Virus record (IMG/VR): IMGVR_UViG_3300025162_000016 | Span: 248,001 to 312,000 of that record | Strand: one strand, 5' to 3' | DNA length: 64,000 nucleotides | Shown: one piece after another, positions 1 through 64,000 of the stretch | Layout of the letters: the number at the start of each line of letters is the position of its first letter | Position numbering within the stretch: position 1 is the first letter of the stretch | Position numbers and translations under genes: made by a program | Notes under the pieces: generated by a model | What the model was told of the DNA's origin: nothing | The model's database searches: none | Seen by the model: the letters and a program-made list of their open reading frames with translations, nothing else

Positions 1-295
1 GACATACATTTCCCCATTGCTATGGTATATATTGGAGCTTTGCATTTCTGTATAGTGTCGTAAAGTGCAAACATGTCATATTGACATCCCCCATAAGAGC
101 CAACAAAAAGTTCAATTGGGCTCTTAGATGATTCTGTTTCCATCAGATATATCGCCTTAACCACTAATCCGATTGGCATATTTTCTACATCGTCAAATAA
201 AAATACTCTACGGTTATTGCGATCAACGCCGTGAGAAAATAAAATATCGGTCCAATCTATAGTTGTTTTCATGACTATAAATAGAATAGATATTT

Positions 296-1102
296 TTAAA
301 CAATGTCAGCTAATTTGTTAATAGATAATGTTGAACCGTCCCATATTGCATAATGCATGTTTTTCCAAACGTCCAAACACAAATTATATGTTGTATTGGT
401 CGTTTTTGTTTGTTTTTTCGTTGGAGTCCAATTAGAAGATAATTCAAAGTATGGCTGTGAATCATTAGAATCCTGAATCAACCAAGATGCTGATCCGTGT
501 TGTTGGGGACTATGACCATAAATCTGAGAAAGCCCGGTAATAGGGAGCATCTCTTTATTATGATCACACCACGTAATCCCCCCTACTCGTTGAAATCCTC
601 CACGGGAATGTCCCGCACAAAAAATCCAACTATTTTGCCGGTGACCTTCAATAATTTCATTATCAAGATAATTAGATATTTCTTTTAGAAATGCCGGACG
701 ATTTGTATGAAGATTGGCTATATTTTCCGGCAGATTAGATTTATGTAATCCACCATGACTCAATAACCATGTGTTATCGAGGATATGATAGAATTTAAAT
801 TTATTCCAAACGGTATGATCTATTCTATCCCGAACGATAAAATGTTTCCATTGAGTATATCCAGAACATCTCCAATGTTCTGCTGGGAATGCGTAGTGGC
901 AATCATGATTTCCAAATAAATGGATTCGATTAGGTTGTTTCACCGAATTCTCTAACCAATCACACATTTCGTTAACCGATTCCGGGTCGTCATTGAAGTC
1001 ATCGAAAAAATCCCCGAGGAAAATAATGTCATCTGCCCCAACGAAATCAATGATTTTTTGAGCCGCCTCCCATTGTAAATGTAAATCCGGCAGAATTAGC
1101 AC
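296..1102 (-). CDS. Calcineurin-like metallophosphoesterase
   Basis: Motifs DLH, GDFFD, GNHD, SHGG, GHS in the expected order. Confidence 0.85.
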   Translation of the reverse strand: MLILPDLHLQWEAAQKIIDFVGADDIIFLGDFFDDFNDDPESVNEMCDWLENSVKQPNRIHLFGNHDCHYAFPAEHWRCSGYTQWKHFIVRDRIDHTVWNKFKFYHILDNTWLLSHGGLHKSNLPENIANLHTNRPAFLKEISNYLDNEIIEGHRQNSWIFCAGHSRGGFQRVGGITWCDHNKEMLPITGLSQIYGHSPQQHGSASWLIQDSNDSQPYFELSSNWTPTKKQTKTTNTTYNLCLDVWKNMHYAIWDGSTLSINKLADIV

Positions 1103-1119
1103 ATTATTTTTATCGTTCT

Positions 1120-1482
1120 TTACAATGTTATAATTCTACTTTTTTCTTTCCTCTCCCACCCATATGCATTCATTTGGGTTTCAGGAATTACTTCAAGCGA
1201 TTCATCTATCCCCATAAGAATAAAACAAACGTTTTTCTCTCTGAAATGTTGACTCAAAGGACGCAATGCTTTACTAATTTGTTGTCCCGCTGCCATTCTT
1301 TTAGCCGTTTCAGGCTGATCAATTTTAATGATAATAACGCTATTGGGCAATATATCATCAATATTGATTTTTACTACTTCTGCCTCCTTTGGCAATACTG
1401 CTTCTGTAGGTGACGGAGTTATAAATTCCGGTAAAATCGGTAGGTTTATTATATTATTTTCGCTCATATTTTTTAGGTTCAA
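1120..1482 (-). CDS. Hypothetical protein
   Basis: 120-aa ORF in a tight minus-strand operon. Confidence 0.55.
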   Translation of the reverse strand: MNLKNMSENNIINLPILPEFITPSPTEAVLPKEAEVVKINIDDILPNSVIIIKIDQPETAKRMAAGQQISKALRPLSQHFREKNVCFILMGIDESLEVIPETQMNAYGWERKEKSRIITL

Positions 1483-1636
1483 TTAATTTCGGACAAGAAT
1501 TGCTTTTATGATTAGTCCAGTGTTCGCACATGGCACACCATTTGTTATGCCAATTTATATCGCTATAATTGGTGTTCCAGTTTTTTGGATTATAACCAAT
1601 AATAGGCTTCATTCCTTTACCCGCAGATGTTTTCAT
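1454..1636 (-). CDS. Small hypothetical protein (CxxC)
   Basis: Start overlaps the stop of the kinase gene; CAMC motif. Confidence 0.4.
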   Translation of the reverse strand: MKTSAGKGMKPIIGYNPKNWNTNYSDINWHNKWCAMCEHWTNHKSNSCPKLIEPKKYERK

Positions 1637-2091
1637 TTAATCGTGGTTATTTCGTCAAATTCCGGTGATTGTGGTTTTTCGTAATTACCAATCATTCTAT
1701 CGATTACGTCAACGGGAACATTACGCCCTCCCTCATCCGCTCGTTTAGAATTTCTTTCCAACAATATCTCACGAGGAAATTCGAATGTGATTGCTCGTAA
1801 GTGGGCAAGTTTCTTTTTTGCAATATTAACAAAATCTTTGCGAGCTTTTTTAGAACAAAAACAGGCATCGACGACCACGTTTTCACCATTATTTAACCTT
1901 GATTCCATTTCCTCTTTTAAAAGTGCAAAGGCTTGAGCGGATACAGATTGATCGTCTTCGTTTCTTCCAAGTCTGGCTCGATTGCGGTCTGAGGATAAAT
2001 AAGTGTATTGATTATCAATAGCAAACTTTTCCCCCCATGTGCTTTTTCCACTAGCAGGTGGACCTATCAAAATTACAGCAACATTTTTCAT
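1633..2091 (-). CDS. P-loop kinase, polynucleotide-kinase (AAA_33) type
   Basis: GPPASGKST Walker A, SSDRNR, VVVDA, lid RNSKR..RNVP. Confidence 0.85.
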   Translation of the reverse strand: MKNVAVILIGPPASGKSTWGEKFAIDNQYTYLSSDRNRARLGRNEDDQSVSAQAFALLKEEMESRLNNGENVVVDACFCSKKARKDFVNIAKKKLAHLRAITFEFPREILLERNSKRADEGGRNVPVDVIDRMIGNYEKPQSPEFDEITTIK

Positions 2092-2094
2092 ATT

Positions 2095-3183
2095 TTATTT
2101 TTTAAGAACTTGCCAAAATAGTTTACGTATTTGATCGTTTGATAGTGGTTTGGAATCTAGCAAGGTAAAAACCATTGCACTGCGATTTGTTGGTCCGTAT
2201 GCTGCTGTCACTTTTATTGCCTGATCCTTGCGAGCAGATAACGGTTTGAGAGTTTCATCTACATATTTTTGCATACCGGCGGCGATTTGTTGAACTTCTC
2301 GCCCAGCATCACAAATGTTGCTGGCAAATCCTCTTACCATATTCCAGCATTCGAAATCGAATTGTGTCTGTAATTGTTTCTCAAATTCTTGATATGTTGG
2401 TCGTTTGTAATCTAAAAATAATTCTAAAGTATTTTCAAGGGTCGCACTTTCTTTGAACCGATGAAGTTTAAGATAGACACTGGCTTTAATTTTATGTATT
2501 TCTTGAGAATTATTAGAATATAAACAAACTCCTTCTTTATCTGTCCATGTAGATACATTATCTAATAATTCCGGTATGGATGTAAATGAAAAAGATTGAG
2601 GACGTTTTAGATTTAGTGCCATTCCCAATTTTTCTAACTCTGATTGGGGCATCAAGGAATAATCATTTTTATTTACTGCTCCTACTAACCAAAACTCCGG
2701 CTCCGGTCCATAATCTAAAATAATTTTCAAATTGGGAGTGGTGATTTCACATAAAAGAGTATACTGTGGATTTGCTTTTAGCCATTCTACAACCATAGGA
2801 TACTTGGCTAAACAATATTCAAAGTCAGAAGCATTCCCCATGGTTAAATATGAAAGGGTTCCTCTGGTTCGCATGGATAATTGATTATTAATATAATCCA
2901 AAATAGCACAACTTCCATCAATTTTCTCAACGAATGTACAATTATTAATAGATAAAGGAACGGGAAAATTTTCGGGATTTTCCCCGAAATTTACGAATTT
3001 AAAAAATCCTCCGGAAAGCAAATTACCATCAAAATCCCAAATACTCGACCGGAAGATTTTGTTTTTCTGTGTAAATTTTGTACCGATATGATTTGGAATT
3101 ATTAATTTAGCGGATATACCACAAAAAATCCCTTCTTTTATGATAAATTCGGAAAAATCATAATCTTCAAAGTTTATTTTCAT
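2095..3183 (-). CDS. RNA ligase, T4 Rnl1-like
   Basis: EKIDGS motif I, CEI, EGVCL, KIK motif V; adjacent to the PNK-type kinase. Confidence 0.8.
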   Translation of the reverse strand: MKINFEDYDFSEFIIKEGIFCGISAKLIIPNHIGTKFTQKNKIFRSSIWDFDGNLLSGGFFKFVNFGENPENFPVPLSINNCTFVEKIDGSCAILDYINNQLSMRTRGTLSYLTMGNASDFEYCLAKYPMVVEWLKANPQYTLLCEITTPNLKIILDYGPEPEFWLVGAVNKNDYSLMPQSELEKLGMALNLKRPQSFSFTSIPELLDNVSTWTDKEGVCLYSNNSQEIHKIKASVYLKLHRFKESATLENTLELFLDYKRPTYQEFEKQLQTQFDFECWNMVRGFASNICDAGREVQQIAAGMQKYVDETLKPLSARKDQAIKVTAAYGPTNRSAMVFTLLDSKPLSNDQIRKLFWQVLKK

Positions 3184-3300
3184 ATTTTTTCTTCTTACGT
3201 GACATTAGTCTTAGATTTTACTAGGTACTACCACAATAAAGCTATTTTCGTCTGTGTGTTATTCACTTTGTCATGCATTATATCGATCTAATATAAAAAG

Positions 3301-3690
3301 TCAACTCTTATTTTTGAATGCTGCTTGAATTTGTGGAAATCTATCTAAATAATCACAGATGTTCTTTCGTCCTACTGTATTGAACGAATGGACATAAAAA
3401 CCGGGCAAATCCATGTTATTGTCGAGACAATATTCAACCAACCATTTTGCGCAGTCGAGTCCGGTTTTTTCTACGAAGCCCTCGGTTTTGTTTTGATCTT
3501 CGTAACTAAGGTCATGATCATATGCAATTAAAGCTGGTAATCTTCGGAGAGTTATTATTTCTACAAATTCCTTATATGAGCGAACGATTTCCCATTTATA
3601 ATGAGATGGAAAATCTACCCATTCCCCATTATGGATTGCACGTTTAACTGTTGTCGGAATTCTTACATCGTCCAAAAAAAGATTATACAT
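3301..3690 (-). CDS. Receiver-like domain of the cyclic-phosphate-processing type
   Basis: LFLDDVR, YDHDL, G.DCAKWL, VHSFN..G motifs. Confidence 0.65.
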   Translation of the reverse strand: MYNLFLDDVRIPTTVKRAIHNGEWVDFPSHYKWEIVRSYKEFVEIITLRRLPALIAYDHDLSYEDQNKTEGFVEKTGLDCAKWLVEYCLDNNMDLPGFYVHSFNTVGRKNICDYLDRFPQIQAAFKNKS

Positions 3691-3696
3691 AATATT

Positions 3697-4581
3697 TTAT
3701 CTGGAACCGATTTGAAAATTTAAATATGTTTTGTAACTCATTGCTGTTTTTTTACCAATTGCTTTATTTACTGCTTCACTAGGGACAAACTCATTTTGTC
3801 CCTCTCTGTTTACGTCTTCAATCATAGCAGAAATTATATCTCGCATACGTTCTATATTATGTCCTGGCAATTTATCGAGGATATGTTGGAGTCTTGTTGC
3901 TGTAACATATTCTTCGGCAATTTTTTCTGCATCTTCCAATACCTGCATTTTAGTTGGATCAACTACGGGGCGAGGAGTTTTTGTTTCACGGAAGTCATCT
4001 CCTTTGTGTTTAGCAACAATACGAGAACCGTTGTTTCGAGTTAATTCGATAATTGGTTTCAATACAACGCCTTCCCGTTTTTGGGGATTGACGAGTCTAT
4101 CTCCAAATTGTCCATATGGAACAATCGCCATTCCTGCCGGACAATTGATATCCGCTCCATCTGGTGCAATCATACTCACCCCATTCCGAATGGCTTGCAC
4201 TGATGGAGCATCCCGCTGTTCATCGAGAGTTTTCAAATCGGTGGAAACTTTAACGTAGTGAACAAAAGCTAAACCAAGGGTTTTTACAAAACTTTCTGCA
4301 TTTGGCACGTCTAACCACATATTGTCAATAATGACATCGAATGCGACAAATTTCATTTCCTTGCCATATGTTTTGCTCATGCCTTGGCATTTTCCACCAT
4401 ATACCTCCCCATAAACAGTAGCTTTACGTCCCGCCCCTATTCCTGCTTCGAGTAATTTGGATTTGATGGCATCTGCGTTAAATAATAATATGAATTTTTC
4501 ATGTTTCTCCCCGCCTGAGAAGAATGATAAATTAGTTCCATCCCAAGATAAGTGTGCGCTTGATCCGTGTATCTTTTCCAA
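3697..4581 (-). CDS. RNA ligase, Rnl2-like (true start probably further upstream)
   Basis: EKIHGS, YGEVYG, AFDV, REGVVLKP, AKHK; the frame stays open upstream to ~4695 and encodes GYAHISNLY. Confidence 0.8.
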   Translation of the reverse strand: MEKIHGSSAHLSWDGTNLSFFSGGEKHEKFILLFNADAIKSKLLEAGIGAGRKATVYGEVYGGKCQGMSKTYGKEMKFVAFDVIIDNMWLDVPNAESFVKTLGLAFVHYVKVSTDLKTLDEQRDAPSVQAIRNGVSMIAPDGADINCPAGMAIVPYGQFGDRLVNPQKREGVVLKPIIELTRNNGSRIVAKHKGDDFRETKTPRPVVDPTKMQVLEDAEKIAEEYVTATRLQHILDKLPGHNIERMRDIISAMIEDVNREGQNEFVPSEAVNKAIGKKTAMSYKTYLNFQIGSR

Positions 4582-4691
4582 TGCCCAAACTTCTTTAAAT
4601 AAAAAAATTGTTTGTGCTTCTGGGCGATAGAGATTACTTATATGTGCGTATCCGATATATGCCTTTCCAGTGGCAGTAGTTTTAGATTTTA

Positions 4692-4919
4692 CTAAGCACT
4701 ACCACTATCTAATGTTATTATAGTTCTACTCAGTGGGTTGCTTTCCCAAAATCTTGTAATGTAGTCAACTACAGATTTAGGAAGTTTAATATATTTTTTA
4801 TGAATTGGTTGGATAGCCCACCTTGTAGTTCTATAAATTATTGAACGAAAGAGTTTTGAGTCTTGCGTTTTGAGGATTGAATATTGAGACATTGAGACTT
4901 TAGTTTTGAAACAACTCAT
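4692..4919 (-). CDS. Small hypothetical protein
   Basis: 75-aa ORF; its C-terminal coding segment is duplicated at ~4990-5065. Confidence 0.4.
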   Translation of the reverse strand: MSCFKTKVSMSQYSILKTQDSKLFRSIIYRTTRWAIQPIHKKYIKLPKSVVDYITRFWESNPLSRTIITLDSGSA

Positions 4920-5069
4920 TAAATTAAAAAGTTGTCTATCGGCGTCCGTGTCTTTAGTATAGATATCCAGTGTTGTGGCAGTGGTCTTAGATTTTACTAA
5001 GTACTACCGCTGTCCAATATTATTATAATTCTACTCAGTGGGCTACCTTCCCAAAATTTTGTAATTATA

Positions 5070-5531
5070 TTATTCGGGGAGTGATGTAACCGAATTATAT
5101 AAATCTATTTCATCCTGCATCTCGGCTATTTGAGTTTGTATTGTAGATATAAATATATCACATTTTTCTTGATCGATGAAGCTATCCCATTTATAGGTTA
5201 GTTTTTCTTGATTATAGCCGACTGAGGTAATTTCATCCCCGACTCGTTTCGGCAAAGAATTAAGAAATGCGATATGTGATTTCAATTCCGCCATTCGTTC
5301 CAATTTAGAATAAATGCCGATATTGGCGGTGGAAATCTTGCCTTTAATTTCACCTAATTGAATAGATAGTTCTAAAATCTTATCATAGACCGATTTACGC
5401 TCAATGGTTGATACACTATCACTACGTCTAGCATTTTCCCGTTGAAGAATTTGCTGTTGACGAGCAATCTCACCTGCAAGGCGATTTTTTTGTTTCAATG
5501 CCCATGCTAAAGTTTTAGTATTATTTATCAT
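5070..5531 (-). CDS. Coiled-coil hypothetical protein (DIP1984/DUF6847-like)
   Basis: LAWALKQKNRL N-terminus and heptad pattern. Confidence 0.5.
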   Translation of the reverse strand: MINNTKTLAWALKQKNRLAGEIARQQQILQRENARRSDSVSTIERKSVYDKILELSIQLGEIKGKISTANIGIYSKLERMAELKSHIAFLNSLPKRVGDEITSVGYNQEKLTYKWDSFIDQEKCDIFISTIQTQIAEMQDEIDLYNSVTSLPE

Positions 5532-5616
5532 TGCCGCATGATATCATAACTATGGATTTTGTCAAGGAGAAACATTTTAAGTTGGTTGCGGCAATAGTTA
5601 TTGATAGAACAAACAT

Positions 5617-6642
5617 ATGCCGAAAATTTTATTTATTTGCAAGAAACGCCATACAAACTATGGAATTTCTTATGGGTTATTAAATTCATGTCTTTTTGTA
5701 TCTAATGCTCTAAATAAACTAGGCATTAAATCGAAGGCAATATCCGTAGTTGACAATAACTGTATTGATCGAGAAGTATCACATTATCGTCCCACTCATG
5801 TATTTATAGAAGCATTATGGGTGGTGCCGGAAAAATTTAAAGTATTAATACCACTACACCCGACCGTAAAATGGTATGTTCGGTTACATAGTAAAACGCC
5901 TTTTCTAGCCAATGAAGGAATTGCAATGGAATGGCTAATGGGATATGAGGAAATTCGTAAAGAATATGGTAATCTCATGATTTCTCCTAATTCCAAGGAA
6001 TTGTGTCATGATTTAAATATTTCTTGTCATATACCTACTGCTTATACCCCGAATGTGTATTTTCCTCCTGATCTCCCTTCTATTTCAACTGAAGTATTAG
6101 AACAGCATCCTCCCATTCTGAATGTCGGTTGTTTCGGTGCAATTCGCCCCTTTAAAAATCAATTAGTACAAGCTATTGCTGCCATTGCTTTTGCGGAAAA
6201 GATACATAAAACATTACATTTTCATATTAATGCGACTCGGCTTGAGCAGCATGGAGAACAGACTTATCGTAATATTAAACATCTCTTTAAAGGATCGAAA
6301 CATGAATTGGTAGAGCATCCTTGGTGTGATCATGCGGCATTTATATTATTAGTGAAAAAAATGGATATTGGGTTACAGGTATCTTTTTCAGAGACATTTA
6401 ATATTGTCGCCGCCGACTTTGTTTCGGTGAATATCCCGTTAGTTGGTTCATCGGAAATTCAGTGGTTATCATGCGGTTACAAAGCCAATCCGACTAATAC
6501 TGATGATATTATTTTTAGAATGGGATTTGCTTATTATGGGAAAAAAATAGGACTTCAAATTTTTAATAAAATTGGATTGTATTTTCATAACTCCAAGGCA
6601 ATGTCAGCGTGGATGGAATTATTGCAAGTTGGAAATAGTTGA
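5617..6642 (+). CDS. Glycosyltransferase (GT-B, family 4-like)
   Basis: GCFGAIRPFKNQ and SFSETFNIVAAD (ExF-like) nucleotide-sugar motifs. Confidence 0.75.
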   Translation: MPKILFICKKRHTNYGISYGLLNSCLFVSNALNKLGIKSKAISVVDNNCIDREVSHYRPTHVFIEALWVVPEKFKVLIPLHPTVKWYVRLHSKTPFLANEGIAMEWLMGYEEIRKEYGNLMISPNSKELCHDLNISCHIPTAYTPNVYFPPDLPSISTEVLEQHPPILNVGCFGAIRPFKNQLVQAIAAIAFAEKIHKTLHFHINATRLEQHGEQTYRNIKHLFKGSKHELVEHPWCDHAAFILLVKKMDIGLQVSFSETFNIVAADFVSVNIPLVGSSEIQWLSCGYKANPTNTDDIIFRMGFAYYGKKIGLQIFNKIGLYFHNSKAMSAWMELLQVGNS

Positions 6643-6929
6643 TGTCATCGAAAACGTACTTGACTTTTTCTCGATGTGTGATAAGGTGTTTGAAGCTGGT
6701 AATACGCCAGATAAAAACATATATGAAGAATCGTAATAATAAATCAAATCGTAAGCCACGTAATCGCATTGCCATCTATTATAAGAGTCATGGCCAATTT
6801 ATCGGACCTTATAACGGGATGACGTTTTCACAGAAAGAAATCTCTGGTTTGCGTGAGGATGGTACACTCAATCATGTGAGTAATTATGTCCTTCGCTCTC
6901 CGTTGCAACTTCGTCGCCGGGTAGCATAA
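6639..6929 (+). CDS. Hypothetical protein (likely start ~6722)
   Basis: Basic ORF followed by a terminator. Confidence 0.45.
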   Translation: MMSSKTYLTFSRCVIRCLKLVIRQIKTYMKNRNNKSNRKPRNRIAIYYKSHGQFIGPYNGMTFSQKEISGLREDGTLNHVSNYVLRSPLQLRRRVA

Positions 6930-6940
6930 ATAGTTACAAA

Positions 6941-6977
6941 AAATAGCGCACGGAGTCAATAGCTTCGTGCGCTATTT
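6941..6977. terminator. Intrinsic terminator-like hairpin
   Basis: AAATAGCGCACGGAG / CTTCGTGCGCTATTT stem. Confidence 0.75.
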
Positions 6978-7008
6978 AAATTTAATAAAAATAAAATAAA
7001 ATAAAAAT

Positions 7009-7215
7009 ATGTTGTTTTGGATGCGAGTAAAAATTACGGTTAAGGTTTTCGGTATCTCCGGACCTTTTGAAGAAATTAAAGTTCAGTTGGTTAATGCTCA
7101 CTCGGAACATGAGGCTAAAAAGAAATTTGAAGATGCAATTCATAGAAATAAATCTAACATGCAAGCCGAATCTATTCAATTTCAATACCTCGAATTCACC
7201 GGTACCCTTTCTTAA
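7009..7215 (+). CDS. Hypothetical protein
   Basis: 68-aa ORF after an A-rich initiation region. Confidence 0.45.
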   Translation: MLFWMRVKITVKVFGISGPFEEIKVQLVNAHSEHEAKKKFEDAIHRNKSNMQAESIQFQYLEFTGTLS

Positions 7216-7257
7216 TATTTCCTCTTGACTTTTGATTCTATATCGATATAATCCCAT

Positions 7258-7497
7258 ATGATGAATATTAAAACTGAATTTGGCATTGGTGCGAAAGTAT
7301 TTTTCCTTCAAAATAATACTCTTTATTATAAGGAAATTTCGGAGATTAAAATCTCAGTTAGAATTGTGGCGGGAACTGTTATTAGTTACGTATTCCATGG
7401 GTTGGAATATCATGGTTGTGAAGACACCGAAAAATTTGAATCGGAATTGGCTCTTAGTAAGGAAGAATTAATTGCAAAACTAACGGTAAATTATTAA
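7258..7497 (+). CDS. Hypothetical protein
   Basis: TTGACT promoter immediately upstream. Confidence 0.55.
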   Translation: MMNIKTEFGIGAKVFFLQNNTLYYKEISEIKISVRIVAGTVISYVFHGLEYHGCEDTEKFESELALSKEELIAKLTVNY

Positions 7498-7513
7498 ATT
7501 ATTAAATTAATAT

Positions 7514-7753
7514 ATGGATAAAGTTTGGAAAAGTAAACTGGACGACAAATACGACGTATTTGTTGAGAGCGCCGGAAATGGGTATCAGGGGTTTCTTGTT
7601 ATTATAGCGAACAATAAAGAACTTCTTCGAGAAACCGTGTCTATTGCATATGCTGCGAGATTCGGACCTGATGCTGGAGATGTTTCCCTATGGGAAAATC
7701 GGTGTTGCGAATTGATCGACAAGTTAAATGTTATCCCGGTAATGGAATCCTGA
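7514..7753 (+). CDS. Hypothetical protein
   Basis: Operonic spacing. Confidence 0.55.
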   Translation: MDKVWKSKLDDKYDVFVESAGNGYQGFLVIIANNKELLRETVSIAYAARFGPDAGDVSLWENRCCELIDKLNVIPVMES

Positions 7754-7766
7754 TAAAATATAAAAT

Positions 7767-8267
7767 ATGAAAGCTATAGCGGCAATGGATGTTGATCGGA
7801 TAACCGGGTTTCGTAGGAAGTTGCTTTGGACATCAATTCCCGATAATTTGGAATTGTTTAAAGAAATGTCTGTGGGCAATGCTCTAGTCATGGGACAATC
7901 TATGTTTCAATCCGCCAAGATTTTTCCGGATAGATTTATTTATGTATTGACAAATAATGCTGATAAAATTTCTTCTACAAGTCAACTCATTAAATGTCTA
8001 AACGATGACGGATTGCATCATTGCTATATTAGTGGGGAAACTCTGAAAAAGATGATTAAGAATTTTCCTCACCGGACAAATAATTTTTGGCTATGTGGAG
8101 GTATTAAAATATATCAGGAATTTATTCCGTATTGTAATGAACTTTATATGTCACATGTATTAAATCAATATGAGGGGGATACTTATATGCCGTCATTTGA
8201 AGATAATTTTTCGAACTCTGAAATAGTTAAAGAAACTCGGGATTTTTGGGTGGTTCGTTATTGGTAA
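7767..8267 (+). CDS. folA: Dihydrofolate reductase (divergent)
   Basis: IAAMD..RITG, LLW, LVMG, LTNN, LCGGIKIYQEF, Y.GDTYMP. Confidence 0.8.
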   Translation: MKAIAAMDVDRITGFRRKLLWTSIPDNLELFKEMSVGNALVMGQSMFQSAKIFPDRFIYVLTNNADKISSTSQLIKCLNDDGLHHCYISGETLKKMIKNFPHRTNNFWLCGGIKIYQEFIPYCNELYMSHVLNQYEGDTYMPSFEDNFSNSEIVKETRDFWVVRYW

Positions 8268-8917
8268 AAAACATGAATAAAAATGATTATCGGGAGCATT
8301 ATCGGGATTTGTTTGCGGGTGCGGTATACCGAGGTGAGACGAACTCAAAGAACACTAGTATAGTTAGCGGTGTAGCTTTGCCTATAAAGAATTTATTTTT
8401 GAAGGGGAAGATATATGGGAAGGTAATTGACTATGGGTGTGGGCAGGTTGATCGTAACGGCAAGTATTTGCGGGAAAACGGGTTGAAGGTATATTCATAT
8501 GATCTTAATTGGGGTACCGAAGTAGATGGTTACAGTGGGATAAGCAATATACGGATTGAAGATCATTTTGATGTTGGGTATACGAGTTATGTTTTGAATG
8601 TGGTAGGTGAGAATGATCAGGAGGATATATTGAAATATATGGATGTTCATTGTGATCATCAGTATAATGTGGTACGGAATATGGATGTATATCCGATGCT
8701 AGTTAAGGCATTAGAGCGAAGGGATAAGACGGTTATGGATTTTTATTTAAACAAGTTTGGAGGTAAGCCGGAAGATATTGGAAATAAGGAAGTGATGATG
8801 GCGTTTGCTAAATTTGGGACTAAGACGAGCAAGGGGTTTCAGAGGATAGTATATTTGGAAGGTATGGGGTATAGATTAATAGAAAAGAGTACTGGGTTTA
8901 AAATATACGAGAAGTAG
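8246..8917 (+). CDS. Class I SAM-dependent methyltransferase
   Basis: VIDYGCG, YSYD, FDVGYTSYVLNVV. Confidence 0.65.
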   Translation: MGGSLLVKNMNKNDYREHYRDLFAGAVYRGETNSKNTSIVSGVALPIKNLFLKGKIYGKVIDYGCGQVDRNGKYLRENGLKVYSYDLNWGTEVDGYSGISNIRIEDHFDVGYTSYVLNVVGENDQEDILKYMDVHCDHQYNVVRNMDVYPMLVKALERRDKTVMDFYLNKFGGKPEDIGNKEVMMAFAKFGTKTSKGFQRIVYLEGMGYRLIEKSTGFKIYEK

Positions 8918-9111
8918 ATATAACGGAGAAGGAAGCGTTGCATATTGCGAAGAGCATAGCTAATTCGACAAAAAAGTAAAAAACGACAACAGTTTAACCT
9001 AACGGGGCAAGAAATCCCCCGATAAAAAAGTGGGAAAAGAATTGACAAATTGCGATAGATGATATAGAATGTTAGGACTGATAGAAAATCAAAGCCATCG
9101 CATATAACATT

Positions 9112-10329
9112 ATGATTGATAACGATAAAACAAAGCCCGGCAGCACAGTATCCTTCCTCGATCTTTTTTTAACTCAAGCAAAAACAGTGAAACCGTTTCC
9201 TATTCTTTATTCCCGCACTTCAACCGGGGCGATCCAAACATGGCGGGTGGAAACCGATAATAATAAGTATAGATTTGTCACCGGACAAAAGGGAAGTTCT
9301 AATCTTGTAACAAGTGAATGGACCGTATGTGAAGGTAAAAATCTAGGTAAAGCGAATGAGACTACAGGGGAATCTCAGGCTCTTAAAGAAGCTAAAGCTG
9401 CCATGTCAAAGAAGTTTAAAAGTGGAGGATATTGGGAAAACGAAGCAGATATTGATAAAGTTAGATACATTGAACCAATTTTAGCAAAATCATATAAAGA
9501 TTATGCCGATGTTATAGATTTTTCCACGGAGGAATGGGGAGCACAGAACAAGTATAATGGAATATGCTGCCTAATAACTTCGGGCGGTGCTATCTCACGA
9601 AAAGGTGAAAAATTTGTTAGTATTCCTCATATTGTTGAAAGTTTAAAAGAATTTTTTCAACATCATCCATCGGCGGTATTACACGGAGAATTGTTTAATG
9701 ATGATTATCGTCAACAACTAAATGAAATTGCCAAATTATGTCGAAAGACCGTTCATGTCTCTTCCGAGGATTTTGCTCGAAGTAAACAATTAATACGTTA
9801 TTATATTTATGATGGATATTTTCCCGATGACAATTTGGGAGAATCCTCCCCATATAGAAATCGGAAAGCGTTTATTGATTCGGAAATTATAGGGAAATAT
9901 GCGTATTGCGAACATGTTCCTACCATTTCAATTCATAGTGAAGCAGAGTTGGATATTGAGTTTAAAACCCGCCTTAAACGTGGCGATGAAGGTAATATTC
10001 TTAGGAATATGAATATGCCATATGAACACAAACGTAGTCGGAACTTGTTGAAAGTAAAGGAGTTATGTGATTCAGAAGCAATTATTTTAGATATTAAAGA
10101 GGGTAACGGTAATTGGGCCGGGACCGGAAAGATTATTACTCTTAAATGGAATGATAAGGTGTTTGATGCCACATTCAAAGGAACAATGGAAGAGGGTAGA
10201 ATCTTTTTGAGTGAGAAAAATAAATGGATTGGTCGAGAAGTGACATTTCTATATAATGGTTTAACTGGATTAGGAGTTCCTAATTATGCCAGGGTGGAAA
10301 TCAACAATTGTTTAAAGGGAGATCGTTAA
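9112..10329 (+). CDS. ATP-dependent DNA ligase (phage type)
   Basis: KYNG motif I variant, LHGELF, YIYDG, EGNILR, RSRNLLKVK, C-terminal OB fold. Confidence 0.88.
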   Translation: MIDNDKTKPGSTVSFLDLFLTQAKTVKPFPILYSRTSTGAIQTWRVETDNNKYRFVTGQKGSSNLVTSEWTVCEGKNLGKANETTGESQALKEAKAAMSKKFKSGGYWENEADIDKVRYIEPILAKSYKDYADVIDFSTEEWGAQNKYNGICCLITSGGAISRKGEKFVSIPHIVESLKEFFQHHPSAVLHGELFNDDYRQQLNEIAKLCRKTVHVSSEDFARSKQLIRYYIYDGYFPDDNLGESSPYRNRKAFIDSEIIGKYAYCEHVPTISIHSEAELDIEFKTRLKRGDEGNILRNMNMPYEHKRSRNLLKVKELCDSEAIILDIKEGNGNWAGTGKIITLKWNDKVFDATFKGTMEEGRIFLSEKNKWIGREVTFLYNGLTGLGVPNYARVEINNCLKGDR

Positions 10330-10899
10330 TTGAATCGATATATTTGTTTTGATACGGAAACCGGCGGTACAACTCTTGATACCAGCCTGTTTACCGCTTG
10401 TTTTGTTGCATTAGATGAAAATCTTAATGTCGTAGATGAACTTGATTTATTGGTAAAACCTGATAATGATCAATATGTTGTAACAGCTCAAGCTTTAACC
10501 GTTAATCATATTAATATAATTGCCCATGATGGTGTCGCCATTCCATATAAGACAGCAAAGCCAAAATTGTATCAATTCTTACAAAAAAATTCAAATGGCG
10601 GAGCCGAAAAACTTACTCCAATTGGACACGGAATTTATTTTGATATTCTTAGAATTAAACAAGATTTAATTGGCGCTGGAACATGGGATACTTTTGTTAG
10701 CTATAGGACAATAGATACGTCTATCATCTGTCAATTTTTACGAGCGGCTAAATTGTTTCCTGATGACGTTTCTGGATCATTGGGAAGTCTGGTGAGTTAT
10801 TTTAATCTATCTCCACAAGGAGAGTTACACACCGCACGGACTGATACATTACAAACGGTTGCCGTGTTAAAAGAACTACTAAAAATTGTAAAAAAATAA
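10330..10899 (+). CDS. DEDDh 3'-5' exonuclease (DnaQ-like)
   Basis: FDTETGG, GHGIYFD, IDTS, HTARTD. Confidence 0.85.
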   Translation: MNRYICFDTETGGTTLDTSLFTACFVALDENLNVVDELDLLVKPDNDQYVVTAQALTVNHINIIAHDGVAIPYKTAKPKLYQFLQKNSNGGAEKLTPIGHGIYFDILRIKQDLIGAGTWDTFVSYRTIDTSIICQFLRAAKLFPDDVSGSLGSLVSYFNLSPQGELHTARTDTLQTVAVLKELLKIVKK

Positions 10900-10900
10900 T

Positions 10901-11542
10901 ATGATGACGCTTAGGACTACTGACCAGAATGTATTTTTTACTTCTGATTGGCATTGGAATCATGGACAATCATTCGTATGGGAGAAACGGGGATATGCTT
11001 CGGTTCAAACCCATAATGAAGCTTTAATTAAATCCATGAACGATAGTGTTGGTCAGGAGGATATTCTTTTTAATCTGGGTGATTTGGTACTTAATTGTTC
11101 TATAGAACAATTTGAGTCTCTTATTTCTCGTATTATTTGCCAAAATATTTATTTAATGGCGGGAAATCATTCAAACCCGCATTTTAAAAATATTTATAAA
11201 CCAATAGTTCAAAAATTACTTGGGGATAATTATACTCCAGAGAGTGAAGTGTATCCTCTTCGATATAAGAATGTTGTTTATATTAATCATTATATGGAAA
11301 TATCCGTTAATGATCAATTTATTGCGATGTCTCATTATCCAAACCTAATATGGAATCATTCGGGTAAAGGAAGTTGGATGCTTTGCGGGCATAGCCATTC
11401 TAGTTGTCAGATGACAAATAGCAAAAGCAATTACGGAAAAATATTGGATGTTGGATTTGATGAGTTTAAACGTCCATTGACATTTCAAGAAGTGAAAAAA
11501 ATAATGGATATTAAAATTATATCGGCGGTTGATCATCACTAA
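10901..11542 (+). CDS. Metallophosphoesterase
   Basis: TSDWHWNH, LGD, GNH, SHYP, GHSH, DVG. Confidence 0.85.
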   Translation: MMTLRTTDQNVFFTSDWHWNHGQSFVWEKRGYASVQTHNEALIKSMNDSVGQEDILFNLGDLVLNCSIEQFESLISRIICQNIYLMAGNHSNPHFKNIYKPIVQKLLGDNYTPESEVYPLRYKNVVYINHYMEISVNDQFIAMSHYPNLIWNHSGKGSWMLCGHSHSSCQMTNSKSNYGKILDVGFDEFKRPLTFQEVKKIMDIKIISAVDHH

Positions 11543-11577
11543 TCCATACTCATTGTTAGCGATAAAATATAAAATAT

Positions 11578-12162
11578 ATGAATAAATATTTAGATGAATA
11601 TCTTTGTAAAAAATACCCGAAAATATTTCAAGATAGAAACGCTCCTATGGCGGAGACGTGTATGTGTTGGGGATTTCCAGGCAACGGGTGGTTTTTTTTA
11701 TTAGACACTTTATGCGAGGGAATTCAGCATCATATTGATAACCCCCCTTATGTCTATAAGAAATCTGTTAAGTTTGGGTTTAAACGGCTTTGGAATGGTA
11801 TGGTAATTAAATTCCGTTTGCCCTATAAATGGACATACGGCGAATTAATGGAACCCTCAGTAATTTCGCAGGTTATAGCTTTACAGGTTAAGGAAAAATT
11901 TTCATCGTTGCGTTTTTATTATAGTGGAGGGGACAAAAAAATTAGAGGAATGGTTACTTTGGCGGAGCATATGTCGGCTCATATTTGTGAAATATGTGGA
12001 AAGATGAATGAGGAAATAGGTAGGAACACTAAAGGATGGTCGGTTACTACGTGCAAAGGGCATTCTAATGGCGCTCGGGATTTCAAATTTAATTATGATG
12101 CCGCAGAGATAACGACGTGGGAAAATGTTCGTGAGGAGATCGCAGGAAAGCCCGCCTCATGA
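11578..12162 (+). CDS. Conserved phage hypothetical protein
   Basis: QVKEKFSSLRFY and CEICG motifs typical of a phage family. Confidence 0.6.
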   Translation: MNKYLDEYLCKKYPKIFQDRNAPMAETCMCWGFPGNGWFFLLDTLCEGIQHHIDNPPYVYKKSVKFGFKRLWNGMVIKFRLPYKWTYGELMEPSVISQVIALQVKEKFSSLRFYYSGGDKKIRGMVTLAEHMSAHICEICGKMNEEIGRNTKGWSVTTCKGHSNGARDFKFNYDAAEITTWENVREEIAGKPAS

Positions 12163-12602
12163 TAGGCGTGAATAAACCGTTTGATAAAGGTCTTCACACA
12201 AAAAACGATCCGAAATCTCGCCGATTGATTAAAGATTTTTTTGCTGAACGTGGATTGGTTTTAATAGACCATCCAAACAAATATGACATTGACTTAATAT
12301 CGGAAGACGGTATAATTCGAGTGGAAGTTGAACATCGTTTAAATTGGGTAAATGCAGTTTTTCCTTATGCAGAAATAAACGTGCCAGAGAGAAAGGCTAA
12401 ATTCTTTGCGAAAGGAAAAGCTCATTACTGTATTTTATCTAAAGAATATGAATATGTTGGATTTATATCTGCTGAAAAAATTCAGAAGTACATAAAACCT
12501 AGATTTCTAAAAGAATCCAGTAATCGATTTGTAAAAGAAAATGAATTTTTTTATAAAGTCCCAAAAGAAGAATTTGAATTTTATCAAGTAACAGTTGAAT
12601 AA
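12159..12602 (+). CDS. Putative PD-(D/E)XK nuclease
   Basis: YDIDL...VEVEHR pattern. Confidence 0.5.
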   Translation: MIGVNKPFDKGLHTKNDPKSRRLIKDFFAERGLVLIDHPNKYDIDLISEDGIIRVEVEHRLNWVNAVFPYAEINVPERKAKFFAKGKAHYCILSKEYEYVGFISAEKIQKYIKPRFLKESSNRFVKENEFFYKVPKEEFEFYQVTVE

Positions 12603-12722
12603 AACATCGAAAAAGTTAAAATATTTTTGTGGTTGACAAATTGAGGTAATTGGTGTAGGATATTAAGAATGGTCGGAATTCCTCCCCGAGGCTAAAGCCG
12701 TCGGGGTTTCCTTCCTCCAAAA
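12601..12722. repeat. Orphan IS200/IS605-like left-end block containing a + strand sigma70 promoter
   Basis: Near-identical to 28814-28932 and similar to ~31357-31495; GGCTAAAGCC hairpin; TTGACA-17-TAGGAT. Confidence 0.8.
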
Positions 12723-12724
12723 CA

Positions 12725-12943
12725 ATGAATGAACCTAAAGTAGAATATCAATTAGAGAAAGCGGTCACCGGTAAAGTGGAAAAAAAAGTGCCGGTTGTAT
12801 TAGAAGATAAAGAAGGCAATAAAATTCGAGCCCCATGGGCACCAAAAGCAAATTGTAAACGGTGTCTCGGACGAGGTTATATGGGGATGTCAACTATAAC
12901 AAACGTATTACTTCCTTGTCGTAAATGTTATCCTTGGCAATGA
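12725..12943 (+). CDS. Small Cys-rich hypothetical protein
   Basis: CKRCLGRG...CRKC. Confidence 0.55.
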   Translation: MNEPKVEYQLEKAVTGKVEKKVPVVLEDKEGNKIRAPWAPKANCKRCLGRGYMGMSTITNVLLPCRKCYPWQ

Positions 12944-12944
12944 T

Positions 12945-13280
12945 ATGACTAATAATGCCAAAGATTATCTTGTTGAAGGTCCACTATATCCTTCGTTCAT
13001 CCATCTGTGGAAAGACGATTTGTCTATGTTATCCGACGTTCCACTTGATTGGAAAGAGCGAGAAGTATTTCGGATTTTTGCATCGAAAATATATGAACGG
13101 TTAACTCAGCCGCAGGTTATTCAGAAATTTGTCAATGACGCATATGAAGATGGATATCAAGAGGGAAAAGAGAATGTGATAGAAGCCGTTATAATAGAGT
13201 TGACAAAACTGGAAACCGGTAAATCCGAGGATGCTGTGGAGATATTGGAGCAAGCGATAAACTCATTGCGAATTATATGA
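12945..13280 (+). CDS. Hypothetical protein
   Basis: Operonic ORF. Confidence 0.55.
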   Translation: MTNNAKDYLVEGPLYPSFIHLWKDDLSMLSDVPLDWKEREVFRIFASKIYERLTQPQVIQKFVNDAYEDGYQEGKENVIEAVIIELTKLETGKSEDAVEILEQAINSLRII

Positions 13281-13792
13281 TATATTTTTTAGAAAACACA
13301 AATTTATTAACATGGTATGAAGAACAAACAAAGCCTTGTGGTATTGGGCATAGTTGCAACTGCTTTCATACATTCGGAAGTGGCATTGCTAAATCTATTA
13401 AAGACGCATATCCACAAGCATATGCCGCAGATTTAACAACTTTGCGGGCATCAAAAGATAAACTTGGAATTTTTTCTTGTGCAACAATTCAGACAGTCCC
13501 TCATAAGATAATTTATAATATCTATGGTCAATTTGATTTTGGGAGAGATAAGCGATATGATTTTGGGAGAGATAAGCGATATACCTCATATGATGCTTTA
13601 TTTGATGGCGTGTCAGCAATGCGAAGTCATGCTATTGAAAATGATATAGAGCTACTTGGATTGCCGCAAAATATCGGGTGTTATCGGGGCGGAGCAAATT
13701 GGAACATCGTGGAAGCGATTTTACGAGAGATTTTTGCGGCAGATAAAGCGTTATCGTTAGTAATATGTCATTATAATCCTTCGCCGATTTAA
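13277..13792 (+). CDS. Macro domain protein (ADP-ribose binding/hydrolase)
   Basis: GHSCNCFHTFGSGIA, NIYGQ, PQNIGCYRGGANW. Confidence 0.85.
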   Translation: MIYFLENTNLLTWYEEQTKPCGIGHSCNCFHTFGSGIAKSIKDAYPQAYAADLTTLRASKDKLGIFSCATIQTVPHKIIYNIYGQFDFGRDKRYDFGRDKRYTSYDALFDGVSAMRSHAIENDIELLGLPQNIGCYRGGANWNIVEAILREIFAADKALSLVICHYNPSPI

Positions 13793-13794
13793 AT

Positions 13795-13989
13795 ATGAAA
13801 AAATTATTTGTAATATTATTCGGGATTATTGTTCTTATAAGTTTTCCCAGTTGTACAACCTATGTTGGTCCCGGTCCGGTTTATTGTCCTACTCCCGTCT
13901 ATTATTCTTCGCCAGTTTATTATCCTCCACCTGTTATTTTTTATGGGCCATATTGGCATTCGGATCATCGCTATTATTACCGGCGTTAA
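13795..13989 (+). CDS. Small Pro/Tyr-rich lipoprotein-like protein
   Basis: Signal peptide ending FPSC; PVYY repeats. Confidence 0.5.
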   Translation: MKKLFVILFGIIVLISFPSCTTYVGPGPVYCPTPVYYSSPVYYPPPVIFYGPYWHSDHRYYYRR

Positions 13990-14044
13990 AGTTTTTAAAA
14001 AAGGGAGTTGACTTTTTATACCGAACCGGTATACTCGTTTCAAT

Positions 14045-15316
14045 ATGGCAACTGTAATTAAAGAATTGCGATTAATCAACGTTGGGGTAGATGTGAACAT
14101 GAACCGCTGGTGGACGGGGCGAGTTTATGACAATGGGGACTTTGAAGCCGTGTGGGGACGGGTTGGTAATAGTGGGCAGAGTAAACTTTTCCCCGGTGGC
14201 GGAGAAACTAAACTGGAAGAGATGCGCCGGGACAAAATTAAGAAAGGTTATTCCGAACTGAAAACTGTTGGCGGTCCTGCTTCATCGGTTGTATCTGAAT
14301 CAAAACACATGGGCAATAGTGAACTTCGCCAAATCGCTAAAGCACAACTACTTAAAACCCAAAATCCCGTGCTGGATCGGTTGGTTGATCGGCTTATTCA
14401 AGCGAATGTTCATCGCATTACCACCTCTACTCAAATTCAGTTTAATTCTTCAACTGGATTGTTTAGTACTCCGCTCGGTATCGTTACTCCAGATGGCATT
14501 ACCGAAGCTCGTAATTTGCTGGTAACTTTAAATCATTGTGTTTCTCTCCGTGATTGGGCGTCTTATAAAATGTCGAGTGCGGTGAACCAGTATCTTCGCA
14601 TTGTTCCACAAAATGTGGGTATGAAACTGAGTGTCGAAGCTCTTTTTCCAGACGACGGAGCCATTCAAAAACAATCAAACATATTAGATTCCCTCGAATC
14701 TTCTTATCAAGCATTGCAGTCACAACCCGTCACTACCAATGCCACGGCAAAGTCAGTGGAGCAGGTATTCAAAGTGGATTTTGATGTGCTCAACGATCAG
14801 AAAGAGATTGATAGAATTGTACGGTGGTTTAATACGAGTAATAAGGCAATTCATGGATATTCGAATGTTAGGATCATGACTTTCCTAAAAATCAAAATTC
14901 ATGATAACTGGAACAGTTTTAATGAAAAAACTGGAAACATAAAGGAAATCTGGCATGGTAGCAGCGAAGCTAATTTGTTAAGTATTTTGAAAACGGGCCT
15001 AAAGGTAAGTCCTCCATCCACGACAACTCTCACCGGAAAAATGTTTGGTGAAGGTCACTATGGAGCGTTGGATAGTAGCAAATCCATGCAATATACATTT
15101 GGTAGGTTCAGTGGCCAGCATGGTAGTAGTGGATGGCTTTTTATTGCTGATTTTGCAATGGGGAATACATATTTTATCAATTCCTATGGCGGGAATAAAC
15201 CGGTCGGATACGATTCTATATGGGCAAAAGCGGCGAATACCGGACTGCGATTCGATGAACTGATTGTTCCGAGAGATAATCAAGTACGTCTCAAATATTT
15301 GATAGAAGTAAAATAG
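14045..15316 (+). CDS. WGR-domain PARP-like ADP-ribosyltransferase
   Basis: WGRVG N-terminal domain, helical regulatory region, catalytic WHGS, GKMFGEGHY, Y, DELIV (H-Y-E triad). Confidence 0.9.
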   Translation: MATVIKELRLINVGVDVNMNRWWTGRVYDNGDFEAVWGRVGNSGQSKLFPGGGETKLEEMRRDKIKKGYSELKTVGGPASSVVSESKHMGNSELRQIAKAQLLKTQNPVLDRLVDRLIQANVHRITTSTQIQFNSSTGLFSTPLGIVTPDGITEARNLLVTLNHCVSLRDWASYKMSSAVNQYLRIVPQNVGMKLSVEALFPDDGAIQKQSNILDSLESSYQALQSQPVTTNATAKSVEQVFKVDFDVLNDQKEIDRIVRWFNTSNKAIHGYSNVRIMTFLKIKIHDNWNSFNEKTGNIKEIWHGSSEANLLSILKTGLKVSPPSTTTLTGKMFGEGHYGALDSSKSMQYTFGRFSGQHGSSGWLFIADFAMGNTYFINSYGGNKPVGYDSIWAKAANTGLRFDELIVPRDNQVRLKYLIEVK

Positions 15317-15331
15317 TTTATATTATATTAT

Positions 15332-15565
15332 ATGAAAAAAACAATTGGAGTCCTGCTAATTTTAGCAGGGATAGCGTTGGGTTTATATGTCGGATTATAT
15401 CTATGTTTTATTTGTGGAATTATAGATATCATCAAGGAAATTAGATCTTCAGATTTGAATGCCGTCAATGTGGCATGGGATATTGTTCGGATTATGTTTG
15501 CCAGCGTTGCAGGATGGATATGTGCATTCTTGTTCATTACTCCCGGCTACGCAATGGTAAAGTAA
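15332..15565 (+). CDS. Small membrane protein
   Basis: Two hydrophobic segments. Confidence 0.55.
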   Translation: MKKTIGVLLILAGIALGLYVGLYLCFICGIIDIIKEIRSSDLNAVNVAWDIVRIMFASVAGWICAFLFITPGYAMVK

Positions 15566-15650
15566 TAAAATATTCCCTTGACTTTTTATACCGAACCCGT
15601 ATAATGCTGATGTAACGTAGAAAACAATAAAACAATAAAACAATAAATAT

Positions 15651-16280
15651 ATGTGCAATCCAAATACCCTATCGGTGACTTTGCAAACGGCGGTTCTTAT
15701 GCAGATTCAAGAATTCGTGAATAGTGGACAGATGTTCTCCCGCTACGACATTACGTTGGCAATTCGGCGGAAATGTAATGATGGTCTTCTGGAAATTCCA
15801 GCAGTAGAAAATACTAATCCCGGTGCCATTAATCGTTTTCCTATTCATAAGACCGCAGTGGATGATATTTTTGAACAATTATATCAAAACTGTCTTATCA
15901 ATGGACTTCCACCGTTGCGATATGATTTTGATCGAACTAAGGGATATCGATTATTCTCCGTAGATACTACTGCGCAAACAACTATTCCGGTTCCTGTTCC
16001 CATTAGCAATGTAACGCCAATGGATAATAAAGTTGTAAATGTGCCTTCTTTGGACTCAGTATCTTCTTCTACGGCATCTCCCGCTAATACCACGATGGTT
16101 ACTATGAGTGATGGCGAAATTCGTAGGCGAGTGGGTCTATATATGGATCGGTGTAGGAAAATTGGAGCAACTCCTACAATTAAACAGATCCAATCGGCAA
16201 TTAAACGTAAGAATAAAAGCACCGGTCTTTCATATCGGGAAATTACCAATATCACAACTTCCATGGGATATAAAGTTTAA
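15651..16280 (+). CDS. Hypothetical protein
   Basis: Own promoter near 15580; followed by a terminator near 16305-16345. Confidence 0.6.
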   Translation: MCNPNTLSVTLQTAVLMQIQEFVNSGQMFSRYDITLAIRRKCNDGLLEIPAVENTNPGAINRFPIHKTAVDDIFEQLYQNCLINGLPPLRYDFDRTKGYRLFSVDTTAQTTIPVPVPISNVTPMDNKVVNVPSLDSVSSSTASPANTTMVTMSDGEIRRRVGLYMDRCRKIGATPTIKQIQSAIKRKNKSTGLSYREITNITTSMGYKV

Positions 16281-17034
16281 TTTAGTTTTGTTTAATCGAG
16301 CTATTGAGAAGTGGGAGGGGCATTTTGCCGTCCCTTCTCTATTTATATTCATGATTAATGATGGCGTTGTAAATATACCGGCAAAAGAAGAAAAGGCTAT
16401 TAATGCTTTTATAGAAAATATTTCTAATTTCTTTAATAAAAATAAATCTGCTTACATTGACAAGTGGGACATGGCTATTTGTTCTGTGATCAAGCAATAT
16501 GCCAATGAAATATCTCCGAAATATCACTTGGAAAAGATATTCTGGAGGTTTGTGTATGAGGTAGAAAATGTCAACAAGGCGGGATATATTCCGAAGCACA
16601 ATGAAATATTTGTCAATTTAGTATTTTGTGTTAAGAAGCCAAAAGAGAGATTAGGAGGTCAAGCGATTGATTTCAAAGCGGTTACTGTGTATATTTATCA
16701 CGAATGGGTTCATTACAAGCAAGATATTCTTGTTAAGAAGAAACATTCCAAGGGATTGGGTGGATTTTTTGACATGTATAATAAGACTGCTTACCACGAT
16801 ATTAAATGGGAGCAGATGGCATTAGCCCGTCAAGAGATTGAGTGGATAAAGCAGCGGATACGGAAGGTAACGCCGGAAGAAGTGATGAAGTGGTTACGAG
16901 AGTGGGGATTGAAGAGTGATCCTGCGTTAATTAGGCTTAAAAACACGAATCCGATGGCATATAAAAGAATTCTGAAATATGCCGTTATGTTCATTTTGAA
17001 GAAACAAGCTAAAGCTGTTACTAAAACACGATAG
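16108..17034 (+). CDS. Hypothetical protein with HExxH motif (true start probably ~16350-16370)
   Basis: YHEWVH; the 5' part of the ORF overlaps the previous gene and a terminator. Confidence 0.5.
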   Translation: MMAKFVGEWVYIWIGVGKLEQLLQLNRSNRQLNVRIKAPVFHIGKLPISQLPWDIKFNLVLFNRAIEKWEGHFAVPSLFIFMINDGVVNIPAKEEKAINAFIENISNFFNKNKSAYIDKWDMAICSVIKQYANEISPKYHLEKIFWRFVYEVENVNKAGYIPKHNEIFVNLVFCVKKPKERLGGQAIDFKAVTVYIYHEWVHYKQDILVKKKHSKGLGGFFDMYNKTAYHDIKWEQMALARQEIEWIKQRIRKVTPEEVMKWLREWGLKSDPALIRLKNTNPMAYKRILKYAVMFILKKQAKAVTKTR

Positions 17035-17344
17035 TATATTCATCTCCATTCATTTCGTCATCCGGCCATTTTATTTTAATTCTCTGAACTATTTCAGGGG
17101 GGAAATATTTCATATTTAAAATATTCATCATGTCATTATAAGTAATATCGATATGACGATTTAAAGCTAGATTGGAGGTGAACCAAGTAATACGATAAGG
17201 TAATTCTCCCGGTTTGGCATTGGCAGATGCAATTCCAATAAAAGTAGTAGAATTTCCATTCTTTTTCATTTCAATCGGAAATTTCTTTCCAAACGATGCT
17301 TCCAAGAGGATTTCGAGTAGTATATTTTTCAAAGTTAATTGCAT
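17021..17344 (-). CDS. Hypothetical protein
   Basis: N-terminal LKNILLE motif. Confidence 0.5.
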   Translation of the reverse strand: MQLTLKNILLEILLEASFGKKFPIEMKKNGNSTTFIGIASANAKPGELPYRITWFTSNLALNRHIDITYNDMMNILNMKYFPPEIVQRIKIKWPDDEMNGDEYTIVF

Positions 17345-17418
17345 TGTATATAAATAGGTTTTTTAGAAAGAAAACCTTGACTTTTTCCTTAAAACTGATA
17401 GATTACACTAAATTGAAT

Positions 17419-17976
17419 ATGGAATATTCTTGTATAACTCGTGACACCGATGCTCTTATTGGAGAGTCATTTTCTGATTATTCTCCTCCTTCGTGGGACG
17501 TGTATTTTTTGCGATTATCATATGAAGTCGCAACAAAATCCCGTGATCCTTCGACGAAATTCGGGGCAGTTGTGGTAAAAGATAAACGTCCTATATTATT
17601 TGGGTATAATGGATTGCCCTCAAATGTGAAAGATTTGCCGGAACGATTGGCAAGACCGGCTAAATATAAATGGACAATTCATTCGGAAGCCAATGCTCTT
17701 ATTTGTGGAGCAAAATTTGGAATATCAACTAATAAAGCGACATTATATATAGCTGGAATGCCATGTGCGGGATGTGCGACTATGATTGTAGCCGCAGGTA
17801 TTAGCAAAGTAGTTATTCATCGCCCCACTGCATTAATTTTTTCATTGGTAAGTCCATATGGAGAAGACGATGTAATTACGACCACCATGTTCGATGAGGC
17901 CGGAATAGAGGTGGTGTTTGTGGAAGAACCGGTTAATAAGATTGCCTATTTGGGTGGAAAGAAATATAATGTATAA
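17419..17976 (+). CDS. dCMP deaminase
   Basis: SRDPSTKFGAV, GYNG, HSEANA, PCAGC. Confidence 0.9.
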   Translation: MEYSCITRDTDALIGESFSDYSPPSWDVYFLRLSYEVATKSRDPSTKFGAVVVKDKRPILFGYNGLPSNVKDLPERLARPAKYKWTIHSEANALICGAKFGISTNKATLYIAGMPCAGCATMIVAAGISKVVIHRPTALIFSLVSPYGEDDVITTTMFDEAGIEVVFVEEPVNKIAYLGGKKYNV

Positions 17977-18090
17977 TTATGATTAAATTGTTGGAATTAT
18001 TGTTATTTTTAGGTTTTGTGAGTATGCTTGCATGGGGACTGATGTTTGTAATTGAACGAGAAGTGAACGATCCGGACGATAAAGAATAAT

Positions 18091-18939
18091 ATGCTAGGAG
18101 CTATAATTGGTGATATTGCGGGAGCACCCTATGAGGGTGATAAATTAAGTCAAGATAAACGAGACTATCGTCCTTTCTTTTTGAATGGATTAGCTAAATT
18201 TACTGATGATACTAATCTGACAATTGCGGTAGCGGATTCATTATTGACAGGGGTTCCTTTCCATGAAAAATTTTTGGAATGGTATAATAAAAATCCTAAT
18301 CTTGGATATGGATCTTCGTTTAAAGAGTGGGCCGCAACCGGAGGTACCATGCAAAATGATAGTCGTGGTGATGGGGCTGCAATGCGAGTAAGCCCGATTG
18401 CTTTATTTGCATTGAATTTAGAACTATTGGGGGTGGATGGTAAGCCTATTGAGTTGTCTTTTGAGGATAGGTTAGCATGGGCGTATGAACAGGCAGTAGA
18501 GAGTACTAAAATGACTCATAATTGCGATGAATCTCGCAATGGGGCGTTGGCAGTTACTACAGCAGCGATGTTAGCGGCGAAAAAATATACGAAAGCGGAA
18601 ATTAAAGATAACATTGTAAAACTTACTGGTTATGATTTATCTGCCTCGGTAGAAACTGTTAGGGAAACATGGACAAAGCGAGATATTAGATGTGATATTA
18701 CGGTACCTCAGGCATTGATTTGTTTTTTAGAATCTACTAGTTTTGAAGATACTATTCGTTTATCTGTTTATTCCAAAGGAGATGTAGATACCATTGCTGC
18801 CATTGCGGGAGGGATTGCCGAACATTTTTATGGAATAGATAGCATTAATACCGGCATCCTCGTCGAAACTAAATTACGATTACAGCCCGAAATGATTGAT
18901 ATTATAAATAAATGTTATGGAAATACTCTTAAATGGTAA
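18091..18939 (+). CDS. ADP-ribosylglycohydrolase (DraG/ARH family)
   Basis: GAIIGDIAG, FTDDT, GAAMRVSP, THN, GDVDTIAAIAG. Confidence 0.92.
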   Translation: MLGAIIGDIAGAPYEGDKLSQDKRDYRPFFLNGLAKFTDDTNLTIAVADSLLTGVPFHEKFLEWYNKNPNLGYGSSFKEWAATGGTMQNDSRGDGAAMRVSPIALFALNLELLGVDGKPIELSFEDRLAWAYEQAVESTKMTHNCDESRNGALAVTTAAMLAAKKYTKAEIKDNIVKLTGYDLSASVETVRETWTKRDIRCDITVPQALICFLESTSFEDTIRLSVYSKGDVDTIAAIAGGIAEHFYGIDSINTGILVETKLRLQPEMIDIINKCYGNTLKW

Positions 18940-19048
18940 TAAGCCGGAATCACGCTGGCTTATTTACCGACGAAAGGTTTGGATTAAAAATACTATTATC
19001 GTTCCGACGATCGGGATTATAACATATTGGTTTTCATCCTGAAAAAAC

Positions 19049-19636
19049 ATGAAAAAACATTCTAATCCTTATGAAGTTTTAGGAGTGCCTCCAACTTCGA
19101 CTGTGGAAGAAGTGTCCGCTGCTTATAAAAAATTAGTTAAAACTCATCATCCAGATCTTCATCAAGATGCCGCTAAGAAAAAAGAGTCAGAGGAAACGAT
19201 GAAGAAAATAAATGTGGCTTACGATGAAATAACTAATCCTAAGCAACATTCTCGGGGAGGTTCTCCGTTTAATGATGACAACCTTAATGAAATGTTCGGC
19301 GATTTGTTTGGGAACAGACAAGGTGGAAGAAATCCATTTCATGATTTTTTTGGAAGAGGCGGTAATACATTTCATTTTTCATCCACTCAAACAATTTGCT
19401 GTGAATTGCCTCTCTCTATAACCAAGGCGGTTTTAGGCGGGGAAGTTGAATATGAGTCTCCGGTAGGTAAACTTAAATTTAATTTACCGCCTGCAACCCA
19501 GCCGGGGTTTGTATTCAACCTTCAAGTAAATAAAGATAGTAATTCTACAATAATTCTACAAATTCACGTTAAGGTTATTATTCCTTCTAATTTAACGGAT
19601 GAACAGAAGAAAAAATTAGAGGAATTAGGAATTTAA
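19049..19636 (+). CDS. dnaJ: DnaJ-like co-chaperone (J domain plus partial C-terminal domain)
   Basis: PYEVLGV, HHPD motif, G/F-rich linker. Confidence 0.85.
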   Translation: MKKHSNPYEVLGVPPTSTVEEVSAAYKKLVKTHHPDLHQDAAKKKESEETMKKINVAYDEITNPKQHSRGGSPFNDDNLNEMFGDLFGNRQGGRNPFHDFFGRGGNTFHFSSTQTICCELPLSITKAVLGGEVEYESPVGKLKFNLPPATQPGFVFNLQVNKDSNSTIILQIHVKVIIPSNLTDEQKKKLEELGI

Positions 19637-19639
19637 TTT

Positions 19640-20044
19640 GTGGATAGAATAAAACAAATTATTATCATTCGACGGGATTTAAAAAATGTTGATGGGCAAA
19701 AAGTTAGAAGTGGAAAAATTATTGCGCAAGCGTGTCATGCGAGCATTGCGTTTTTAACTAATTTTATTAGAAAAAATCCCGAATCAAACATCGGCCAAAA
19801 ACTATCGTCTGTACAAAAAGAATGGATTGATGGTTCATTTTTTAAAATTTGTTTAGCAGTGGATAGCGAAAAAGAATTGCTTGACATTTTAGAAAAATCT
19901 CGTAATATTGGATTAGATGCTCATTTGATCACGGATAAGGGACACACTGAATTTGGTGGAATATCAACTAATACTTGTTTAGCATTGGGTCCGGATTATA
20001 GTAGCCGACTTGATCCTATTACCGGGCATTTAAAATTGTTTTAA
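19640..20044 (+). CDS. pth2: Peptidyl-tRNA hydrolase type 2
   Basis: GKIIAQACHA, KICL, ITDKGHTE, TCLALGP. Confidence 0.9.
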   Translation: MDRIKQIIIIRRDLKNVDGQKVRSGKIIAQACHASIAFLTNFIRKNPESNIGQKLSSVQKEWIDGSFFKICLAVDSEKELLDILEKSRNIGLDAHLITDKGHTEFGGISTNTCLALGPDYSSRLDPITGHLKLF

Positions 20045-20048
20045 AATT

Positions 20049-20483
20049 ATGAAAAAATATACTGGTCCAAAAGTTCTACCTACCGTAGATATTGCTGCAA
20101 TCAATTTGGAAGACGATATGCTTGTACTAGTTCGTAGACCGAATGAACCCTTGTGGCGGTTTCCCGGTGGATTTGCTGACGTCAATTGTGAATCCTATGA
20201 GAATGATGCTCTACGGGAACTTAAAGAGGAAACAAATATTTATGGTAATAATATAGAATATATTGGATCTACTTGTATAGATGACCCTCGCTACAAAAAA
20301 AGCAAAGATAAAATTAAAACAATGTTCTTTGCTGTTACTAAATGGAACGGGGAATTCAATGCGGCAGATGACTTAAAAGGAGGCGAAATCAAACTTCTGG
20401 ATGCTCATACTGTTACACCGGAAATGCTTATGCCCGAGCATAGAGTGCTGTTGACTATGTTATTGAATTGGTTACAATGGTGA
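20049..20483 (+). CDS. NUDIX hydrolase (ADP-ribose pyrophosphatase-like)
   Basis: FPGGF...ALRELKEET Nudix box; AADD. Confidence 0.9.
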   Translation: MKKYTGPKVLPTVDIAAINLEDDMLVLVRRPNEPLWRFPGGFADVNCESYENDALRELKEETNIYGNNIEYIGSTCIDDPRYKKSKDKIKTMFFAVTKWNGEFNAADDLKGGEIKLLDAHTVTPEMLMPEHRVLLTMLLNWLQW

Positions 20484-20621
20484 TTAAATTATCAAAGTAG
20501 ATTATCGACTTAAAGTGCCAACGGGCGATATTCTTATTGTAAATGGAGATAAATGAAAACCTGAAATGCTATTCTTTCGGGAACACTGCCATTAGTTAAT
20601 TACGAAAAAATATAAAATAAA

Positions 20622-21398
20622 ATGAAAAATACTCACCTATTTGTTATTGATCCTCAGAATGATTTCACTGAAGAGAACGGAGCATTATATGTTCCCGGTG
20701 CCAATCCGGATATGACTAGATTGTCTTCATTTATTAGGAAAAATTTAAATAGATTCGGAGAAATTCATTGTTCCCTTGACAGTCATCAAAGTGTTCATAT
20801 CGCTCATCCTATTTTTTGGTTGAATTTAAAAAATGAACATCCTGCACCATTTACAATCATTACACGAGAAGATGTTCAAAGTGGAACATGGAAGCCTTTT
20901 CATAGTGATTTACAAGAATATGTTCAACGATACATGGACGTTGTGCAAATCATAACAATTTGGCCTCCTCATTGTATAATTGGAAGTTGGGGACATATGA
21001 TTTCATCTCTCGTTTCAAACGCTTTTATCGAATGGGAAATCACTCAACTAAGTAAAGTTAATTATATAATGAAAGGGATGAATTATCTTACCGAACAATA
21101 TAGTGCGGTTAAAGCCGTCGTTGAAAATTCCGAAGATATATCTACTCATCTAAATACCCAATTAATTGAAATTCTCTCAACTGCTGATGAGATTTTAATT
21201 GCGGGAGAAGCATTAAGTCATTGTGTTAATTATACGGTTGTGGACATTGCTGATAATATCGGGGAAGAGAATATTAAAAAACTTGTATTATTAACCGATG
21301 TTTCGTCAAACGTGTTGGGATGTGAGAAAATGGGACAGGAGTTTGTTGAAAAGATGGTGACTCGTGGAATGCGTCTTTCAAATACAATTGAATGGTAG
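20622..21398 (+). CDS. pncA: Nicotinamidase / isochorismatase family
   Basis: IDPQNDF, D.H, WPPHC, KG..E.YS, GEALSHCV; lies upstream of pncB and nadE. Confidence 0.85.
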   Translation: MKNTHLFVIDPQNDFTEENGALYVPGANPDMTRLSSFIRKNLNRFGEIHCSLDSHQSVHIAHPIFWLNLKNEHPAPFTIITREDVQSGTWKPFHSDLQEYVQRYMDVVQIITIWPPHCIIGSWGHMISSLVSNAFIEWEITQLSKVNYIMKGMNYLTEQYSAVKAVVENSEDISTHLNTQLIEILSTADEILIAGEALSHCVNYTVVDIADNIGEENIKKLVLLTDVSSNVLGCEKMGQEFVEKMVTRGMRLSNTIEW

Positions 21399-21611
21399 AT
21401 AATATGCGTTTCTAAAAATGAAATTATGTCCGATAAAATTGCGGGGATTACATGTTTCCAAATCTTTAGTAGAAAAAAAAGCAATTCCTTTAAATATAAG
21501 TTTTTTACAGTGGATGTTGTACCGAGAGCCATCTAAAGAAGCCGCAGTGTGGCGATTCCCTCAAACGAGATTAAAAACTCTAGATATACAAACGATGCCT
21601 TGTTTGATTAA

Positions 21612-21866
21612 TTGGAAATTGCCACGAAAGTCATTAATGATGAGATTGTCAAGAAGTGTACTATGAAAGTTATAAAAAAGGGAAAAATTTCTAAGCCAAA
21701 ATATGAATATATTGCGGAATGTTCAAATTGTGGATATACCGCATTGTGTTCGGGAGCAGAAGTAACTTTTGTTGAAGATAGAGGACAAGATTATCCAACC
21801 GTCATGTGTCCTACATTGGGATGTCAACACGTTATATGGTGTCATGCACATCCAAGAACAAAGTGA
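21612..21866 (+). CDS. Zn-ribbon hypothetical protein
   Basis: CSNC...CPTLGC. Confidence 0.5.
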   Translation: MEIATKVINDEIVKKCTMKVIKKGKISKPKYEYIAECSNCGYTALCSGAEVTFVEDRGQDYPTVMCPTLGCQHVIWCHAHPRTK

Positions 21867-22138
21867 GAAGTCTGTGTTGTTTTGATTGTGGAGGTGAACC
21901 GTGGGGACACGGCGAAGATTTCTATGTTAGAAATTCATTGTGGTTGTTAGTGATTCCTAGTAGAAAACGTACGGGAATAATTTGTTTAGATTGTTTTGAA
22001 AAACGATTAGGAAGACGGCTTATCAGAAAAGATTTTCAAATATGGTTTAGGGAGAATCGCTGGTTTGGCGACAACCGGCGTAAAATAAACCATCCTATTT
22101 CATTGAAATTGTCTCAGAGAATCAAAAAACGGGCTTGA
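21806..22138 (+). CDS. Hypothetical protein (CxxC pairs)
   Basis: CFDC...ICLDCFEKRLGRRL. Confidence 0.5.
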   Translation: MSYIGMSTRYMVSCTSKNKVRSLCCFDCGGEPWGHGEDFYVRNSLWLLVIPSRKRTGIICLDCFEKRLGRRLIRKDFQIWFRENRWFGDNRRKINHPISLKLSQRIKKRA

Positions 22139-22160
22139 CTTTTCGCCCAAAATCATTATC

Positions 22161-23339
22161 ATGCCAATAATGAAATTTGATGAACCAATTATAACCTCAA
22201 TACTGGATACCGATTGTTATAAGTTTTTTATGGGACAACTAGTGTTCCATGATTTACCAGTAGCGATGGTTGAGTATTCATTCATAAATCGTGGCGATAC
22301 TTCATTTCCCAAAGAGTTTGACAAAGTATTGAATTGGCAGATAGAGCAGATGGCAACGTTGAAATTAACGGATGATGAAGCTAATTTTCTTAATACTATT
22401 CCCGGCATTCGTCCTACCTATGTGGAATGGTTTAAAAATTACCGATATGATCCCGGCGAGGTTGTTGTTCAACAAAATGAAGGTAAACTTTCTATTTCTA
22501 TAAAGGGATCGTGGTATCGAACCATTTTTTGGGAAATTCCATTGATGGCATTAGTTTCGGAACTCTTCTTCAAAATGACCGGTCAGACGCCGGATATTGA
22601 AACTGATTCACGTCTTACTAAAAAAACTGAAAATCTTTCAAACGCTAGATGTCAATGGTCTGATTTTGGAACCCGGCGACGGTTTTCGTATGACACCCAA
22701 GATTGTGTAGTAAACCACATGAAATTTTTCAAGGGTTTCATTGGCACCAGCAATGTTCATTTAGCTATGAAACATGAAATCCGACCGATTGGTACGTCTG
22801 CTCATGAAATGGTAATGGGATTATCGGCTCTCTATGGTTCTAAAATGGCAAATAAAATGTGGATGAAACATTGGAGTGATCATTTCGGTGGACTTAATGG
22901 TATTGCCCTCACAGATACTTTCACTACCGAAGTGTTCCTTCGGGATTGGGATAATTATTTCGCTCGCTTATTTGATGGGGTCCGGCAGGATAGTGGCGAT
23001 CCATTTGCGTGGGGTAAAAAAATGTTGACTCATTATACCAAACTCGGGATAGATGCGACGTCGAAAAAATTCGTGTTCAGTGATGGATTGAACGATGAAG
23101 TGTTTATTCGATTAACAAAACATTTCAGAGGATGGGCTCAGGTTATCGGAGGCATAGGAACTTTTCTCACGAATGACTGTGGAAAACATATAACTCCACT
23201 GAATATGGTAATTAAAATGACCACTGCTGATTTCGGATATGGTCCGGTGGATGTGGTTAAACTTTCAGATGTTATGAATAAACATACGGGTAAGTTAGAC
23301 GCCATAGAATTAACAAAGAAAGAATTGAAAGCACTGTAA
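22161..23339 (+). CDS. pncB: Nicotinate phosphoribosyltransferase
   Basis: LDTDCYKFFM, DFGTRRR, GTSNV, GTSAHE, LTDTF, RQDSGDP, FSDGL, VKLSD. Confidence 0.95.
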   Translation: MPIMKFDEPIITSILDTDCYKFFMGQLVFHDLPVAMVEYSFINRGDTSFPKEFDKVLNWQIEQMATLKLTDDEANFLNTIPGIRPTYVEWFKNYRYDPGEVVVQQNEGKLSISIKGSWYRTIFWEIPLMALVSELFFKMTGQTPDIETDSRLTKKTENLSNARCQWSDFGTRRRFSYDTQDCVVNHMKFFKGFIGTSNVHLAMKHEIRPIGTSAHEMVMGLSALYGSKMANKMWMKHWSDHFGGLNGIALTDTFTTEVFLRDWDNYFARLFDGVRQDSGDPFAWGKKMLTHYTKLGIDATSKKFVFSDGLNDEVFIRLTKHFRGWAQVIGGIGTFLTNDCGKHITPLNMVIKMTTADFGYGPVDVVKLSDVMNKHTGKLDAIELTKKELKAL

Positions 23340-23345
23340 AAAAAT

Positions 23346-24134
23346 ATGAAAAATTTAGCAGTTGAGATATCTATTTGGTTAGAAAAATACGCAATTAAAA
23401 ATAATCGTGCGGCATGGGTAGTTGGGGTATCTGGGGGAGTAGATAGTGCTCTTGTATCTACCTTATGTGCGTTAACGGGAATGCCGACGCATTGTGTAAT
23501 AATGCCTTGTCAATCTAGACCCGATAGTATGGAGCTTGCAAGAAGCCATGTAGATTGGCTTACAAAAAAATATGGTGAAGAGGTTGTTACATATCATAAG
23601 TTTGATTTAACCAATACCTTTGAACAATTTGCAACTGCATGTGCTGGTAAGTATGATAATGATTTAGCATACGCTAACACTAAAAGCCGTCTTCGTATGA
23701 TTGTTCTTTATCAGATTGCTACCTGTTGTGATGGATTAGTAGTTGGAACCGGCAATAAAGTAGAAGATTTTGGGATCGGATTCTTTACAAAATATGGAGA
23801 TGGGGGGGTTGACATTAGTCCAATTGCTGATATAATGAAAAGTGAAGTTCGTCAAATGTGTCGTGCATTAAAAGTTCTACCTGAACTATGCGAAGCAATT
23901 CCTACCGATGGATTGTGGGCAGATAATAGAACAGACGAAATTGCAATTGGCGCAAGTTATGATGAATTAGAATGGGCGATGACATTTTCGGAGAGAGGGG
24001 GCGGTTCGGATATTGTGAGAGAACGGTTAACAGAGCGACAAAAAGAAGTTTTAAAAATTTATGATAAGTGGCATAATGCGGGAGCCCACAAAATGGTTCC
24101 TATTCCCACTTTTAAACGGATACTGAAATATTAA
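23346..24134 (+). CDS. nadE: NH3-dependent NAD+ synthetase
   Basis: GVSGGVDS, N.KSRLRM, GTGNKVE, GFFTKYGDG, PIAD..KSEV. Confidence 0.95.
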   Translation: MKNLAVEISIWLEKYAIKNNRAAWVVGVSGGVDSALVSTLCALTGMPTHCVIMPCQSRPDSMELARSHVDWLTKKYGEEVVTYHKFDLTNTFEQFATACAGKYDNDLAYANTKSRLRMIVLYQIATCCDGLVVGTGNKVEDFGIGFFTKYGDGGVDISPIADIMKSEVRQMCRALKVLPELCEAIPTDGLWADNRTDEIAIGASYDELEWAMTFSERGGGSDIVRERLTERQKEVLKIYDKWHNAGAHKMVPIPTFKRILKY

Positions 24135-24300
24135 AAAAAAATAACATGAAATATACTAGAGTAATAACATTTGAATTCGATGATATCGAAGATGCGGAAG
24201 CTTTTACCGATTTTTTACGAGATGCTAGCGACGAGAATAATATGCAAATTGTGAAAATTGAAAACCCAAGTGAGAAACTTGTTGACAAAAAGAAATAAAT

Positions 24301-24585
24301 ATGCTATTTTCAGGTGAAATAATTGGCGCAGATTCTTCTAATAAAGAACTCACCGTTCGCTGTGATGATGATATTAATGGAATCATTATTGGGGAACGAG
24401 TGATTATTGAAGAGCTACTTGACCGCCGTGTAATAAACCGAAAACGATTATATGAATTATACATGTATCAAATAAACGAAATATCTGAAAAGTGCGATTG
24501 GAAGAGCGTTTTCAGTCCCAAAGAAATTGTAGATATAATTTGTAATATCGTAGAAAATCATCCGGAATTATTTGATCGTGCATAA
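24301..24585 (+). CDS. Hypothetical protein
   Basis: Operonic ORF. Confidence 0.5.
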   Translation: MLFSGEIIGADSSNKELTVRCDDDINGIIIGERVIIEELLDRRVINRKRLYELYMYQINEISEKCDWKSVFSPKEIVDIICNIVENHPELFDRA

Positions 24586-25234
24586 TGAGGTAATTTTCGG
24601 AATTTGTGGTACCGCTGGAAGGAAACAAGATGCAGAACGTCTTTCTCGCAATCACTTTGATGCTATGTGTGAATGCGTTCGAGTATTACTTAAACAATTC
24701 AACGAGGGTGGATATGATGTGACAACACTTGCGGCGGGGGGTGCGGCGTTTGCTGACCACTCCGCCGTTACTTTATATTTAAATAAAGAAGTTCCGAAAC
24801 TTAAACTTTTTTTCCCCTGTCAATTTCTTGGGGTTGATGAGGGATTTGATACTACTCCTTCAAGTGATAATGAGCGAGCCAAAGGATATTCCACCGGAGA
24901 TATCGCTAATAGACTTCATGCTCGTTTCTCACGTAAGTTGGGAGTTAATTCTTTGAGTGAACTATCCATCGCAATTCAACAAGGGGCAGAGGTTCACGTT
25001 GCTAAAGGATTTTGGGCAAGAAATGCTTTAGTAGCTCAATCGGATATACTTCTAGCAATGACGTTTGGGGATCGTGAATGGGTTAAGCCCGGCAGTGGAA
25101 CTGCTCACTGTGTAATGACTTATTTAAACAGAGTAAAGAAACATGGTTTCTTTGATAAAAGCTTCCACTATAATTTACAAGACGGGGAAATTTACATGGG
25201 GTGTAAAGCAAAAACTGATCCGAGTAGCCCATAG
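24572..25234 (+). CDS. SLOG (Smf/DprA-LOG) superfamily protein
   Basis: GGAAFAD, RNALVAQSD..LA, GTAH motifs. Confidence 0.6.
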   Translation: MIVHNEVIFGICGTAGRKQDAERLSRNHFDAMCECVRVLLKQFNEGGYDVTTLAAGGAAFADHSAVTLYLNKEVPKLKLFFPCQFLGVDEGFDTTPSSDNERAKGYSTGDIANRLHARFSRKLGVNSLSELSIAIQQGAEVHVAKGFWARNALVAQSDILLAMTFGDREWVKPGSGTAHCVMTYLNRVKKHGFFDKSFHYNLQDGEIYMGCKAKTDPSSP

Positions 25235-25342
25235 AAAGTTACTCGTATCGACTCAATATTAATGCGAATATAACGGAAATGGGAAGAATAATAAATAAAA
25301 CAAATATTTGTTCTATCGCCCATAATAATTTTGCTATTGATT

Positions 25343-25540
25343 TCATTGGTTTTTTCTTTTTTCAACAAAGTATTTAATTGTACCCGCCGTGAATCCTACT
25401 GCCATGATAATAGTTACAATTTGGTTCGATGGCGGATCATGATAAATCGCATGACAACCTTTCACCAAACAATAAATAGAAAACACAAACAAAACTGTTG
25501 ATAGTATTTGTTCGCCGGTGTCCTGTAAAAATTTGCCCAT
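25343..25540 (-). CDS. Small membrane protein
   Basis: Two hydrophobic helices. Confidence 0.45.
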   Translation of the reverse strand: MGKFLQDTGEQILSTVLFVFSIYCLVKGCHAIYHDPPSNQIVTIIMAVGFTAGTIKYFVEKRKNQ

Positions 25541-25545
25541 GTTGA

Positions 25546-25878
25546 TTGTATTATATCGGTTATCATGAAAATGTCAACACAAAAAAAAAGGTTGACTTTT
25601 TTGAAAAAAACGATAAGATGCTAACGATGAACAATGTAGTTTGCATTTTTAATAATGATTATATTAGCATCTTGCTTGGTAATCGACAAATTGGAACGGT
25701 TCAAGAAGTCAATGGAGAGCCCACCATGTTTCTTGGAACCAATTGGAAAGATTCGGTAATGATGTTAACATTTACCGATGTTGAAATCATTCAGGATAAT
25801 TGGGCAGCATTTAAAGAATGTGAAAATAATATTCTTGAAAAAATTAAACAAACCGAATTGGATTTTGTAAATAAATGA
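25546..25878 (+). CDS. Hypothetical protein
   Basis: TTGACT promoter near 25592 suggests a later start. Confidence 0.5.
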   Translation: MYYIGYHENVNTKKKVDFFEKNDKMLTMNNVVCIFNNDYISILLGNRQIGTVQEVNGEPTMFLGTNWKDSVMMLTFTDVEIIQDNWAAFKECENNILEKIKQTELDFVNK

Positions 25879-26054
25879 CCGCAAAATGGAAAGTTAAGTG
25901 TTTGTGTTGCAACAAAATAGATACGTTTGAAGATGCCAAAAGTATTACTTACGCCAGATGGCGTATCATAGGATGGGATGTTGGAACTGCCGAGCCCAAA
26001 GTATCGTGCCCCGCTTGTGACTATTTTCCGGTGGAACAAAAAAAGAAGAAATAA
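25875..26054 (+). CDS. 59-aa Cys-rich protein (below the ORF-track cutoff)
   Basis: ATGA overlap with the previous stop; CLCC...CPAC. Confidence 0.5.
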   Translation: MTAKWKVKCLCCNKIDTFEDAKSITYARWRIIGWDVGTAEPKVSCPACDYFPVEQKKKK

Positions 26055-26282
26055 TCCATATATATAGCGGTTGTTGAGAATCGGATTGGATGTCAGAAAG
26101 TTCGAGATAAATATCCGGGAAAGAAAATCCTTTTTGGAACTATAGGACGTGTAGGAGAATACGGTAGAACACCACAAATGATACGTGAATCATTAACATA
26201 ATTTGACAACAGAACACAACATAATCAACGGCGACTGTGTAAGTGAACTTAAAAAAATTCTTACTAACACCCAATATAACAT

Positions 26283-26645
26283 ATGACATTAAACGAAGCA
26301 CATGAACGGTTAGAGGCGCAGGATGTATCAATTGATACTGTCGCCATCTCAATTGAATGGCTATTAAAGGAATGTAAAACTAAAGACATTAAGCCGTTTA
26401 CTAAATTGGGGAATGAAATGATACAACGATTTTTTTCAATTTATCGAGATTGGCAAAAAATCCGAAAAGAGACAATTAAATTGGCAGAAAAGATTCATGC
26501 TGCTGACTTTAAAGATTATTCGGAAGGATTAGTTTATGCCGCTGCGGCTGATTTGTTGGTGCAAAAATGCCAAGTAGGACTGTTTGAGCAAATTGTATGT
26601 GTCGCTGAAACCGGAGAATTGCCGGAAAACGATGTTCCCTTTTAA
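26283..26645 (+). CDS. Hypothetical protein
   Basis: 120-aa ORF ending DVPF. Confidence 0.55.
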   Translation: MTLNEAHERLEAQDVSIDTVAISIEWLLKECKTKDIKPFTKLGNEMIQRFFSIYRDWQKIRKETIKLAEKIHAADFKDYSEGLVYAAAADLLVQKCQVGLFEQIVCVAETGELPENDVPF

Positions 26646-26651
26646 TTTTAT

Positions 26652-27056
26652 ATGAAATATAAAGAGTTATCTTCCCGACATAAAACTGCTATTATCAATC
26701 AAATTAAATTGATGCTGGCGGCTCACCGGAACTATGTATGGAACCGCTGGAGTAATTATGATGATGCCAATCCAATTGATCCCGTAATACATTCGGTGAT
26801 TTGTAATGAAGGATATTATGGAGAGGCATTTGGGATTATGCGAGGATTGCGGGAAGTTGGATATGGTTATTTTGGAACGACCGACAAAAGTGCGGTAGAA
26901 GAAGATAAAAGTTATACTCCAGAACATAACTTGAGATGGTGGTTTCATACATTACAACGGGAATATTTGGTTGAAGAAGGATTTTTTAACTATACCTGTT
27001 CTGCCAAAAAATGTTCCGAATTGCTTGATAAATACCGTTCACTCGTTTCGGACTAA
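26652..27056 (+). CDS. Hypothetical protein
   Basis: Operonic ORF. Confidence 0.55.
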   Translation: MKYKELSSRHKTAIINQIKLMLAAHRNYVWNRWSNYDDANPIDPVIHSVICNEGYYGEAFGIMRGLREVGYGYFGTTDKSAVEEDKSYTPEHNLRWWFHTLQREYLVEEGFFNYTCSAKKCSELLDKYRSLVSD

Positions 27057-27285
27057 CATGTCAAATAAAACCATTAAAATTATTACAAATATTCTGAAAT
27101 CTCTGAAAGCAATGCGAGAAGAAGATGTGCCTGTTTATTGGTGTCTGTTGGTGTTCGGAGGAATTTCGTTTGGAGTTATTATTACGGTTCTACTAAAAGA
27201 AATAGGCGTTTATTCATTAATGGTGGTGTTATTCATATTATGGGTAAATTTGTTTATTGATCGATGGTTAGATAAAAATAATTAA
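26971..27285 (+). CDS. Membrane protein (likely start ~27058)
   Basis: Two TM segments. Confidence 0.45.
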   Translation: MKKDFLTIPVLPKNVPNCLINTVHSFRTNMSNKTIKIITNILKSLKAMREEDVPVYWCLLVFGGISFGVIITVLLKEIGVYSLMVVLFILWVNLFIDRWLDKNN

Positions 27286-27290
27286 AATAT

Positions 27291-27647
27291 ATGCAATCTG
27301 AAAAAGGTGATAGCTATTGGACTCTTAAAAGTGAAATACTTACTCTAGAAGATTTTGAACTTCCGGATGGCAGATATATTGGTGCTACTATTGAGTTTAG
27401 TGGCATTTGGGAAGATGACGCATTTGATTATGAATATGGTAGTATCTGTGGCACTCATCGTGAAGATCCCTATTTTACCATAGAGAAGTGGTGGGTGACA
27501 GGTGTTTGGGATATGGCAACAAAAACCGCTATTCCAATGGATGATGTCATTCAAATCGCAATAGATAAAGAAATGGATATTATTGCCAATTCAGTTGCGA
27601 CTGAAGTCGAATTTCCCGAGCCGGATTGTCAACAACCCCTACCCTAA
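27291..27647 (+). CDS. Hypothetical acidic protein; 3' end interrupted by an IS right end
   Basis: Last codons run into the TnpB1 right-end hairpin. Confidence 0.55.
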   Translation: MQSEKGDSYWTLKSEILTLEDFELPDGRYIGATIEFSGIWEDDAFDYEYGSICGTHREDPYFTIEKWWVTGVWDMATKTAIPMDDVIQIAIDKEMDIIANSVATEVEFPEPDCQQPLP

Positions 27648-28932
27648 AGGGATAGGGGCTTGCCAGAGTTATGTCCGACAATTGGTGAGTTGACGTTCAC
27701 CTGTCCATCAAGTGCTTCACAGCACGAGTTGGAGTGTTTGCTTCCTCTTAATTTAATATTATTTGCAGCATTCAAGTCCGCATCTAATATAATTCCATCC
27801 GAAGCATAATACCTACAGCCCTTCCTCTTACCACTCTCAATTCCTCTATGGTCATTTTGACTGGTGAAGTAAGGCTTAACCATTTCCACTCTCTTCCCGA
27901 GAGATTGTGCTTTGTAGGTCAGTATGGTTTTTAACAAATAATAAGGTACTTGAGATTGTCTATTATTAAATTTCTTTCCCCTATTCTTTGATTTGATTTT
28001 CGATAAATCCTCAATAACAATCGTATTAGCATCATTTTTTAATAATGTATTAACGATATGATGTATGTAATTTTTACTAAAATTATGTTCTTTTCGTTTA
28101 AGTGTGTTTAATTTTTTCCTTGCCGAGTGAGAATGATTTTGTTTAGATTGAAGTTTTCGCTTGCTCCATCTTATTTTTCGCTTGTAAGTATTAAACTCAT
28201 TCCCCTTTATAATATCTCCTTCACTGGTTGCTACTAATCGTTTGATTCCCAAATCAAAACCAATAGATTTTTGATTATCAATAAACGAAGTTTCATCATT
28301 GAATACGACCGATAAATAGATATCATTGTTTTTAACAAAGAGAGATGGGTCTTGGAGTTTGTATTTAGCATACATTTCATTCAATTTATCATATGGAATA
28401 AAACTACAAACAATTCTTTTTGTATGAGTAGTGAGCTTGATTTTATCGTTACCAACCCATTTATATATTCTTTTATCTAAATTGATGGATAATTTATCGG
28501 TTTGTGGGGCTTCTTCTAACTGATGTTTATTTTTTCGGATAGCTTGATATTTTGATACAACATCTTGTTCTGCTTTGATAATAAATTGAGAAGGAATGGT
28601 TGGAATTGCTTCTTTAATTTTATAATAGCATCTATCATGGAGACCTTTAAGACCTTGGCATACATCCATTTCAAATCTAATTTTGGAGATTAGATTAAAT
28701 GCCTGTTTCTTCAGTTCTAAAGAATCAAGAAGAAGTTGTTTATCTTCTTTACTTTCAAATTGAAGTTTAATATTATAGGTCTTCACAATAAATAAATAGT
28801 GTTGTGAAACCGAAAACATCGAAAAATTAAAATATTTTTGTGGTTGACAAATTGAGGTGGTTGGTGTAGGATATTAAGAATGGTCGGAATTCCTCCCCGA
28901 GGCTAAAGCCGTCGGGGTTTCCTTCCTCCAAA
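27628..28932 (-). mobile_element. IS200/IS605-family tnpB-only element (TnpB1)
   Basis: Right-end hairpin CCCCTACCCTAAAGGGATAGGGG ending TTGAC; left-end GGCTAAAGCC hairpin; no tnpA. Confidence 0.8.
27644..28819 (-). CDS. tnpB: RNA-guided endonuclease TnpB
   Basis: GFDLG, IVIEDL, DADLNAA; lacks the CxxC Zn finger. Confidence 0.92.
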   Translation of the reverse strand: MFSVSQHYLFIVKTYNIKLQFESKEDKQLLLDSLELKKQAFNLISKIRFEMDVCQGLKGLHDRCYYKIKEAIPTIPSQFIIKAEQDVVSKYQAIRKNKHQLEEAPQTDKLSINLDKRIYKWVGNDKIKLTTHTKRIVCSFIPYDKLNEMYAKYKLQDPSLFVKNNDIYLSVVFNDETSFIDNQKSIGFDLGIKRLVATSEGDIIKGNEFNTYKRKIRWSKRKLQSKQNHSHSARKKLNTLKRKEHNFSKNYIHHIVNTLLKNDANTIVIEDLSKIKSKNRGKKFNNRQSQVPYYLLKTILTYKAQSLGKRVEMVKPYFTSQNDHRGIESGKRKGCRYYASDGIILDADLNAANNIKLRGSKHSNSCCEALDGQVNVNSPIVGHNSGKPLSL

Positions 28933-28937
28933 AAAAT

Positions 28938-29309
28938 ATGAAATCTCCCGATTTTGGTTGGTCGTTGATATTTATACGACGGAGGAATCCGGCGATGACT
29001 ACAATAATAAATATTAATAATGGACATATATATGATGTTTATATCGGACGTGCGGGGTTTGGAAAAGATGGATATTTTTGCAATCCATTTACGCACGACA
29101 AAAGCGCAGTCAAAGCAATGTTTTTATTACCAACCCGAGAAGAATCAATTAAAGAATATACGAATTATTTTTTAGATCGAATTCAACATGATGCGGAATT
29201 TAAACGTCGAGTAATGGAATTAAAAGACAAAACGCTGGGATGTTTTTGCAAACCATTTGCATGTCACGGAGATATTATAGCAAAATGGCTTAATAGTTTA
29301 CCGAATTAG
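28938..29309 (+). CDS. DUF4326-like protein
   Basis: DVYIGR, NPF, LGCFCKP..CHGD. Confidence 0.75.
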   Translation: MKSPDFGWSLIFIRRRNPAMTTIININNGHIYDVYIGRAGFGKDGYFCNPFTHDKSAVKAMFLLPTREESIKEYTNYFLDRIQHDAEFKRRVMELKDKTLGCFCKPFACHGDIIAKWLNSLPN

Positions 29310-29442
29310 ACGTTAGTTTGTGATTAATGTTATAGCCTCTCACCGATATAGTGAGAGGCTTTTTTATGCGGGATATGGGGGTTTTTCCTACCGTATAACT
29401 ACTGACGCTTTATTAGATAAGGTTGATATATGTATTATCACA

Positions 29443-29928
29443 ATGAAAACTTTCACTTACATTTTATTTTTGTGTATGGCATTGTCTTGTTTCGGACAAT
29501 CCAATACATTCCTTTATAATATCGATCAGATAGTGCCCGATAAAGGACAATCGGTATCTGTGACATTTTCTCCCGGTGCTCAATTTAATACCAATCCATT
29601 TCAAGCTACTTTATCGTATTCATTATCAAAAGGGCCTATTAGTTCTATTGCGGCGGTATTGCAACATGGACCGGTTCATTATGATTTGATTTCAGTCGGA
29701 GATGTTGTAACGGGAACAACTTTTACATCTGAGCCTATTGTTGATTTTCTAGGTAGTAAATATAATAATTGGACCCTTATTGTAACGGATGGTAGTCATG
29801 ACAATGCTACAATGTTTCTTAATTCAATTAGATTAACGATACCAGAAGCTCCAAGTGGGGCATTATTGTTGCTGGGAATATTCTTTTTATTTGTTCTTAT
29901 GATGTATCAAAGAACGAAATATGAATGA
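29443..29928 (+). CDS. Secreted protein with PEP-CTERM-like sorting signal
   Basis: Signal peptide; C-terminal IPEAPS + hydrophobic helix + basic tail. Confidence 0.6.
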   Translation: MKTFTYILFLCMALSCFGQSNTFLYNIDQIVPDKGQSVSVTFSPGAQFNTNPFQATLSYSLSKGPISSIAAVLQHGPVHYDLISVGDVVTGTTFTSEPIVDFLGSKYNNWTLIVTDGSHDNATMFLNSIRLTIPEAPSGALLLLGIFFLFVLMMYQRTKYE

Positions 29929-30128
29929 GAACCAAATATTCATTCAGTAGAAGTGGTATTTTTTTAGGAGCCCACCATGTTAAATCATCTTATACTACTA
30001 TTAAGATGATGGTTATTTATTTTTTCGTAATATTATTTATAATTCTCATTGGAGTTAGTGTGGGTAGTATTAATAGTTCAAAGACTCCTCGTATGAAAAA
30101 TATATTCAAATCGATTGTTGAGAATTGA
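29925..30128 (+). CDS. Small membrane protein
   Basis: Single TM helix; ATGA overlap. Confidence 0.45.
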   Translation: MRTKYSFSRSGIFLGAHHVKSSYTTIKMMVIYFFVILFIILIGVSVGSINSSKTPRMKNIFKSIVEN

Positions 30129-30162
30129 CATTTTTCAAAAAATCGGTAGCTTCCCGCCTACA

Positions 30163-31497
30163 GTCAACAACCCCTAGGCTAAAGCCATGGGGGCTTGAAA
30201 GACACCGAGCTTTCTCAGTGATTTATATTCATTCGGCGAATTGACTGTCGCCTGCCCATAAGTCAAACGGTTAGTTTGTGATATGGGATGTTTGGATAAT
30301 TTAGCAATGTTAATCGCTGCATTTATATCCGCATCGTATATCATTCCATTAACTTTAGAGTAAAATCTACAACCTCTTCTCTCACCTTCAACCTTGCCTG
30401 TTACGGAATCGGTTTTAGATGTGTTGTAAGGGCAAACGAGCAGAACAGTTTTACCTTGATTCTGTGCCTTATAGGTTATTACTCTACGAAGTTCAAATAA
30501 TGGAACTTGTGATATACTTCTTTTGTTTTGGTATTTATTTTTCTTTACTTTTATGGATTTGAGATTTTCTAAGCAAATTATGTCTGCTTCGGTATTGAGA
30601 ACGGAATTAGCAATTAGATGGGTCTGGTTTTTGTTTTGATTATGTTCTTTTCGTCTTAAAGAATATCTTAATTTTCTGCGGGCAGATTTTGTCCCCTTAG
30701 ATTTGAGGATGTCTTTTTGGTGTCTTAATCTTCGTTTACGTTCATTGAATTTTTTATCTATAATTAATTTTCCTTCGCTTGTTGCGGCAGACCTACGAAT
30801 ACCTAGATCGACTCCAATTGCCAATCTGGGTTTCAATTGAGGTTGTTTATTTTCAAATGACAAACAAATATAGATGTTTCCCATGTCCTCATAAATCAGA
30901 GGGTCTTGATAGGAATATTTATTAAGTAATTCTTTAAGTCGTGGATAAACCGTGAATTCAAATGTTTGTCTTTTATTTGCGGTTGTTATACGAATTGAAG
31001 ATTTATTTGGTATTGAATAAAGTCTTTTATCCAACCGCATTGATAATTTCTTTTTTTCAATCGGAGATTTTATTTTATGTTTATTTGATTTAACGGAACG
31101 ATACGACGAAATACATTCATTTAGAGAACGAATGATTACTTGTGATGTTATTTCGGGGTATTGTTTTCTAATATTATGATATACTTTGGAGTGTAATATT
31201 TTTGGAACAATTTTAGATTCGGAAAACTGTTCTTTAGAAGCAAAATTAAATACAAGTTTTTGATGTTCAAGCAACTTTTTAAGTTCGCTTGTATCACCGA
31301 TTAGTTTTGTATTATAAGTAATCATTTGTTACAACAATATATATCACACGATAAACGAAAACATCAAAAAAAGTTAAAATATGTGATTTATTTTATGGTT
31401 GACAAACTGAGGTGGTTGGTGTAGGATATTAAGAATGGTCGGAATTCCTCCTCTACCCTAAAGGGATAGAGGCTTCCTTCCTCCAAGAAAGTGAACA
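30163..31497 (-). mobile_element. IS200/IS605-family tnpB-only element (TnpB2)
   Basis: Right end ending TTGAC at 30163; left-end hairpin ~31447-31480. Confidence 0.8.
30174..31325 (-). CDS. tnpB: RNA-guided endonuclease TnpB
   Basis: GVDLG, ICLENL, DADINAA; no Zn finger; paralog of TnpB1. Confidence 0.92.
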   Translation of the reverse strand: MITYNTKLIGDTSELKKLLEHQKLVFNFASKEQFSESKIVPKILHSKVYHNIRKQYPEITSQVIIRSLNECISSYRSVKSNKHKIKSPIEKKKLSMRLDKRLYSIPNKSSIRITTANKRQTFEFTVYPRLKELLNKYSYQDPLIYEDMGNIYICLSFENKQPQLKPRLAIGVDLGIRRSAATSEGKLIIDKKFNERKRRLRHQKDILKSKGTKSARRKLRYSLRRKEHNQNKNQTHLIANSVLNTEADIICLENLKSIKVKKNKYQNKRSISQVPLFELRRVITYKAQNQGKTVLLVCPYNTSKTDSVTGKVEGERRGCRFYSKVNGMIYDADINAAINIAKLSKHPISQTNRLTYGQATVNSPNEYKSLRKLGVFQAPMALA

Positions 31498-31554
31498 AAA
31501 AAATTTGGAAATATAGTTGACTTTTTATAAATCTTCGGATAGAATATATCCAGC

Positions 31555-31854
31555 ATGAAATCAAAAACACTTCATCCTTACAAACCAAATTATTGCTCGC
31601 ATCCCGGTGAAACCCTTCTCGAAACTATAAACCAATATGGGCTTACCATATCTGAGTTTTCCAAACTGGTGGATGTTCCCCCGCTGAAAATTACTAACAT
31701 AGTTAATTGGCAAGCTCCGATCACCTTGACAATTGCCGAGAAGTTGGAAAACACCCTCCATATCTCATCCGATTTTTGGATGGCGATGCAAGAGAATTAT
31801 GATCGGTTTCAAAGGAATAGGTTGACAAAGACTATGCAATCTGATAGCATATAG
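31555..31854 (+). CDS. higA: HigA-like antitoxin / XRE HTH protein (orphan)
   Basis: HPGETLLE, HTH, IT..IAEKLE..L..S.DFWMAMQ.NYD. Confidence 0.8.
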   Translation: MKSKTLHPYKPNYCSHPGETLLETINQYGLTISEFSKLVDVPPLKITNIVNWQAPITLTIAEKLENTLHISSDFWMAMQENYDRFQRNRLTKTMQSDSI

Positions 31855-31856
31855 GA

Positions 31857-31892
31857 AGTAAAATGCCGGAACAGACCAGCCACTACATCACC
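31857..31892 (+). repeat. Solitary degenerate CRISPR repeat in the 5' UTR of ORF 31903
   Basis: 29/36 identity to the array repeat; begins ~6 nt after TTGACA-17-TAGCAT. Confidence 0.8.
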
Positions 31893-31902
31893 AACATATC
31901 AC

Positions 31903-32241
31903 ATGACTGATCAAGAAATAAACGTTGCAATTGCAACTGTGTGTGGAGAAGAATATCATGAACCTACCGGAGAAGAAATTAAATCTGGTAGTTATTATCA
32001 ATATCAGCCAAACTACACCGGCGACTTAAATGCGATTCATTCTGCATGGTCGCAATTATCCATCGCAAAACAGGTTCTGGCCTGTAGCGAGCTTGAACGC
32101 CTGTGCTATGGCCCTTGCGATACAAAATTGAGGGTCGTCAATGCAAGTGCTCGTCTGAAATCGGAAGCCTTTTTGCGGGCAGAAGGAAAATGGAAGACTA
32201 GTTCAAAAATGACACCCGCTCAGAAAGCTAGCCGAAAGTAA
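31903..32241 (+). CDS. Hypothetical phage protein
   Basis: MTDQEINVAIA...PNYTGDLNA motif common in phage proteins. Confidence 0.65.
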   Translation: MTDQEINVAIATVCGEEYHEPTGEEIKSGSYYQYQPNYTGDLNAIHSAWSQLSIAKQVLACSELERLCYGPCDTKLRVVNASARLKSEAFLRAEGKWKTSSKMTPAQKASRK

Positions 32242-32275
32242 AATCTGAGACTGTGACAGCGAAAGCGACAGGGGC

Positions 32276-32515
32276 GTGGAAATCGCCTGGGTGTCACCAT
32301 TTTTTAAAATTATGAAATTAAATGACCTACCACCATTAGATCAAGCAGAAATCATTGCAAACAGAATTGCCAATATGGATGCTCTACGGGAACACGCCTT
32401 GAAGAGTCGCAATCCAATTGAGTTGATGACGATTGAATTGGATGCACAGGCCAGACTTATGGGACTCAATATGGATTATTGTGAGGAATTAGATGATGAT
32501 GAATATGATCAATAA
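32276..32515 (+). CDS. Hypothetical protein
   Basis: Operonic ORF. Confidence 0.5.
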   Translation: MEIAWVSPFFKIMKLNDLPPLDQAEIIANRIANMDALREHALKSRNPIELMTIELDAQARLMGLNMDYCEELDDDEYDQ

Positions 32516-32517
32516 TA

Positions 32518-32724
32518 ATGACTAAATCACAACTACAAAAACACTTGGGGACCAAGCTAACATTTGAATTAGAAACATTCAGGATGTTATTTACGGACCT
32601 AGATGATAACCAACGTTTGGAATTAATCAAATCCCTTATTTGGACTTCGATTGACGCTCACGCTATGCATAAACGAGTTGTTAACGCAATTTTAAATCCT
32701 TCTTTTGAGAAAACACTTGATTAA
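32518..32724 (+). CDS. Hypothetical protein
   Basis: 5' end duplicated at ~33907-33955. Confidence 0.55.
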   Translation: MTKSQLQKHLGTKLTFELETFRMLFTDLDDNQRLELIKSLIWTSIDAHAMHKRVVNAILNPSFEKTLD

Positions 32725-32774
32725 CTCGGGAGCCAGCAAACCCCTGCCCTAAACATTTTATCTTGGCGGGAGCA

Positions 32775-32809
32775 GAAAACCCATCTGCTTTAGCGGGTGG
32801 GTAGTTCAT
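32775..32809 (+). repeat. Orphan IS605-type right end (TnpB3 family)
   Basis: GAAAACCCATCTGCTTTAGCGGGTGGGTAGTTCAT resembles the TnpB3 right end. Confidence 0.7.
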
Positions 32810-33011
32810 CAATATGAAAATTAGGCACATATATACAGTTATTAGAGAATACGAGATTGGTGCTGATGATCTCAAAGAAGAAATTGACTTTTTCAATGGT
32901 TCTATTATCGATGCATCGGGAGAATTTCTATATTCTGGAACTAGTGGGAAAGAAACAATCACAGTAAAAATGGAAATTGGAGATTAACATCAAAATACAG
33001 TTAAACAAAAT

Positions 33012-33431
33012 ATGACAAAATATAAAAAAATAATATGGGGTTTTGAACCTACTGATGATGTAACTTGTCTGGAACTTCCACAGAGGATTGCTTTTACTTT
33101 CGGTTATAATTGGGAAACGTCTACCATATATTCGAGAATGATTCCAATGGTTATAACTGATAAGAATTTTCGAGTTGGATTTGATCCCAACAGAAAATTA
33201 ATGAATCTGGTTAAGGATTATAAATCCTCGGAATATTTGGTAGTATGGACAGGTGAATTTTTGATTAAAATGTTAAATAATCCTCCGTTGAATCCAATAG
33301 TAATCGAATCTACTGACGGTAAACTATCGGTTCACATTGAATCGGATAATGTGGTTTTTGTGGATAGCGATAAGTCGATTCAAGTTAGTGTTCCAAAGAA
33401 ATTAGTACGGCAGACGGCGGGATTGTGTTAG
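33012..33431 (+). CDS. Hypothetical protein, paralog of ORF 34129
   Basis: Shares KI.W.F.P...QRIAF.FGY.W. Confidence 0.6.
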   Translation: MTKYKKIIWGFEPTDDVTCLELPQRIAFTFGYNWETSTIYSRMIPMVITDKNFRVGFDPNRKLMNLVKDYKSSEYLVVWTGEFLIKMLNNPPLNPIVIESTDGKLSVHIESDNVVFVDSDKSIQVSVPKKLVRQTAGLC

Positions 33432-33469
33432 TGTTCCAAAGAAATTAGTATGGCAGACGGCGGGATTGT
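33384..33469 (+). repeat. 43-bp tandem duplication at the gene end
   Basis: Two copies differing by one base. Confidence 0.9.
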
Positions 33470-33545
33470 TATTAAAATAGAATAAAGACTCCATCGAACG
33501 AAAGATGGGGCTTCTTTTTGTATATAGTTGGATATTTATATCTAT

Positions 33546-33887
33546 ATGATTAAACTTAAAGATATAATATTAGAATTTTTTGATAGATATTGGACATTGG
33601 AAATGGCTAAACCAATAGCCGATAAACTTGGGGCAAAAATAGTTGGTTCTGTTGCTAAATATGGAAAATCAAATCATGATTTAGATCTTAGAGTCGAACA
33701 TAATGACATTTTATCTATAACAAAAATTTTAAATATTTTGGGTTTTGAATCATATGGAAGTGAAGTAGTTTCACCAGAAGAAGCAAAAAAATCCAAAAAT
33801 ATATATGGAAAAGGTTGGCAAAGAGCATATAATTTTATAAATAAAGATGATAAAATAATTCAAATTTGGATGGATCAAAATGATTAA
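33546..33887 (+). CDS. Minimal nucleotidyltransferase-like protein with MIKLKDI N-terminus
   Basis: IVGSVAKYGKSNHDLDL matches hGS-x9-DhD. Confidence 0.6.
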   Translation: MIKLKDIILEFFDRYWTLEMAKPIADKLGAKIVGSVAKYGKSNHDLDLRVEHNDILSITKILNILGFESYGSEVVSPEEAKKSKNIYGKGWQRAYNFINKDDKIIQIWMDQND

Positions 33888-33955
33888 ATTAAAAGATATA
33901 ATAGATATGACCAAATTACAACTACGAAAACACTTGGGGACCAAGCTAACATTTG

Positions 33956-34074
33956 ACAATGTGGAACTTGCGAAATATGGCGTTTGATGTTGACAAATCA
34001 GGGATAATAGAATACATTACCGCTCGCAAATTGATACACGGTTTTTTGATAATACGATAGTTACAATGGATACA
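33956..34074 (+). promoter_or_regulatory. Second copy of the CRISPR leader with promoter
   Basis: Homologous to the reverse complement of ~50345-50463; TTGACA-17-TACATT, CCGCTCGCAAATTGATACAC. Confidence 0.9.
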
Positions 34075-34110
34075 GGTGAAGTGCTGGAACAGATCAGATA
34101 CTATATCACC
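34075..34110 (+). CRISPR. Solitary CRISPR repeat after the duplicated leader
   Basis: 34/36 identity to consensus. Confidence 0.9.
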
Positions 34111-34128
34111 ACCACCCAGAATAAAAAT

Positions 34129-34680
34129 ATGAAAAATATGAAAAATATGAAAAACTACAGGAAAATAGTATGGTCATTCAATCCTTCGATTGACAGCGAA
34201 GTCATTCAGAGGATTGCATTTAGTTTCGGATACGATTGGGAGGACAATGACAGTTATGATGCTCTGACTAAGATAATTTTTTCTGAGGAGAGGATGATGT
34301 TTGATCCTAACACAAAGAAAATCTCGGCGGTTCATTGTAAATATGATTGCACACACACACGTTGGACGTCTAGTCTGCCCCATTTCATGGAATCCCTCAA
34401 AGACCCTCCTGAAATTATTCCAACTGTCTCTTCACCGGCACCGGATACAAAATCGAATCTAAACTTTCCGGTGGTCAGCTTTATGTATCACGACAAGATT
34501 CGTCGGGTTCGGGTTACTAAAATGTATGATAACCACCTGGAAGGGTTTGAAACCTCCTGTGGCGGGAAACCCTACCTAATAGAATCCTACAAGAAATATC
34601 GGATTGATGAGATGGAATCCGATGTTGTCTTGATAAGTTTCGTGCAAGATATTCCCAAAACTATAGATTACGAACCATGA
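34129..34680 (+). CDS. Hypothetical protein between two CRISPR repeats; possible C-terminal WYL-like domain
   Basis: FMYHDKIRRVRV...YKKYRID pattern. Confidence 0.55.
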   Translation: MKNMKNMKNYRKIVWSFNPSIDSEVIQRIAFSFGYDWEDNDSYDALTKIIFSEERMMFDPNTKKISAVHCKYDCTHTRWTSSLPHFMESLKDPPEIIPTVSSPAPDTKSNLNFPVVSFMYHDKIRRVRVTKMYDNHLEGFETSCGGKPYLIESYKKYRIDEMESDVVLISFVQDIPKTIDYEP

Positions 34681-34811
34681 CTAAAGATGAGTTGCAAGAA
34701 ATCCTAATGCAGTGCTGGCATAGGGAAACATCGGTGGATGACGCATTGGACGCCATCTGTGGAGAAACGATGGTCGAGGAAACGCTGTGACTGAATGCAG
34801 ACGAATTGCGT

Positions 34812-34847
34812 GGTGAAGTGCTGGAACAGACCAGCTACTATATCACC
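34812..34847 (+). CRISPR. Solitary CRISPR repeat
   Basis: 35/36 identity to consensus. Confidence 0.9.
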
Positions 34848-34965
34848 TTGTATGGTATGAATGATTGCTGGAACCCGGTTGACCTAGCGGCTGAATATGA
34901 TGCTCTCATAGTTCAACCGGAAAACGATTGACAAATTAATATAATTCTGATAGTCTTTACCCACA

Positions 34966-35298
34966 ATGAAAAACGAACAATTGAAGTGGTTTCCATATTA
35001 CCAGAATAACAGCGGGGGCACGCTCCTAATTGACAACGAGGTTGCCGAGACAGTATATGTCCAAGCTCATTCCGCCAATGAGGCGAATAAAATTGCTGAA
35101 TCACATGGTATCTATTTCGACGGTTGCACCGAGGGAACAGATTGTTCCTGCTGTGGAGATCGTTGGAGTCGAACTATTGACCGATGCGGAACGGATGTTC
35201 CCTGCCACTATGGGAAGCCGATTTCGTCGTGGGACGTGCCTGACAACGGAGTTGATAAGACTCGCCGTTATCGACGGTTTCATCGGTTCGGTCTGTGA
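34966..35298 (+). CDS. Conserved phage hypothetical protein
   Basis: Y.QNNSGG...GIYFDG...DC.CCGDRW motif. Confidence 0.7.
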   Translation: MKNEQLKWFPYYQNNSGGTLLIDNEVAETVYVQAHSANEANKIAESHGIYFDGCTEGTDCSCCGDRWSRTIDRCGTDVPCHYGKPISSWDVPDNGVDKTRRYRRFHRFGL

Positions 35299-35343
35299 AT
35301 CGGGCTTGACTTATTATAATAATTCTGATAGTCTTTACCCAAG

Positions 35344-35637
35344 ATGAAAAACACACAAAGCAATGACGTGATGACTAAAGACGAGATGCAAAAACTCCTA
35401 ATGCAGTGCTGGCATAGGGAAATATCGGTGGAAGAAGCTATGGCATCATTTATCTGGGTAGAACCGCTGGTCGAGGAAACGCTGGGAACGAATGTCGAGG
35501 TTAATGATGAGTGTCTTGAGGCTTTGCAGCCGGTAGATAAAAAAACAGATGATTTTTATTACACTGGAATCCCTGACATAGATATGCGGCGGGTGATTCA
35601 AATGGAAGCCAATAGAATATATTCAGATCGAAGTTGA
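35344..35637 (+). CDS. Hypothetical protein
   Basis: Cassette promoter; truncated paralog at ~34677-34790. Confidence 0.6.
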   Translation: MKNTQSNDVMTKDEMQKLLMQCWHREISVEEAMASFIWVEPLVEETLGTNVEVNDECLEALQPVDKKTDDFYYTGIPDIDMRRVIQMEANRIYSDRS

Positions 35638-35671
35638 CATTGTATAATAATTCTGATAGTCTTTACCCAAG

Positions 35672-35872
35672 ATGAGCACAGACTATATAAACAGATCAGA
35701 ATTTGACGGATTAACGGATTGGCAGAAGCGGTTGTTGATGCGTTGGGGCCGGCGATATGGAGCAGGTTATCCTCCCGGCAGGCCGTTGGCCTTGGCTTCC
35801 ATGAAATTCAACAAGCGATATAGTTATGATCGAATTGACCAGAGGTTTATAAACTGGCTTTACACTTACTAA
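35672..35872 (+). CDS. Hypothetical protein
   Basis: Cassette promoter. Confidence 0.6.
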   Translation: MSTDYINRSEFDGLTDWQKRLLMRWGRRYGAGYPPGRPLALASMKFNKRYSYDRIDQRFINWLYTY

Positions 35873-35927
35873 AATAATTCAGATCGAAGTTGACATTTTA
35901 GAATAACTCTGATAGTCTTTACCCGAG

Positions 35928-36155
35928 ATGAAAAACGAAGAACTTGTATTATTGCTTAAGGCTGCATTTGCGGCGGGGTTCCGTTACGGGCACGACGCCG
36001 GGGCGGATGCAGAATGGGGCCATGGATGTTCAATAAGTAACAAGCCACAAACGCCGGATAAGGCGTGGTCGGAGGATGTCCAATGGAGGATCGACACCGA
36101 TAGTAGTTATCACCTGGATGTTGAAAACCGAGAGCATTGGAACAACGTTCCATAG
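35928..36155 (+). CDS. Hypothetical protein
   Basis: Cassette promoter. Confidence 0.6.
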   Translation: MKNEELVLLLKAAFAAGFRYGHDAGADAEWGHGCSISNKPQTPDKAWSEDVQWRIDTDSSYHLDVENREHWNNVP

Positions 36156-36203
36156 ATAGCAGACAATGGTTGACTTATTATAGAACCGTGGATTATTATT
36201 TAT

Positions 36204-36509
36204 ATGAAAACATTTTTATCATACGAAGAAATCCAAATTGGCACTTGGTGGGAAATTGCCCAAGGTGGCGAATATGGTTATTGCGTTATTGGAAAAAATG
36301 ATCAAACTATATCCAAGATGAATAACGAAACATTTGAAACTTTCGATTGTGGAGACAAAGTAGATGTTCGCTGGCGACATGATTCTGATTTCAATGATGA
36401 CTTTACCGGGCGAGTTGTGGAGTTTAGAGGTAAGTATATCATCGTTGAAGATCAAGCCGGTGACTGTTGGAGTTGTGATCCCGGGCAGATTAGTTTGAAT
36501 ACGGATTAG
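36204..36509 (+). CDS. Hypothetical protein
   Basis: TTGACT promoter near 36171. Confidence 0.55.
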   Translation: MKTFLSYEEIQIGTWWEIAQGGEYGYCVIGKNDQTISKMNNETFETFDCGDKVDVRWRHDSDFNDDFTGRVVEFRGKYIIVEDQAGDCWSCDPGQISLNTD

Positions 36510-36581
36510 TGATTGGTAAACAATAAATAAATTCAGATCGAAGTTGACATTTTAGAATAACTCTGATACTCTTTACCCAAG

Positions 36582-36821
36582 ATGAAAAACGAAAACGAAA
36601 ACGAAATAACGAACGAAAACTTAATCCTAAATTGTCTTCTCCGTGAGCCGATGCGGGTGCATACGACGCTTGCTAAAAAGTGGCTACACCAGAATCAAAC
36701 AATCATCATGGGCGGCGTGGTTCGTTATTTGGCTATCCGCCCCCTGGGATTAGGTATCTTCGAAATAAAAGTCGCACCCGTTACCGTTCGATCAACCGAA
36801 ATGACAAACAATGAAGATTAA
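36582..36821 (+). CDS. Hypothetical protein
   Basis: Cassette promoter. Confidence 0.6.
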   Translation: MKNENENEITNENLILNCLLREPMRVHTTLAKKWLHQNQTIIMGGVVRYLAIRPLGLGIFEIKVAPVTVRSTEMTNNED

Positions 36822-37206
36822 AGATTTGATGATTAACGATTTGATCAAAAACTACACCGAGTTGCTAAACGTCCTAATAGCGGAGCCAATGACGCCGGAG
36901 GACACACAGCAAGCATACATCCTCAAGAAGGTAGTTGAGGATTTGAAAATGGTAAAAAACTATAAAAATAAAAATTGAGGCCATGAAAAAAGACATGTCA
37001 TCAAAGGCACAGAACCAACGCCTACTTCGGCGGTTGGCGTATGCTTATAGCACACCGACACGCCGGATTCGATTCGAGCGGGAAGTGAAAAAAGCGAACG
37101 AGCGGTGGAATGTGGCATACCCGGCTCGAACGAAAGTTTAGGTTGGGCTTGACTTATTATAATAACTCTGATACTCTTAGGGAGTTAAATATAAAACACT
37201 AAAAAG

Positions 37207-37410
37207 ATGAAAACACGTATATTTAAAGATCGAGATGGAGTCAGTAGAATAGATATGGGGCTTTCAAAGCCACGACGGTTTGTTTATATATTACATTGTT
37301 GTGCCGCCGATCAGAGACGTGCAAAACGGCAGGGTCAAGGACGAATTAACGCCTTAGTATATTTTGTGGTCAGTGCCATAAAACAAACATGGGCATGTTG
37401 GGGACGGTAA
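37207..37410 (+). CDS. Hypothetical protein
   Basis: After the promoter at 37149. Confidence 0.45.
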   Translation: MKTRIFKDRDGVSRIDMGLSKPRRFVYILHCCAADQRRAKRQGQGRINALVYFVVSAIKQTWACWGR

Positions 37411-37413
37411 AAT

Positions 37414-37719
37414 ATGCGTTTTAAACCCCCCATTAAAATAGTTCTTCCCATACTGGCATGTGGAGCGGTGATTGCATCTGTAATATTTATGACGGGGCGG
37501 GAAATAGTTAAAGTTTTTCCAAAACTACCGTCACCGGGTGATCTATATACAGATTTTCACTCCAGTCCGTGGAAATGGCGAAATACTAATACAATTTTAG
37601 AAATAAAATCCGGCTGGGTTCGATACGTTGACTTGAACGGCAAAACAAACGAAGCTTCTGTTTCAAGGTTTCGTAGCGTCTATTCCTACGTTGGAACTGT
37701 GCCAAAGAATCACAAATGA
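37414..37719 (+). CDS. Membrane-anchored hypothetical protein
   Basis: N-terminal TM helix. Confidence 0.5.
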   Translation: MRFKPPIKIVLPILACGAVIASVIFMTGREIVKVFPKLPSPGDLYTDFHSSPWKWRNTNTILEIKSGWVRYVDLNGKTNEASVSRFRSVYSYVGTVPKNHK

Positions 37720-37756
37720 GTGTTGACAATTAGAAAAATATCGGTATAATGTTCCT

Positions 37757-38101
37757 ATGAATGAAATATACGAATATGTGAGAACACAAAAGGGCAGTAG
37801 TGTGTTTGTTAATAGTCACGGACAAAAACGTCGCCGTGGTGGAGAGCCAATTGGCGTCGTTCTAGCAACGGTATTAACAAATAGTGATTGTCCAAAAATC
37901 GTTTTTGGTTGGAGTAAAGCTAACCAAAAAAGCGGTGACATTTTTGATAAAGCAAAGGGAATTAATATCGCTCGCACTAGAGCTATTTATGGATTGCCTA
38001 AGAATATCAAAATTCCTGCCGAAGTCGCAAAAGCCCAAGCATGGCTGGCAACTCGGGCAGTTAAATACTTTAAAGGCGCAATTGTTGGGGAAACATGTTG
38101 A
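37757..38101 (+). CDS. Conserved phage hypothetical protein
   Basis: GWSK...D.FDK..G..IA..RA motif; leaderless promoter. Confidence 0.65.
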   Translation: MNEIYEYVRTQKGSSVFVNSHGQKRRRGGEPIGVVLATVLTNSDCPKIVFGWSKANQKSGDIFDKAKGINIARTRAIYGLPKNIKIPAEVAKAQAWLATRAVKYFKGAIVGETC

Positions 38102-38136
38102 CAATTAGAAAAATATCGGTATACTTATAAAGTAAT

Positions 38137-38212
38137 GCTTCGGTAGCTCAGTTGGAAGAGCAATCGGCTTTTAATCGATTGGTCGTGAGTTCGAGTCTCA
38201 TCCGGAGCACCA
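38137..38212 (+). tRNA. tRNA-Lys(UUU)
   Basis: Cloverleaf, anticodon loop CTTTTAA, encoded CCA. Confidence 0.95.
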
Positions 38213-38217
38213 ATTTT

Positions 38218-38305
38218 GCCGGTGTGGCGTAATGGCAGCCGCACAAGACTTAAAATCTTGGGACTATAAAAAGTTGTGCGGGTTCAAGTCCCGCCACCGG
38301 CACCA
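38218..38305 (+). tRNA. tRNA-Leu(UAA)
   Basis: Long variable arm, loop CTTAAAA, CCA. Confidence 0.95.
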
Positions 38306-38312
38306 ATTCATT

Positions 38313-38390
38313 GCTCCCGTAACTCAGTTGGATTAGAGTAGTGTTTTTCTAAAACACGAGTCGCAGGTTCAAGTCCTGCCGGGAGTACCA
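38313..38390 (+). tRNA. tRNA-Arg(UCU)
   Basis: Loop TTTCTAA, CCA. Confidence 0.93.
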
Positions 38391-38394
38391 ATTT

Positions 38395-38466
38395 GGCCCG
38401 TTCGTTTATCAGCTAGGACATAGGATTTTCAATCCTAAAAAGAGAGGGCGGCACTCTCACGGGCTA
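38395..38466 (+). tRNA. tRNA-Glu(UUC) with atypical T-loop
   Basis: Acceptor GGCCCGT/ACGGGCT, loop TTTTCAA, T-loop GGCGGCA, no encoded CCA. Confidence 0.7.
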
Positions 38467-38630
38467 CAAATTTTGTTCTTTGATCGAGTAATGGTCCTCG
38501 GAAACAATCTGAAATATGGTTGAAAAGGTTCCGTAGGATAAGTGTGATAGCGGTGTAGCGTTAGAAGGACTAACTAACCTTTCGCTCGCAATGCGGTTCA
38601 CACTAAAACGGGGGAGTAACCTATACCATT

Positions 38631-38667
38631 ACTCTATTTGATTTTACAGTATGGGCGGCGTCTGATA
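38631..38667 (+). repeat. 37-bp direct repeat, copy 1 (copy 2 at 40006-40042)
   Basis: ACTCTATTTGATTTTACAGTATGGGCGGCGTCTGATA identical in both. Confidence 0.9.
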
Positions 38668-38759
38668 AATTTATAATTTTATGGCCGTAACTCAAAATAT
38701 TTTTCATTTATTTCAGGAATCTTGTTGACATTGACCAAGAATTCCTGTATATTATATCC

Positions 38760-38933
38760 ATGATGAAAAACGAAAACACCGGTTATGATATAACGGTTGG
38801 TGATTCGGGTATATGTCCAAATTGTGGGCTTTATTTTGATGCTCCGCAGATAAACGATGAGGGTGAAGATGGTATATGTCCACATTGTGGGCTTTATCTC
38901 AATTATGCTGATGATCCGCAGGAGGACAATTGA
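38760..38933 (+). CDS. 57-aa double Zn-ribbon protein
   Basis: GICPNCGLY and GICPHCGLY repeats; promoter directly upstream. Confidence 0.6.
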   Translation: MMKNENTGYDITVGDSGICPNCGLYFDAPQINDEGEDGICPHCGLYLNYADDPQEDN

Positions 38934-39108
38934 TGATCCGCAGTCATAAATTCACTTTCTTGGAGCAAGGAAGCCCCTATCCCTTTAGGGTAGGGGGGGA
39001 GGAATTGTGACCAATCTAAAATAATTGAAAATAATTTAATGTTTCGTAAATCTTCCCCATAAACAAAATTTGTTGTGTTTTTGAAATAACCACACATATG
39101 TATTACAT

Positions 39109-39786
39109 ATGAAATACAACGAAGAGAAAGCCCAATGGTATAGAATATGTCCATTCTGTAAAAATGAAATATATCATAAATCAAAAAGTAGTTGCCAAGT
39201 ATGTGAACGAAGAAGCAGGTCTTGCCTTCAATGTCTTCCAAAGTTAGTCAAATGCACTGTATGCGGTAAACAAGGTCATACGAAGAGATTTCACGATGTT
39301 ATACCTACAGAAAAAGTATGTTCTTTATGTAAACACAATTTACCGATAGAAAATTTCTATTATAGAAATAAAAAAAGAAAAAATGGTAAGTTGAATTATA
39401 GTCCCTATTGTAAAACGTGTGAACAAAAAAAATACAATGAAAGATTCAATAGTTCTCCCGAAAAAAGAGCAATCATATTATGGAACTCGACAAAAATTAG
39501 ATGTAAAAAAGAAAATGTTCCATTTTCAATAAGTGTTGAAGACATCATCAATCAATATAAACTCCAAAATGGAAAATGTTTTTATAGTGAACAACTTATG
39601 TCTCCCATTGCTAAATCACCAACAAAGATGAGTATTGATAGAATTGATTCTTCTAAAGGATATACAAACGAAAACATCGTATTATGCACTTGGAGAATAA
39701 ATGCAATGAAAAATAATGATTCTCAAGAAAGTTTCATTTCTATGTGTAATCAAATAAGTAGATTTTCAAATGATAGGAAATTTTAA
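39109..39786 (+). CDS. Zn-finger plus HNH-like endonuclease
   Basis: Multiple CxxC; CFYS...SIDRIDSSKGY..N..LC...N.MK. Confidence 0.7.
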   Translation: MKYNEEKAQWYRICPFCKNEIYHKSKSSCQVCERRSRSCLQCLPKLVKCTVCGKQGHTKRFHDVIPTEKVCSLCKHNLPIENFYYRNKKRKNGKLNYSPYCKTCEQKKYNERFNSSPEKRAIILWNSTKIRCKKENVPFSISVEDIINQYKLQNGKCFYSEQLMSPIAKSPTKMSIDRIDSSKGYTNENIVLCTWRINAMKNNDSQESFISMCNQISRFSNDRKF

Positions 39787-40006
39787 TATGGTTGGCAAAC
39801 GTGTAAAAGGAACGTGTAGGTATGTAGGAGTAGATAACAAGATATTAGATGCCGATATAAATGCTGCAAATAATATAAGAAACCGTTATCTTCAACTTCC
39901 CTCCAGTATGTGTAAAAACTTAATGGAAGGGCAGGCTATAGTCAAAGAGCCTTATGCTGGAAACTTGTCTGGCAAGCCCCAACCCTTTAGGGTTGTGGGT
40001 AATTGA
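39770..40006 (+). pseudogene. C-terminal remnant of tnpB
   Basis: KGTCRY...ILDADINAANNI matches the TnpB1 C-terminus. Confidence 0.8.
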
Positions 40007-40026
40007 CTCTATTTGATTTTACAGTA

Positions 40027-40100
40027 TGGGCGGCGTCTGATAGCTCTACAACGGGTTGCTCCGTTGAACACTAAATAATGACGAGAATTCCCGCCCACCA
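40027..40100 (+). ncRNA. tRNA-like element (non-canonical)
   Basis: GGGCGG/CCGCCC acceptor plus ACCA and a CAACGG/CCGTTG stem, but no normal T-arm. Confidence 0.35.
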
Positions 40101-40107
40101 ATTTTAT

Positions 40108-40184
40108 AGCAATGTAGCTCAATTTGATAGAGCGTGTCTTTTATAAAGGCTTGGTTGTGGGTTTGAGTCCCACCATTGCTACCA
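40108..40184 (+). tRNA. tRNA-Ile(UAU)
   Basis: Acceptor AGCAATG/CATTGCT, loop TTTATAA, CCA. Confidence 0.85.
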
Positions 40185-40254
40185 TTTTCCATCGTTTGCT
40201 TATTCCGCCTCTTAACACCAGTCAAGTTTTTGTATATCAAATTCAATATTAAAT

Positions 40255-40503
40255 TTGTTGACAAGTAATCAACTATCTGATAGATTATCCCTAATGGAAA
40301 CCGAAGAAACTGAGAATCACAATGTATATGAGTTAGGAGTTGTTTCTGGAAAGCGAGACAATAAGATTTGCTTCAATTATGATCCAACTCGCTGGACTAC
40401 TTATAATAGATTAGAGCAGGAACAGGATTTAATTAGATTAGCATTGTTTGTAGAAGGGTATACCGAAGGATATGGAGTCCAACTGCTTGGTAAACTTGAT
40501 TAA
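40255..40503 (+). CDS. Hypothetical protein (likely start 40294)
   Basis: TTGACA...TCTGA-TAGATT promoter. Confidence 0.5.
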   Translation: MLTSNQLSDRLSLMETEETENHNVYELGVVSGKRDNKICFNYDPTRWTTYNRLEQEQDLIRLALFVEGYTEGYGVQLLGKLD

Positions 40504-40677
40504 TTATGATGTATTCTGAAATTTCGGTTGAGGTTTTAATTTTCTTTAATTTATTGGCATTTTTAATTGGATATAATTTCGGGAGAAATGGTAATTTTAA
40601 ACTATGATGTTCATAATTTCCATAATTATTACATTCCTAATAGGATATATTTCCGGAAGAATTGACGAATCCCTCCC

Positions 40678-40860
40678 ATGAAAATAAAAAATGAGTGTTG
40701 GTTTTGTAGTAAGCATATCACCCCGTCCAAAACATGGACTATTCAGTTGAAAAGTCAGTTTAGAACAATTGGATTATATTGTTCGGAGAAATGTGCTAAA
40801 TATGATTCTTGGGGTCCGCTATATAAATATAGCACGCCGGTAAGACTGACAAAAGCTTGA
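40678..40860 (+). CDS. Small Zn-binding hypothetical protein
   Basis: CWFC...YCSEKC. Confidence 0.45.
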   Translation: MKIKNECWFCSKHITPSKTWTIQLKSQFRTIGLYCSEKCAKYDSWGPLYKYSTPVRLTKA

Positions 40861-40891
40861 CTTGTTATAATAACTCTGACACAATATTATT

Positions 40892-41089
40892 GTGATTAAA
40901 ACTACAATAACCGTTCCCGCCGTGGAAATCTCCCGTGAGGAACGAGAAGACATGTTGGCAAGGTGGATAAAGTACGGAGTTTTACCGCCAGATGTTTTAG
41001 ATTGGAATATCGACGCTAACCCAGAAACAATGCGGTTTGTGGGTGACTTTTGTCAGCGAGTGGTAGTTGAATCAAAAATTAAAAAATGA
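40892..41089 (+). CDS. Hypothetical protein
   Basis: Cassette-type promoter at ~40858. Confidence 0.45.
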   Translation: MIKTTITVPAVEISREEREDMLARWIKYGVLPPDVLDWNIDANPETMRFVGDFCQRVVVESKIKK

Positions 41090-41207
41090 AACGTAAACAT
41101 ACATCGTGGTGTTGCTGTGCCAGTTGCGAAAAGAAATGGAAAACAATCTGTAGGCTTTGTGGCAAACCATTCCCTAAGCACCCCAATGGACGAATGAAGC
41201 CGTGTAA

Positions 41208-42134
41208 TTGCCCAATAAAATAAACAATTCCGGCTTTGTCGTATATTTATACAGTATGCGTAAAAGTCAATTTCGAAAATTAATTAAAGAAATCGTAAAA
41301 CAAATTTTTGAAGATCCAGATAGTCTGGAAACCAAAAATGGATTTGTCTCTTATGATGTAAATGATGGCGTAGAGGCGGTTGTTCTATTCGGAACCCTCG
41401 ACAGTATAAATAGTTATATGGTTTATTTCCCATCGAAAAAAACCGTTCTTTGTTCAGACCCTAAAATAAATGCATTATTGGCAGATGCCATAGCTAAAGG
41501 AGCAAGTAATCAAATATCTGGCGGCAGAGCTTGTGCTCATATGGAGATGAGAAAAGTTATAATGAATGCTCTTAAAGCAAGTCCGATCAATTGGGAAGAA
41601 TATACTAGTGCGAGGTTATTTAAAATATATAATCAGTGCGTGTTTAGTTTCTGGGATGCTACACCAACCTTAAGAAGCATAATGCCTATTATCTTTCAAT
41701 TTCTAAAAGATTTTAAATATAATCCCGCCGAAGTTCTATATCAACCTTGTGGTTATGGAGATACTCAATTACAACCATATAAGGAATTCCAAGACGGTGC
41801 GCCACCGGTTAACCGGGGATTATTGAATGAAAATATATATCCGAGACTGTTTTGGCTAAATCCGAGCGGGGAATTTATTAAAGTAGGAATGTATCAGCAT
41901 GATCCATGGGCGACCGCATATTTAACTAAAATAAATAAAATGCCAGATGATGGGGATATATTGGGTAAAATGGCAGAGCTTGGATGGTATCGGACATCAC
42001 ATGTGACTTCTTTCGGTAGAGAAGTAGTTGAATATGATTTTCCGAGAACGAGACCACCGAGCCCCAAACAAATTATGGCGCTTGAGGATTATGCTCAGGA
42101 AAACAAAGCGGAGTTATCCCCCAGAGCATTCTAA
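41208..42134 (+). CDS. Hypothetical protein (likely start MRKSQFRKLIKE)
   Basis: 308-aa ORF. Confidence 0.65.
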   Translation: MPNKINNSGFVVYLYSMRKSQFRKLIKEIVKQIFEDPDSLETKNGFVSYDVNDGVEAVVLFGTLDSINSYMVYFPSKKTVLCSDPKINALLADAIAKGASNQISGGRACAHMEMRKVIMNALKASPINWEEYTSARLFKIYNQCVFSFWDATPTLRSIMPIIFQFLKDFKYNPAEVLYQPCGYGDTQLQPYKEFQDGAPPVNRGLLNENIYPRLFWLNPSGEFIKVGMYQHDPWATAYLTKINKMPDDGDILGKMAELGWYRTSHVTSFGREVVEYDFPRTRPPSPKQIMALEDYAQENKAELSPRAF

Positions 42135-42488
42135 ACAGACAGGAGTAGCTGTCCCCGGTGCATCTTCTCCTAATATTCTTATCCAGTATCTTGCTTCGAA
42201 TTTTCTTACATTCCATTCATCGCCAATAATGTAGATTCGATCCCAAACCACACTATGAAGTTTTTTAATTTTACTGAAGAGTAATTCCGATTTCAATAGT
42301 TTTCTAAATACAATATCTAAATCTTTCTCGATTTTATTTAGGCTATAATTAGGTTGATCTCTTACGTCTATTTTAATTGGCACGCAGCTTAATACGTGCT
42401 CACGACAGTTAATATCGGTATCTGTATAGACCATTCCCATCTTCTCAATAGCTTTACGTCCTTTAATTTCAAAGTGAATAGAATTCAT
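42114..42488 (-). CDS. Hypothetical protein
   Basis: Downstream of thyX. Confidence 0.5.
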   Translation of the reverse strand: MNSIHFEIKGRKAIEKMGMVYTDTDINCREHVLSCVPIKIDVRDQPNYSLNKIEKDLDIVFRKLLKSELLFSKIKKLHSVVWDRIYIIGDEWNVRKFEARYWIRILGEDAPGTATPVCLECSGG

Positions 42489-42493
42489 ATTAT

Positions 42494-43183
42494 TTATAAT
42501 TCAAATGCGGATATTGTATATTGAAATGGATTTTTGTCAATATTTTTTACAAGCCGCAACATTTCTGCCGCAATTTCTTTTATCTCTTTTTGAGCCGATG
42601 GTTTATTACGAAGTTCTAAAAAGTGATAGAATGACCTCCAATTGAACATTACATCCGCTTGTATTTGTGAATTGTATGTCTTAAAAAATCTCGCCGACTC
42701 TTTGGCTCGTTTCCGTCCCAAAATAGGTTCTAATTCAGACAAGCATTGGTGATATAGCTTATTACCTAATTGAGTATAGGATTCTAATGATTTCGCCCAA
42801 TCATAATTTTTAAATGTCCCGGCAAACTCAGATTCTCCCATATCTACTTTGATACCAACCCAATCATTTGGAATAAGATACTTGTCTTCTTTTATTTCTT
42901 TATATCTAGCCGACTCCCCATTGATGGATACTCCCACCCGATGTTTAAGTAGGTGAATATGACTGGCGATATCAGTATCTACGAGAAAATGCAGAGATGA
43001 TTTTTCAAATGGGGTATGATGGTTATTCTTTGCGAGGGTCTTTAACAATTCGGGAATGCGGTTTCTTTTCTCTTCGGTCAAATCTCTACTTGTAGATGTC
43101 CATGCAGATAACGCATGGATTTCATCGTCCCCATAGTGCCCAATAAGTTCTACTGTATTATTCATGTTTTTTAACTTCTCCAA
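42494..43183 (-). CDS. thyX: FAD-dependent thymidylate synthase
   Basis: H.TPFE, HLLKHRVGVSINGESARY, FNWRSFYHFLELR, AQKEI. Confidence 0.93.
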   Translation of the reverse strand: MEKLKNMNNTVELIGHYGDDEIHALSAWTSTSRDLTEEKRNRIPELLKTLAKNNHHTPFEKSSLHFLVDTDIASHIHLLKHRVGVSINGESARYKEIKEDKYLIPNDWVGIKVDMGESEFAGTFKNYDWAKSLESYTQLGNKLYHQCLSELEPILGRKRAKESARFFKTYNSQIQADVMFNWRSFYHFLELRNKPSAQKEIKEIAAEMLRLVKNIDKNPFQYTISAFEL

Positions 43184-43704
43184 CCTGAAGGCGGTGATTT
43201 AATTTGATACAGCACATTTTCAATTGCTCGAACCTTTTCCAATTCATCTGCGGTAGGCTTACCTCCGATGGGACTCACCATTAGAATATTATCTAGTTCG
43301 TGCAGTTCTATTTGTCTCACGAAATATGGAGTTTCTACGAAATATTTGTTTAGACATTCTACTTTTTCCATAGCAGAACCGTTACGAAGGAATATATCTC
43401 CAATCTCTTTTTTATATTGTCTTTCAATTGACCGTTGTTGATCGATGATAACATGTTTTTCTTTTAATGACTTATATTTATCATATAGATCACACCAAAA
43501 TGTTTCATCATCTGATTGTTCCGTATAATCCATCAAAGTTAGAATAAGTTGTGCAACCCATTCTTTCTTTTCTTCTTGAGTGTAGTCTGCTAGATATTCA
43601 ATGTCCATATTTAACTTCTCCAACCAAAAGAATCCGGTTAACAACATCATCGGTGTAAAGAGCAACAAATTCAGCCTCTCCATCGATCTTATTATAGGAC
43701 TCAT
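43171..43704 (-). CDS. Hypothetical protein (start probably MDIEY)
   Basis: Operonic ORF. Confidence 0.5.
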   Translation of the reverse strand: MSPIIRSMERLNLLLFTPMMLLTGFFWLEKLNMDIEYLADYTQEEKKEWVAQLILTLMDYTEQSDDETFWCDLYDKYKSLKEKHVIIDQQRSIERQYKKEIGDIFLRNGSAMEKVECLNKYFVETPYFVRQIELHELDNILMVSPIGGKPTADELEKVRAIENVLYQIKSPPSGWRS

Positions 43705-44047
43705 TCATTAATCTTTCGAGCAATTTTTTATGACCATCCACCCATTTCTTACAATCATCATATAGCCAATCAACCAATGGGAATTTATCGGGAGGAACAC
43801 GATCATATACACGTCTGACAATAGGAATCATCATGCCGCATAAATGCTCTGAATTTTTCTCTTTTATTAACCGAGTTGCAACGGTATCCAAATAACCAGC
43901 AAGTTTATCACAGGTAGTCTCATTTATCAAACCATCAAGCAATCCCGTTACTCTCCATTTTTCTGTTAGTTTATTCATAATTTTATTATAAAACGTGGAT
44001 ATCATTTCTTTAAGTAAATTTCCGTGATCACCAAACCATATAACCAA
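43598..44047 (-). CDS. Hypothetical protein resembling the N-terminus of T4-type major capsid proteins (start probably MNKLTEKW)
   Basis: LTEKWRVTGLLDGL motif. Confidence 0.4.
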   Translation of the reverse strand: MVIWFGDHGNLLKEMISTFYNKIMNKLTEKWRVTGLLDGLINETTCDKLAGYLDTVATRLIKEKNSEHLCGMMIPIVRRVYDRVPPDKFPLVDWLYDDCKKWVDGHKKLLERLMNESYNKIDGEAEFVALYTDDVVNRILLVGEVKYGH

Positions 44048-44075
44048 TCCACCAATGGGAATTTATCGGGGCCGT

Positions 44076-44110
44076 TCAAGCCCCTATCCCTTTAGGGTAG
44101 GGGTTGTTGA
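44076..44110 (+). repeat. Orphan IS605-type right end (TnpB1 family)
   Basis: CAAGCCCCTATCCCTTTAGGGTAGGGGTTGTTGAC identical to the TnpB1 right end. Confidence 0.85.
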
Positions 44111-44206
44111 CCTTCCACATGTACTACACAATAATATACACAAAATTCCTGATTTGTATCAGTTATAGTTACTACATCACCCACCTTAAACGTATTTTCA
44201 ATCACA

Positions 44207-44452
44207 TTAATCTTTTTCTGTTTTTCGTGTGAGATAATCGAATAAGATATCGGTGTATCCTTTATCCCAACATTCTTCGTTGTCAGAGTCATAATGAATT
44301 AGTCTGAGTTTACAGTTATAATGCAAACTAAACCATTGATGGATATCCTCATTTTTATCACTCAAAAGATGTGCGGTAGTTAGAGGATTATTAATAAAAC
44401 AATCACACATCTCTTTATGCTCGTCGCAAACAGCTTTATACCACGTTTTCAT
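44207..44452 (-). CDS. Hypothetical protein
   Basis: CDEH, HYNC motifs. Confidence 0.5.
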   Translation of the reverse strand: MKTWYKAVCDEHKEMCDCFINNPLTTAHLLSDKNEDIHQWFSLHYNCKLRLIHYDSDNEECWDKGYTDILFDYLTRKTEKD

Positions 44453-44465
44453 ATTTTTATATTTA

Positions 44466-45065
44466 TTAATTCATTTGTTTGAGGTATAAATTATAATGAT
44501 ATTTTGATAAACCTCGGGCAAATGGTACAAATTGAGGATCGCAATCGGGCGTTTTATCTACTCTGGCATAAGAAACTGAACACACGTATTCCATTGTGTC
44601 TTTAATTTCATCAACTATTTTTTCAACTGACCACGCACTACCATCTAGTCTAACGCCACCCCGAACCTTGCCAATCACCGGGTTAACATAAGATGGGTTA
44701 TCCGAATGAATTATTGGTAAACATTGTAATCTATACGTTTTTACGATAAATACTGTAAAGTTTCCACCGCCACGAACAATTGCTTCTTTGTTTAAAACAT
44801 CCGAATATCCCGAGCCACAAGCTTTAGATTCATGTTCGTGAGCAAAATAACCATTTTTATCCACGAACGTCATACAGTAATCAGATGCCCGTATTCCATA
44901 AGGCTTTAACCACGCAATAGGTATGATTTCATAAAACTCACCCCGTGTATAGATATGTTCTGCTTTGTCTGACAATAATATGGGAGGTGAAGATATTGCA
45001 GATACGATCATAGGAGCACCAACTGCCCCTATGACTCCCGATTTAATAAAGTTTCTTCTATTCAC
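44466..45065 (-). CDS. Hypothetical protein with twin-arginine signal peptide
   Basis: MNRRNFIKSGVIGAVGAP. Confidence 0.65.
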   Translation of the reverse strand: MNRRNFIKSGVIGAVGAPMIVSAISSPPILLSDKAEHIYTRGEFYEIIPIAWLKPYGIRASDYCMTFVDKNGYFAHEHESKACGSGYSDVLNKEAIVRGGGNFTVFIVKTYRLQCLPIIHSDNPSYVNPVIGKVRGGVRLDGSAWSVEKIVDEIKDTMEYVCSVSYARVDKTPDCDPQFVPFARGLSKYHYNLYLKQMN

Positions 45066-45070
45066 GCCGA

Positions 45071-45424
45071 CTAGATGCTTTCAGTTTCCAATCTATTCAG
45101 TTCATTTTCAATTTCATTCACTTCAAGATTGAGGTCATTCAACCGTGTATGTAATAGTTCAATTTTAAACTTATTAATCTTCTCTTGTTCAATTCCTTCA
45201 ATTCGATGTAAAATTGCCCCAATTTCATCATCTCCACTGGCATTAACAATGTCGCAAGCCCAATCTTCTACACCGTCTTCTTCTTTACCCTCTAGACAGG
45301 GAAATAGGATTAATAGTTCGGCTTCAATTTGGGCGGTAAGCGAATTTATTTGAGTGTCGCTGATGAATCTCAATTTTGATGCCGCACTCATAATGATATT
45401 TTTAGATGTATTAATATTCTTCAT
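45071..45424 (-). CDS. Hypothetical protein, C-terminal coiled coil
   Basis: Operonic ORF. Confidence 0.55.
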   Translation of the reverse strand: MKNINTSKNIIMSAASKLRFISDTQINSLTAQIEAELLILFPCLEGKEEDGVEDWACDIVNASGDDEIGAILHRIEGIEQEKINKFKIELLHTRLNDLNLEVNEIENELNRLETESI

Positions 45425-45455
45425 ATATTTTAATTTTTTCTACTGTTGTTGATTT

Positions 45456-45860
45456 CTACAAATCGTAAAACTGTCTCAGAATTTCTTTATCCTGTTCACT
45501 AAGATGTTCTGGTATAAGCAGATTGACGCCAGCCGGATTTTTTGTATGTATTCTATCATCTCCACCTGTCCATCCTAATATCGGATTAGTTACCGGTGTT
45601 TTTTGTCGGCGACTGTTCGCATACTCAGCTAATTCTTCATCGCTCTCCCTTCGATCTCGCTCCCTTAATCTCTCATTTAATTCTAGTAATTCTTTCCCTA
45701 TTTGTTCGCCGGTATTACTGCTCGGTTGAATTTTCTCTGAATGTAATGGTGATTCTTCTTTTAATAATAGAAGTTTTTTTATTTCTATCAAATTAATCAC
45801 AATGGCTATCCCTATAAGAATTCCAACTACCGTCAATGCTATTCCCCAAACCAAATTCAT
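45456..45860 (-). CDS. Membrane-anchored hypothetical protein
   Basis: N-terminal TM helix. Confidence 0.6.
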   Translation of the reverse strand: MNLVWGIALTVVGILIGIAIVINLIEIKKLLLLKEESPLHSEKIQPSSNTGEQIGKELLELNERLRERDRRESDEELAEYANSRRQKTPVTNPILGWTGGDDRIHTKNPAGVNLLIPEHLSEQDKEILRQFYDL

Positions 45861-45863
45861 ATT

Positions 45864-46244
45864 TTATACTAACATTATCCCTTCTCCTCCCAATAATTCT
45901 TTTAAATTAATCTTCTTTGATTTCGATGTCTTAGATGACATTACATCTCTCCCACATCTTTTTTTTACATTCTCCTTTAATATTTGCATTTTTTTATCCA
46001 TCCCATTTAATTCCCTCACCGATTCATTCAACCTCGCATATAACTCTTCCATCTCTCCTCTTACTCTTTCCCGCTCATCCCATGGTAATTCATCTACTAT
46101 TTCCGATGGGTATTTCTTCAAGAATTTATCAACTTGTTTGTCCTGCCAAATAACTGTCTTTTTAAGTATTTCAGAAGCATTTAATAACTTCAAGGCTTCC
46201 TCATATAAATCTACCGGCAATTTATTCTTTTTGTGACTTTTCAT
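45864..46244 (-). CDS. Coiled-coil hypothetical protein
   Basis: Operonic ORF. Confidence 0.55.
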   Translation of the reverse strand: MKSHKKNKLPVDLYEEALKLLNASEILKKTVIWQDKQVDKFLKKYPSEIVDELPWDERERVRGEMEELYARLNESVRELNGMDKKMQILKENVKKRCGRDVMSSKTSKSKKINLKELLGGEGIMLV

Positions 46245-46317
46245 AATAATATCATATCACAATTAACTTGAATAGCAAGTTATTATAGCCGGAACTATGA
46301 TTTATATATATATGATA

Positions 46318-47022
46318 TTAACGCCGAGGTTTACGCCGAGGTTTACGTTTTGGAACATATCCAAACTCATGTACACTATCTCCACTACTATATAACTCTT
46401 TCGCCGTAACCGTAAGACTTAATATTTTATAATTACCGTTGACGTGATTCTTCCCATGCTCAATAGCATAATCTAAATTCAACGTAACCCAATCGCCGGG
46501 ATTTATTTTTAATTTATTCTTTTTATGCTTCTCTACTATTATTTTTATATCGTTGTTTAATTTATCAAGATATTCCTGTTTATTATATTTCATTTTTCTA
46601 AACACATCATTTTCCTTTGAATCTTTCATTGGTGGAAATCCATATTCAATAAAATATTTCCTTAACTTATTATAATATCTGATTTTATCTTCGATTTCTG
46701 AATGGATATTTGGCACTGCTCTATATATCTTCACCTCTGCATTCGGTTTATTTCGATAGAATTGCATCATACTAACACTATTCTTATCTCTATCATCGCC
46801 GCCGTTATCTCCATAACATCTGGCGGCATTTTTCGAATAAATGCCAAATTCGTCATCAGGATATATTTTAGTCAAATCATACAGTGGCGCACTACTCGTT
46901 TTGCCCGGTGCGGTATGTGGGCCTCTATAATCCTCCTGTTCCTTTATCATTTCATCCGGCTTCTCTGTTAGTGGTTTAGACTGATTGCTCATCTCCATCA
47001 ATATATCTTTTAACTTAATCAT
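46318..47022 (-). CDS. Putative R-S-E type ADP-ribosyltransferase-fold protein with MIKLKDIL N-terminus
   Basis: IYRAVP...INPGDWVT..YA..HG...GDSVHEFGY. Confidence 0.5.
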   Translation of the reverse strand: MIKLKDILMEMSNQSKPLTEKPDEMIKEQEDYRGPHTAPGKTSSAPLYDLTKIYPDDEFGIYSKNAARCYGDNGGDDRDKNSVSMMQFYRNKPNAEVKIYRAVPNIHSEIEDKIRYYNKLRKYFIEYGFPPMKDSKENDVFRKMKYNKQEYLDKLNNDIKIIVEKHKKNKLKINPGDWVTLNLDYAIEHGKNHVNGNYKILSLTVTAKELYSSGDSVHEFGYVPKRKPRRKPRR

Positions 47023-47768
47023 ATTTTATTCCAATAATTCGCTAGTTTAGATAACATTTTATTTTTCAATTTTGGATTCTTATTAAACACTCCTCTTTCA
47101 TACCGGCTAAATATTTTGGAATGTCTGATCGACTCACTAAAAGATATATCCGGATATTTTAACTTAATATGCTTCAATTCATTATTTAATTGCGATACGT
47201 AAGCATGTATCTCTGATTTCTGAGTTAAATAGTTATTATACCATTCTTGTTCATTCTCATTTCGGGCATTTCCTTTAGAAGAAATTTGATATAATTTTTG
47301 AATAAATTTAACTAAATGTACCGCCTCATGATGAGCTAACTCCTCAATATAATCCCGGTGTATTAAAATATTATTTACGGAATATACCGGATTAATTTGT
47401 AAATAAATCTCAATTGGATTACGATACAAATCAACGACGGCTCCATTTATTATAATATCTTCTCTTTTATTTTCCAATGCTAATAAAACATCAACTCTTT
47501 GTTCTTTTTCAATATTTAAATCAACCTCATGTTCTTTAATAATAAAAGAACTTCCATCGTCAATCTGTTTTTTAAAATATGTTTTATCTCCCGATAGAAT
47601 ATCCTCAATGCTATTATCTTTGTCCTTTACTTCTTCTAATAATTCTAGCCAGCAATTGAATATTTTATTGGAAATATATTGATGAAGCCGGTGATCACTA
47701 TAACCAGAATTAGATTCGGTTAATATTAACCACACCCCCTCACTCAATATATCTTTTAACTTAATCAT
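47019..47768 (-). CDS. Hypothetical protein with HExxH motif and MIKLKDIL N-terminus
   Basis: AHHEAVH, E..AY; internal ATG at 47768 lies just past the IS right end. Confidence 0.55.
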   Translation of the reverse strand: MIKLKDILSEGVWLILTESNSGYSDHRLHQYISNKIFNCWLELLEEVKDKDNSIEDILSGDKTYFKKQIDDGSSFIIKEHEVDLNIEKEQRVDVLLALENKREDIIINGAVVDLYRNPIEIYLQINPVYSVNNILIHRDYIEELAHHEAVHLVKFIQKLYQISSKGNARNENEQEWYNNYLTQKSEIHAYVSQLNNELKHIKLKYPDISFSESIRHSKIFSRYERGVFNKNPKLKNKMLSKLANYWNKI

Positions 47769-47774
47769 ATTAAG

Positions 47775-49112
47775 ATGAACTACCCACCCTCTAAAGAGAG
47801 TGGGTTTCCGTTCCAACCAATTGCCCATTGTTTCCAATAGGTCTTACATCAGGACAAACGGCTAACCCAGTCGTTCCGACTGTTAAATTTAATCCTTGTT
47901 TTAGGATATTCAGAGATGCATTTAAATCTCTATCGTGTTTGTAGTTACATTTTGGACAATTCCACTCTCTATCTTTAAGTGTTAAATCATCTTTAATATA
48001 TCCACAGTTACTACAAGTTTTACTGGATGGGAAGTATCTATCAATTTTAATGACTTTTCTTCCATACCATTCACTTTTATAACATATCTGTCTTACTAAT
48101 TCTGACCAAGAACAATCTCCAATGGATTTAGCATATCTATGATCTCCCATCATATTTTTTACGGACAAATCTTCAAGTATAAGAGTTTGGTTTTCGCTCA
48201 CTAACTTGTGAGATATTTGATGTAAATGATTACTACGAATATTGGCAATTTTAACGTGGAGTTTTCCGAGTTTTAACCTTGCTTTAATTCTCCCGATGGA
48301 TTTTTTCCCAGTCCTACTAACTGATTTCTGTCTAATTCTAACTAATTTTTCTAATTGTTTGAGCGGTTTTATGTTTTTAAATCTAATTCCGTCTGAGCAT
48401 ACTACTAAGGATTTAATTCCCAAATCAATCCCAACAGCATTATTTAATTCTGATTTGATTTCAATGTTTTTAGTAACACCAATACACGCAAAATATTGTC
48501 CTGCTACATTACGACTAATAGTAGCATTTTCAATTGATCCTTCAATTTTACGATGTTGATCGATTTTTATTCCTTCTTTAAATTTGGGAAAATATATTCT
48601 TCCATCTTCTACAGAGACAAATTGTGGTAATCTAAATGATTGTTTACTTCTTCTATTTTTAAATCTTGGATATTTGGATTTTTTCTTAAAGAAACGATTA
48701 AAAGCAGTTTCTAGATGTTTTAAAGAATGTTGGAGTGATTGAGAATTACACTCATTTAACCATTCGGTTTCCGTGTTTGATTTGAGTTTTGTTAACTCTG
48801 CTGACATTTCATTATAATTTAATGATTTTTTAGCAAGTTGTTTTTCTTTTGCATTTAAGTAAAACTTAGTTCGTTTATCTAAAAATAGATTATACACATA
48901 ACGAATACTTCCGAAATGTTTAGACAATAATATCTCTTGTTCCTTTGTAGGATAGATTCTAAATTTATATGTATATTGTCTATTCATTTATACGAAATTT
49001 TGTTTCTCGTATAATACATATCGTTCATTTTCTCAAAACATCAAAATAATTTAAAATATTTTATTGGTCGCCATTCATCCCAAGGTCTAAAGACACTTGG
49101 GTTTTCTGGCGA
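47775..49112 (-). mobile_element. IS200/IS605-family tnpB-only element (TnpB3)
   Basis: Right-end hairpin ending GTAGTTCAT; left-end CCCAAG-GTCTAAAGAC-ACTTGGG hairpin. Confidence 0.8.
47791..48987 (-). CDS. tnpB: RNA-guided endonuclease TnpB (canonical, with Zn finger)
   Basis: YKFRIYPT HTH, GIDLG, LILEDL, SSKTCSNC..CPKC, HDRDLNA. Confidence 0.95.
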   Translation of the reverse strand: MNRQYTYKFRIYPTKEQEILLSKHFGSIRYVYNLFLDKRTKFYLNAKEKQLAKKSLNYNEMSAELTKLKSNTETEWLNECNSQSLQHSLKHLETAFNRFFKKKSKYPRFKNRRSKQSFRLPQFVSVEDGRIYFPKFKEGIKIDQHRKIEGSIENATISRNVAGQYFACIGVTKNIEIKSELNNAVGIDLGIKSLVVCSDGIRFKNIKPLKQLEKLVRIRQKSVSRTGKKSIGRIKARLKLGKLHVKIANIRSNHLHQISHKLVSENQTLILEDLSVKNMMGDHRYAKSIGDCSWSELVRQICYKSEWYGRKVIKIDRYFPSSKTCSNCGYIKDDLTLKDREWNCPKCNYKHDRDLNASLNILKQGLNLTVGTTGLAVCPDVRPIGNNGQLVGTETHSL

Positions 49113-49168
49113 CACAGAGATAAAATAATTTATTGACTTTTATCGCACTCTGTGATACATATATAAAT

Positions 49169-49369
49169 ATGACTATTTCAATTAAAACCGCATCTCGTAA
49201 AGATATTCAGCAGTTCCAACGATGGGTTAAGTTACAACCTTGGTCTGAAATATCTTTTCTCCACGAAACTTACCTCCGAGATGATTGCCGTGAAGAAAAA
49301 TTGAAAATTCTCTTCGCCAAATTCTCCGCTCTACCACTAAATCAACGGTTTCCAGCGGGTGATAGGTGA
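49169..49369 (+). CDS. Small hypothetical protein converging on the array trailer
   Basis: TTGACT-17-TACATA promoter; stop codon lies inside the terminal repeat. Confidence 0.45.
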   Translation: MTISIKTASRKDIQQFQRWVKLQPWSEISFLHETYLRDDCREEKLKILFAKFSALPLNQRFPAGDR

Positions 49370-50344
49370 TATAGTGACTGGTCTGTTCCAGCACTTCACC
49401 GGCGAAGCACCTGCTCGGCAAGGACCGCTACCACGAGGTGGTGATATAGTAACTGGTCTGTTCCAGCACTTCACCATTACCGATGTTTCTTTATAGCATA
49501 TACATATAACGGCGGTGATATAGTAACTGGTCTGTTCCAGCACTTCACCTAGGCGACTGAGTTAGGGGCTTTTCCTATATAGCGGTGGTGATATAGTAAC
49601 TGGTCTGTTCCAGCACTTCACCTGAATATGCATTGCCTCTGGTGCAACAATTCGGATAGGTGATATAGTAACTGGTCTGTTCCAGCACTTCACCCAGATA
49701 GAAGATGATAAACCGGATTCTCTACTGATGGTGATATAGTAACTGGTCTGTTCCAGCACTTCACCTTGAAAGGATACCATAGGAAGGATATGTATTACTC
49801 ATGGTGATATAGTAACTGGTCTGTTCCAGCACTTCACCTAGAGTTTGCTTTTGATGAAAGCCAATATGCTGCGGGTGATATAGTAACTGGTCTGTTCCAG
49901 CACTTCACCTCTTTTTTTATTGCTCTATGAGCAGAGACTTGGCTCTGGTGATATAGTAACTGGTCTGTTCCAGCACTTCACCTCTTTTTTTATTGCTCTA
50001 TGAGCAGAGACTTGGCTCTGGTGATATAGTAACTGGTCTGTTCCAGCACTTCACCGTAGAGTTCAGCACTTGGAATATCCATTACTATGATAGGTGATAT
50101 AGTAACTGGTCTGTTCCAGCACTTCACCCATATTTTCCAGTTGGTTCGGGCAAATCAATCGTGGGTGATATAGTAACTGGTCTGTTCCAGCACTTCACCT
50201 TCTTTACTCCATTCCCAGAAGGCTAATGCGAGCGGTGGTGATATAGTAACTGGTCTGTTCCAGCACTTCACCAAATGCAAGTTATCACTATATTTCGCCA
50301 ACTCGAACGGTGATATAGTAACTGGTCTGTTCCAGCACTTCACC
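49365..50344 (-). CRISPR. CRISPR array: 14 repeats (36 nt, GGTGAAGTGCTGGAACAGACCAGTTACTATATCACC as transcribed), 13 spacers of 35-39 nt
   Basis: Read directly; variant trailer repeat at 49365; spacers 49910-49946 and 49983-50019 identical. Confidence 0.99.
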
Positions 50345-50465
50345 TGTATCCCTCGTAAGTAACGTATTATCAAAGAACTGTGTATCAATTTGCGAGCGGC
50401 AGTGTATTCTATTATCCCCGGTTTGTCAACATCAAATATCATATTTCGTAAGTTCCATATTATCA
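50345..50465 (-). promoter_or_regulatory. CRISPR leader with sigma70 promoter
   Basis: Minus-strand TTGACA-17-TACACT; CCGCTCGCAA motif recurs at ~50390, ~50480 and inverted at ~50514. Confidence 0.85.
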
Positions 50466-50523
50466 GCGAGTTACAAGTTGCGAGCGGCTACGGCATATTT
50501 GACGCCACCTAACCGCTCGCAAA

Positions 50524-52800
50524 TTAACATAAAAGTCCCAGCTCAATATCATAATTAATATGATAGTTATTCAATGCCCACATTGTAATTGGGTCATCGG
50601 CATCGTCCCGAATTTTCTCTAGCGGTTCAATAATTCCGGCATTAAGTAATCGTTGGTGTACATTTCCAAATACCGTTACCGAATTTCTGCTAATATCCGC
50701 ATATCCGAGGGTAATATCTTTAGATTTAATTCTTTCAATGACAGTCGGATCGATTACAACTGTAAATTTTTGAGTTTTTATCAATCGCATTAAATTACCT
50801 ACGGTGCGGAGATTTCCCTTGGAAAAGTTATCTTCAATCCGAGAAATCATATTCCAATTGCTAGTTGTTAACGTGTCTCTCGCTGCCGATGTTCCCATTG
50901 CCGGAATCCATTCATTTTTTTCTAATTTACGAAATACATTAATCGCTCTTTGTGTCGTAGGATTAATAGTTATTGTTCCCTTTCGGATTAATGATTCAGA
51001 AAAACAAAAAACATATACTTTTCCGATTTTAAATTCATTATTCCTATTACATCTTCCGGTGCATTGTTGAAGTGAATCTAAACTGGTTTCTTCTCGATAA
51101 CACCGCTCAAATGATATATCAATACCACATTCTACCATTGAGGTGGCAATTAATATGACCGGTAATTCATCTTTTATTTTTTGTTTTATTAATTCCAATC
51201 TTTTTTCTCTAAACTCCGGTGTCACTCGACTACTCAAATGATAGACATTCCCATTTCCGCTATTCAATAATTTAAATAAAACCTTCGCATTATTAGTGGT
51301 ATTACATACTATTAAAGTAGAATGTTTGTTTTTATATCCATTAGTTATATGCCGACATAATTTACCTAATCCAATAGCTCCCAGATGCGATTTTTTAACC
51401 CGTGTATTTTCTCTCGCCTGAAAATGCTTCCATTCCGTATGTGTAAGCATATTATCCACTACTATATTTTTATGATATAAATCCCAAAAATCAATGGGAG
51501 TCCCGGAACTAAAAATAACGTGAACATTATAATTGTTTACTAATTTTTCTAATAAAAATAACGCATGTGACCATAATTCATATGGCATCGCTTGATGATA
51601 CTCATCAAGAACAATGACCGAATCCGTAAAATGAATGAGTTTCCCTATCGCTGCGGGATGATAAGTAGTCAATGCCTCGAAAAATTGCACGCAAGTAGTA
51701 TACGTTAATGGACCATCTAATCTATTATTATATTTTCGCAACCGCCAATCTGTAAACTGAACCATAGAATGATGCTCGTTAATAACCCCTACCTGATACT
51801 CTCCCGGTAACAAAAGAGATTCTTTTGCTTTACCAACAAGTTGATTGATAACATTAATATATGGGGCCACAATAAATATTCGTTCACACCCATATTTTTT
51901 TGCCATTTTCAATGCCTTTTTATGATTAGCATTGGTTTTACCCGAACCTACCGTACCATCGTTTTTTATCCAAGATGAGATAGATTCCCTATCCGCCGAC
52001 GCATAAAGAAGCTTCCGATCTTTAATTCTTTTACCGGGATTTATTTTACTTAATCCATCATTATATTTATCAAAATTTTCAATACGCTCATCCTCTCGAA
52101 GTTTATATGGCTCAGGTAGCACATATCCATCATTACGAAATTGATTGGTGTCGGCGTGATCAGCAGACACCATGCAGGAAAAACACTCTGATATATCATG
52201 CCAATCAACATTTTTAATATTAATGTTATACCCAACATCCGGCATTGAATCCGTAATAATTATATCTTCTTTATGTAGTTGTTCCCATATAATAAGATTA
52301 GCATCTACATAATCTCTTATACGATAATCCCGCCATTTTTCTTTAAGATGTATTTTGGTCGGCGATAACATTTGTGACGGATTAACAAGAGTAATTTTAG
52401 TTAATTCTTCCCAATCTATATAACCAATATGATGAGCCAATATCAGCCACGCTGCTAAAAGATAATATAATTCATTGGTTCGTTCATATTCCTTAATACA
52501 ATGCGATACTCCTGCATCAACATGGTTAAGCATTGACGTATCGCTTTCGCTTGATTGTGAAAGAATTGCTTGACATTCCGGCATCAATTTTCCCAAATCA
52601 TGCCATTCTGTAGCAGTTTCAAGTATTTTCCGATAGAAATTTACCATTTTTCTATTCTTATAATGACGAAATCTACGATCAAACTCCCGCAAGGCGTTAT
52701 TACGTACCGCATGAATGTGATCCCGATATAATTGCGGAGCAACTGTACGGTTCGATGCGTTCACCTGATAACCGGAATGGGCAAAATTTTCTGTCAGCAT
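50524..52800 (-). CDS. cas3: Cas3 helicase-nuclease (HD + SF2)
   Basis: DH, WHDLGK, NH..AG, AHH, SADH; GSGKT, APYINVINQ, DEYH, SGT, NT, ATSMVECGID, QCTGRCNR. Confidence 0.93.
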   Translation of the reverse strand: MLTENFAHSGYQVNASNRTVAPQLYRDHIHAVRNNALREFDRRFRHYKNRKMVNFYRKILETATEWHDLGKLMPECQAILSQSSESDTSMLNHVDAGVSHCIKEYERTNELYYLLAAWLILAHHIGYIDWEELTKITLVNPSQMLSPTKIHLKEKWRDYRIRDYVDANLIIWEQLHKEDIIITDSMPDVGYNINIKNVDWHDISECFSCMVSADHADTNQFRNDGYVLPEPYKLREDERIENFDKYNDGLSKINPGKRIKDRKLLYASADRESISSWIKNDGTVGSGKTNANHKKALKMAKKYGCERIFIVAPYINVINQLVGKAKESLLLPGEYQVGVINEHHSMVQFTDWRLRKYNNRLDGPLTYTTCVQFFEALTTYHPAAIGKLIHFTDSVIVLDEYHQAMPYELWSHALFLLEKLVNNYNVHVIFSSGTPIDFWDLYHKNIVVDNMLTHTEWKHFQARENTRVKKSHLGAIGLGKLCRHITNGYKNKHSTLIVCNTTNNAKVLFKLLNSGNGNVYHLSSRVTPEFREKRLELIKQKIKDELPVILIATSMVECGIDISFERCYREETSLDSLQQCTGRCNRNNEFKIGKVYVFCFSESLIRKGTITINPTTQRAINVFRKLEKNEWIPAMGTSAARDTLTTSNWNMISRIEDNFSKGNLRTVGNLMRLIKTQKFTVVIDPTVIERIKSKDITLGYADISRNSVTVFGNVHQRLLNAGIIEPLEKIRDDADDPITMWALNNYHINYDIELGLLC

Positions 52801-52916
52801 TTTTTAGCTTAACTTTTTTCCTCCGCAAAGTCAATATTTTATTCGGTTTTTTGGATCAATCGATTTTCCCTAAAATAAATCTTGCTTTTTTTCGACAATA
52901 GTGTTAGGTTAACACC
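52801..52916. promoter_or_regulatory. Back-to-back sigma70 promoters for cas3 and cas12, both (near-)leaderless
   Basis: Plus TTGCTT-17-TAGGTT, 6 nt before the ATG; minus TTGACT-17-TAAGCT, 5 nt before the ATG. Confidence 0.75.
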
Positions 52917-55900
52917 ATGACAAAAGAAAAAATCAAAAAAACCAAAAAGGCAAAAGTAGAAAAAGACTCCGTAACACGGGCGGGTATTTTGCGGATATTG
53001 TTGAATCCAGATCAACATCAAGAACTCGATACTCTCATCTCTGACCACCAAGAGGCTGCTAGAGAAATTCAGACTGCGACATATAAATTATCTGGACTAA
53101 AGCTATATGACAAAACCAACAACATGGTGGTCGATGGTAGCAAAGCAACCCCCGAAGAACAAGAGGCTTATTATAAAATAATTAATTGGGAAGGTCAGCC
53201 AATTTCAATTTCCAATCCAATGGTGCGGGCTACATTTAAAAGTATAGCGAAAGTCAAAGAAGATATTCGTCGAAAACAGGAAGAGTATGCTAAGCTTGAA
53301 GAAGCGGATTTGACAAAAATGTCAACCGGTGATGTAAAAAAACATAAAAATGAACTTAGAAAAGCAGCAAACAGAATTAAACATTCTGAAGAGATTCTTC
53401 AGTTTGCCAAATGGCGACTTGCCGACATTTTTCCGCTCCCTCTATCGCACAACTCTCAGTTACATCTTAAAAATAACTATCACCAAAATGTATTCAGTGG
53501 ATTCCATGCACGAGTTAAAGGATGGAACGCATGTGATATTGCGGCTCAAGCAAATTATGCTGAGATAGATAACCGATTAACGGAGTTGTCTTCGGAATTA
53601 TCCGGTGATTATGGGAGCGAAGTTATAACCGATTTGATGGGCTTGTTACAATACACTAAAGAACTAGGAGAAGGATACACGGATACTTCTTATTTGAATT
53701 ATAAATTTTTATCGTTTTTTAAGGAATGCTGGCGACCCAATGCAATTGCTAATAACACCGGATTGCTAGAAGGATTTTGGCTGGCAAATAATAAACACAC
53801 CAATAAAAAAAATCAAGTTGCTTATTCTTTCAATCCAAAAATTAGTGAAGAATTGTTCCGACGAAGAAGTTTATGGGAATCTGATAAATGCCTTTTGTCT
53901 GATCCAAGATTTGAAAAATATGTTGAATTATTTGATAAACATGGTCGTTATCGTAAAGGAGCTTCCCTTACTTTAATTTCAAAAGAATCTCCCATTCCAA
54001 TCGGTTTCTCAATGGATCGCAATGCGGCTAAATTAGTCCGTATAGATAATGATACCGCCAATCGTCAATTAACCATTACTATCGAACTTCCCAATAAAGA
54101 AGAACGTTCTTATGTAGCTGCGTATGGACGTAAACATGAAACTAAATGTTATTATAATGGGCTTACAACAAGATTACCTCGTAGTGAGAAGGAGTTGCTT
54201 GCATTAGCCAAAGCAGAAAATCGTGAACTCACGGACAAAGAAATACATGAGGCATCACTTGAAAAGTGTTATATTTTTGAATATGCCCGAGCCGGTAAAA
54301 TACCGGTGTTTGCTGTCGTAAAAACATTATATTTTCGACGCAACCCGTCTAATGGTGAATATTATGTTATTCTTCCAACTAATATTTTTGTTGAATATCA
54401 CGCCAATAATGAATTCAATTCCAAGGAATTATTCAAAATTAGATCGGAGCTCCAAAAGGCATGGGATGAAGTTCGCACGCCTAAACGTAATGTTCAAAGC
54501 TGTGTTTTGGATAAAGACCTAAGTAAACGTTTTGCCGGTAGAACTTTGAAATATGCGGGAATAGACCTTGGATATAGTAATCCATATACGGTTAGTTATT
54601 ATAACGTGGTGGGAACAGAAGAAGGTATTCAAATCAAAGAAACGGGAAATGAAATTGTTTCTACGGTTTTTAATGAACAGTATATTCAACTCAAAGGGAA
54701 TATATACCAACTTATAAATATCATTCGTGCCTCCCGTCGATACTTACAAGAGAGCGGTGAATTAAAGCTAAGTAAAGATGATATTAAAAGTTTTGATCAA
54801 CTCATGGAGTTACTCCCATCCGAACAACGAATTACTATCGATCAATTCATTAAAGATATTAAAAAAGCAAAACAAGAGGGAAAGTTAATACGAGACATTA
54901 AAGGAAAACTCCCGGTTGAAGGGAAAAAGAAAGAATATTGGGTTATCAGTAATTTAATGTATGTTATTACTCAAACAATGAATGGTATTCGGGGAAATAG
55001 AGATTCTAATAATCATCTCACCGAGAAGAAAAATTGGTTGTCGGCTCCCCCATTAATTGAATTGATTGATGCTTATTATAATCTTAAAAAAACATTCAAT
55101 GATTCCGGTGATGGAATTAAAATGCTTCCTAAAGATCATGTATATGCCGAAGGAGAAAAACAACGGTGTACTCTAAGAGAAGAAAACTTCTGTAAAGGTA
55201 TTTTAGAGTGGCGGGATAATGTTAAAGATTATTTCATTAAAAAATTATTCTCCCAAATCGCTCACCGCTGTTACGAATTAGGAATCGGTATCGTAGCAAT
55301 GGAGAATCTTGATATAATGGGATCATCTAAAAATACTAAACAAAGTAATCGTATGTTTAATATCTGGCCCAGAGGACAAATGAAAAAATCTGCCGAAGAT
55401 GCGTTTAGTTATATGGGTATATTAATCCAATATGTCGATGAAAATGGAACCAGTCGCCATGATGCCGATTCCGGTATTTATGGTTGTCGTGATGGTGCAA
55501 ATCTATGGCTACCTAATAAAAAATTGCACGCCGATGTAAACGCCTCTCGAATGATCGCTCTACGAGGACTTACTCATCATACTAATCTGTATTGTAGAAG
55601 TTTAACCGAAATAGAAAATGGAAAGTACGTTAATACATATGAATTGTTCGATACCACAAAAAATGACCAAAGTGGAGCGGCAAAACGACTCCGTGGAGCA
55701 GAAACTCTTCTACATGGTTATTCCGCTACCGTATACCAAATCCATACCACAAACACCGGTGCCGGTGTTGCCTTACTACCTGACTTAACTGCAACCGATG
55801 TCATTAAAAATAAAAAAATCACCGCCACAAAAGAAAATACAGCCAAATATTATAAATTAGATAATACTAATACCTACTACCCATGGAGTGTATGTGAAAA

Positions 55901-55928
55901 ACTTCACAAAAATTGGAAACTATCATAA
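52917..55928 (+). CDS. cas12: Class 2 type V effector (Cas12h/Cas12b-like), 1003 aa
   Basis: RuvC-I GIDLG, RuvC-II VAMENL, GTS..D..SG..G.R, RuvC-III HADVNA..IALRGL.H; adjacent array. Confidence 0.88.
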   Translation: MTKEKIKKTKKAKVEKDSVTRAGILRILLNPDQHQELDTLISDHQEAAREIQTATYKLSGLKLYDKTNNMVVDGSKATPEEQEAYYKIINWEGQPISISNPMVRATFKSIAKVKEDIRRKQEEYAKLEEADLTKMSTGDVKKHKNELRKAANRIKHSEEILQFAKWRLADIFPLPLSHNSQLHLKNNYHQNVFSGFHARVKGWNACDIAAQANYAEIDNRLTELSSELSGDYGSEVITDLMGLLQYTKELGEGYTDTSYLNYKFLSFFKECWRPNAIANNTGLLEGFWLANNKHTNKKNQVAYSFNPKISEELFRRRSLWESDKCLLSDPRFEKYVELFDKHGRYRKGASLTLISKESPIPIGFSMDRNAAKLVRIDNDTANRQLTITIELPNKEERSYVAAYGRKHETKCYYNGLTTRLPRSEKELLALAKAENRELTDKEIHEASLEKCYIFEYARAGKIPVFAVVKTLYFRRNPSNGEYYVILPTNIFVEYHANNEFNSKELFKIRSELQKAWDEVRTPKRNVQSCVLDKDLSKRFAGRTLKYAGIDLGYSNPYTVSYYNVVGTEEGIQIKETGNEIVSTVFNEQYIQLKGNIYQLINIIRASRRYLQESGELKLSKDDIKSFDQLMELLPSEQRITIDQFIKDIKKAKQEGKLIRDIKGKLPVEGKKKEYWVISNLMYVITQTMNGIRGNRDSNNHLTEKKNWLSAPPLIELIDAYYNLKKTFNDSGDGIKMLPKDHVYAEGEKQRCTLREENFCKGILEWRDNVKDYFIKKLFSQIAHRCYELGIGIVAMENLDIMGSSKNTKQSNRMFNIWPRGQMKKSAEDAFSYMGILIQYVDENGTSRHDADSGIYGCRDGANLWLPNKKLHADVNASRMIALRGLTHHTNLYCRSLTEIENGKYVNTYELFDTTKNDQSGAAKRLRGAETLLHGYSATVYQIHTTNTGAGVALLPDLTATDVIKNKKITATKENTAKYYKLDNTNTYYPWSVCEKLHKNWKLS

Positions 55929-55929
55929 T

Positions 55930-56390
55930 CGCCAAATGTTGTAACATATCAGTTATTATATCACCGGCGAACTGTGAACTCTCGCAGAAACAAAAGAAAT
56001 GCTTTCTGCTTGACTTTTTCAAAAATATCGGTATCATACCAATATGAATGAATCATTGGTATGTGGACGGTTAACCGCCCATAAAAAACCTTGTCAAAAT
56101 TAACCCGTTTTTTATATTATATATATATAAAAACATATCTACGTATTCTTAAAGGTGAAGTGCTGGAACAGACCAGTTACTATATCACCGATATAATATC
56201 GGTAACATACCAATATGAATACAAAAACAGATATGAAACAATATGATACCGAAACCCTGTCCCCTCTCATCTATATAGTAAAAAAAATATCCTTACCTAC
56301 ATAAAGATATATCTACATATTCAAAATATAAAAACATATCTACGTATTCTTAAAGGTGAAGTGCTGGAACATATCAGTTACTATACCACC
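55930..56390 (+). CRISPR. Three widely spaced repeat copies after cas12 (55930-55965 degenerate, 56154-56189 perfect, 56355-56390 3 mismatches)
   Basis: Direct comparison with consensus. Confidence 0.8.
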
Positions 56391-57240
56391 CTATATCCCC
56401 CCCCTCCCCCCCCATATCACCAAAAAATAAAATATACCCTTATTCCTTTTTATATTCTATACCCTTCCCCCATCGCTATATGCTATTTTATAAAAACTAA
56501 ATATCTACAATATTAGTAGATTATAGGGTGTATATACGTATATACACGCCTTTTTTATACTATATTAATGTATTTCACCAATAATTTACAAAAATATATC
56601 CATAAATACGTATAAAGAATTATGGCGATAATAGTTTATAAAGCTTATAACGGCAGTGGTTTATATAACATAATATATTGCCGATATATCCTATATTAAT
56701 GATTTTATAAATAATTATAAAAGGATAGGCTGGCGACAAAAAGTTTCATTTAAAACGGGTATTTCACCAATTTATTTTTATAAAAATAAATATTAACTCT
56801 AAGAATGGTATTTCACCAATTTATTTTATAAAAATAATTATTAATTCTAAAAATGGTATTTCACCAATTTATTTTTATAAAATAAATATTAACTCTAAGA
56901 ATGGGTATTTCACCAATTTATTTTTATAAAATAAATATTAACTCTAAGAATGGGTATTTCACCAATTTATTTTTATAAAATAATTAATAACTCTAAGGTT
57001 AGAGTTATTTTTTTTTTTAATAAATCTAAGGTTAGAATTAATCGGTGAAAATACCACTTGACGGGATAACTCTAAGGTTAGAGTTAATGAGAGGAATAAA
57101 TCTAAGGTTAGAGTTGATCGGGATATGGGTATAGTTGTACGTACTGGGAGGGAGAGAGGGAGGGAGGGGAGAGAGCGGGATATTTGGATTGGAAAGATTG
57201 CGGAAAGAATAGCTTGCTTTTTTACGAGGGAGTAGTAAGA
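56390..57240. other. Putative replication origin
   Basis: Gene-free and very AT-rich; C-tract at ~56390-56415 vs G-tract at ~57145-57180; iterons and palindromes. Confidence 0.6.
56757..56997. repeat. Five ~49-bp iteron-like tandem repeats
   Basis: GGTATTTCACCAATTTATTTTTATAAAATAAATATTAACTCTAAGAAT at ~56758, 56807, 56855, 56904, 56953. Confidence 0.92.
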
Positions 57241-57250
57241 TGTAAGGAAT

Positions 57251-57436
57251 ATGATAACTAAATATAAATGTCCTCTATGTGATGGGTCAATGACGGCGAT
57301 ACCGGATAAGAAGGGTGTTATGGTGAAGTGCTATAATGAACCTTGTGATCCACAATGTAAGGAGAATGTCTTTGGACATGGGAAGAATGAAAAAGATGCT
57401 TGGGAAACGGCGTGTGAGAAATATCCGAAGAAATAA
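57251..57436 (+). CDS. Small Zn-ribbon protein
   Basis: CPLCDG...CYNEPC; promoter upstream. Confidence 0.6.
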   Translation: MITKYKCPLCDGSMTAIPDKKGVMVKCYNEPCDPQCKENVFGHGKNEKDAWETACEKYPKK

Positions 57437-57532
57437 AACAATCTGGTTGACAAAAACAAATAAATCGGTATAGTTTGAAGTGTAATAGATAAACACGGTA
57501 AACAAAAAGCAGAATCGAAAGAAACAAAAATT

Positions 57533-58561
57533 ATGGCGCATCGCATCTTTGAGTATGACAGGCAGCAGGGTAAGGAGCAAGCATGGCACGGTAAGACGGT
57601 AATCACGCCGGATTTGACATTGGACAACAATTGGTTGCGGGAATGGGATTTGGTTCCTCGCAAGATTGCGGATTTGGAAAATAACGAAGAATTGCCTTGG
57701 GTGTATCTGCGTTGTTCGGATAATTCGGTTATTCGTGTTGGCCAGCCATATAATCCGGCGACTTTTCAGCCGGTGAACAATGCGGATTTCTTGGATATGA
57801 TTAAGGCCAGCATATCGGGCACACCGCATACGGTGAGTTCAGTAGGTTCCTTGCGCAATCGGGGCCGGGTATTTGTGAGCATTGAATTGATGGGAATGGA
57901 GAAATTCAAGGCGGCGGGCCGGGATTTTGGTGCATTCCTGAATTTCGGTAATGGACATGATAAGTCTTCGGTACTTTGGGTCAATACCAGCAACATTTGT
58001 ACGGTTTGCGACAATACGTTTTCGTGCAATCTGGTATCTGTAGAAAATAAGGTGACTAAGACGGATGATGATAACGTCCGAATCAGCCAGCGGCATACTA
58101 AGAATGTTAAATTGCGGTTGCCGGACATTGCTTCAATGGTAGATAAGGCTATTAGGGTACAGGCGGAATTCAAGCTGGAAATGGACAAGCTAGCTGCAAT
58201 AGCCGTAAGCCGAAACGGAGTTACCCAGCTCTTTGCTGGGTTCATTGGGCGCAATGTATCGGATAAAGCCAAGGGGTTATCAACTAGGGCGGTCAACACG
58301 GTTGCCAAGTTGGATGATTTGTTTGTCAATGGGCGGGGAAACAGGGGTGAAACGTTGGCCGATGCGTTTTCAGCTACCACGGACTTTTACACTCACTTTT
58401 CTTCTGGCGGTGAAAATGTGATGCGACAAATGGTATCGAGCGATTATGGGTCTGGTCAAGCCAACAAAGCAGAATTCTGGAATCTGGTTAGGAATGGGGA
58501 ATTGCGGGAAACAACCAGAGCACGGGGCGAAGAATTGTTAGTGAATACTGCTAAAGATTAG
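57533..58561 (+). CDS. DUF932-family phage/plasmid protein
   Basis: MAH...AWHGK, Y.P..N, GSL..G..VF, N.HD.S, VC.NT. Confidence 0.85.
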   Translation: MAHRIFEYDRQQGKEQAWHGKTVITPDLTLDNNWLREWDLVPRKIADLENNEELPWVYLRCSDNSVIRVGQPYNPATFQPVNNADFLDMIKASISGTPHTVSSVGSLRNRGRVFVSIELMGMEKFKAAGRDFGAFLNFGNGHDKSSVLWVNTSNICTVCDNTFSCNLVSVENKVTKTDDDNVRISQRHTKNVKLRLPDIASMVDKAIRVQAEFKLEMDKLAAIAVSRNGVTQLFAGFIGRNVSDKAKGLSTRAVNTVAKLDDLFVNGRGNRGETLADAFSATTDFYTHFSSGGENVMRQMVSSDYGSGQANKAEFWNLVRNGELRETTRARGEELLVNTAKD

Positions 58562-58644
58562 GGGTGAGGAATCAGGGAGGGAGCCTAAAAACCCCCTCTC
58601 TTTTTTAATTTGACAAAAACAAATAAATCGGTATAATTCTGATA

Positions 58645-58908
58645 ATGAGAAATAAAACATTATATGCAGTGATACATCGTCACGAGTATGGAGCCGGATT
58701 TTATCTTGTTCGGTGTGCTCATGTTCCTAAGAAAGAAGAAGTTATTCAACATCTTGATATTGATATTGCTGATACGTTGGACGAAGAAGAAATAATTATC
58801 GAAGAAATTATTTCAAAAGAAGCGGTAGAAATCCCTGAACCGGATGGCACTGAGGGACAAGACCGAAAGAGCTATACCGATACACAAGACCGTAAAAATT
58901 ATTACTGA
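58645..58908 (+). CDS. Hypothetical protein
   Basis: Leaderless promoter TTGACA...TATAAT. Confidence 0.6.
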   Translation: MRNKTLYAVIHRHEYGAGFYLVRCAHVPKKEEVIQHLDIDIADTLDEEEIIIEEIISKEAVEIPEPDGTEGQDRKSYTDTQDRKNYY

Positions 58909-59082
58909 TTTCGCTTGACTTTTTTTGGTCAATCGGTATAGTGTTATCTGCTCTCTCTCGGTATAGTGCCGGGAGGGGCATTTTTTATTTATTCACCGGC
59001 AACAATTCTAAGGTTAGAGTTGATCAACTGTGGGGGGGGGATATGATTTCGTTTGACTTTTGCATGTTCTGGAATATGCAAT

Positions 59083-59198
59083 AGTGAAGTGCTGGAACAG
59101 ACCAGACACTATATCACTAAAAAATGAAACTTTGTAGTTGATAATTTTGAATAAACCGGTATAATTTATTTAGTGAAGTGCTGGAACAGACCAGACAC
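59083..59198 (+). repeat. Two solitary repeat copies (59083-59118 full; 59172-59198 partial)
   Basis: 32/36 identity with compensatory AGTGA/TCACT ends. Confidence 0.85.
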
Positions 59199-59294
59199 AA
59201 TAAGACGTAAGACGAAACAAGTAATCATTGACAAAATAAAAAATATCGGTATAGTTAGTAAAGTTAAGCGATTAAACAAATAAAACAATAAAAA

Positions 59295-59747
59295 ATGAAA
59301 AAACAAAATACGGAAGTAGTTGTTGTGACGGAAACGGAAACGGTAACGGCGACAGAAGTTAAGCGTGGGCGTGGGCGGCCCAGGTTTGAAATTAAGAAGC
59401 CGGAGACAAATACGTGGACAATGAATGATGTTAAGGCATTGAACCCTGATGTTTGTGCATTGAGTTTATATCAGCATAAGAATAGGTGGATTGCGGAAAA
59501 TTGGTGTGTGGATAGTGGGGAGCGAATTCCTACGGGCGGGGTGGGAAAGCCATTGACTGTGTTTATTGCGGTTGCGGCATTGCAACGGTCTAAGGCGGCA
59601 AAGAAGGCTGCAAAGACTCGTAAGATGAACAGCAAGCTTCCGGTGGCCCCTCCGGTGGATATGGTTGCGGTTCCGGTGACTGATACGGTTGCGGTGACTG
59701 ATGCGGTTCCGGTGACTGATGCGGTGGAGAATCTGGTGACGGTATAA
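59295..59747 (+). CDS. AT-hook-containing putative DNA-binding protein
   Basis: KRGRGRPR; low-complexity V/T/D tail. Confidence 0.6.
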   Translation: MKKQNTEVVVVTETETVTATEVKRGRGRPRFEIKKPETNTWTMNDVKALNPDVCALSLYQHKNRWIAENWCVDSGERIPTGGVGKPLTVFIAVAALQRSKAAKKAAKTRKMNSKLPVAPPVDMVAVPVTDTVAVTDAVPVTDAVENLVTV

Positions 59748-59832
59748 TGGTTTACAATAAAGACGGCGAGAAAAGTAAAATATTCTTTCCGTCTTTTCTT
59801 GACTTTTTATATTATATTCATACACTATACCC

Positions 59833-60642
59833 ATGAATAAAACAAAATTAAGTTTCACTCACGGCAATGCAAAGTTATCAAAAGACACTGCAATTCTTTC
59901 CCTTCCGGCAGGATATACATGTCCTTTTGCGAACGAGTGCCGGTCTTGTTCGGATAAAGTTACCGGCAAGATTAAAGATGGTCCACATACGCAATTCCGT
60001 TGTTATGCCACAACGGCAGAGTGTTTATTTCCTAACATACGGAGAAGTCGGTGGAATAATTTTGAGCTTATTAAAAACGCTAAAACAACAATCGGTATGG
60101 CAAATTTGATTGAACAATCTTTGGAAGGGAAGAAAAAAATCAAATTGGTTAGATTTCATCAAAGCGGCGATTTCTTTTCGCAAGCATATTTCGATGCTTG
60201 GCTTATGGTTGCTCAAAATCATTCTAATCTAATTTTCTATGGTTATACTAAGGCATTGCCTTATTGGGTAAAGCGATTAGAGGCAATTCCTGCTAATTTT
60301 AGGATTGTAGCCTCAAGGGGTGGGACGCATGACAATTTGATTGAAATGTTTGGGTTGCGGTCGGTGCGGGTTGTGTTATCTGAGCGAGAGGCACGCCGGA
60401 AATGGAAGCTTCAAATTGACCATGATGATTCGCATGTCTGGAATTATGACAAGGACTTTGCCATTGTCATACATGGCATCCAACCGGCGGGAACAAAGGC
60501 TAGTAAAGCATGGCAGAAAATTAAAACGCATGGCAAAGGTGGATATAAAGCCAAATATTTTGGTGACAAGAAAGTTAAAAAGCAGAATAGTGCAGAAGGC
60601 TGGAAAGTTAAACGAGTTTTTGCCGATAAAATAGCGGCATAA
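59833..60642 (+). CDS. Gene product 88 (GP88)-like protein
   Basis: GNAKL, LSLPAG.TCP.A..C, CYA, RFHQSGDF, YGYTK. Confidence 0.75.
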   Translation: MNKTKLSFTHGNAKLSKDTAILSLPAGYTCPFANECRSCSDKVTGKIKDGPHTQFRCYATTAECLFPNIRRSRWNNFELIKNAKTTIGMANLIEQSLEGKKKIKLVRFHQSGDFFSQAYFDAWLMVAQNHSNLIFYGYTKALPYWVKRLEAIPANFRIVASRGGTHDNLIEMFGLRSVRVVLSEREARRKWKLQIDHDDSHVWNYDKDFAIVIHGIQPAGTKASKAWQKIKTHGKGGYKAKYFGDKKVKKQNSAEGWKVKRVFADKIAA

Positions 60643-60693
60643 AAAACACTAAATACCGTTGACTTTAATCAAGTTAACGGTATTCTTTTATTT

Positions 60694-60882
60694 ATGAGAA
60701 CAATACTTGGTCCCGGTGCAAAGTGCCGGGGATATGTTAAAGAGACTGCTAATGGTAAGGAATTGCTTTCTTCTGGCGGTACCTTACTGGGATACTATAA
60801 TGAAGATACTGATCAAACACTTGAGCCAGGGGGAAACTTGTATTCCTATGGTGATTGTCTTATCGAATTGCTTGAAGATTAA
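60694..60882 (+). CDS. Small hypothetical protein
   Basis: Leaderless promoter; G.LLGYY repeat-like sequence. Confidence 0.6.
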   Translation: MRTILGPGAKCRGYVKETANGKELLSSGGTLLGYYNEDTDQTLEPGGNLYSYGDCLIELLED

Positions 60883-60898
60883 TGTTAACACTATGAAC

Positions 60899-61210
60899 AT
60901 GAATAATAGAGTTACCCTACAGCGAACAATATTTACTAATTGGAACACCCAAAATCAGACTTACGGATACCGTGCGTATGATGATCAAGGGCAAACGTAC
61001 GGGAATTGTTTTTCTCTTTTGCAAATGAATTTGCCGGATGATCAATTCTTTAGATTGGTTTATTCGCAGTGTGATGAAATGGTGGCGGCAATGGTAGATT
61101 CCTGTTATGAGAATGCGCTTGGAATTGAAATTGATGGGGACGATAAATCGTATGAATGGGTGAAAGAAACACTTGCAAAAGAGACAGAAATCAGTAATAT
61201 GACGGTATAA
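60899..61210 (+). CDS. Hypothetical protein (start at MNNRV or slightly upstream)
   Basis: 3' part of ORF 60707-61210. Confidence 0.55.
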   Translation: MNNRVTLQRTIFTNWNTQNQTYGYRAYDDQGQTYGNCFSLLQMNLPDDQFFRLVYSQCDEMVAAMVDSCYENALGIEIDGDDKSYEWVKETLAKETEISNMTV

Positions 61211-61223
61211 GAATAATAAAAAC

Positions 61224-61529
61224 ATGAAAATTACATTGAATCAAGCATATCGGTTATTGGAAGATTGTTCGGCGGTTATTTGGGCGGATTATTTTCTTAC
61301 ATTCCCAGCATTGCAAGATGAGGATAATGAGCCAAAAATGTTTTTGTCCTTAGACTCTACGGATGAACACGGGAAAGTGTTTCTGGTGGAATTCTATCGA
61401 CAAGATAATCAAGAAGTTAAAGCGATTGGGAATTCTTTATTTCTCACGGATACAACGGGTGAAGAAATTCAACTAACATTATTGCATGCAATGAACACGG
61501 AAATTTATTTGGATGGAAAACCGGATTAA
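61224..61529 (+). CDS. Hypothetical protein
   Basis: Operonic; terminator at ~61543-61572. Confidence 0.6.
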   Translation: MKITLNQAYRLLEDCSAVIWADYFLTFPALQDEDNEPKMFLSLDSTDEHGKVFLVEFYRQDNQEVKAIGNSLFLTDTTGEEIQLTLLHAMNTEIYLDGKPD

Positions 61530-61609
61530 TTAAATCTATTAGTTTCCCGTCTATAACAGGGCGGGGAACTAAGTCTTGACAAAACAGAAATGTAGTATAT
61601 TATCCTAAT

Positions 61610-61822
61610 ATGATTATTAACAAAATTACCTATGGGTTTGTAGTTCAACAATGGGATACAGAAAAAAAACAATGGGTTGGACAAGACTTTGTTGCCGGGG
61701 ACGTGGTTGAATTTGAAGATGAAACGGGGGATATGATTGATGATGCGGAAATGGAAGAAATCGAGAGCAAGCCAGCATTATCATTTAAAATGGTTCAACC
61801 AGAAAACGAAGCAAAGGCTTGA
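61610..61822 (+). CDS. Hypothetical protein
   Basis: Own promoter near 61577. Confidence 0.6.
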   Translation: MIINKITYGFVVQQWDTEKKQWVGQDFVAGDVVEFEDETGDMIDDAEMEEIESKPALSFKMVQPENEAKA

Positions 61823-61894
61823 CAATTCCAACTAAAGCAGTATAATTTAAGTCGGTGGTTGCATGTTCTGGAATATGTGCTATATATGATAGAC

Positions 61895-62120
61895 AGTGAA
61901 GTGCTGGAACAGACCAGTTACTATATCACTTTATGTTGTTATCTTTTTTAAATTTATCCCTTGTGAATAAATCTAAGGTTAGAGTTAAAATAACTTGCAT
62001 GTTTCGGGGATAAGTGCTATATATGATAGACAGTGAAGTGCTGGAACAGACCAGTCACTAAAACACTGGGAATATGTGCTACTGTATGCGATAATGAAGT
62101 GCTGGAACAAACCGACATTG
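61895..62120 (+). repeat. Three repeat copies (61895-61930, 62032-62067, partial 62093-62120), the first two behind TTGCAT...TATATA promoter-like units
   Basis: 34/36 and 31/36 identity to consensus. Confidence 0.88.
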
Positions 62121-62153
62121 AAAATAGTTGACTTTTGATGGTGTATCGGTATA

Positions 62154-62804
62154 ATGAGCAAGATGAAACAAATTGAAGTTGAATTCAAAACTAATGCCAA
62201 TGGCACCGGGATGCAATTTTTCCGGCAAATTAAAAAAGGTTTTACCCCTAAAGGTAAAGCTGTATACATATATGAACGTATTCATGCGATTGGAGATAAA
62301 GAAGGGGAAACATTTGGATTTGAAGTTATTGCGCCTTCGATAAAGAAGGCAGGAACGTATTCGTTACCTGGTGGCAAATCAATTACGTATGCTGAGGATT
62401 TTGAGGAATATCCTGGGGCGTCTAAGTTTGGAATATCAGCCTGGTCGTATCCCGCTTATCAAGCTGGCGGGGCACGATGGAAATTTGAACAGCTTACAAA
62501 AGAACTAATAGAAATTGAAGAAATCGAAGAAACTAATAATATGATTGAAAACGATAATGTAGATACAAATGAAGTGCCGTCTAATGTTACTAAGTCGAGG
62601 GGACGGCCCAAGAATGATCGTCCGTTGCTAAGTATTCCGTCGGGGGAGTTTAGTACAACGGAGCTATGTAAACTAAACAATACTGATTATTCTGTGGCGG
62701 CAGTGTTTTTGAGGGACTGTGAAGCGGCTGGGACGGTAAAGCGAACCCGTACCGAGAGGCGTAATGCTAAGGGGAAGGAAACTCAATTGTTTCAAGTTGT
62801 GTAA
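62154..62804 (+). CDS. Hypothetical protein with AT-hook and C-terminal winged-helix-like region
   Basis: RGRPK motif; TERRNAKGKETQLF. Confidence 0.6.
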   Translation: MSKMKQIEVEFKTNANGTGMQFFRQIKKGFTPKGKAVYIYERIHAIGDKEGETFGFEVIAPSIKKAGTYSLPGGKSITYAEDFEEYPGASKFGISAWSYPAYQAGGARWKFEQLTKELIEIEEIEETNNMIENDNVDTNEVPSNVTKSRGRPKNDRPLLSIPSGEFSTTELCKLNNTDYSVAAVFLRDCEAAGTVKRTRTERRNAKGKETQLFQVV

Positions 62805-62806
62805 AT

Positions 62807-63130
62807 ATGAAATCGAATAAGCCTATCCCTGAAACATATACGAACCGTGTAGCTCAATTTAACAAGACTGAGCAACGATTGCCTAATGTTCCTGTTAAAG
62901 GCAAGGAGCCGGGTTCTACGCTCACGGATACGACCAAAGAAAACCCTTATATGATTGCTCGTCTTAAAGTTCTTAATGACTATAAAGAGGGTAGGCGTAT
63001 TGAAGTGTTGGCAATGGAAAGAGATAATAGAATTGATCACCGGCATTATGAGGAATTCGTTACCGATGTTCTTAGGGTAGCCGGGGATATTCCTTCTCTG
63101 GCTATCCGAAATCGAATCAAAGGAATCTAA
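62807..63130 (+). CDS. Hypothetical protein
   Basis: Followed by a terminator at 63151-63180. Confidence 0.6.
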   Translation: MKSNKPIPETYTNRVAQFNKTEQRLPNVPVKGKEPGSTLTDTTKENPYMIARLKVLNDYKEGRRIEVLAMERDNRIDHRHYEEFVTDVLRVAGDIPSLAIRNRIKGI

Positions 63131-63189
63131 TCTAATCTAATCTAATCTACAAATCCCCTGTCAAGTGACGGGGGATTTTTTATATATTT

Positions 63190-63388
63190 AGTGAATTACT
63201 GGAACAGACCAGTCACTATCAACTCTAAGATTAGAATTAAAACGAATTGCATTTTTTTGAAATTTCTAGTGAATTACTGGAACAGACCAGTCACTAAAAC
63301 ACTACCGGAGAAGGAGTAATAATTTTTTATCACCCTTCTCCGGCATATATGTAGTGACGTGCTGGGATATATCAGTCACTAAAACACT
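63190..63388 (+). repeat. Degenerate three-repeat mini-array (63190, 63268, 63353)
   Basis: CTGGAACAGACCAGTCACT core; gaps of 42 and 49 nt, the second a CCGGAGAAGG/CCTTCTCCGG hairpin. Confidence 0.8.
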
Positions 63389-63644
63389 CAGACTGTACGG
63401 TAAAGGTATCAGCACTTTCCCAACTAAAATGATCTACGATTGCTTTACCGGCAGCATCATCTTGATCAAATGCCAATTTGGGTTCAAAATCCGCTTGTTC
63501 CGCTTTATTCATAGCAAATTTATAATGATACCCATTATCGTAATCATCTTCGGTACAGATTAATTTACAAAAGTAAAAGTCTGGTTCTCCATTACTGTTA
63601 ATCCCGGCTACCATCATCTTTAAGTCAAGCATAAAGTCAAGCAT
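63372..63644 (-). CDS. Hypothetical protein
   Basis: Stop overlaps the repeat copy at 63353. Confidence 0.55.
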   Translation of the reverse strand: MLDFMLDLKMMVAGINSNGEPDFYFCKLICTEDDYDNGYHYKFAMNKAEQADFEPKLAFDQDDAAGKAIVDHFSWESADTFTVQSECFSD

Positions 63645-63734
63645 ATTTTTGTTTTTAATCGGTTAATTGTTTTTTTACTGTGATATGATTATACGGATTT
63701 ACGGATAGGAGTCAACTAATAAATGTATATATTT

Positions 63735-63770
63735 AGTGACGTGCTGGAACAGACCAGTCTCTATATCTCT
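63735..63770 (+). repeat. Solitary degenerate CRISPR repeat
   Basis: 30/36 identity to consensus. Confidence 0.85.
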
Positions 63771-63789
63771 ATATCACTAAATTACTAAA

Positions 63790-63975
63790 TTATTCTTCTT
63801 CTAATTTTTCTAGGCGATATTGGCGCAAAGCTTCATTGGTTTGCATTTCGTCTATAATATCGCATTCTTGGGGTTGAAATAATCCCATTATACCGACATT
63901 TTCGGCATCTATTGATCCGATGATTTCACCGAATTCATTAACTTCTACGTTTTTATTCTTTCTCGGTCTGCCCAT
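63790..63975 (-). CDS. Small hypothetical protein (N-terminal AT-hook MGRPRK)
   Basis: 61-aa ORF. Confidence 0.55.
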   Translation of the reverse strand: MGRPRKNKNVEVNEFGEIIGSIDAENVGIMGLFQPQECDIIDEMQTNEALRQYRLEKLEEE

Positions 63976-64000
63976 AATTTTGTTTTTGGTTTAATTGTTT

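Follow-up and report, generated by a model that had tools for sequence, protein, structure and literature searches.

Positions 31857-31892 of the window, the 64,000-nt stretch of phage DNA analyzed here, carry a solitary CRISPR repeat, now decayed, of the phage's own Cas12/Cas3 system, lying between a sigma-70-type early promoter and a NinX-like gene. This copy lacks the hairpin that Cas12 would need, and a relic serving as a plain leader is therefore more likely than a working Cas12 switch. The tentatively preferred reading, held at a little short of even confidence, is that a relic repeat now acts as an unstructured leader, probably with a uORF followed by reinitiation, and that Cas12 control of the gene is at most weak.

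Arrangement of promoter, repeat, and gene

The repeat unit at 31857 follows a HigA-like helix-turn-helix gene (31555-31854, plus strand) that encodes 99 aa and matches the NCBIfam family antidote_HigA (E 1e-15) and PHROG 1381. The final 11 codons of this gene contain a predicted early promoter (31822-31850, plus strand) composed of a -35 element TTGACA (31822-31827), a 17-nt spacer, and a -10 element TAGCAT (31845-31850) that is extended by a TG at 31842-31843, for a score of 10/12. The higA-like stop codon falls 2 nt before the repeat, and the predicted +1, A31857, lies six nt beyond TAGCAT on repeat base 1. A sequence-only reading of this DNA had proposed just such a TTGACA-17-TAGCAT promoter with its predicted +1 on the first base of a degenerate repeat, and the sequence at 31822-31857 is as claimed. 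The unit (31857-31892, plus strand) is a 36-nt homologue of the array repeat in the transcribed orientation and thus belongs to the phage repeat family; it shares 29 of its 36 bases with the array repeat, and its seven changes are all transitions. It is a single unit, 17 kb from the nearest array and without a neighboring repeat.

The ATG of the downstream gene, P0002 (31903-32241, plus strand; 112 aa), lies 10 nt past the repeat, again as the earlier reading had it, and this start codon is backed by homologues opening MTDQEI. P0002 is related to the phage NinX-like family, and its own family is widespread in phages. Searches of the repeat-led genes against Pfam, NCBIfam, and PHROG returned no matches. 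Because 31857-31892 fills the gap between promoter and start codon, it forms nearly the whole of the predicted 46-nt leader, which bears out the idea of a degenerate CRISPR repeat, here in the sense orientation of the crRNA, as a predicted 5' UTR. The second example that had been put forward, ORF 34129, also holds: its ATG lies 18 nt past the repeat at 34075-34110, which has 2 mismatches. Between unit 31857 and position 32253 no terminator is found, and the unit runs into the ORF. A possible weak terminator, a hairpin followed by T6, is present at 32253-32305 (plus strand), with an MFE of -15.4 and a z of -0.09, like that of shuffled sequences.

Repeat matches with at most 12 mismatches number zero in shuffles of the 84-kb record, and the 17-nt repeat core with at most three mismatches is found 27 times in the window against an expectation of 0.04. 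A promoter scoring 10/12 places its +1 on a given intergenic base at 0.7% of positions; among the 20 solitary repeats of the phage, two (31857 and 59172) have a promoter of at least 10/12 with +1 on base 1 (p ~0.009). The promoter ahead of unit 31857 is also in register with a local family of conserved early promoters (alignment A2) and, on sequence grounds, is unlikely to have arisen by chance. DNA contigs aligned on the locus show the same sequence without variation. Apparent joints near 34036-34813, considered as deletions, were rejected as cross-mapping of paralogous leader and array repeats. A separate 116-nt repeat with a strong promoter-like site occurs at 12611-12726, 28822-28937, and 31377-31492; it adjoins the TnpB genes at 27644-28819 and 30174-31325, and the copy at 31377-31492 sits just upstream of higA.

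Translation context of the leader

The G7-to-A change in the repeat creates an AUG that opens a 15-codon uORF (MPEQTSHYITNISHD; 31863-31910, plus strand). This ATG, at 31863, lies 6 nt from the predicted 5' end and 12 nt past the -10 element, and the uORF stop codon, TGA at 31908-31910, overlaps the P0002 start (ATGACTGA). By rough estimate, a uORF would end on the start codon by chance in a few percent of cases. The phage shows no Shine-Dalgarno signal, with 29 of 311 genes preceded by such a sequence against a background of 11.6%. In the local early promoter family, TTGACA-N14-cTGATAGtcT (31516-40909 of the window), the ATG follows only 9 nt past the -10 hexamer, close to the place that ATG 31863 takes here, so the early mRNAs would be nearly leaderless. 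The pairing of near-leaderless mRNAs with TTGACA/TATAAT-type promoters is unusual.

The phage and its CRISPR-Cas12/Cas3 locus

At 100% identity, the window corresponds to positions 248001-312000 of IMGVR_UViG_3300025162_000016, a complete phage of 368,758 bp with direct terminal repeats that comes from metagenomes of lakes and fresh water. The genes it carries are phage-like, among them DNA ligase, polymerase, RNA ligases, NAD-synthesis genes, ThyX, PstS, tRNAs, and many TnpB genes. The plus strand carries about 80% of its coding sequence, and intergenic DNA makes up 18% of the genome. A search against Rfam found tRNAs only. The tRNA cluster at 38137-38466 and 40108-40184 comprises ARAGORN calls for Lys-UUU, Leu-UAA, Arg-UCU, and Ile-UAU, with a fifth, weaker tRNA match from Rfam at 38395-38466.

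The CRISPR array in the window (49365-50344, minus strand) has 14 repeats of 36 nt and spacers of 35-39 nt. Its 179-nt leader (50345-50523, minus strand) carries a TTGACA-17-TACACT promoter and follows cas3 (50524-52800, minus strand), which encodes an HD nuclease and helicase of 758 aa. Divergent to cas3 is the gene for the Cas12-like effector P0001 (52917-55928, plus strand), a 1003-aa protein with a TnpB-type RuvC/TNB domain whose best solved relatives in the PDB are Cas12j19 and Cas12X (E 3e-7); GIDLG, AMENL, and HADVNAS were taken by eye for the three RuvC motifs. A large RuvC/TNB protein thus adjoins the array with a conserved cas3 neighbor, as expected of a type V system. Three more arrays occur elsewhere in the phage, each behind a homologous leader, for a total of four; neither cas1 nor a second effector was found in the phage. 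The divergent cas12/cas3 pair is kept, at 55-58% identity, in all three distant relatives found (L033, L034, and L035), and a Cas12h variant with a gained Cas3 is mentioned in a PNAS 2023 survey (PMC10691335).

Duplicate spacers occur within arrays, one in the window array (49910-50019) and one as a two-spacer block in array 4 (L030:13100-13729). No self-targeting by the array spacers was found, and protospacers were found neither in GenBank phages nor, for the two spacers searched there, in IMG/VR. No array of this repeat family was found among 185,579 species genomes, which gave two single matches taken for chance.

The repeat hairpin and its loss in unit 31857

The canonical repeat folds into one end-to-end hairpin of 12 pairs with an MFE of -13 kcal/mol. 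In an alignment of 28 distinct units from this phage, from L034 and L035 (distant relatives of its Cas12), and from L050 (a solitary unit of another metagenome), 86.6% of cells are paired, versus 73% in shuffles and 14-50% in slid controls. Changes on both sides are seen in 8 of the 12 hairpin pairs across these units. The outer stem covaries between GGTGA/TCACC, GTTGA/TCAAC, and AGTGA/TCACT, and the inner stem between CTGG/CCAG and ACCG/CGGT. G-U pairs are seen only in the transcribed orientation set by the array leaders. Together, the covariation and the strand-specific G-U pairs indicate that the hairpin is a real, selected feature of the transcript. The case for it is carried by covariation across the family, as a per-unit simulation of structure preservation was significant for one unit only (63353). 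The hairpin is presumably the Cas12 handle, for which it is the obvious candidate.

Unit 31857 is among the two most decayed copies and retains 8 of the 12 pairs. Its fold has an MFE of -3.5 kcal/mol versus -13 kcal/mol for the canonical repeat, with a z of -0.8 against shuffles, and the whole predicted leader (31857-31915) has a z of +0.3; for the unit at 34075, the values are -11.7 kcal/mol and -2.5. Four of the seven transitions, at positions 1, 4, 7, and 11, break pairs without compensation, and the relatives' repeats show no variation at positions 1, 4, and 7. Random transitions leave a mean of 10.2 pairs, compared with the 8 of unit 31857. The loop (GGAACAGACC) and the 3' tail (ATCACC) are kept, and the inner stem gains a G-C pair through the T24-to-C change. 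Even weakened, the inner hairpin might thus remain recognizable.

Solitary repeats across the phage

The phage carries 20 solitary repeat units outside its arrays, all of them intergenic, plus-strand, and sense-oriented, with 15 of them concentrated within 279-315 kb, around the cas locus. The notion that every solitary unit sits on a +1 was rejected, since this is so for 2 of the 20. Four precede substantial ORFs, with repeat-to-AUG distances of 10, 18, 27, and 40 nt. With so few units placed on a +1 or ahead of a substantial gene, a role as 5' UTR operator cannot be a general one. Several units are non-coding, and some of the solitary repeats are trailed by a strong hairpin.

Two solitary repeats (34075 and G001:229885; alignment A1) lie behind a copy of the array leader and run into a gene. 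In the window, this arrangement (33990-34110, plus strand) consists of a TTGACA-17-TACATT promoter and about 57 nt of leader followed by the near-intact repeat 34075-34110, which retains 12 of 12 pairs with its 2 mismatches. The gene behind it, P0003 (34129-34680, plus strand), encodes 183 aa, and an ATG at 34066 is in frame with P0003 through the repeat. A further solitary repeat with 1 mismatch is found at 34812-34847 (plus strand), 737 nt downstream of the repeat at 34075; the two bracket P0003 and a small ORF in a spacer-like manner.

The remaining units in the window, all on the plus strand, begin with a decayed repeat (55930-55965; 9 mismatches) located 1 nt past the cas12 stop codon. 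In L034, a decayed sense repeat (L034:5720-5755) lies 32 nt past the cas12 stop, and the placement in both cases recalls that of omega-RNA at the 3' end of tnpB. Two solitary repeats with duplicated upstream flanks are found within 56154-56390, a perfect copy at 56154-56189 and one with 3 mismatches at 56355-56390. Of the two within 59083-59207, that at 59172 stands behind TTGATA-16-TATAAT with its +1 on base 1. Two more, of the AGTGA...TCACT type, fall within 61895-62067, and four (63190, 63268, 63353, and 63735) within 63190-63770, with a strong hairpin after 63268. Most AGTGA-type units are preceded by a T, giving a TAG across the junction, and in two cases (59082-59084 and L029:14769-14771) this TAG is the stop codon of an upstream open frame, of 62 and 193 codons. 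Interspersed among the solitary repeats are five tandem iterons of 49 nt and repeated TCTAAGGTTAGA palindromes (56751-57121, 59001-59027, and 61966-61992), in a stretch that looks like an origin or operator region; a C-rich tract (56398-56415) and a G-rich tract (57140-57180) lie nearby.

Trans targets of the post-repeat sequences were sought with blastn-short, with 18-mers at up to 3 mismatches, and with 11-nt seeds, and in the cas3-cas12 promoter region; neither the phage nor the cas3-cas12 intergenic region gave a match above chance. Two long matches, from 56154 to 56024 and from G001:314770 to 313490, were rejected as duplicated promoter or iteron DNA.

Relatives and evolution of the locus

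A 97% identical strain, L071, has the same higA-repeat-gene layout and the same seven repeat changes. Its repeat differs at one additional position, as does the 10-nt spacer behind it, and its uORF is still open. A mosaic relative, L069, encodes an 80% identical P0002 homologue without a repeat, and this gene starts 4 nt past the stop codon of the preceding gene. The 3' two thirds of the two genes are 95% identical in DNA sequence, and the 5' end and upstream region are unrelated. The drift in L071 and the repeat-less gene of L069 indicate that the repeat is neither needed for P0002 nor being kept intact. The start codon adjoins an upstream stop codon in both contexts, and the gene in L069, judged by its position, is likewise placed where termination-reinitiation could serve.

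In L035, a truncated copy of the cas12 N-terminus is followed by a two-repeat mini-array in the cas12 5' UTR and then by cas12 itself (L035:4871-5440). The spacer of this mini-array matches cas12 codons at 30 of 37 positions, has its mismatches at spacer positions 5-17 and a TTT immediately 5' of the match, and could serve in autoregulation or be directed against a rival's cas12. Together with the decayed repeats after the cas12 stop in this phage and in L034, the mini-array supports some Cas12-RNA link in the family. A solitary family member with a covarying stem also occurs at the end of a plus-strand gene block on an unrelated 3-kb metagenome contig (L050:2522-2557), with an ATG directly in front in the same frame as those at 34066 and 31863. 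Apart from this contig, single 17-mer or pattern matches in other viral and metagenome contigs were rejected as coding-sequence coincidences without a hairpin.

Possible roles of unit 31857

In the preferred account of unit 31857 as a relic leader, the seven transitions would have abolished the hairpin to leave an unstructured leader in a phage that does without Shine-Dalgarno sequences. Ribosomes would enter at AUG 31863, near the predicted 5' end, read the 15-codon uORF through the former repeat, terminate at the UGA, and begin anew at the start codon of the gene that overlaps it (AUGACUGA). Cas12 should bind intact units, of which 34075 is an example. The exact placement of +1 on repeat base 1, seen also at 59172, looks like design rather than accident and counts against the relic reading. 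The sequence-only reading had instead suggested a translational switch coupled to Cas12 levels, with Cas12 binding or cleavage covering the start codon as if it were spacer. In a fuller form of this model, Cas12 would bind the 5' repeat of the mRNA like the handle of a crRNA, perhaps trimming it, and take some 20 nt that include the AUG at +10 into its guide channel; translation would fall as Cas12 accumulates, making the leader an early-to-later timer. The same phage does encode the cognate Cas12 and arrays, and the sense repeat, the predicted +1 on base 1, and the AUG within guide distance all fit such a switch, as do the conserved loop and 3' tail of the unit and the two repeats in the cas12 5' UTR of L035. 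Engineered Cas12a repeats placed in mRNAs reportedly control expression (PMC9943656). The switch is nonetheless unlikely at this locus: four of the 12 covarying pairs are broken, three of them at the family-invariant positions 1, 4, and 7, the close strain shows drift rather than conservation, the relative's gene works without a repeat, and the 10-, 18-, 27-, and 40-nt intervals provide no common repeat-to-AUG distance. The unit at 34075, with its hairpin intact, is a far better candidate for a Cas12 switch.

In another reading, the promoter would make a repeat-headed, Racr- or crRNA-like RNA that loads into Cas12, either as a titrating decoy or as a hard-wired guide with the beginning of the gene for its "spacer"; the ORF would be incidental. 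The many non-coding units elsewhere in the phage are compatible with this idea, and the locus places an HTH gene and small early genes side by side, as in acr/aca loci. Such an RNA is rather improbable here, however, given the broken hairpin, and the Cas12 to be inhibited would be that of the phage itself. No array of the repeat family was found among the 185,579 species genomes, which leaves the RNA without a known host system to act against; nor does the pseudo-spacer, the seed part of which is non-conserved leader sequence, have a target above chance in the phage or the cas promoter region. Alternatively, the repeat might be a processing or punctuation site at which Cas12 cuts higA read-through RNA, a cut that would part the higA cistron from the NinX-like one and determine how stable each is. 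The position of the repeat, which begins 2 nt past the higA stop codon, is echoed by units 1 nt past the cas12 stop (55930) or overlapping the stop of an upstream frame (59083 and G001:314770). RNA processing by this Cas12 is only presumed, however, the hairpin is again broken in unit 31857, and the downstream gene has a predicted promoter of its own, all of which makes a cleavage site very improbable. In a broader alternative, the approximately 20 sense repeats would have been built into the phage's transcripts, in leaders, between cistrons, after the cas12 stop, and as promoter-driven small RNAs. Cas12, with Cas3, would double as a post-transcriptional regulator or processing factor of a CRISPR-derived RNA regulon in which unit 31857 is a weakened or retired member; this, too, is unlikely.

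Comparison with known systems

Viral solitary repeat units (SRUs) are single repeat-like units located outside an array and directly behind a predicted promoter, and they act as RNA anti-CRISPRs (Camara-Wilpert et al. 2023, PMC10651486). These Racrs are small non-coding RNAs that mimic host repeats and have no association with cas genes (PMC10651486). Unit 31857 shares with them its status as a lone repeat outside an array with a predicted promoter directly upstream. It differs in that the phage has a cognate Cas12, cas3, and four arrays and that no host with the repeat was found; moreover, the unit runs into an ORF and has lost the repeat structure, with 8 of 12 pairs remaining.

A second class consists of crRNA-like regulators, including CreR/CreA, crlRNA, viral Cracr, and the repeat-like units upstream of cas12a (Shmakov et al. 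2023, 10.1101/2023.03.03.530964; Liu et al., 10.1101/2024.10.29.618823). These regulators act in trans through guides partly complementary to a promoter and usually comprise two repeat-like units around one spacer (10.1101/2023.03.03.530964; 10.1101/2024.10.29.618823). The likeness lies in the degenerate repeat that stands by itself, within or close to a type V locus, and links expression to the effector, and the L035 mini-array ahead of cas12 resembles this class. In contrast, unit 31857 is single, no promoter target was found for it, and the action proposed for it is in cis, on its own mRNA. The mechanism put forward by the sequence-only reading is that of engineered Cas12a direct repeats in mRNAs (e.g., PMC9943656), in which the fate of the mRNA reportedly depends on Cas12 binding or processing; those repeats are synthetic and intact, whereas unit 31857 is natural and degraded. 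Collapsed or terminal arrays offer a further comparison. A leader with one repeat, as at 34075 and G001:229885, resembles the remnant of repeat-repeat recombination, and leader-distal repeats decay in a similar way; unit 31857, however, is without leader homology and lies behind a different, gene-type promoter.

Viral solitary repeats have so far been understood as weapons against host CRISPR, either as Racr decoys or as cas-silencing guides. No description of a phage with a cognate effector, arrays, and many sense solitary repeats fused to its own genes was found in the open-access literature. The new twist is that the phage bearing the solitary repeats itself carries the cognate Cas12; the copy at 31857, read as a relic, is by itself of modest weight. 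Should Cas12 act on these RNAs, they would represent a natural CRISPR effector regulating its owner's mRNAs in cis, an arrangement for which only engineered examples are known so far. Otherwise, the locus illustrates how arrays shed repeats that are then eroded or reused as leaders.

What the first reader, a model, noticed from the sequence alone, without database searches (positions are those of the whole stretch)
31857..63770. About 15 solitary CRISPR-repeat copies dispersed over 32 kb, same strand, with structure-preserving changes
Seen: copies start at 31857, 34075, 34812, 55930, 56154, 56355, 59083, 59172, 61895, 62032, 62093, 63190, 63268, 63353 and 63735, all in crRNA sense on the + strand. 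The substitutions are non-random. G1>A is paired with C36>T in several copies, the bulged base 24 varies freely (T/A/C), and T25>C turns a G.U pair into G-C. Several copies sit directly behind -35/-10 boxes. Established: solitary repeat units can act as RNA anti-CRISPRs, and mini-array crRNA-like RNAs can direct Cas transcriptional repression. Inference: the phage may use its own Cas12 as a genome-wide regulator or RNA-processing enzyme, or titrate it or a host effector with decoy RNAs.
Basis: partly seen in the sequence, partly recalled or inferred. Interest (0 to 1): 0.9.

Follow-up and report, generated by a model that had tools for sequence, protein, structure and literature searches.

The report
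Scattered CRISPR repeats in huge phage
A 369-kb phage that carries its own unusual CRISPR system (a Cas12-like nuclease paired with Cas3, plus four arrays) also has at least 19 single copies of its CRISPR repeat between genes; they most likely make guide-like RNAs for regulation rather than immunity, though some may be array debris.

Summary
All 15 copies lie at the stated coordinates on the + strand. A covariance model finds exactly these 15, the 14 array repeats on the - strand, and nothing else in 64 kb. The crRNA sense is confirmed by a conserved leader and by degenerate terminal repeats in four arrays.

Two details are overstated. Covariation among the copies rests on one pair (1-36) and does not beat shuffles. 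Only 2 of 19 copies start at +1 of a good promoter.

The gene next to the array is Cas3. The effector is a 1003-aa Cas12-like protein with an intact RuvC triad. Cas3 sits beside it in all seven relatives with context.

The copies are heterogeneous:
- an orphan leader plus one repeat (34075);
- near-perfect copies;
- an AGTG..CACT subfamily inside duplicated palindrome-plus-repeat modules (59-64 kb);
- decayed copies.

They keep the 5' arm and loop but relax the spacer-proximal motif that is invariant in orthologous arrays.

In two relatives, stand-alone repeats upstream of cas genes are followed by sequence that partly repeats the start of the downstream cas gene.

Best reading: crRNA-like regulatory RNAs for the phage's own Cas12 (confidence 0.42). 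Neutral array debris is the main rival. No targets were found.

The parts
31857..31892 (+). Stand-alone repeat, decayed (7 substitutions). It starts at +1 of promoter TTGACA-17-TAGCAT (31822-31850). The ATG of a 112-aa ORF lies 10 nt downstream.
   Evidence: (43.8 bits)
33955..34110 (+). Orphan CRISPR leader (about 120 nt, 88-90% identical to the leaders of the four arrays) plus a single repeat (34075-34110). The ATG of a 183-aa ORF lies 18 nt downstream.
   Evidence: (55.2 bits)
34812..34847 (+). Near-perfect stand-alone repeat (1 substitution) in the diverged 3' part of a truncated paralogue of ORF 35344-35637.
   Evidence: (58 bits)
55930..55965 (+). Strongly decayed repeat that starts 2 nt after the cas12 stop codon, upstream of a hairpin that looks like the cas12 terminator. 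It carries the G18T+C20T variant.
   Evidence: (42 bits)
56154..56189 (+). Perfect stand-alone repeat in a 1.3-kb non-coding region. It shares 29 nt of upstream sequence with 56355. Promoter-like site at 56091-56120.
   Evidence: D3; 59.2 bits
56355..56390 (+). Stand-alone repeat (3 substitutions, including G18T+C20T), followed by a partial duplication of its 3' end and a poly-C tract.
   Evidence: 52.2 bits
59083..59207 (+). Two AGTG-type repeats (59083-59118 and 59172-59207) 89 nt apart. The second starts at +1 of promoter TTGATA-16-TATAAT (59138-59165). The first 11 nt after repeat 59083 equal the start region of gene 59295.
61895..62128 (+). Three AGTG-type repeats (61895, 62032 and the decayed 62093) downstream of promoter 61819-61846 and upstream of the promoter and start of gene 62154.
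63190..63388 (+). Three AGTG-type repeats (63190, 63268, 63353) spaced 78 and 85 nt apart, after terminator 63151-63178. They face a convergent - strand ORF. Copy 63353 carries G18T+C20T.
63735..63770 (+). AGTG-type repeat between two - strand ORFs, followed by a partial duplication of its 3' end.
   Evidence: (51.4 bits)
49365..50344 (-). CRISPR array of 14 repeats of 36 nt with spacers of 35-39 nt. The terminal repeat 49365-49400 carries T25C. Spacers 5 and 6 are identical.
50345..50464 (-). Array leader, conserved at 91-97% among the four arrays of the genome. It contains a TTGACA-17-TACACT promoter-like site.
50524..52800 (-). Cas3 (HD nuclease plus helicase, 758 aa).
52917..55928 (+). Cas12-like effector (1003 aa) with RuvC residues D550, E796 and D873 invariant in relatives. 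It belongs to a rare clade.
59007..59018 (+). TCTAAGGTTAGA box, part of the module upstream of repeat 59083. The same box occurs at 61972-61983 (upstream of 62032) and 63224-63235 (beside 63190, upstream of 63268).

Best explanation
The copies are stand-alone repeat units and mini-arrays derived from the phage's own Cas12-Cas3 CRISPR arrays. They are transcribed in crRNA sense, from their own promoters or from upstream ones. The resulting crRNA-like RNAs would be taken up by the phage's Cas12-like effector. Their 'guides' are fixed, not acquired. They therefore serve regulation, not immunity: Cas12 directed to, or held off, particular phage sequences, and/or control of how much free Cas12 is available.

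Shown: the identity, orientation, completeness, intergenic position and class structure of the copies; the cognate effector and arrays; and the different constraint on the copies compared with array repeats.

Inferred: transcription, Cas12 binding and the regulatory outcome.

At least one copy (34075) is simply a collapsed or minimal array.
For: 1. The copies have the same 36-nt unit and sense as the arrays, with sharp boundaries. Pairwise identity is 0.81 in the repeat against 0.31 and 0.28 in the flanks. All lie in non-ORF DNA.

2. Ten of the 15 lie within 8 kb downstream of cas12 on its strand.

3. Two copies start at +1 of strong promoters. Others lie 30-45 nt behind promoters, and no terminator separates them from downstream sequence.

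4. The AGTG subfamily sits in duplicated modules with a TCTAAGGTTAGA box. In these modules repeat columns 1-23 are nearly invariant while the flanks have diverged.

5. The loop AACAGA and the TGAAG motif, which are invariant in orthologous arrays, are kept. The spacer-proximal CTATATCA motif, also invariant in orthologous arrays, is relaxed: 1.38 against 0.70 extra alleles per column, P = 0.03. This is a constraint different from that on array repeats.

6. Relatives show the same logic. L074 has a diverged solitary repeat upstream of its cas operon. The sequence just after it repeats the start of the first operon gene: 9 repeat-proximal nt, then 9 more after a 1-nt indel. L023 has a 2-repeat mini-array just upstream of cas12 whose spacer is 29/36 identical to cas12. 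L028 has a solitary repeat with compensatory stem changes.

7. Stand-alone repeats next to cas12a, and crRNA-like regulators, are established (10.1101/2023.03.03.530964; 10.1101/2024.10.29.618823).
Against: No pseudo-spacer has a partial or seed match in the roughly 104 kb (28%) of the genome that was readable. None matches the cas3-cas12 intergenic region or the array leader with 9 or more repeat-proximal nt. A 16-nt scan of IMG/VR found no second site in this genome.

The one cis match, 11 nt shared between pseudo-spacer 59083 and the start of gene 59295, is not significant alone (per-copy null 0.024 across 15 copies).

Stems are not better conserved than loops, and several copies have lost 4-6 of 13 pairs.

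Repeats identical at birth with unrelated flanks are also what a broken-up array would give without any selection.

The partial matches in L023 and L074 lie within local duplications of the gene start, so they may be by-products of duplication. In L023 the mismatches are at the repeat-proximal end, which is the wrong end for a type V regulatory guide.

No expression data exist.
Confidence: 0.42

Rival explanations
1. Neutral debris. The copies are leftovers of arrays that collapsed by repeat-repeat recombination or were broken up by IS elements, gene insertions and local duplications. They are tolerated only where they do no harm, that is, between genes.
For: Copy 34075 is a full array leader with one repeat. 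Partial repeats and degenerate terminal repeats occur beside the real arrays. Terminal repeat B in L017 shares the GAATTACTGG..CCAGTCAC variant with copies 63190 and 63268. TnpB and IS607 genes sit next to arrays or single repeats in the window, L003, L021, L025 and L028. Many copies are visibly decaying, such as 55930, 62093 and 63190. Identical repeats with unrelated flanks need no selection. No targets were found.
Against: All 19 of 19 known copies lie on the contig's + strand, while the arrays lie on both strands. Decay is uneven and spares the motifs that a protein would read in RNA. In the duplicated modules the repeat is far better kept than its co-duplicated flanks. Solitary repeats recur near cas3-cas12 in distant relatives. 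'Spacer' lengths of 25-101 nt do not look like an old array.
Confidence: 0.27
2. Cis-acting leader elements. The repeat hairpin in the 5' untranslated region, alone or bound and cut by Cas12, sets the stability or translation of the mRNA that follows. This would tie a set of phage genes to the level of Cas12.
For: The repeat ends 3-18 nt before an ATG at 31857, 34075, L004:325 and L018:3201. Genes 59295 and 62154 each have a distal promoter that would give a leader containing the repeat and a proximal promoter that would give a short or absent leader. No Shine-Dalgarno sequences are seen, so a -13 kcal/mol hairpin next to the start codon should matter. No terminator lies between the copies and the downstream genes.
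Against: About half the copies have no co-directional gene downstream (56154, 56355, 63190-63353, 63735). The ORFs after L004:325 and L018:3201 are only 14 and 26 codons long. Copy 31857, the best-placed one, has lost 4 of 13 pairs in sense.
Confidence: 0.15
3. Racr-type decoys. Highly expressed repeat-only RNAs soak up the Cas12 of a host or of a competing related phage, or the phage's own Cas12 late in infection.
For: Solitary repeats behind promoters are the defining anatomy of Racrs, and three V-A Racrs inhibit Cas12a (PMC10651486). The relaxed spacer-proximal motif would suit binding without productive targeting. Copy 61895 is followed by a U-rich stretch.
Against: The copies are linked to the phage's own cas genes and arrays, so they would inhibit the phage's own system. 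No array with this repeat family was found outside this phage and its relatives carrying cas3-cas12. No recognisable acr or aca genes lie nearby. Only 2 of 19 have a strong dedicated promoter.
Confidence: 0.12
4. A DNA operator. The inverted repeat GTGCTGG-N6-CCAGTCAC is bound as double-stranded DNA by a phage transcription factor, just downstream of promoters.
For: The core is a palindrome. Two copies cover +1 to +36 of promoters.
Against: The 6-nt centre AACAGA is the best-conserved part, both in the copies and in orthologous arrays, while the arms covary freely. That is the signature of an RNA hairpin loop read by a protein, not of a dimer operator. The same sequence is the repeat of four arrays.
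Confidence: 0.04

Closest known systems
Viral solitary repeat units / RNA anti-CRISPRs (Racr; Camara-Wilpert et al. 2023, PMC10651486)
   Same: Single CRISPR repeats in intergenic DNA of a phage, in crRNA sense, some directly behind promoters. The repeat hairpin is largely kept.
   Different: Racrs mimic the host's repeat, are not linked to cas genes, usually occur once or a few times per genome, and often sit beside acr genes. Here at least 19 copies mimic the phage's own arrays and cluster around its own cas12-cas3 genes. No host array of this type was found.
crRNA-like regulatory RNAs in CRISPR-cas loci (CreR/CreA, scaRNA, tracr-L; Shmakov et al. 2023, 10.1101/2023.03.03.530964)
   Same: Stand-alone or paired degenerate repeats beside cas genes; about half of V-A loci have them next to cas12a. 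The repeat variants are degenerate. In relatives L023 and L074 the adjacent pseudo-spacer partly repeats a cas-operon gene.
   Different: Those elements number one or two per locus and have a defined, PAM-proximal partial match to a cas or toxin promoter. In this window no such match was found for any of the 15 copies. The copies spread over 32 kb, and further ones lie elsewhere in the genome.
Viral Cracr RNAs and Cracr arrays (Liu et al., 10.1101/2024.10.29.618823)
   Same: Phage-borne, multiplexed crRNA-like units with irregular architecture.
   Different: Cracrs hijack host Cas proteins and match host cas promoters by at least 9 PAM-proximal bp. Here the matching effector is phage-encoded and no target is known.
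Virus-borne mini-CRISPR arrays for inter-viral conflict (Medvedeva et al. 2019, as cited in PMC11656645)
   Same: Short arrays of one or two spacers in viral genomes.
   Different: Those have regular spacers that match related viruses. The 'spacers' here are 25-101 nt, contain promoters and duplicated module sequence, and match nothing found.

Membership tests
Stand-alone CRISPR repeat unit (SRU) of the genome's own arrays | Full-length similarity to a bona fide array repeat in the same genome | tested here: met
   36-59 bits against model R1, with nothing else above 11 bits. Zero to 10 substitutions per copy, and 15 in copy 62093.
Stand-alone CRISPR repeat unit (SRU) of the genome's own arrays | Solitary: no other repeat within about 100 bp (SRUfinder rule, PMC10651486) | tested here: inconclusive
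   Met for 31857, 34075, 34812, 55930, 56154, 56355, 61895 and 63735. Not met for 59083/59172 (89 nt apart), 62032/62093 (61 nt) and 63190/63268/63353 (78 and 85 nt), which count as irregular mini-arrays.
Stand-alone CRISPR repeat unit (SRU) of the genome's own arrays | Intergenic position | tested here: met
   Eleven copies have no overlap with ATG-ORFs of 75 aa or more. The four overlaps involve an alternative upstream start, a spurious antisense ORF (two copies), or 17 nt of an ORF end. Only 23% of the window is non-ORF.
Racr (RNA anti-CRISPR) | Mimics the repeat of the host's CRISPR-Cas system | not testable with these tools
   The host is unknown. Scans of IMG/VR and JGI metagenomes found this repeat family only on this phage and on relatives with cas3-cas12.
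Racr (RNA anti-CRISPR) | Not genetically associated with cas genes or arrays | tested here: not met
   The phage carries cas12, cas3 and four arrays with the same repeat. Ten copies lie within 8 kb of cas12.
Racr (RNA anti-CRISPR) | Promoter within 250 bp upstream | tested here: met
   Consensus promoters lie upstream of 31857, 34075 (leader), 56154, 59083, 59172, 61895, 62032 and 62093. None is seen for 63190-63735. These are consensus matches only.
Racr (RNA anti-CRISPR) | Binds Cas protein and inhibits interference | not testable with these tools
   Needs biochemistry or a reconstituted system.
crRNA-like regulator (CreR / crlRNA / Cracr) | Pseudo-spacer with at least about 9 PAM-proximal bp matching a cas or toxin promoter | tested here: not met
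   No prefix match of 9 nt or more to the cas3-cas12 intergenic region or the array leader. No seed match in 104 kb of the genome. Relatives L074 (9 nt) and L023 (29/36, distal end) do show partial matches to cas-operon genes. Host targets cannot be tested.
crRNA-like regulator (CreR / crlRNA / Cracr) | Degenerate repeat located in or beside the cas locus | tested here: met
   Copy 55930 starts 2 nt after the cas12 stop, and 56154-63735 lie downstream on the same strand.
Type V CRISPR-Cas | Single large effector with a RuvC domain next to an array | tested here: met
   The TnpB-related domain and PDB Cas12j19/Cas12X match at E = 7e-11. D550, E796 and D873 are invariant.
Type V CRISPR-Cas | No Cas3; the effector alone cleaves | tested here: not met
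   A Cas3 HD-helicase gene is adjacent in the window and in 7 of 7 relatives with context. Whether Cas3 takes part in interference is untested.
Canonical CRISPR array | Leader followed by two or more repeats with regular unique spacers | tested here: not met
   Only 34075 has the leader, and it has one repeat. The clustered copies have irregular spacing and duplicated inter-repeat sequence.

The most novel reading that the evidence does not exclude
The phage has turned its CRISPR repeat into a portable Cas12-binding RNA tag. Placed at or near the 5' ends of transcripts across more than 100 kb of the genome, the tags make Cas12, with or without Cas3, a post-transcriptional or transcriptional regulator of a set of phage genes and of its own availability. 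This would be a virus-encoded, hard-wired CRISPR regulon that does not depend on spacer acquisition. A further variant is not excluded. Each tag would turn the adjacent phage sequence into a guide against related phages that lack the tag at that site, while the tagged genome is protected because the repeat occupies the PAM position.
Probability: 0.15. Interest if true: 0.85.

Novelty: new variant of a known kind. Interest (0 to 1): 0.6.

Why it matters
Stand-alone repeats in phages are known as decoys or hijackers of host Cas proteins. Stand-alone repeats inside bacterial cas loci are known as autoregulators. This case has a different configuration: a huge phage with its own rare Cas12-Cas3 system, four arrays, and at least 19 stand-alone repeats of the same family. 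Many of these sit in promoter-bearing modules and evolve under a constraint different from that on array repeats.

If the copies are bound by the phage's Cas12, this would show how a virus wires a CRISPR effector into its own gene regulation. It would also provide a natural set of repeat variants that separate binding from targeting.

The conserved Cas12-Cas3 pairing is separately of interest for CRISPR classification and possibly as a long-range deletion tool.

If the copies are only debris, the locus still records how arrays decay in a genome without Cas1 or Cas2.

Tried and rejected
1. Pseudo-spacer targets. Ungapped 28-nt comparison, 14-nt seeds with up to 1 mismatch, and prefix matches were run against the window plus about 40 kb of other pieces of the genome. 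Only local duplications and promoter look-alikes appeared, all at null level. One IMG/VR scan with a 16-nt pseudo-spacer prefix returned only the site itself plus chance hits.

2. Array spacers. There are no self-matches and no significant hits in 50,697 phage records. One GC-rich spacer matches a Planctomycetaceae MAG gene at 29/39, with about 25 contiguous. This is homology to some conserved gene, not a clear protospacer.

3. Covariation within the copies is not above shuffles. G.U bias as an orientation test is balanced between sense and antisense.

4. Other phages with the 17-nt core (L006, L013, L014, L016) have chance core matches only.

5. A strain comparison with contig 3300009502_000028 showed 100% identity, so it gives no information. 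The contig of the 98%-identical Cas12 has no DNA on file.

6. Repeat translated as protein: two frames are open, but their use is inconsistent.

7. Clean insertion of the repeat at 34812 into a paralogue: homology simply fades, and no target-site signature is seen.

8. Omega-RNA idea. I asked whether the repeat might be the guide flank of an IS607/TnpB right end. Adjacency is suggestive, but apart from a 15-mer there is no shared right-end sequence. This remains a lead.

9. Rfam has no family match to the repeat.

10. Neighbouring proteins have no informative Pfam or PHROG hits.

Full report
WHAT IS THERE

The window is positions 248,001-312,000 of a 368,758-bp IMG/VR viral contig, a huge phage. 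GC content is 36%.

A CRISPR array of 14 repeats of 36 nt lies at 49365-50344. Read on the - strand, the repeat is GGTGAAGTGCTGGAACAGACCAGTTACTATATCACC.

All 15 claimed stand-alone copies are present on the + strand in that same sense. The 17-nt core with up to 3 mismatches occurs 27 times against 0.04 expected. A covariance model built from the copies and run with filters off finds exactly the 15 copies (36-59 bits) and the 14 array repeats. The next hit scores 11 bits.

Pattern scans of IMG/VR and JGI metagenomes fetched other pieces of the same genome. About 104 kb is readable in all. It holds three more arrays (one in L003 on the - strand, two in L017 on the + strand) and four more stand-alone copies: L003:6633, L004:325, L007:14042 and L018:3201. 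All 19 stand-alone copies are on the contig's + strand.

ORIENTATION AND STRUCTURE

The four arrays share a leader of about 120 nt (91-97% identity) upstream of the GGTGAAG sense. In each array the degenerate repeat is at the far end.

Across orthologous arrays from relatives, 6 of 12 pairs show compensatory double changes. TGAAG, the loop GAACARAC and the spacer-proximal CTATATCA stay invariant. The hairpin is therefore real.

Among the stand-alone copies the claim of structure-preserving change is weak.
- Only pair 1-36 covaries (AU 7, GC 5, unpaired 4), and 118 of 500 shuffles reach the observed score.
- Stem columns carry more substitutions than unpaired ones (2.8 against 1.8 per column), and 34 of 247 pairs are broken.
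- Copy 31857 pairs better in antisense than in sense.
- The A1/T36 pair marks one subfamily and may be a single event.

THE EFFECTOR

The 758-aa gene next to the array (50524-52800, -) is Cas3, with HD and helicase domains. It is not Cas12.

Divergent from it lies a 1003-aa protein (52917-55928, +). It has a TnpB-related RuvC/TNB region and matches Cas12j19/Cas12X structures at E = 7e-11 with a profile. GIDLG (D550), MENL (E796) and HADVNA (D873) are invariant in relatives.

The clade is rare. Only 10 representatives reach E <= 1e-30 among 1.84 billion proteins.

A Cas3 gene is adjacent in all seven relatives whose context could be read. It is divergent in the close ones and co-directional in the distant ones.

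No Cas1, Cas2 or Cas4 is found in the window. Three TnpB genes are present.

THE COPIES ARE NOT ONE THING

i. Copy 34075 carries the full array leader at 88-90% identity. It is an orphan leader plus one repeat.

ii. Near-perfect GGTG..CACC copies are 34812, 56154, 56355, L003:6633, L004:325 and L018:3201. L004 and L018 share about 90 nt of upstream sequence. A solitary repeat in another phage fragment (L028) has a similar short upstream motif and compensatory stem changes.

iii. An AGTG..CACT subfamily comprises 59083, 59172, 61895, 62032, 62093, 63190, 63268, 63353, 63735 and L007:14042. It lies in duplicated modules made of a TCTAAGGTTAGA box, a TTGCAT box and the repeat.

iv. Copies 31857, 55930 and 62093 are heavily decayed. 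Copy 55930 begins 2 nt after the cas12 stop codon.

Pairwise identity is 0.81 within the 36 nt and 0.31 and 0.28 in the flanks. All copies are in the 23% of the window that is not ORF.

Only 31857 and 59172 begin at +1 of a good promoter. Others lie 30-45 nt behind one, and none is followed by an intrinsic terminator.

Four copies end 3-18 nt before an ATG.

CONSTRAINT

Columns 1-23 (5' arm, loop, 3' arm of the inner stem) are about twice as conserved as columns 24-36. The extra alleles per column are 0.70 against 1.38, P = 0.03. Yet columns 27-34 are invariant in orthologous arrays.

The 6-nt loop is the best-kept part. This argues for an RNA hairpin read by a protein rather than a palindromic DNA operator. 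It also suggests the copies are kept for binding rather than for productive guide placement. This is inference, and the statistic is modest.

TARGETS

No pseudo-spacer matches anything in the readable 104 kb beyond local duplications. None matches the cas3-cas12 intergenic region or the leader with 9 or more repeat-proximal nt. One IMG/VR scan was negative.

Array spacers do not hit the phage itself or known phages.

The first 11 nt after copy 59083 equal the start region of gene 59295, which lies 171 nt downstream. The 11-mer occurs only three times in the window, but the per-copy null is 0.024, so this is only a lead.

RELATIVES

In L074, from a 168-kb phage contig, cas3 and cas12 are followed by a 2-repeat array. 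A 76%-identical solitary repeat lies upstream of the operon. The sequence directly after it repeats the start of the first operon gene: 9 nt, then 9 nt after a 1-nt indel.

In L023 a 2-repeat mini-array sits just upstream of cas12. Its spacer is 29/36 identical to cas12 itself, beside an ATTT flank.

Both cases lie in local duplications of the gene start, so they could be by-products. Still, they repeat the anatomy of known crRNA-like autoregulators (10.1101/2023.03.03.530964).

INTERPRETATION

The best-supported reading is that the copies are stand-alone repeat units and mini-arrays giving crRNA-like RNAs for the phage's own Cas12, with a regulatory rather than immune role (0.42).

The main rival is neutral debris of arrays (0.27). 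It certainly explains 34075, and possibly the decayed copies.

Further rivals are cis-acting leader elements (0.15), Racr-type decoys (0.12) and a DNA operator (0.04).

The Racr reading fails one defining feature, since the copies are linked to the phage's own cas genes and arrays. No host array of this family was found. The crRNA-like-regulator reading fails the target test in this window. So I file the finding as a new variant of the stand-alone-repeat kind, not as a member of either family.

NOVELTY AND VERDICT

The finding is real, complete and more than chance. Its mechanism is open. What is new is the configuration: many stand-alone repeats of a phage's own rare Cas12-Cas3 system, with several classes and a constraint distinct from that on array repeats. 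Interest is 0.6.

Noticed in passing
window 50524-55928; L021, L022, L023, L072, L073, L074: A Cas12-like effector with an intact RuvC triad is always next to a Cas3 HD-helicase gene, in 7 of 7 relatives with context. The pair is divergent in close relatives and co-directional in distant ones. I found no description of such a pairing in the papers searched. It could be an undescribed type V variant that uses Cas3.
   Followed up: partly
window 47791-48987 (-), 27644-28816 (-), 30174-31322 (-); L003:1242-2318, L003:4696-6536, L018:1613-2788, L028:694-1800, L021:3340-4965: TnpB genes (IS200/605 and IS607 types) repeatedly sit next to arrays or single repeats. L003:6633 starts 97 nt after an IS607-type tnpB. 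L021 and L025 have a repeat 116 nt before the IS607 resolvase. A 15-mer in the tnpB 3' end recurs upstream of L004:325 and L018:3201. The repeat may lie where an omega-RNA guide would be, or the IS elements may target arrays.
   Followed up: partly
window 55966-57250: A 1.3-kb non-coding region downstream of cas12 holds five 49-bp tandem repeats (GGGTATTTCACCAATTTATTTTTATAAAATAAATATTAACTCTAAGAAT, 56757-56997), four TCTAAGGTTAGA boxes (56992-57112), a poly-C tract (56397-56413) and a complementary G-rich tract (57147-57180). It looks like an origin of replication or a regulatory hub. ATTTCACCAAT boxes recur after L007:14042.
   Followed up: partly
window 55930, 56355, 63353: The same double change, G18T + C20T (AACAGACCAG to AACATATCAG or GATATATCAG), occurs in three copies that belong to three different classes. 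This is either parallel change or short-patch conversion. It remains unexplained.
   Followed up: no
window 56381-56420, 63761-63778; L007:14068-14087; L017:1139-1170: The last 8-10 nt of the repeat (CTATATCAC) are duplicated in tandem right after four repeats. This may be a footprint of some process acting at the repeat-spacer junction.
   Followed up: no
window 49910-50019; L031:2082-2195 and 2598-2711: Spacers are duplicated within arrays. Spacers 5 and 6 of the window array are identical. Spacers 1-2 of array B recur as spacers 8-9. Several spacers are far more GC-rich than the phage. One (49401-49439) matches a gene of a Planctomycetaceae MAG at 29/39.
   Followed up: partly
L023:4864-5436: In a relative, the 5' end of cas12 is partly duplicated upstream of the gene. 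A 2-repeat mini-array lies between the duplicate and the real start. The called 1035-aa ORF probably starts at 5171.
   Followed up: partly
window 34927-40909: A family of eight near-identical promoter-plus-start modules (TTGACA-N17-GATAGT...ATGAAAAAC) lies in front of small paralogous genes, including a DUF7296 protein. The leaders are very short and have no Shine-Dalgarno sequence.
   Followed up: no
window 3199-3237, 4670-4760, 4975-5065: Three copies of another intergenic hairpin repeat (GTGGCAGTAGTTTTAGATTTTACTAAGCACTACCAC) lie among - strand genes. They fold on the - strand at about -20 kcal/mol for the 101-nt unit.
   Followed up: partly
window 1-31000 and 38137-40184: The window also has NAD-salvage and ADP-ribose genes (NAPRTase, NAD synthase, ADP-ribosylglycohydrolase, a PARP-like domain), ThyX, DHFR, dCMP deaminase, DNA and RNA ligases, and five tRNA genes. 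This is typical huge-phage cargo, and some of it may act as counter-defence.
   Followed up: no

What the first reader, a model, noticed from the sequence alone, without database searches (positions are those of the whole stretch)
33880..34847. Duplicated CRISPR leader followed by repeat - whole gene - repeat
Seen: ~120 bp at 33956-34074 is homologous to the array leader, including its promoter and CCGCTCGCAAATTGATACAC motif. It is followed by a near-perfect repeat, 701 bp holding a 183-aa ORF and a truncated paralog of ORF 35344, then a second near-perfect repeat. Upstream is a chimeric 35-codon remnant (MIKLKDII fused to the start of ORF 32518), which marks a recombination junction. Inference: this is either an array with a gene-sized spacer (capture or shuffling of genes between repeats), or a gene placed under CRISPR-leader control whose mRNA Cas12 could excise at both ends.
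Basis: partly seen in the sequence, partly recalled or inferred. Interest (0 to 1): 0.8.

Follow-up and report, generated by a model that had tools for sequence, protein, structure and literature searches.

The report
Phage gene flanked by CRISPR repeats
In a 369-kb phage that carries its own Cas12 CRISPR system, an ordinary phage gene sits behind a copied CRISPR promoter and between two intact CRISPR repeats; recombination built this arrangement rather than spacer capture, and it may couple the gene's expression to the CRISPR machinery, though that is untested.

Summary
A truncated CRISPR leader copy (33954-34074) is followed by repeat R1 (34075-34110), 701 nt, and repeat R2 (34812-34847). 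The 701 nt hold an intact gene (B', 34147-34680) and a pseudogene fragment (D', 34677-34790). The arrangement appears in dozens of independent assemblies. It is inherited as one block (33896-34959) in two strain backgrounds whose flanks differ.

It is not an acquired spacer. Real spacers here are 34-41 nt (one of 50). B' has orthologs in related phages that have no repeat within 4-15 kb. The unit has at least five recombination junctions in about 1 kb. No cas1/2/4 was found. The region is a cassette-shuffling zone where repeated promoter cassettes are the junctions.

One correction: the array-adjacent gene is Cas3. The Cas12 candidate is a rare 1003-aa protein transcribed divergently from it.

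Most likely, B' is now transcribed from a CRISPR-leader promoter inside a pre-crRNA-like transcript. Whether Cas12 cuts at R1 and R2 is inferred only. The phage also has at least 4 arrays, 5 leader copies and over 15 solitary repeats.

Verdict: a new variant of viral mini-array or solitary-repeat biology, of moderate interest.

The parts
33874..33903 (+). Duplicate of the start region of gene C (33546-33887), forming the first 8 codons (MIKLKDII) of the chimeric ORF. Present only in the window strain.
   Evidence: 87% identical over 30 nt to 33540-33569. Absent from strain type L058, which has a 63-aa ORF here instead.
33880..33987 (+). Chimeric 35-codon ORF: C-start, then the A' fragment, then read-through into the leader. 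A recombination scar, not a gene.
33898..33956 (+). A' fragment: copy of the first ~16 codons of gene A (32518-32724). The left boundary of the inherited block is at about 33896.
   Evidence: 89.8% identical to 32512-32567. The block boundary comes from the window versus L058 comparison.
33954..34074 (+). Truncated CRISPR leader copy: the promoter-proximal 121 nt of a ~200-nt leader family. It lacks the distal GCGAGCGG-N25-CCGCTCGC palindrome.
   Evidence: 86-88% identical to four canonical leaders, which are 91-97.5% identical to each other. It has 11 private substitutions, none in the -35 hexamer or the motif.
33990..34018 (+). Leader promoter, TTGACA-17-TACATT.
   Evidence: 10/12 match to consensus. 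The hexamers align with the canonical leaders.
34020..34039 (+). Leader motif CCGCTCGCAAATTGATACAC, at or just after the predicted transcription start.
   Evidence: Exact copy. The only other copy in the window is in the array leader at 50380-50399.
34075..34110 (+). Repeat R1. It has 2 substitutions in the inner stem (C20T keeps a G-U pair; T24A opens the closing pair). Predicted hairpin -10 kcal/mol, against -13 for the consensus.
   Evidence: Identical in strain type L058.
34111..34146 (+). A-rich 5' UTR (the pseudo-spacer position). It contains a 9-nt tandem repeat AAAAATATG (3.6 units; 2.6 in the other strain) that adds in-frame ATG codons.
   Evidence: No target-like match elsewhere beyond generic gene starts.
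34147..34680 (+). Gene B' (177 aa from the ancestral start; 183 aa from ATG 34129). An intact protein of unknown function. Old paralog of gene B (33012-33431). The C-terminus is extended by 9 residues past the ancestral stop.
   Evidence: 30% aa identity to B. Orthologs at 59-67% identity. dN/dS 0.3-0.6. 54 family representatives, no Pfam domain. Model pLDDT 88 with no significant fold match.
34677..34790 (+). D': truncated pseudogene copy (codons 10-47) of gene D (35344-35637), with a premature TGA. Its start overlaps the B' stop (ATGA).
   Evidence: 63% aa and 81% nt identity to the window's own D, but 90% nt identity to the D gene of relative L019.
34812..34847 (+). Repeat R2. It has 1 substitution (T24C, which turns a G-U into a G-C pair; -15 kcal/mol). 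It is a perfect consensus copy in strain type L058. It has no promoter of its own.
34848..34927 (+). Tail after R2. Probably the 3' remnant of another small gene (ends ...VQPEND-stop, resembling the end of ORF 61611-61814).
   Evidence: resemblance seen by eye; weak.
34928..34980 (+). Promoter-plus-start cassette of the next gene. The right boundary of the inherited block lies inside it, at about 34959.
   Evidence: Cassette family D1-D3. Strain junction at 34959-34960. A chimeric cassette occurs in L019.
31857..31892 (+). Second promoter-repeat-gene case. A degenerate repeat (7 mismatches, no longer folds) starts at the predicted +1 of promoter 31822-31850, 10 nt before gene 31903-32241.
   Evidence: Homology to relatives stops at the promoter. 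The first 15 nt after the repeat match a relative's cas12 promoter.
49365..50344 (-). Main CRISPR array: 14 repeats and 13 spacers of 35-39 nt, with spacers 5 and 6 identical.
50345..50540 (-). Canonical leader (~200 nt). It reaches into the last codons of cas3.
50524..52800 (-). cas3 (HD nuclease plus helicase), 758 aa.
   Evidence: Pfam Cas3-like_C_2 at 2.5e-15, TIGR01587 at 1e-29, PADLOC Cas3c at 1.2e-88, PDB Cas3 at 6.5e-27.
52917..55928 (+). Divergent type V effector (Cas12-like), 1003 aa, with intact RuvC-type motifs.
   Evidence: TnpB-related C-terminus. Profile hit to Cas12j19/Cas12X at 7.6e-11 over residues 760-906. D550, E796 and D873 are invariant in 4 homologs. The gene pair with cas3 is conserved in relatives.

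Best explanation
The segment 33896-34959 is a recombinant gene cassette. It lies in the hyperplastic small-gene region of a ~369-kb phage that carries its own type V (Cas12 plus Cas3) CRISPR system.

Short-homology or illegitimate recombination joined these pieces:
- the promoter-proximal 121 nt of a CRISPR leader with its first repeat (R1);
- a resident phage gene (B');
- a fragment of another gene (D'), taken from a diverged allele;
- a second repeat (R2).

This is the same process that shuffles promoter cassettes between strains here. It is not a Cas1-Cas2-acquired spacer.

The likely consequence is that B' is transcribed from the leader promoter inside a pre-crRNA-like RNA. That RNA would consist of about 50 nt of leader RNA, the R1 hairpin, a 36-nt A-rich UTR, B', D' and the R2 hairpin, and it would run on into the next cassette. 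B' would therefore be co-expressed with the phage's crRNAs.

If the phage Cas12 processes these repeats as it must process array repeats, it would release the B' message with repeat-derived ends.

What is shown: the anatomy, the recombinational origin, inheritance as one block, and the integrity of the promoter, the repeats and B'.
What is inferred: promoter activity, processing at R1 and R2, and any regulatory benefit.
For: Origin by recombination:
- Junctions lie at 33896, 33954, about 34126, about 34653, about 34798 and 34848.
- D' is nearer to a relative's allele (90%) than to the resident D (81%).
- B' orthologs in L019-L022 sit behind an ordinary gene end or promoter cassette, with no repeat within 4-15 kb.
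- Promoter cassettes are the strain junctions.
- Arrays hold duplicated spacers, so repeat-mediated recombination operates.
- A second 'upstream sequence plus repeat' module is duplicated, with homology ending at the repeat's 3' end.

Not a spacer:
- 701 nt against 34-41 nt.
- No cas1/2/4 in the window or in relatives' cas contigs.

Potential function retained:
- The -35 hexamer, -10 hexamer and leader motif are conserved despite 11 private substitutions.
- No plus-strand terminator from 34000 to 35000.
- R1 and R2 fold into the hairpin supported by 8 of 13 covarying pairs.
- B' is intact in all lineages, dN/dS 0.3-0.6.
- The whole unit is 98.2% conserved between two strain types whose flanks differ on both sides, and R2 is 0-1 mismatch from consensus.
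Against: - There are no expression or RNA-end data.
- The two strains are so close (98%) that retention of the block does not demonstrate selection.
- The flagged leader is the most diverged of the five copies and has lost its distal 75 nt. R1 carries two stem substitutions that weaken its hairpin. This is what relaxed constraint would look like.
- A similar promoter-repeat-gene site at 31857 has decayed.
- Upstream genes could also transcribe B' by read-through.
- The processing site and processing enzyme for this Cas12 family are unknown.
Confidence: 0.6

Rival explanations
1. Neutral scar. The unit is a decaying orphan mini-array produced by accidental recombination. The leader copy and repeats no longer do anything for B', which is expressed like its neighbours by read-through or fortuitous promoters.
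For: - The flagged leader is the most diverged copy (86-88% against 91-97.5%) and is truncated.
- R1 has two stem mutations and a weaker fold.
- The 31857 copy shows that such repeats decay.
- D' is a dead fragment.
- The region is demonstrably a recombination patchwork.
- Strain divergence is too small for conservation to imply selection.
Against: - All recognisable promoter elements and the 20-nt leader motif are untouched. The single -10 change moves the hexamer toward consensus.
- R2 is perfect or improved.
- 36-nt direct repeats flanking 701 nt should be lost readily by recombination, yet the unit persists in two strain backgrounds and dozens of samples.
Confidence: 0.27
2. The repeats act as Cas12-binding RNA elements in their own right. 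They would be regulatory or decoy crRNA-like RNAs, comparable to crlRNA/CreR-type regulators or RNA anti-CRISPRs. They merely happen to flank B', or they use the B' start region as a guide.
For: - The phage has more than 15 solitary or paired repeats. Several start at or near the +1 of strong promoters.
- A relative (L016) has a degenerate mini-array at its cas12 start whose spacer resembles a stretch inside cas12.
- The pseudo-spacer of the 31857 copy matches 15/15, from its first nucleotide, the cas12 promoter -10 region of lineage L014/L015. No shuffle out of 5000 matched both criteria.
Against: - The R1 and R2 pseudo-spacers have no target-like match in the phage or its relatives, only generic A-rich gene starts.
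- R2 has no promoter of its own.
- No cellular genome among 185,579 species carries this repeat, so there is no host system to mimic.
- The phage encodes the cognate Cas12 itself.
Confidence: 0.08
3. Repeat-flanked mobile cassette. R1 and R2 serve as 36-nt recombination sites that let B' be excised, lost or moved into any of the phage's arrays, in an integron-like manner.
For: - Duplicated spacers show that recombination occurs between repeats.
- The unit is bounded by direct repeats identical to more than 40 copies elsewhere in the genome.
Against: - No array in the sequence I hold contains a gene.
- No deletion or relocated variant was seen in any contig.
- The inherited block's boundaries are not at the repeats. 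They lie at a gene start (33896) and inside a promoter cassette (34959).
Confidence: 0.04
4. Genuine spacer acquisition of a gene-sized prespacer, or an assembly artefact.
For: Only the formal repeat-X-repeat layout behind a leader.
Against: - The length is 17-20 times that of real spacers.
- No adaptation genes were found.
- The content is a resident gene plus a pseudogene fragment with internal junctions.
- The sequence is identical in many independent assemblies and present in a second strain.
Confidence: 0.01

Closest known systems
Virus-borne mini-CRISPR arrays and solitary repeat units (SRUs). See the descriptions and citations in the preprint 10.1101/2023.03.03.530964 and in PMC11656645.
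   Same: These are one or two CRISPR repeats outside a regular array in a viral genome. This phage has many of them, some with their own promoters.
   Different: - Known mini-arrays have spacers of 20-60 bp that target rival viruses or regulate genes. Here the inter-repeat segment is 701 nt and encodes a conserved protein.
- The unit has a leader copy.
- The phage encodes the cognate effector itself.
crRNA-like regulatory RNAs (CreTA/CreR, tracr-L, crlRNAs; 10.1101/2023.03.03.530964, 10.1101/2024.10.29.618823)
   Same: Both are repeat-derived elements outside arrays that tie Cas proteins to gene regulation. The neighbouring 31857 copy and the L016 mini-array look like this kind.
   Different: Those work through a short guide with partial complementarity to a promoter. 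No such target exists for the R1 or R2 pseudo-spacers. Any regulation here would act in cis on the mRNA that carries the repeats.
RNA anti-CRISPRs (Racrs; PMC10651486)
   Same: Both are solitary repeats encoded by phages and transcribed as small RNAs.
   Different: Racrs mimic the repeats of a host system to poison it. Here the repeat belongs to the phage's own Cas12 system, and no cellular genome with this repeat was found.
Mobile regulatory cassettes (PeSLs) that mediate modular shuffling in T4-type phages (PMC2839356, PMC4122927)
   Same: In both, repeated promoter-containing cassettes between small early genes mark the endpoints of insertions, deletions and replacements between close relatives. 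This is what is seen at 34928-34959 and in L019. The leader-plus-R1 module behaves like one more such cassette.
   Different: The cassettes here are promoter-plus-start-codon units with no evident stem-loop terminator part. One of the shuffled modules is a CRISPR leader with its repeat.
Engineered Cas12a single-transcript units, and direct repeats placed in mRNAs to control their stability (PMC6576101, PMC9943656)
   Same: In both, a protein-coding message and Cas12 direct repeats share one transcript, so that Cas12's own RNase activity would cut the mRNA at the repeats.
   Different: Those are synthetic and use Cas12a. Here the arrangement is natural, the effector is an uncharacterised Cas12 only distantly related to Cas12j19/Cas12X, and processing is unproven.
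CRISPR arrays interrupted by insertion sequences (general knowledge; example here in L014)
   Same: In both, a leader and first repeat are followed by a gene rather than a spacer. L014 has a leader and a single repeat followed by a resolvase/TnpB-fragment element.
   Different: B' and D' are not a mobile element. There is no transposase and there are no element ends. B' is a resident gene with orthologs at equivalent places in relatives.

Membership tests
Functional CRISPR array | Two or more direct repeats of the system's own repeat sequence, preceded by a leader | tested here: met
   R1 and R2 differ from the consensus at 2 and 1 positions. A truncated leader copy with a promoter precedes them.
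Functional CRISPR array | Spacers of uniform, system-typical length | tested here: not met
   701 nt, against 34-41 nt for 35 of 36 spacers in four arrays, with one of 50 nt.
Functional CRISPR array | Spacer derived from foreign DNA by an adaptation module | tested here: not met
   The content is a resident gene with orthologs in relatives, plus a pseudogene fragment. No cas1/2/4 was found among the ORFs scanned in the window or in relatives' cas contigs. The remaining ~305 kb of the genome was not scanned.
Viral mini-array / solitary repeat unit | One or two repeats outside a regular array in a virus genome | tested here: met
Viral mini-array / solitary repeat unit | Spacer of about 20-60 bp that matches a rival virus or a regulated promoter | tested here: not met
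   The length is 701 nt. The first 36 nt after R1 and after R2 have no specific match in the phage, its relatives or GenBank phages.
crRNA-like regulatory RNA (CreTA/CreR type) | Guide with partial, seed-anchored complementarity to the promoter of a cas or toxin gene | tested here: not met
   None for R1 or R2. A candidate of this kind exists at the separate 31857 copy, aimed at a relative's cas12 promoter.
RNA anti-CRISPR (Racr) | The repeat mimics that of a host CRISPR-Cas system which the element must evade | tested here: not met
   All hits among 185,579 species' genomes are chance 20-mers, with 23-30 mismatches over the full 36 nt. The host itself is unknown, so absence from the collection is not proof.
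PeSL-like mobile regulatory cassette shuffling | Repeated promoter cassettes at the endpoints of indels and replacements between close relatives | tested here: met
   The junction between strain types lies inside cassette 34928-34980. L019 has a chimeric cassette joining 36524-36593-like and 34928-34980-like halves. The cassette family has 8 copies.
PeSL-like mobile regulatory cassette shuffling | The cassette includes a stem-loop terminator upstream of the promoter | tested here: inconclusive
   No terminator-like hairpins were reported at the cassettes by the simple scan. This was not examined further.
Type V (Cas12) CRISPR-Cas system, as the presumed processor of the repeats | Single large effector with a C-terminal RuvC/TnpB-like nuclease domain, next to an array | tested here: met
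   TIGR01766/TnpB C-terminal hits. Profile hit to Cas12j19/Cas12X at 7.6e-11. GIDLG, ENL and HADxNA motifs are invariant. The gene lies 2.6 kb from the array.
Type V (Cas12) CRISPR-Cas system, as the presumed processor of the repeats | The effector itself processes pre-crRNA at the repeat | not testable with these tools
   No RNA data and no biochemistry are available. The repeat forms a full-length hairpin supported by covariation, which would be the substrate.

The most novel reading that the evidence does not exclude
The unit is a natural 'single-transcript unit'. The phage's Cas12 would bind and cut the R1 and R2 hairpins and so excise a protein-coding mRNA from a leader-driven pre-crRNA-like transcript. 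Because the Cas12-held guide position coincides with the translation-start region of B', the level of B' protein would depend on Cas12 availability. CRISPR repeats would then be acting in cis as mRNA-processing or translational-control elements.
Probability: 0.2. Interest if true: 0.85.

Novelty: new variant of a known kind. Interest (0 to 1): 0.55.

Why it matters
If the repeats are processed, this would be the first natural case I know of in which a Cas12 system's leader and repeats are wired to express and trim a protein-coding message. Engineers have built that design with Cas12a, but it has not been described in nature. It would add cis-acting mRNA control to the known non-immune uses of CRISPR parts.

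Even if the unit is neutral, it documents how CRISPR leaders and repeats spread and decay inside a huge phage genome. They move by the same cassette recombination that shuffles early genes.

The locus also points to a wider and possibly more important feature of this phage group. A rare Cas12 is always paired with Cas3, and it is surrounded by a swarm of promoter-driven solitary repeats. At least one of these may target a rival lineage's cas12 promoter.

Tried and rejected
- Assembly artefact: rejected. The sequence is identical in two IMG/VR contigs, in 24 or more other contigs and in L024, and the unit is present in strain type L058-L062.
- Guide-target reading of the sequences after R1 and R2: only generic A-rich gene-start hits.
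- The 56154 pseudo-spacer 'target' at 56024-56049: judged a duplicated promoter/ATG cassette, because the match starts at position 6, not at the repeat junction.
- My early conclusion from L023 that the junction downstream of B' is strain-specific: withdrawn. L023 is 100% identical to L058 until its last 104 nt, and L058-L062 carry D'-R2. A scan for the L023 tail in viral contigs found nothing.
- Link between solitary repeats and TnpB element ends: rejected. The shared 130-nt module starts about 320 nt beyond the TnpB stop, past the point where TnpB copies stop being similar.
- Systematic 'repeat then gene start' pattern: only 2 of 17 non-array copies precede an ORF of 100 aa or more.
- Function of B': no result from Pfam, PHROGs or the ESM Atlas. 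Foldseek against PDB and BFVD gave no significant match, only a weak SH3/Sm-like resemblance of the C-terminal barrel at E about 0.15.
- Spacer targets: none in GenBank phages or in the held relatives.
- Rfam: no family for the repeat or its surroundings.
- Metagenome and genome scans with the repeat core: only the same phage, the L015 lineage and chance 20-mers.
- Literature on a Cas12-Cas3 module or on Cas12X/Cas12j19: nothing found.
Full report
**What is there.** The window is part of a 368,758-bp IMG/VR phage contig (IMGVR_UViG_3300025162_000016, about positions 248,001-312,000). An 84-kb contig from another sample is 100% identical across the flagged site. The 36-nt repeat occurs 18 times in the window with 3 or fewer mismatches, against 0 expected. 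Fourteen copies form an array on the minus strand at 49365-50344. The rest are scattered.

At the flagged site:
- Positions 33954-34110 are 88.5% identical to the leader plus first repeat of that array (E 6e-54).
- The same stretch is 88-89% identical to three more leaders elsewhere in the same phage.
- R1 (34075-34110) and R2 (34812-34847) are 701 nt apart.
- Between them lie an intact ORF (B') and a 37-codon fragment (D') of the gene at 35344.

**Corrections to the description.** The gene beside the array is Cas3: HD nuclease plus helicase, PADLOC Cas3c 1.2e-88, PDB Cas3 6.5e-27. The likely effector is the divergently transcribed 1003-aa protein.
- It has a TnpB/RuvC-like C-terminus.
- A profile of it and its three homologs hits Cas12j19/Cas12X at 7.6e-11, over residues 760-906 only.
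- The GIDLG, ENL and HADxNA motifs (D550, E796, D873) are invariant. That these are the catalytic residues is my inference from TnpB/Cas12 knowledge.
- Only four homolog clusters exist among 5.8 billion proteins. In every relative the gene is paired with cas3.

The leader is a five-member family. The four canonical copies share about 200 nt and are 91-97.5% identical to each other. The flagged copy keeps only the proximal 121 nt, is 86-88% identical to the others, and has 11 private substitutions. None of these touches the -35 hexamer or the 20-nt motif, and the one in the -10 moves it toward consensus.

**The repeat RNA.** The whole 36-nt repeat folds into one rod-like hairpin. Across 18 natural variants from three lineages, 90% of cells pair and 8 of 13 pairs show compensatory changes. 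No shuffle out of 500 reaches these values, and slid controls fall to 20-46% paired.
- R1 is weakened (-10 kcal/mol against -13 for the consensus).
- R2 is slightly strengthened (-15).
- A third, degenerate copy at 31857 no longer folds (-3.5).

**Comparison with relatives.** B' is a real gene. It has orthologs at 59-67% identity, dN/dS of 0.3-0.6, and 54 family representatives.

In the more distant relatives L019-L022 the ortholog starts at the codon equivalent to ATG 34147. It is preceded by an ordinary gene end or promoter cassette, and there is no CRISPR repeat (10 or fewer mismatches) anywhere in 4-15 kb. Placing a leader and repeat in front of B' is therefore a derived state.

D' is 90% identical to the D gene of L019 but only 81% to the resident D, so it came from another allele.

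A second, widespread strain type (L058-L062, dozens of contigs) carries the entire unit. L058 6187-7238 matches window 33896-34959 at 98.2%. It has the same R1, the same D' stop and a perfect R2. Both flanks differ:
- On the left, a 63-aa ORF replaces gene C.
- On the right, the junction lies inside the promoter cassette at about 34959. The window's 110-aa gene and full-length D are absent there.

The unit is thus inherited as one block.

An apparently R2-less variant (L023) is identical to L058 up to the last 104 nt of a 2.6-kb contig. I do not rely on it.

**Why it is not an acquired spacer.**
- Real spacers are 34-41 nt, with one of 50.
- The 701 nt are resident phage DNA with internal junctions.
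- No cas1, cas2 or cas4 domain occurs among 45 ORFs scanned in the window or in relatives' cas contigs.
- The region is a cassette-shuffling zone. Eight copies of a promoter-plus-ATG cassette lie between small genes, and these cassettes are the junctions between strains and relatives. This resembles the mobile regulatory cassettes of T4-type phages (PMC2839356, PMC4122927).
- Duplicated spacers inside arrays show recombination between repeats.
- A second 'upstream sequence plus repeat' module is duplicated at 98.5% identity, with homology ending at the repeat's 3' end.

**How it most likely works.** The leader promoter (TTGACA-17-TACATT, 33990-34018) is intact. No plus-strand terminator lies between it and beyond R2. 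The R1 hairpin is predicted to form on its own in the 5' UTR, while the A-rich start region stays open.

B' should therefore be made from a transcript that looks like a pre-crRNA, and be co-expressed with crRNAs. If Cas12 processes these repeats, the B' message would be cut out with repeat-derived ends. Cas12 bound at R1 would sit over the region occupied by a guide in a normal crRNA, which here is the translation start of B'. Engineered Cas12a systems show this design is workable (PMC6576101, PMC9943656). Everything from promoter activity onward is inference.

**The main rival** is that the unit is a neutral, slowly decaying scar. Supporting that view: the leader copy is the most diverged and is truncated, R1 is weakened, the 31857 copy has decayed, and 98% strain identity is too close for conservation to prove selection.

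**What B' is** remains unknown.
- No Pfam or informative PHROG hit.
- Nothing above chance in the ESM Atlas.
- A confident model (pLDDT 88) has no significant structural neighbour. Only its C-terminal barrel weakly resembles SH3/Sm-like folds.

**Context: solitary repeats.** The held parts of the phage contain 17 non-array repeat copies. Several begin at or near the +1 of strong promoters. They fall into two subtypes whose terminal base pair covaries.

Only two of them (31857 and R1) directly precede a sizeable gene. No cellular genome in the species collection carries the repeat, so mimicry of a host system has no support.

One side lead stands out. The 15 nt immediately after the degenerate 31857 repeat match exactly the -10 region of the cas12 promoter of lineage L014/L015.
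- A match starting at position 1 occurs in 0.6% of shuffles.
- A match in a cas3-cas12 intergenic region occurs in 0.1% of shuffles.
- Both together occur in 0 of 5000.
- This phage's own cas12 promoter matches only loosely. The second strain type has a mismatch at position 2.

This looks like the crRNA-like regulators described elsewhere (10.1101/2023.03.03.530964, 10.1101/2024.10.29.618823), possibly aimed at a rival phage.

**Verdict.** The finding is real and reproducible. It is best described as a leader-repeat-gene-repeat cassette built by recombination. It is a new variant within viral mini-array and solitary-repeat biology. The Cas12-processing reading is plausible but unproven, at about 0.2.

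Noticed in passing
window 50524-52800 (-) and 52917-55928 (+); L014 5302-10694; L015 295-5687; L016 2515-8188: A Cas3 gene and a rare 1003-aa Cas12-like gene with intact RuvC motifs form a divergent pair. The pair is conserved in all four relatives found. No cas1/2/4 lies beside them. I found no paper describing a Cas12-Cas3 module.
   Followed up: partly
window 31857-31907; L015 2652-2666; L014 7659-7673: The 15 nt directly after the degenerate repeat at 31857 match exactly the -10 region of the cas12 promoter of lineage L014/L015. No shuffle out of 5000 gave a position-1 match in a cas intergenic region. This may be a crRNA-like RNA aimed at a rival lineage's cas12. The phage's own cas12 promoter matches only loosely, and strain L058 has a mismatch at position 2.
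   Followed up: partly
window 55930-63770 and L004 14042: Thirteen solitary or paired repeat copies lie downstream of cas12 (twelve in the window, one at L004 14042). Many carry the AGTGA...TCACT end variant. Several start at or near the +1 of strong promoters: 59138-59165 before 59172, 61819-61846 before 61895, and 56091-56120 before 56154.
   Followed up: partly
L016 5028-5137 and 5400-5436: In a relative, a degenerate two-repeat mini-array sits at the start of cas12. Its 37-nt spacer is 81% identical to a stretch inside cas12, which suggests an autoregulatory crRNA-like RNA.
   Followed up: no
L014 4399-5116 versus L015 1-109: Two contigs encode the identical Cas12. One has leader-repeat-spacer-repeat. 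The other has a leader and a single repeat followed by a resolvase and a TnpB fragment (IS607-like). This is an independent case of a leader and repeat followed by a gene.
   Followed up: partly
window 34927-36596, also 31516, 38724 and 40856: There are eight copies of a 54-70-nt cassette: TTGACA-N17-TAGTCT-like, then about 9 nt, then ATG. Transcripts from it would be nearly leaderless. These cassettes are the recombination junctions between strains and relatives.
   Followed up: partly
window 49910-50019; L010 2152-2265 and 2668-2781: Spacers are duplicated within arrays: spacers 5 and 6 of the window array, and spacers 1-2 and 8-9 of L010 array 2. The arrays therefore change by recombination rather than only by acquisition.
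   Followed up: yes
L033 1600-1729 and L050 8273-8402: A 130-nt module (94 nt plus a perfect repeat) is duplicated at two places in the phage at 98.5% identity, with unrelated sequence after the repeat. It contains a 9-nt stretch complementary to the repeat's 5' part (TTCCAGCAC).
   Followed up: partly
window 50460-50540 (-), L010 and L001 leaders: All four canonical leaders include the last codons of cas3 and a GCGAGCGG-N25-CCGCTCGC palindrome. The extra arrays therefore arose by duplication of the cas3-proximal array with its leader.
   Followed up: partly
window 27644-28819 (-), 30174-31325 (-), 47791-48987 (-); inverted repeats 31446-31495 / 38951-39000: The window holds three TnpB (IS200/605-type) genes. 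One lies directly downstream of the CRISPR array. One copy is 96% identical to a relative's (L021). 50-nt inverted repeats sit near the element ends.
   Followed up: no
window 56757-56997: Five tandem 49-nt units carry a TATTTCACCAATTT box. The box recurs at L004 beyond 14077 and near 56572. They look like iterons and may mark a replication origin.
   Followed up: no
window 34123-34154 and 33384-33469: Two tandem repeats vary in copy number between strains. The 9-nt AAAAATATG unit (3.6 units against 2.6) adds in-frame MKN codons to B'. A 43-bp duplication at the end of gene B is absent from L023 and L058.
   Followed up: yes
window 38395-38466: Rfam finds a fifth tRNA next to the cluster of four. 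ARAGORN did not report it.
   Followed up: no
window 1-25000 and 42494-43183: The window encodes a typical huge-phage auxiliary set: NAD synthase, NAPRTase, DHFR, ThyX, dCMP deaminase, DNA and RNA ligases, a PARP-like domain, ADP-ribosylglycohydrolase and DnaJ.
   Followed up: no
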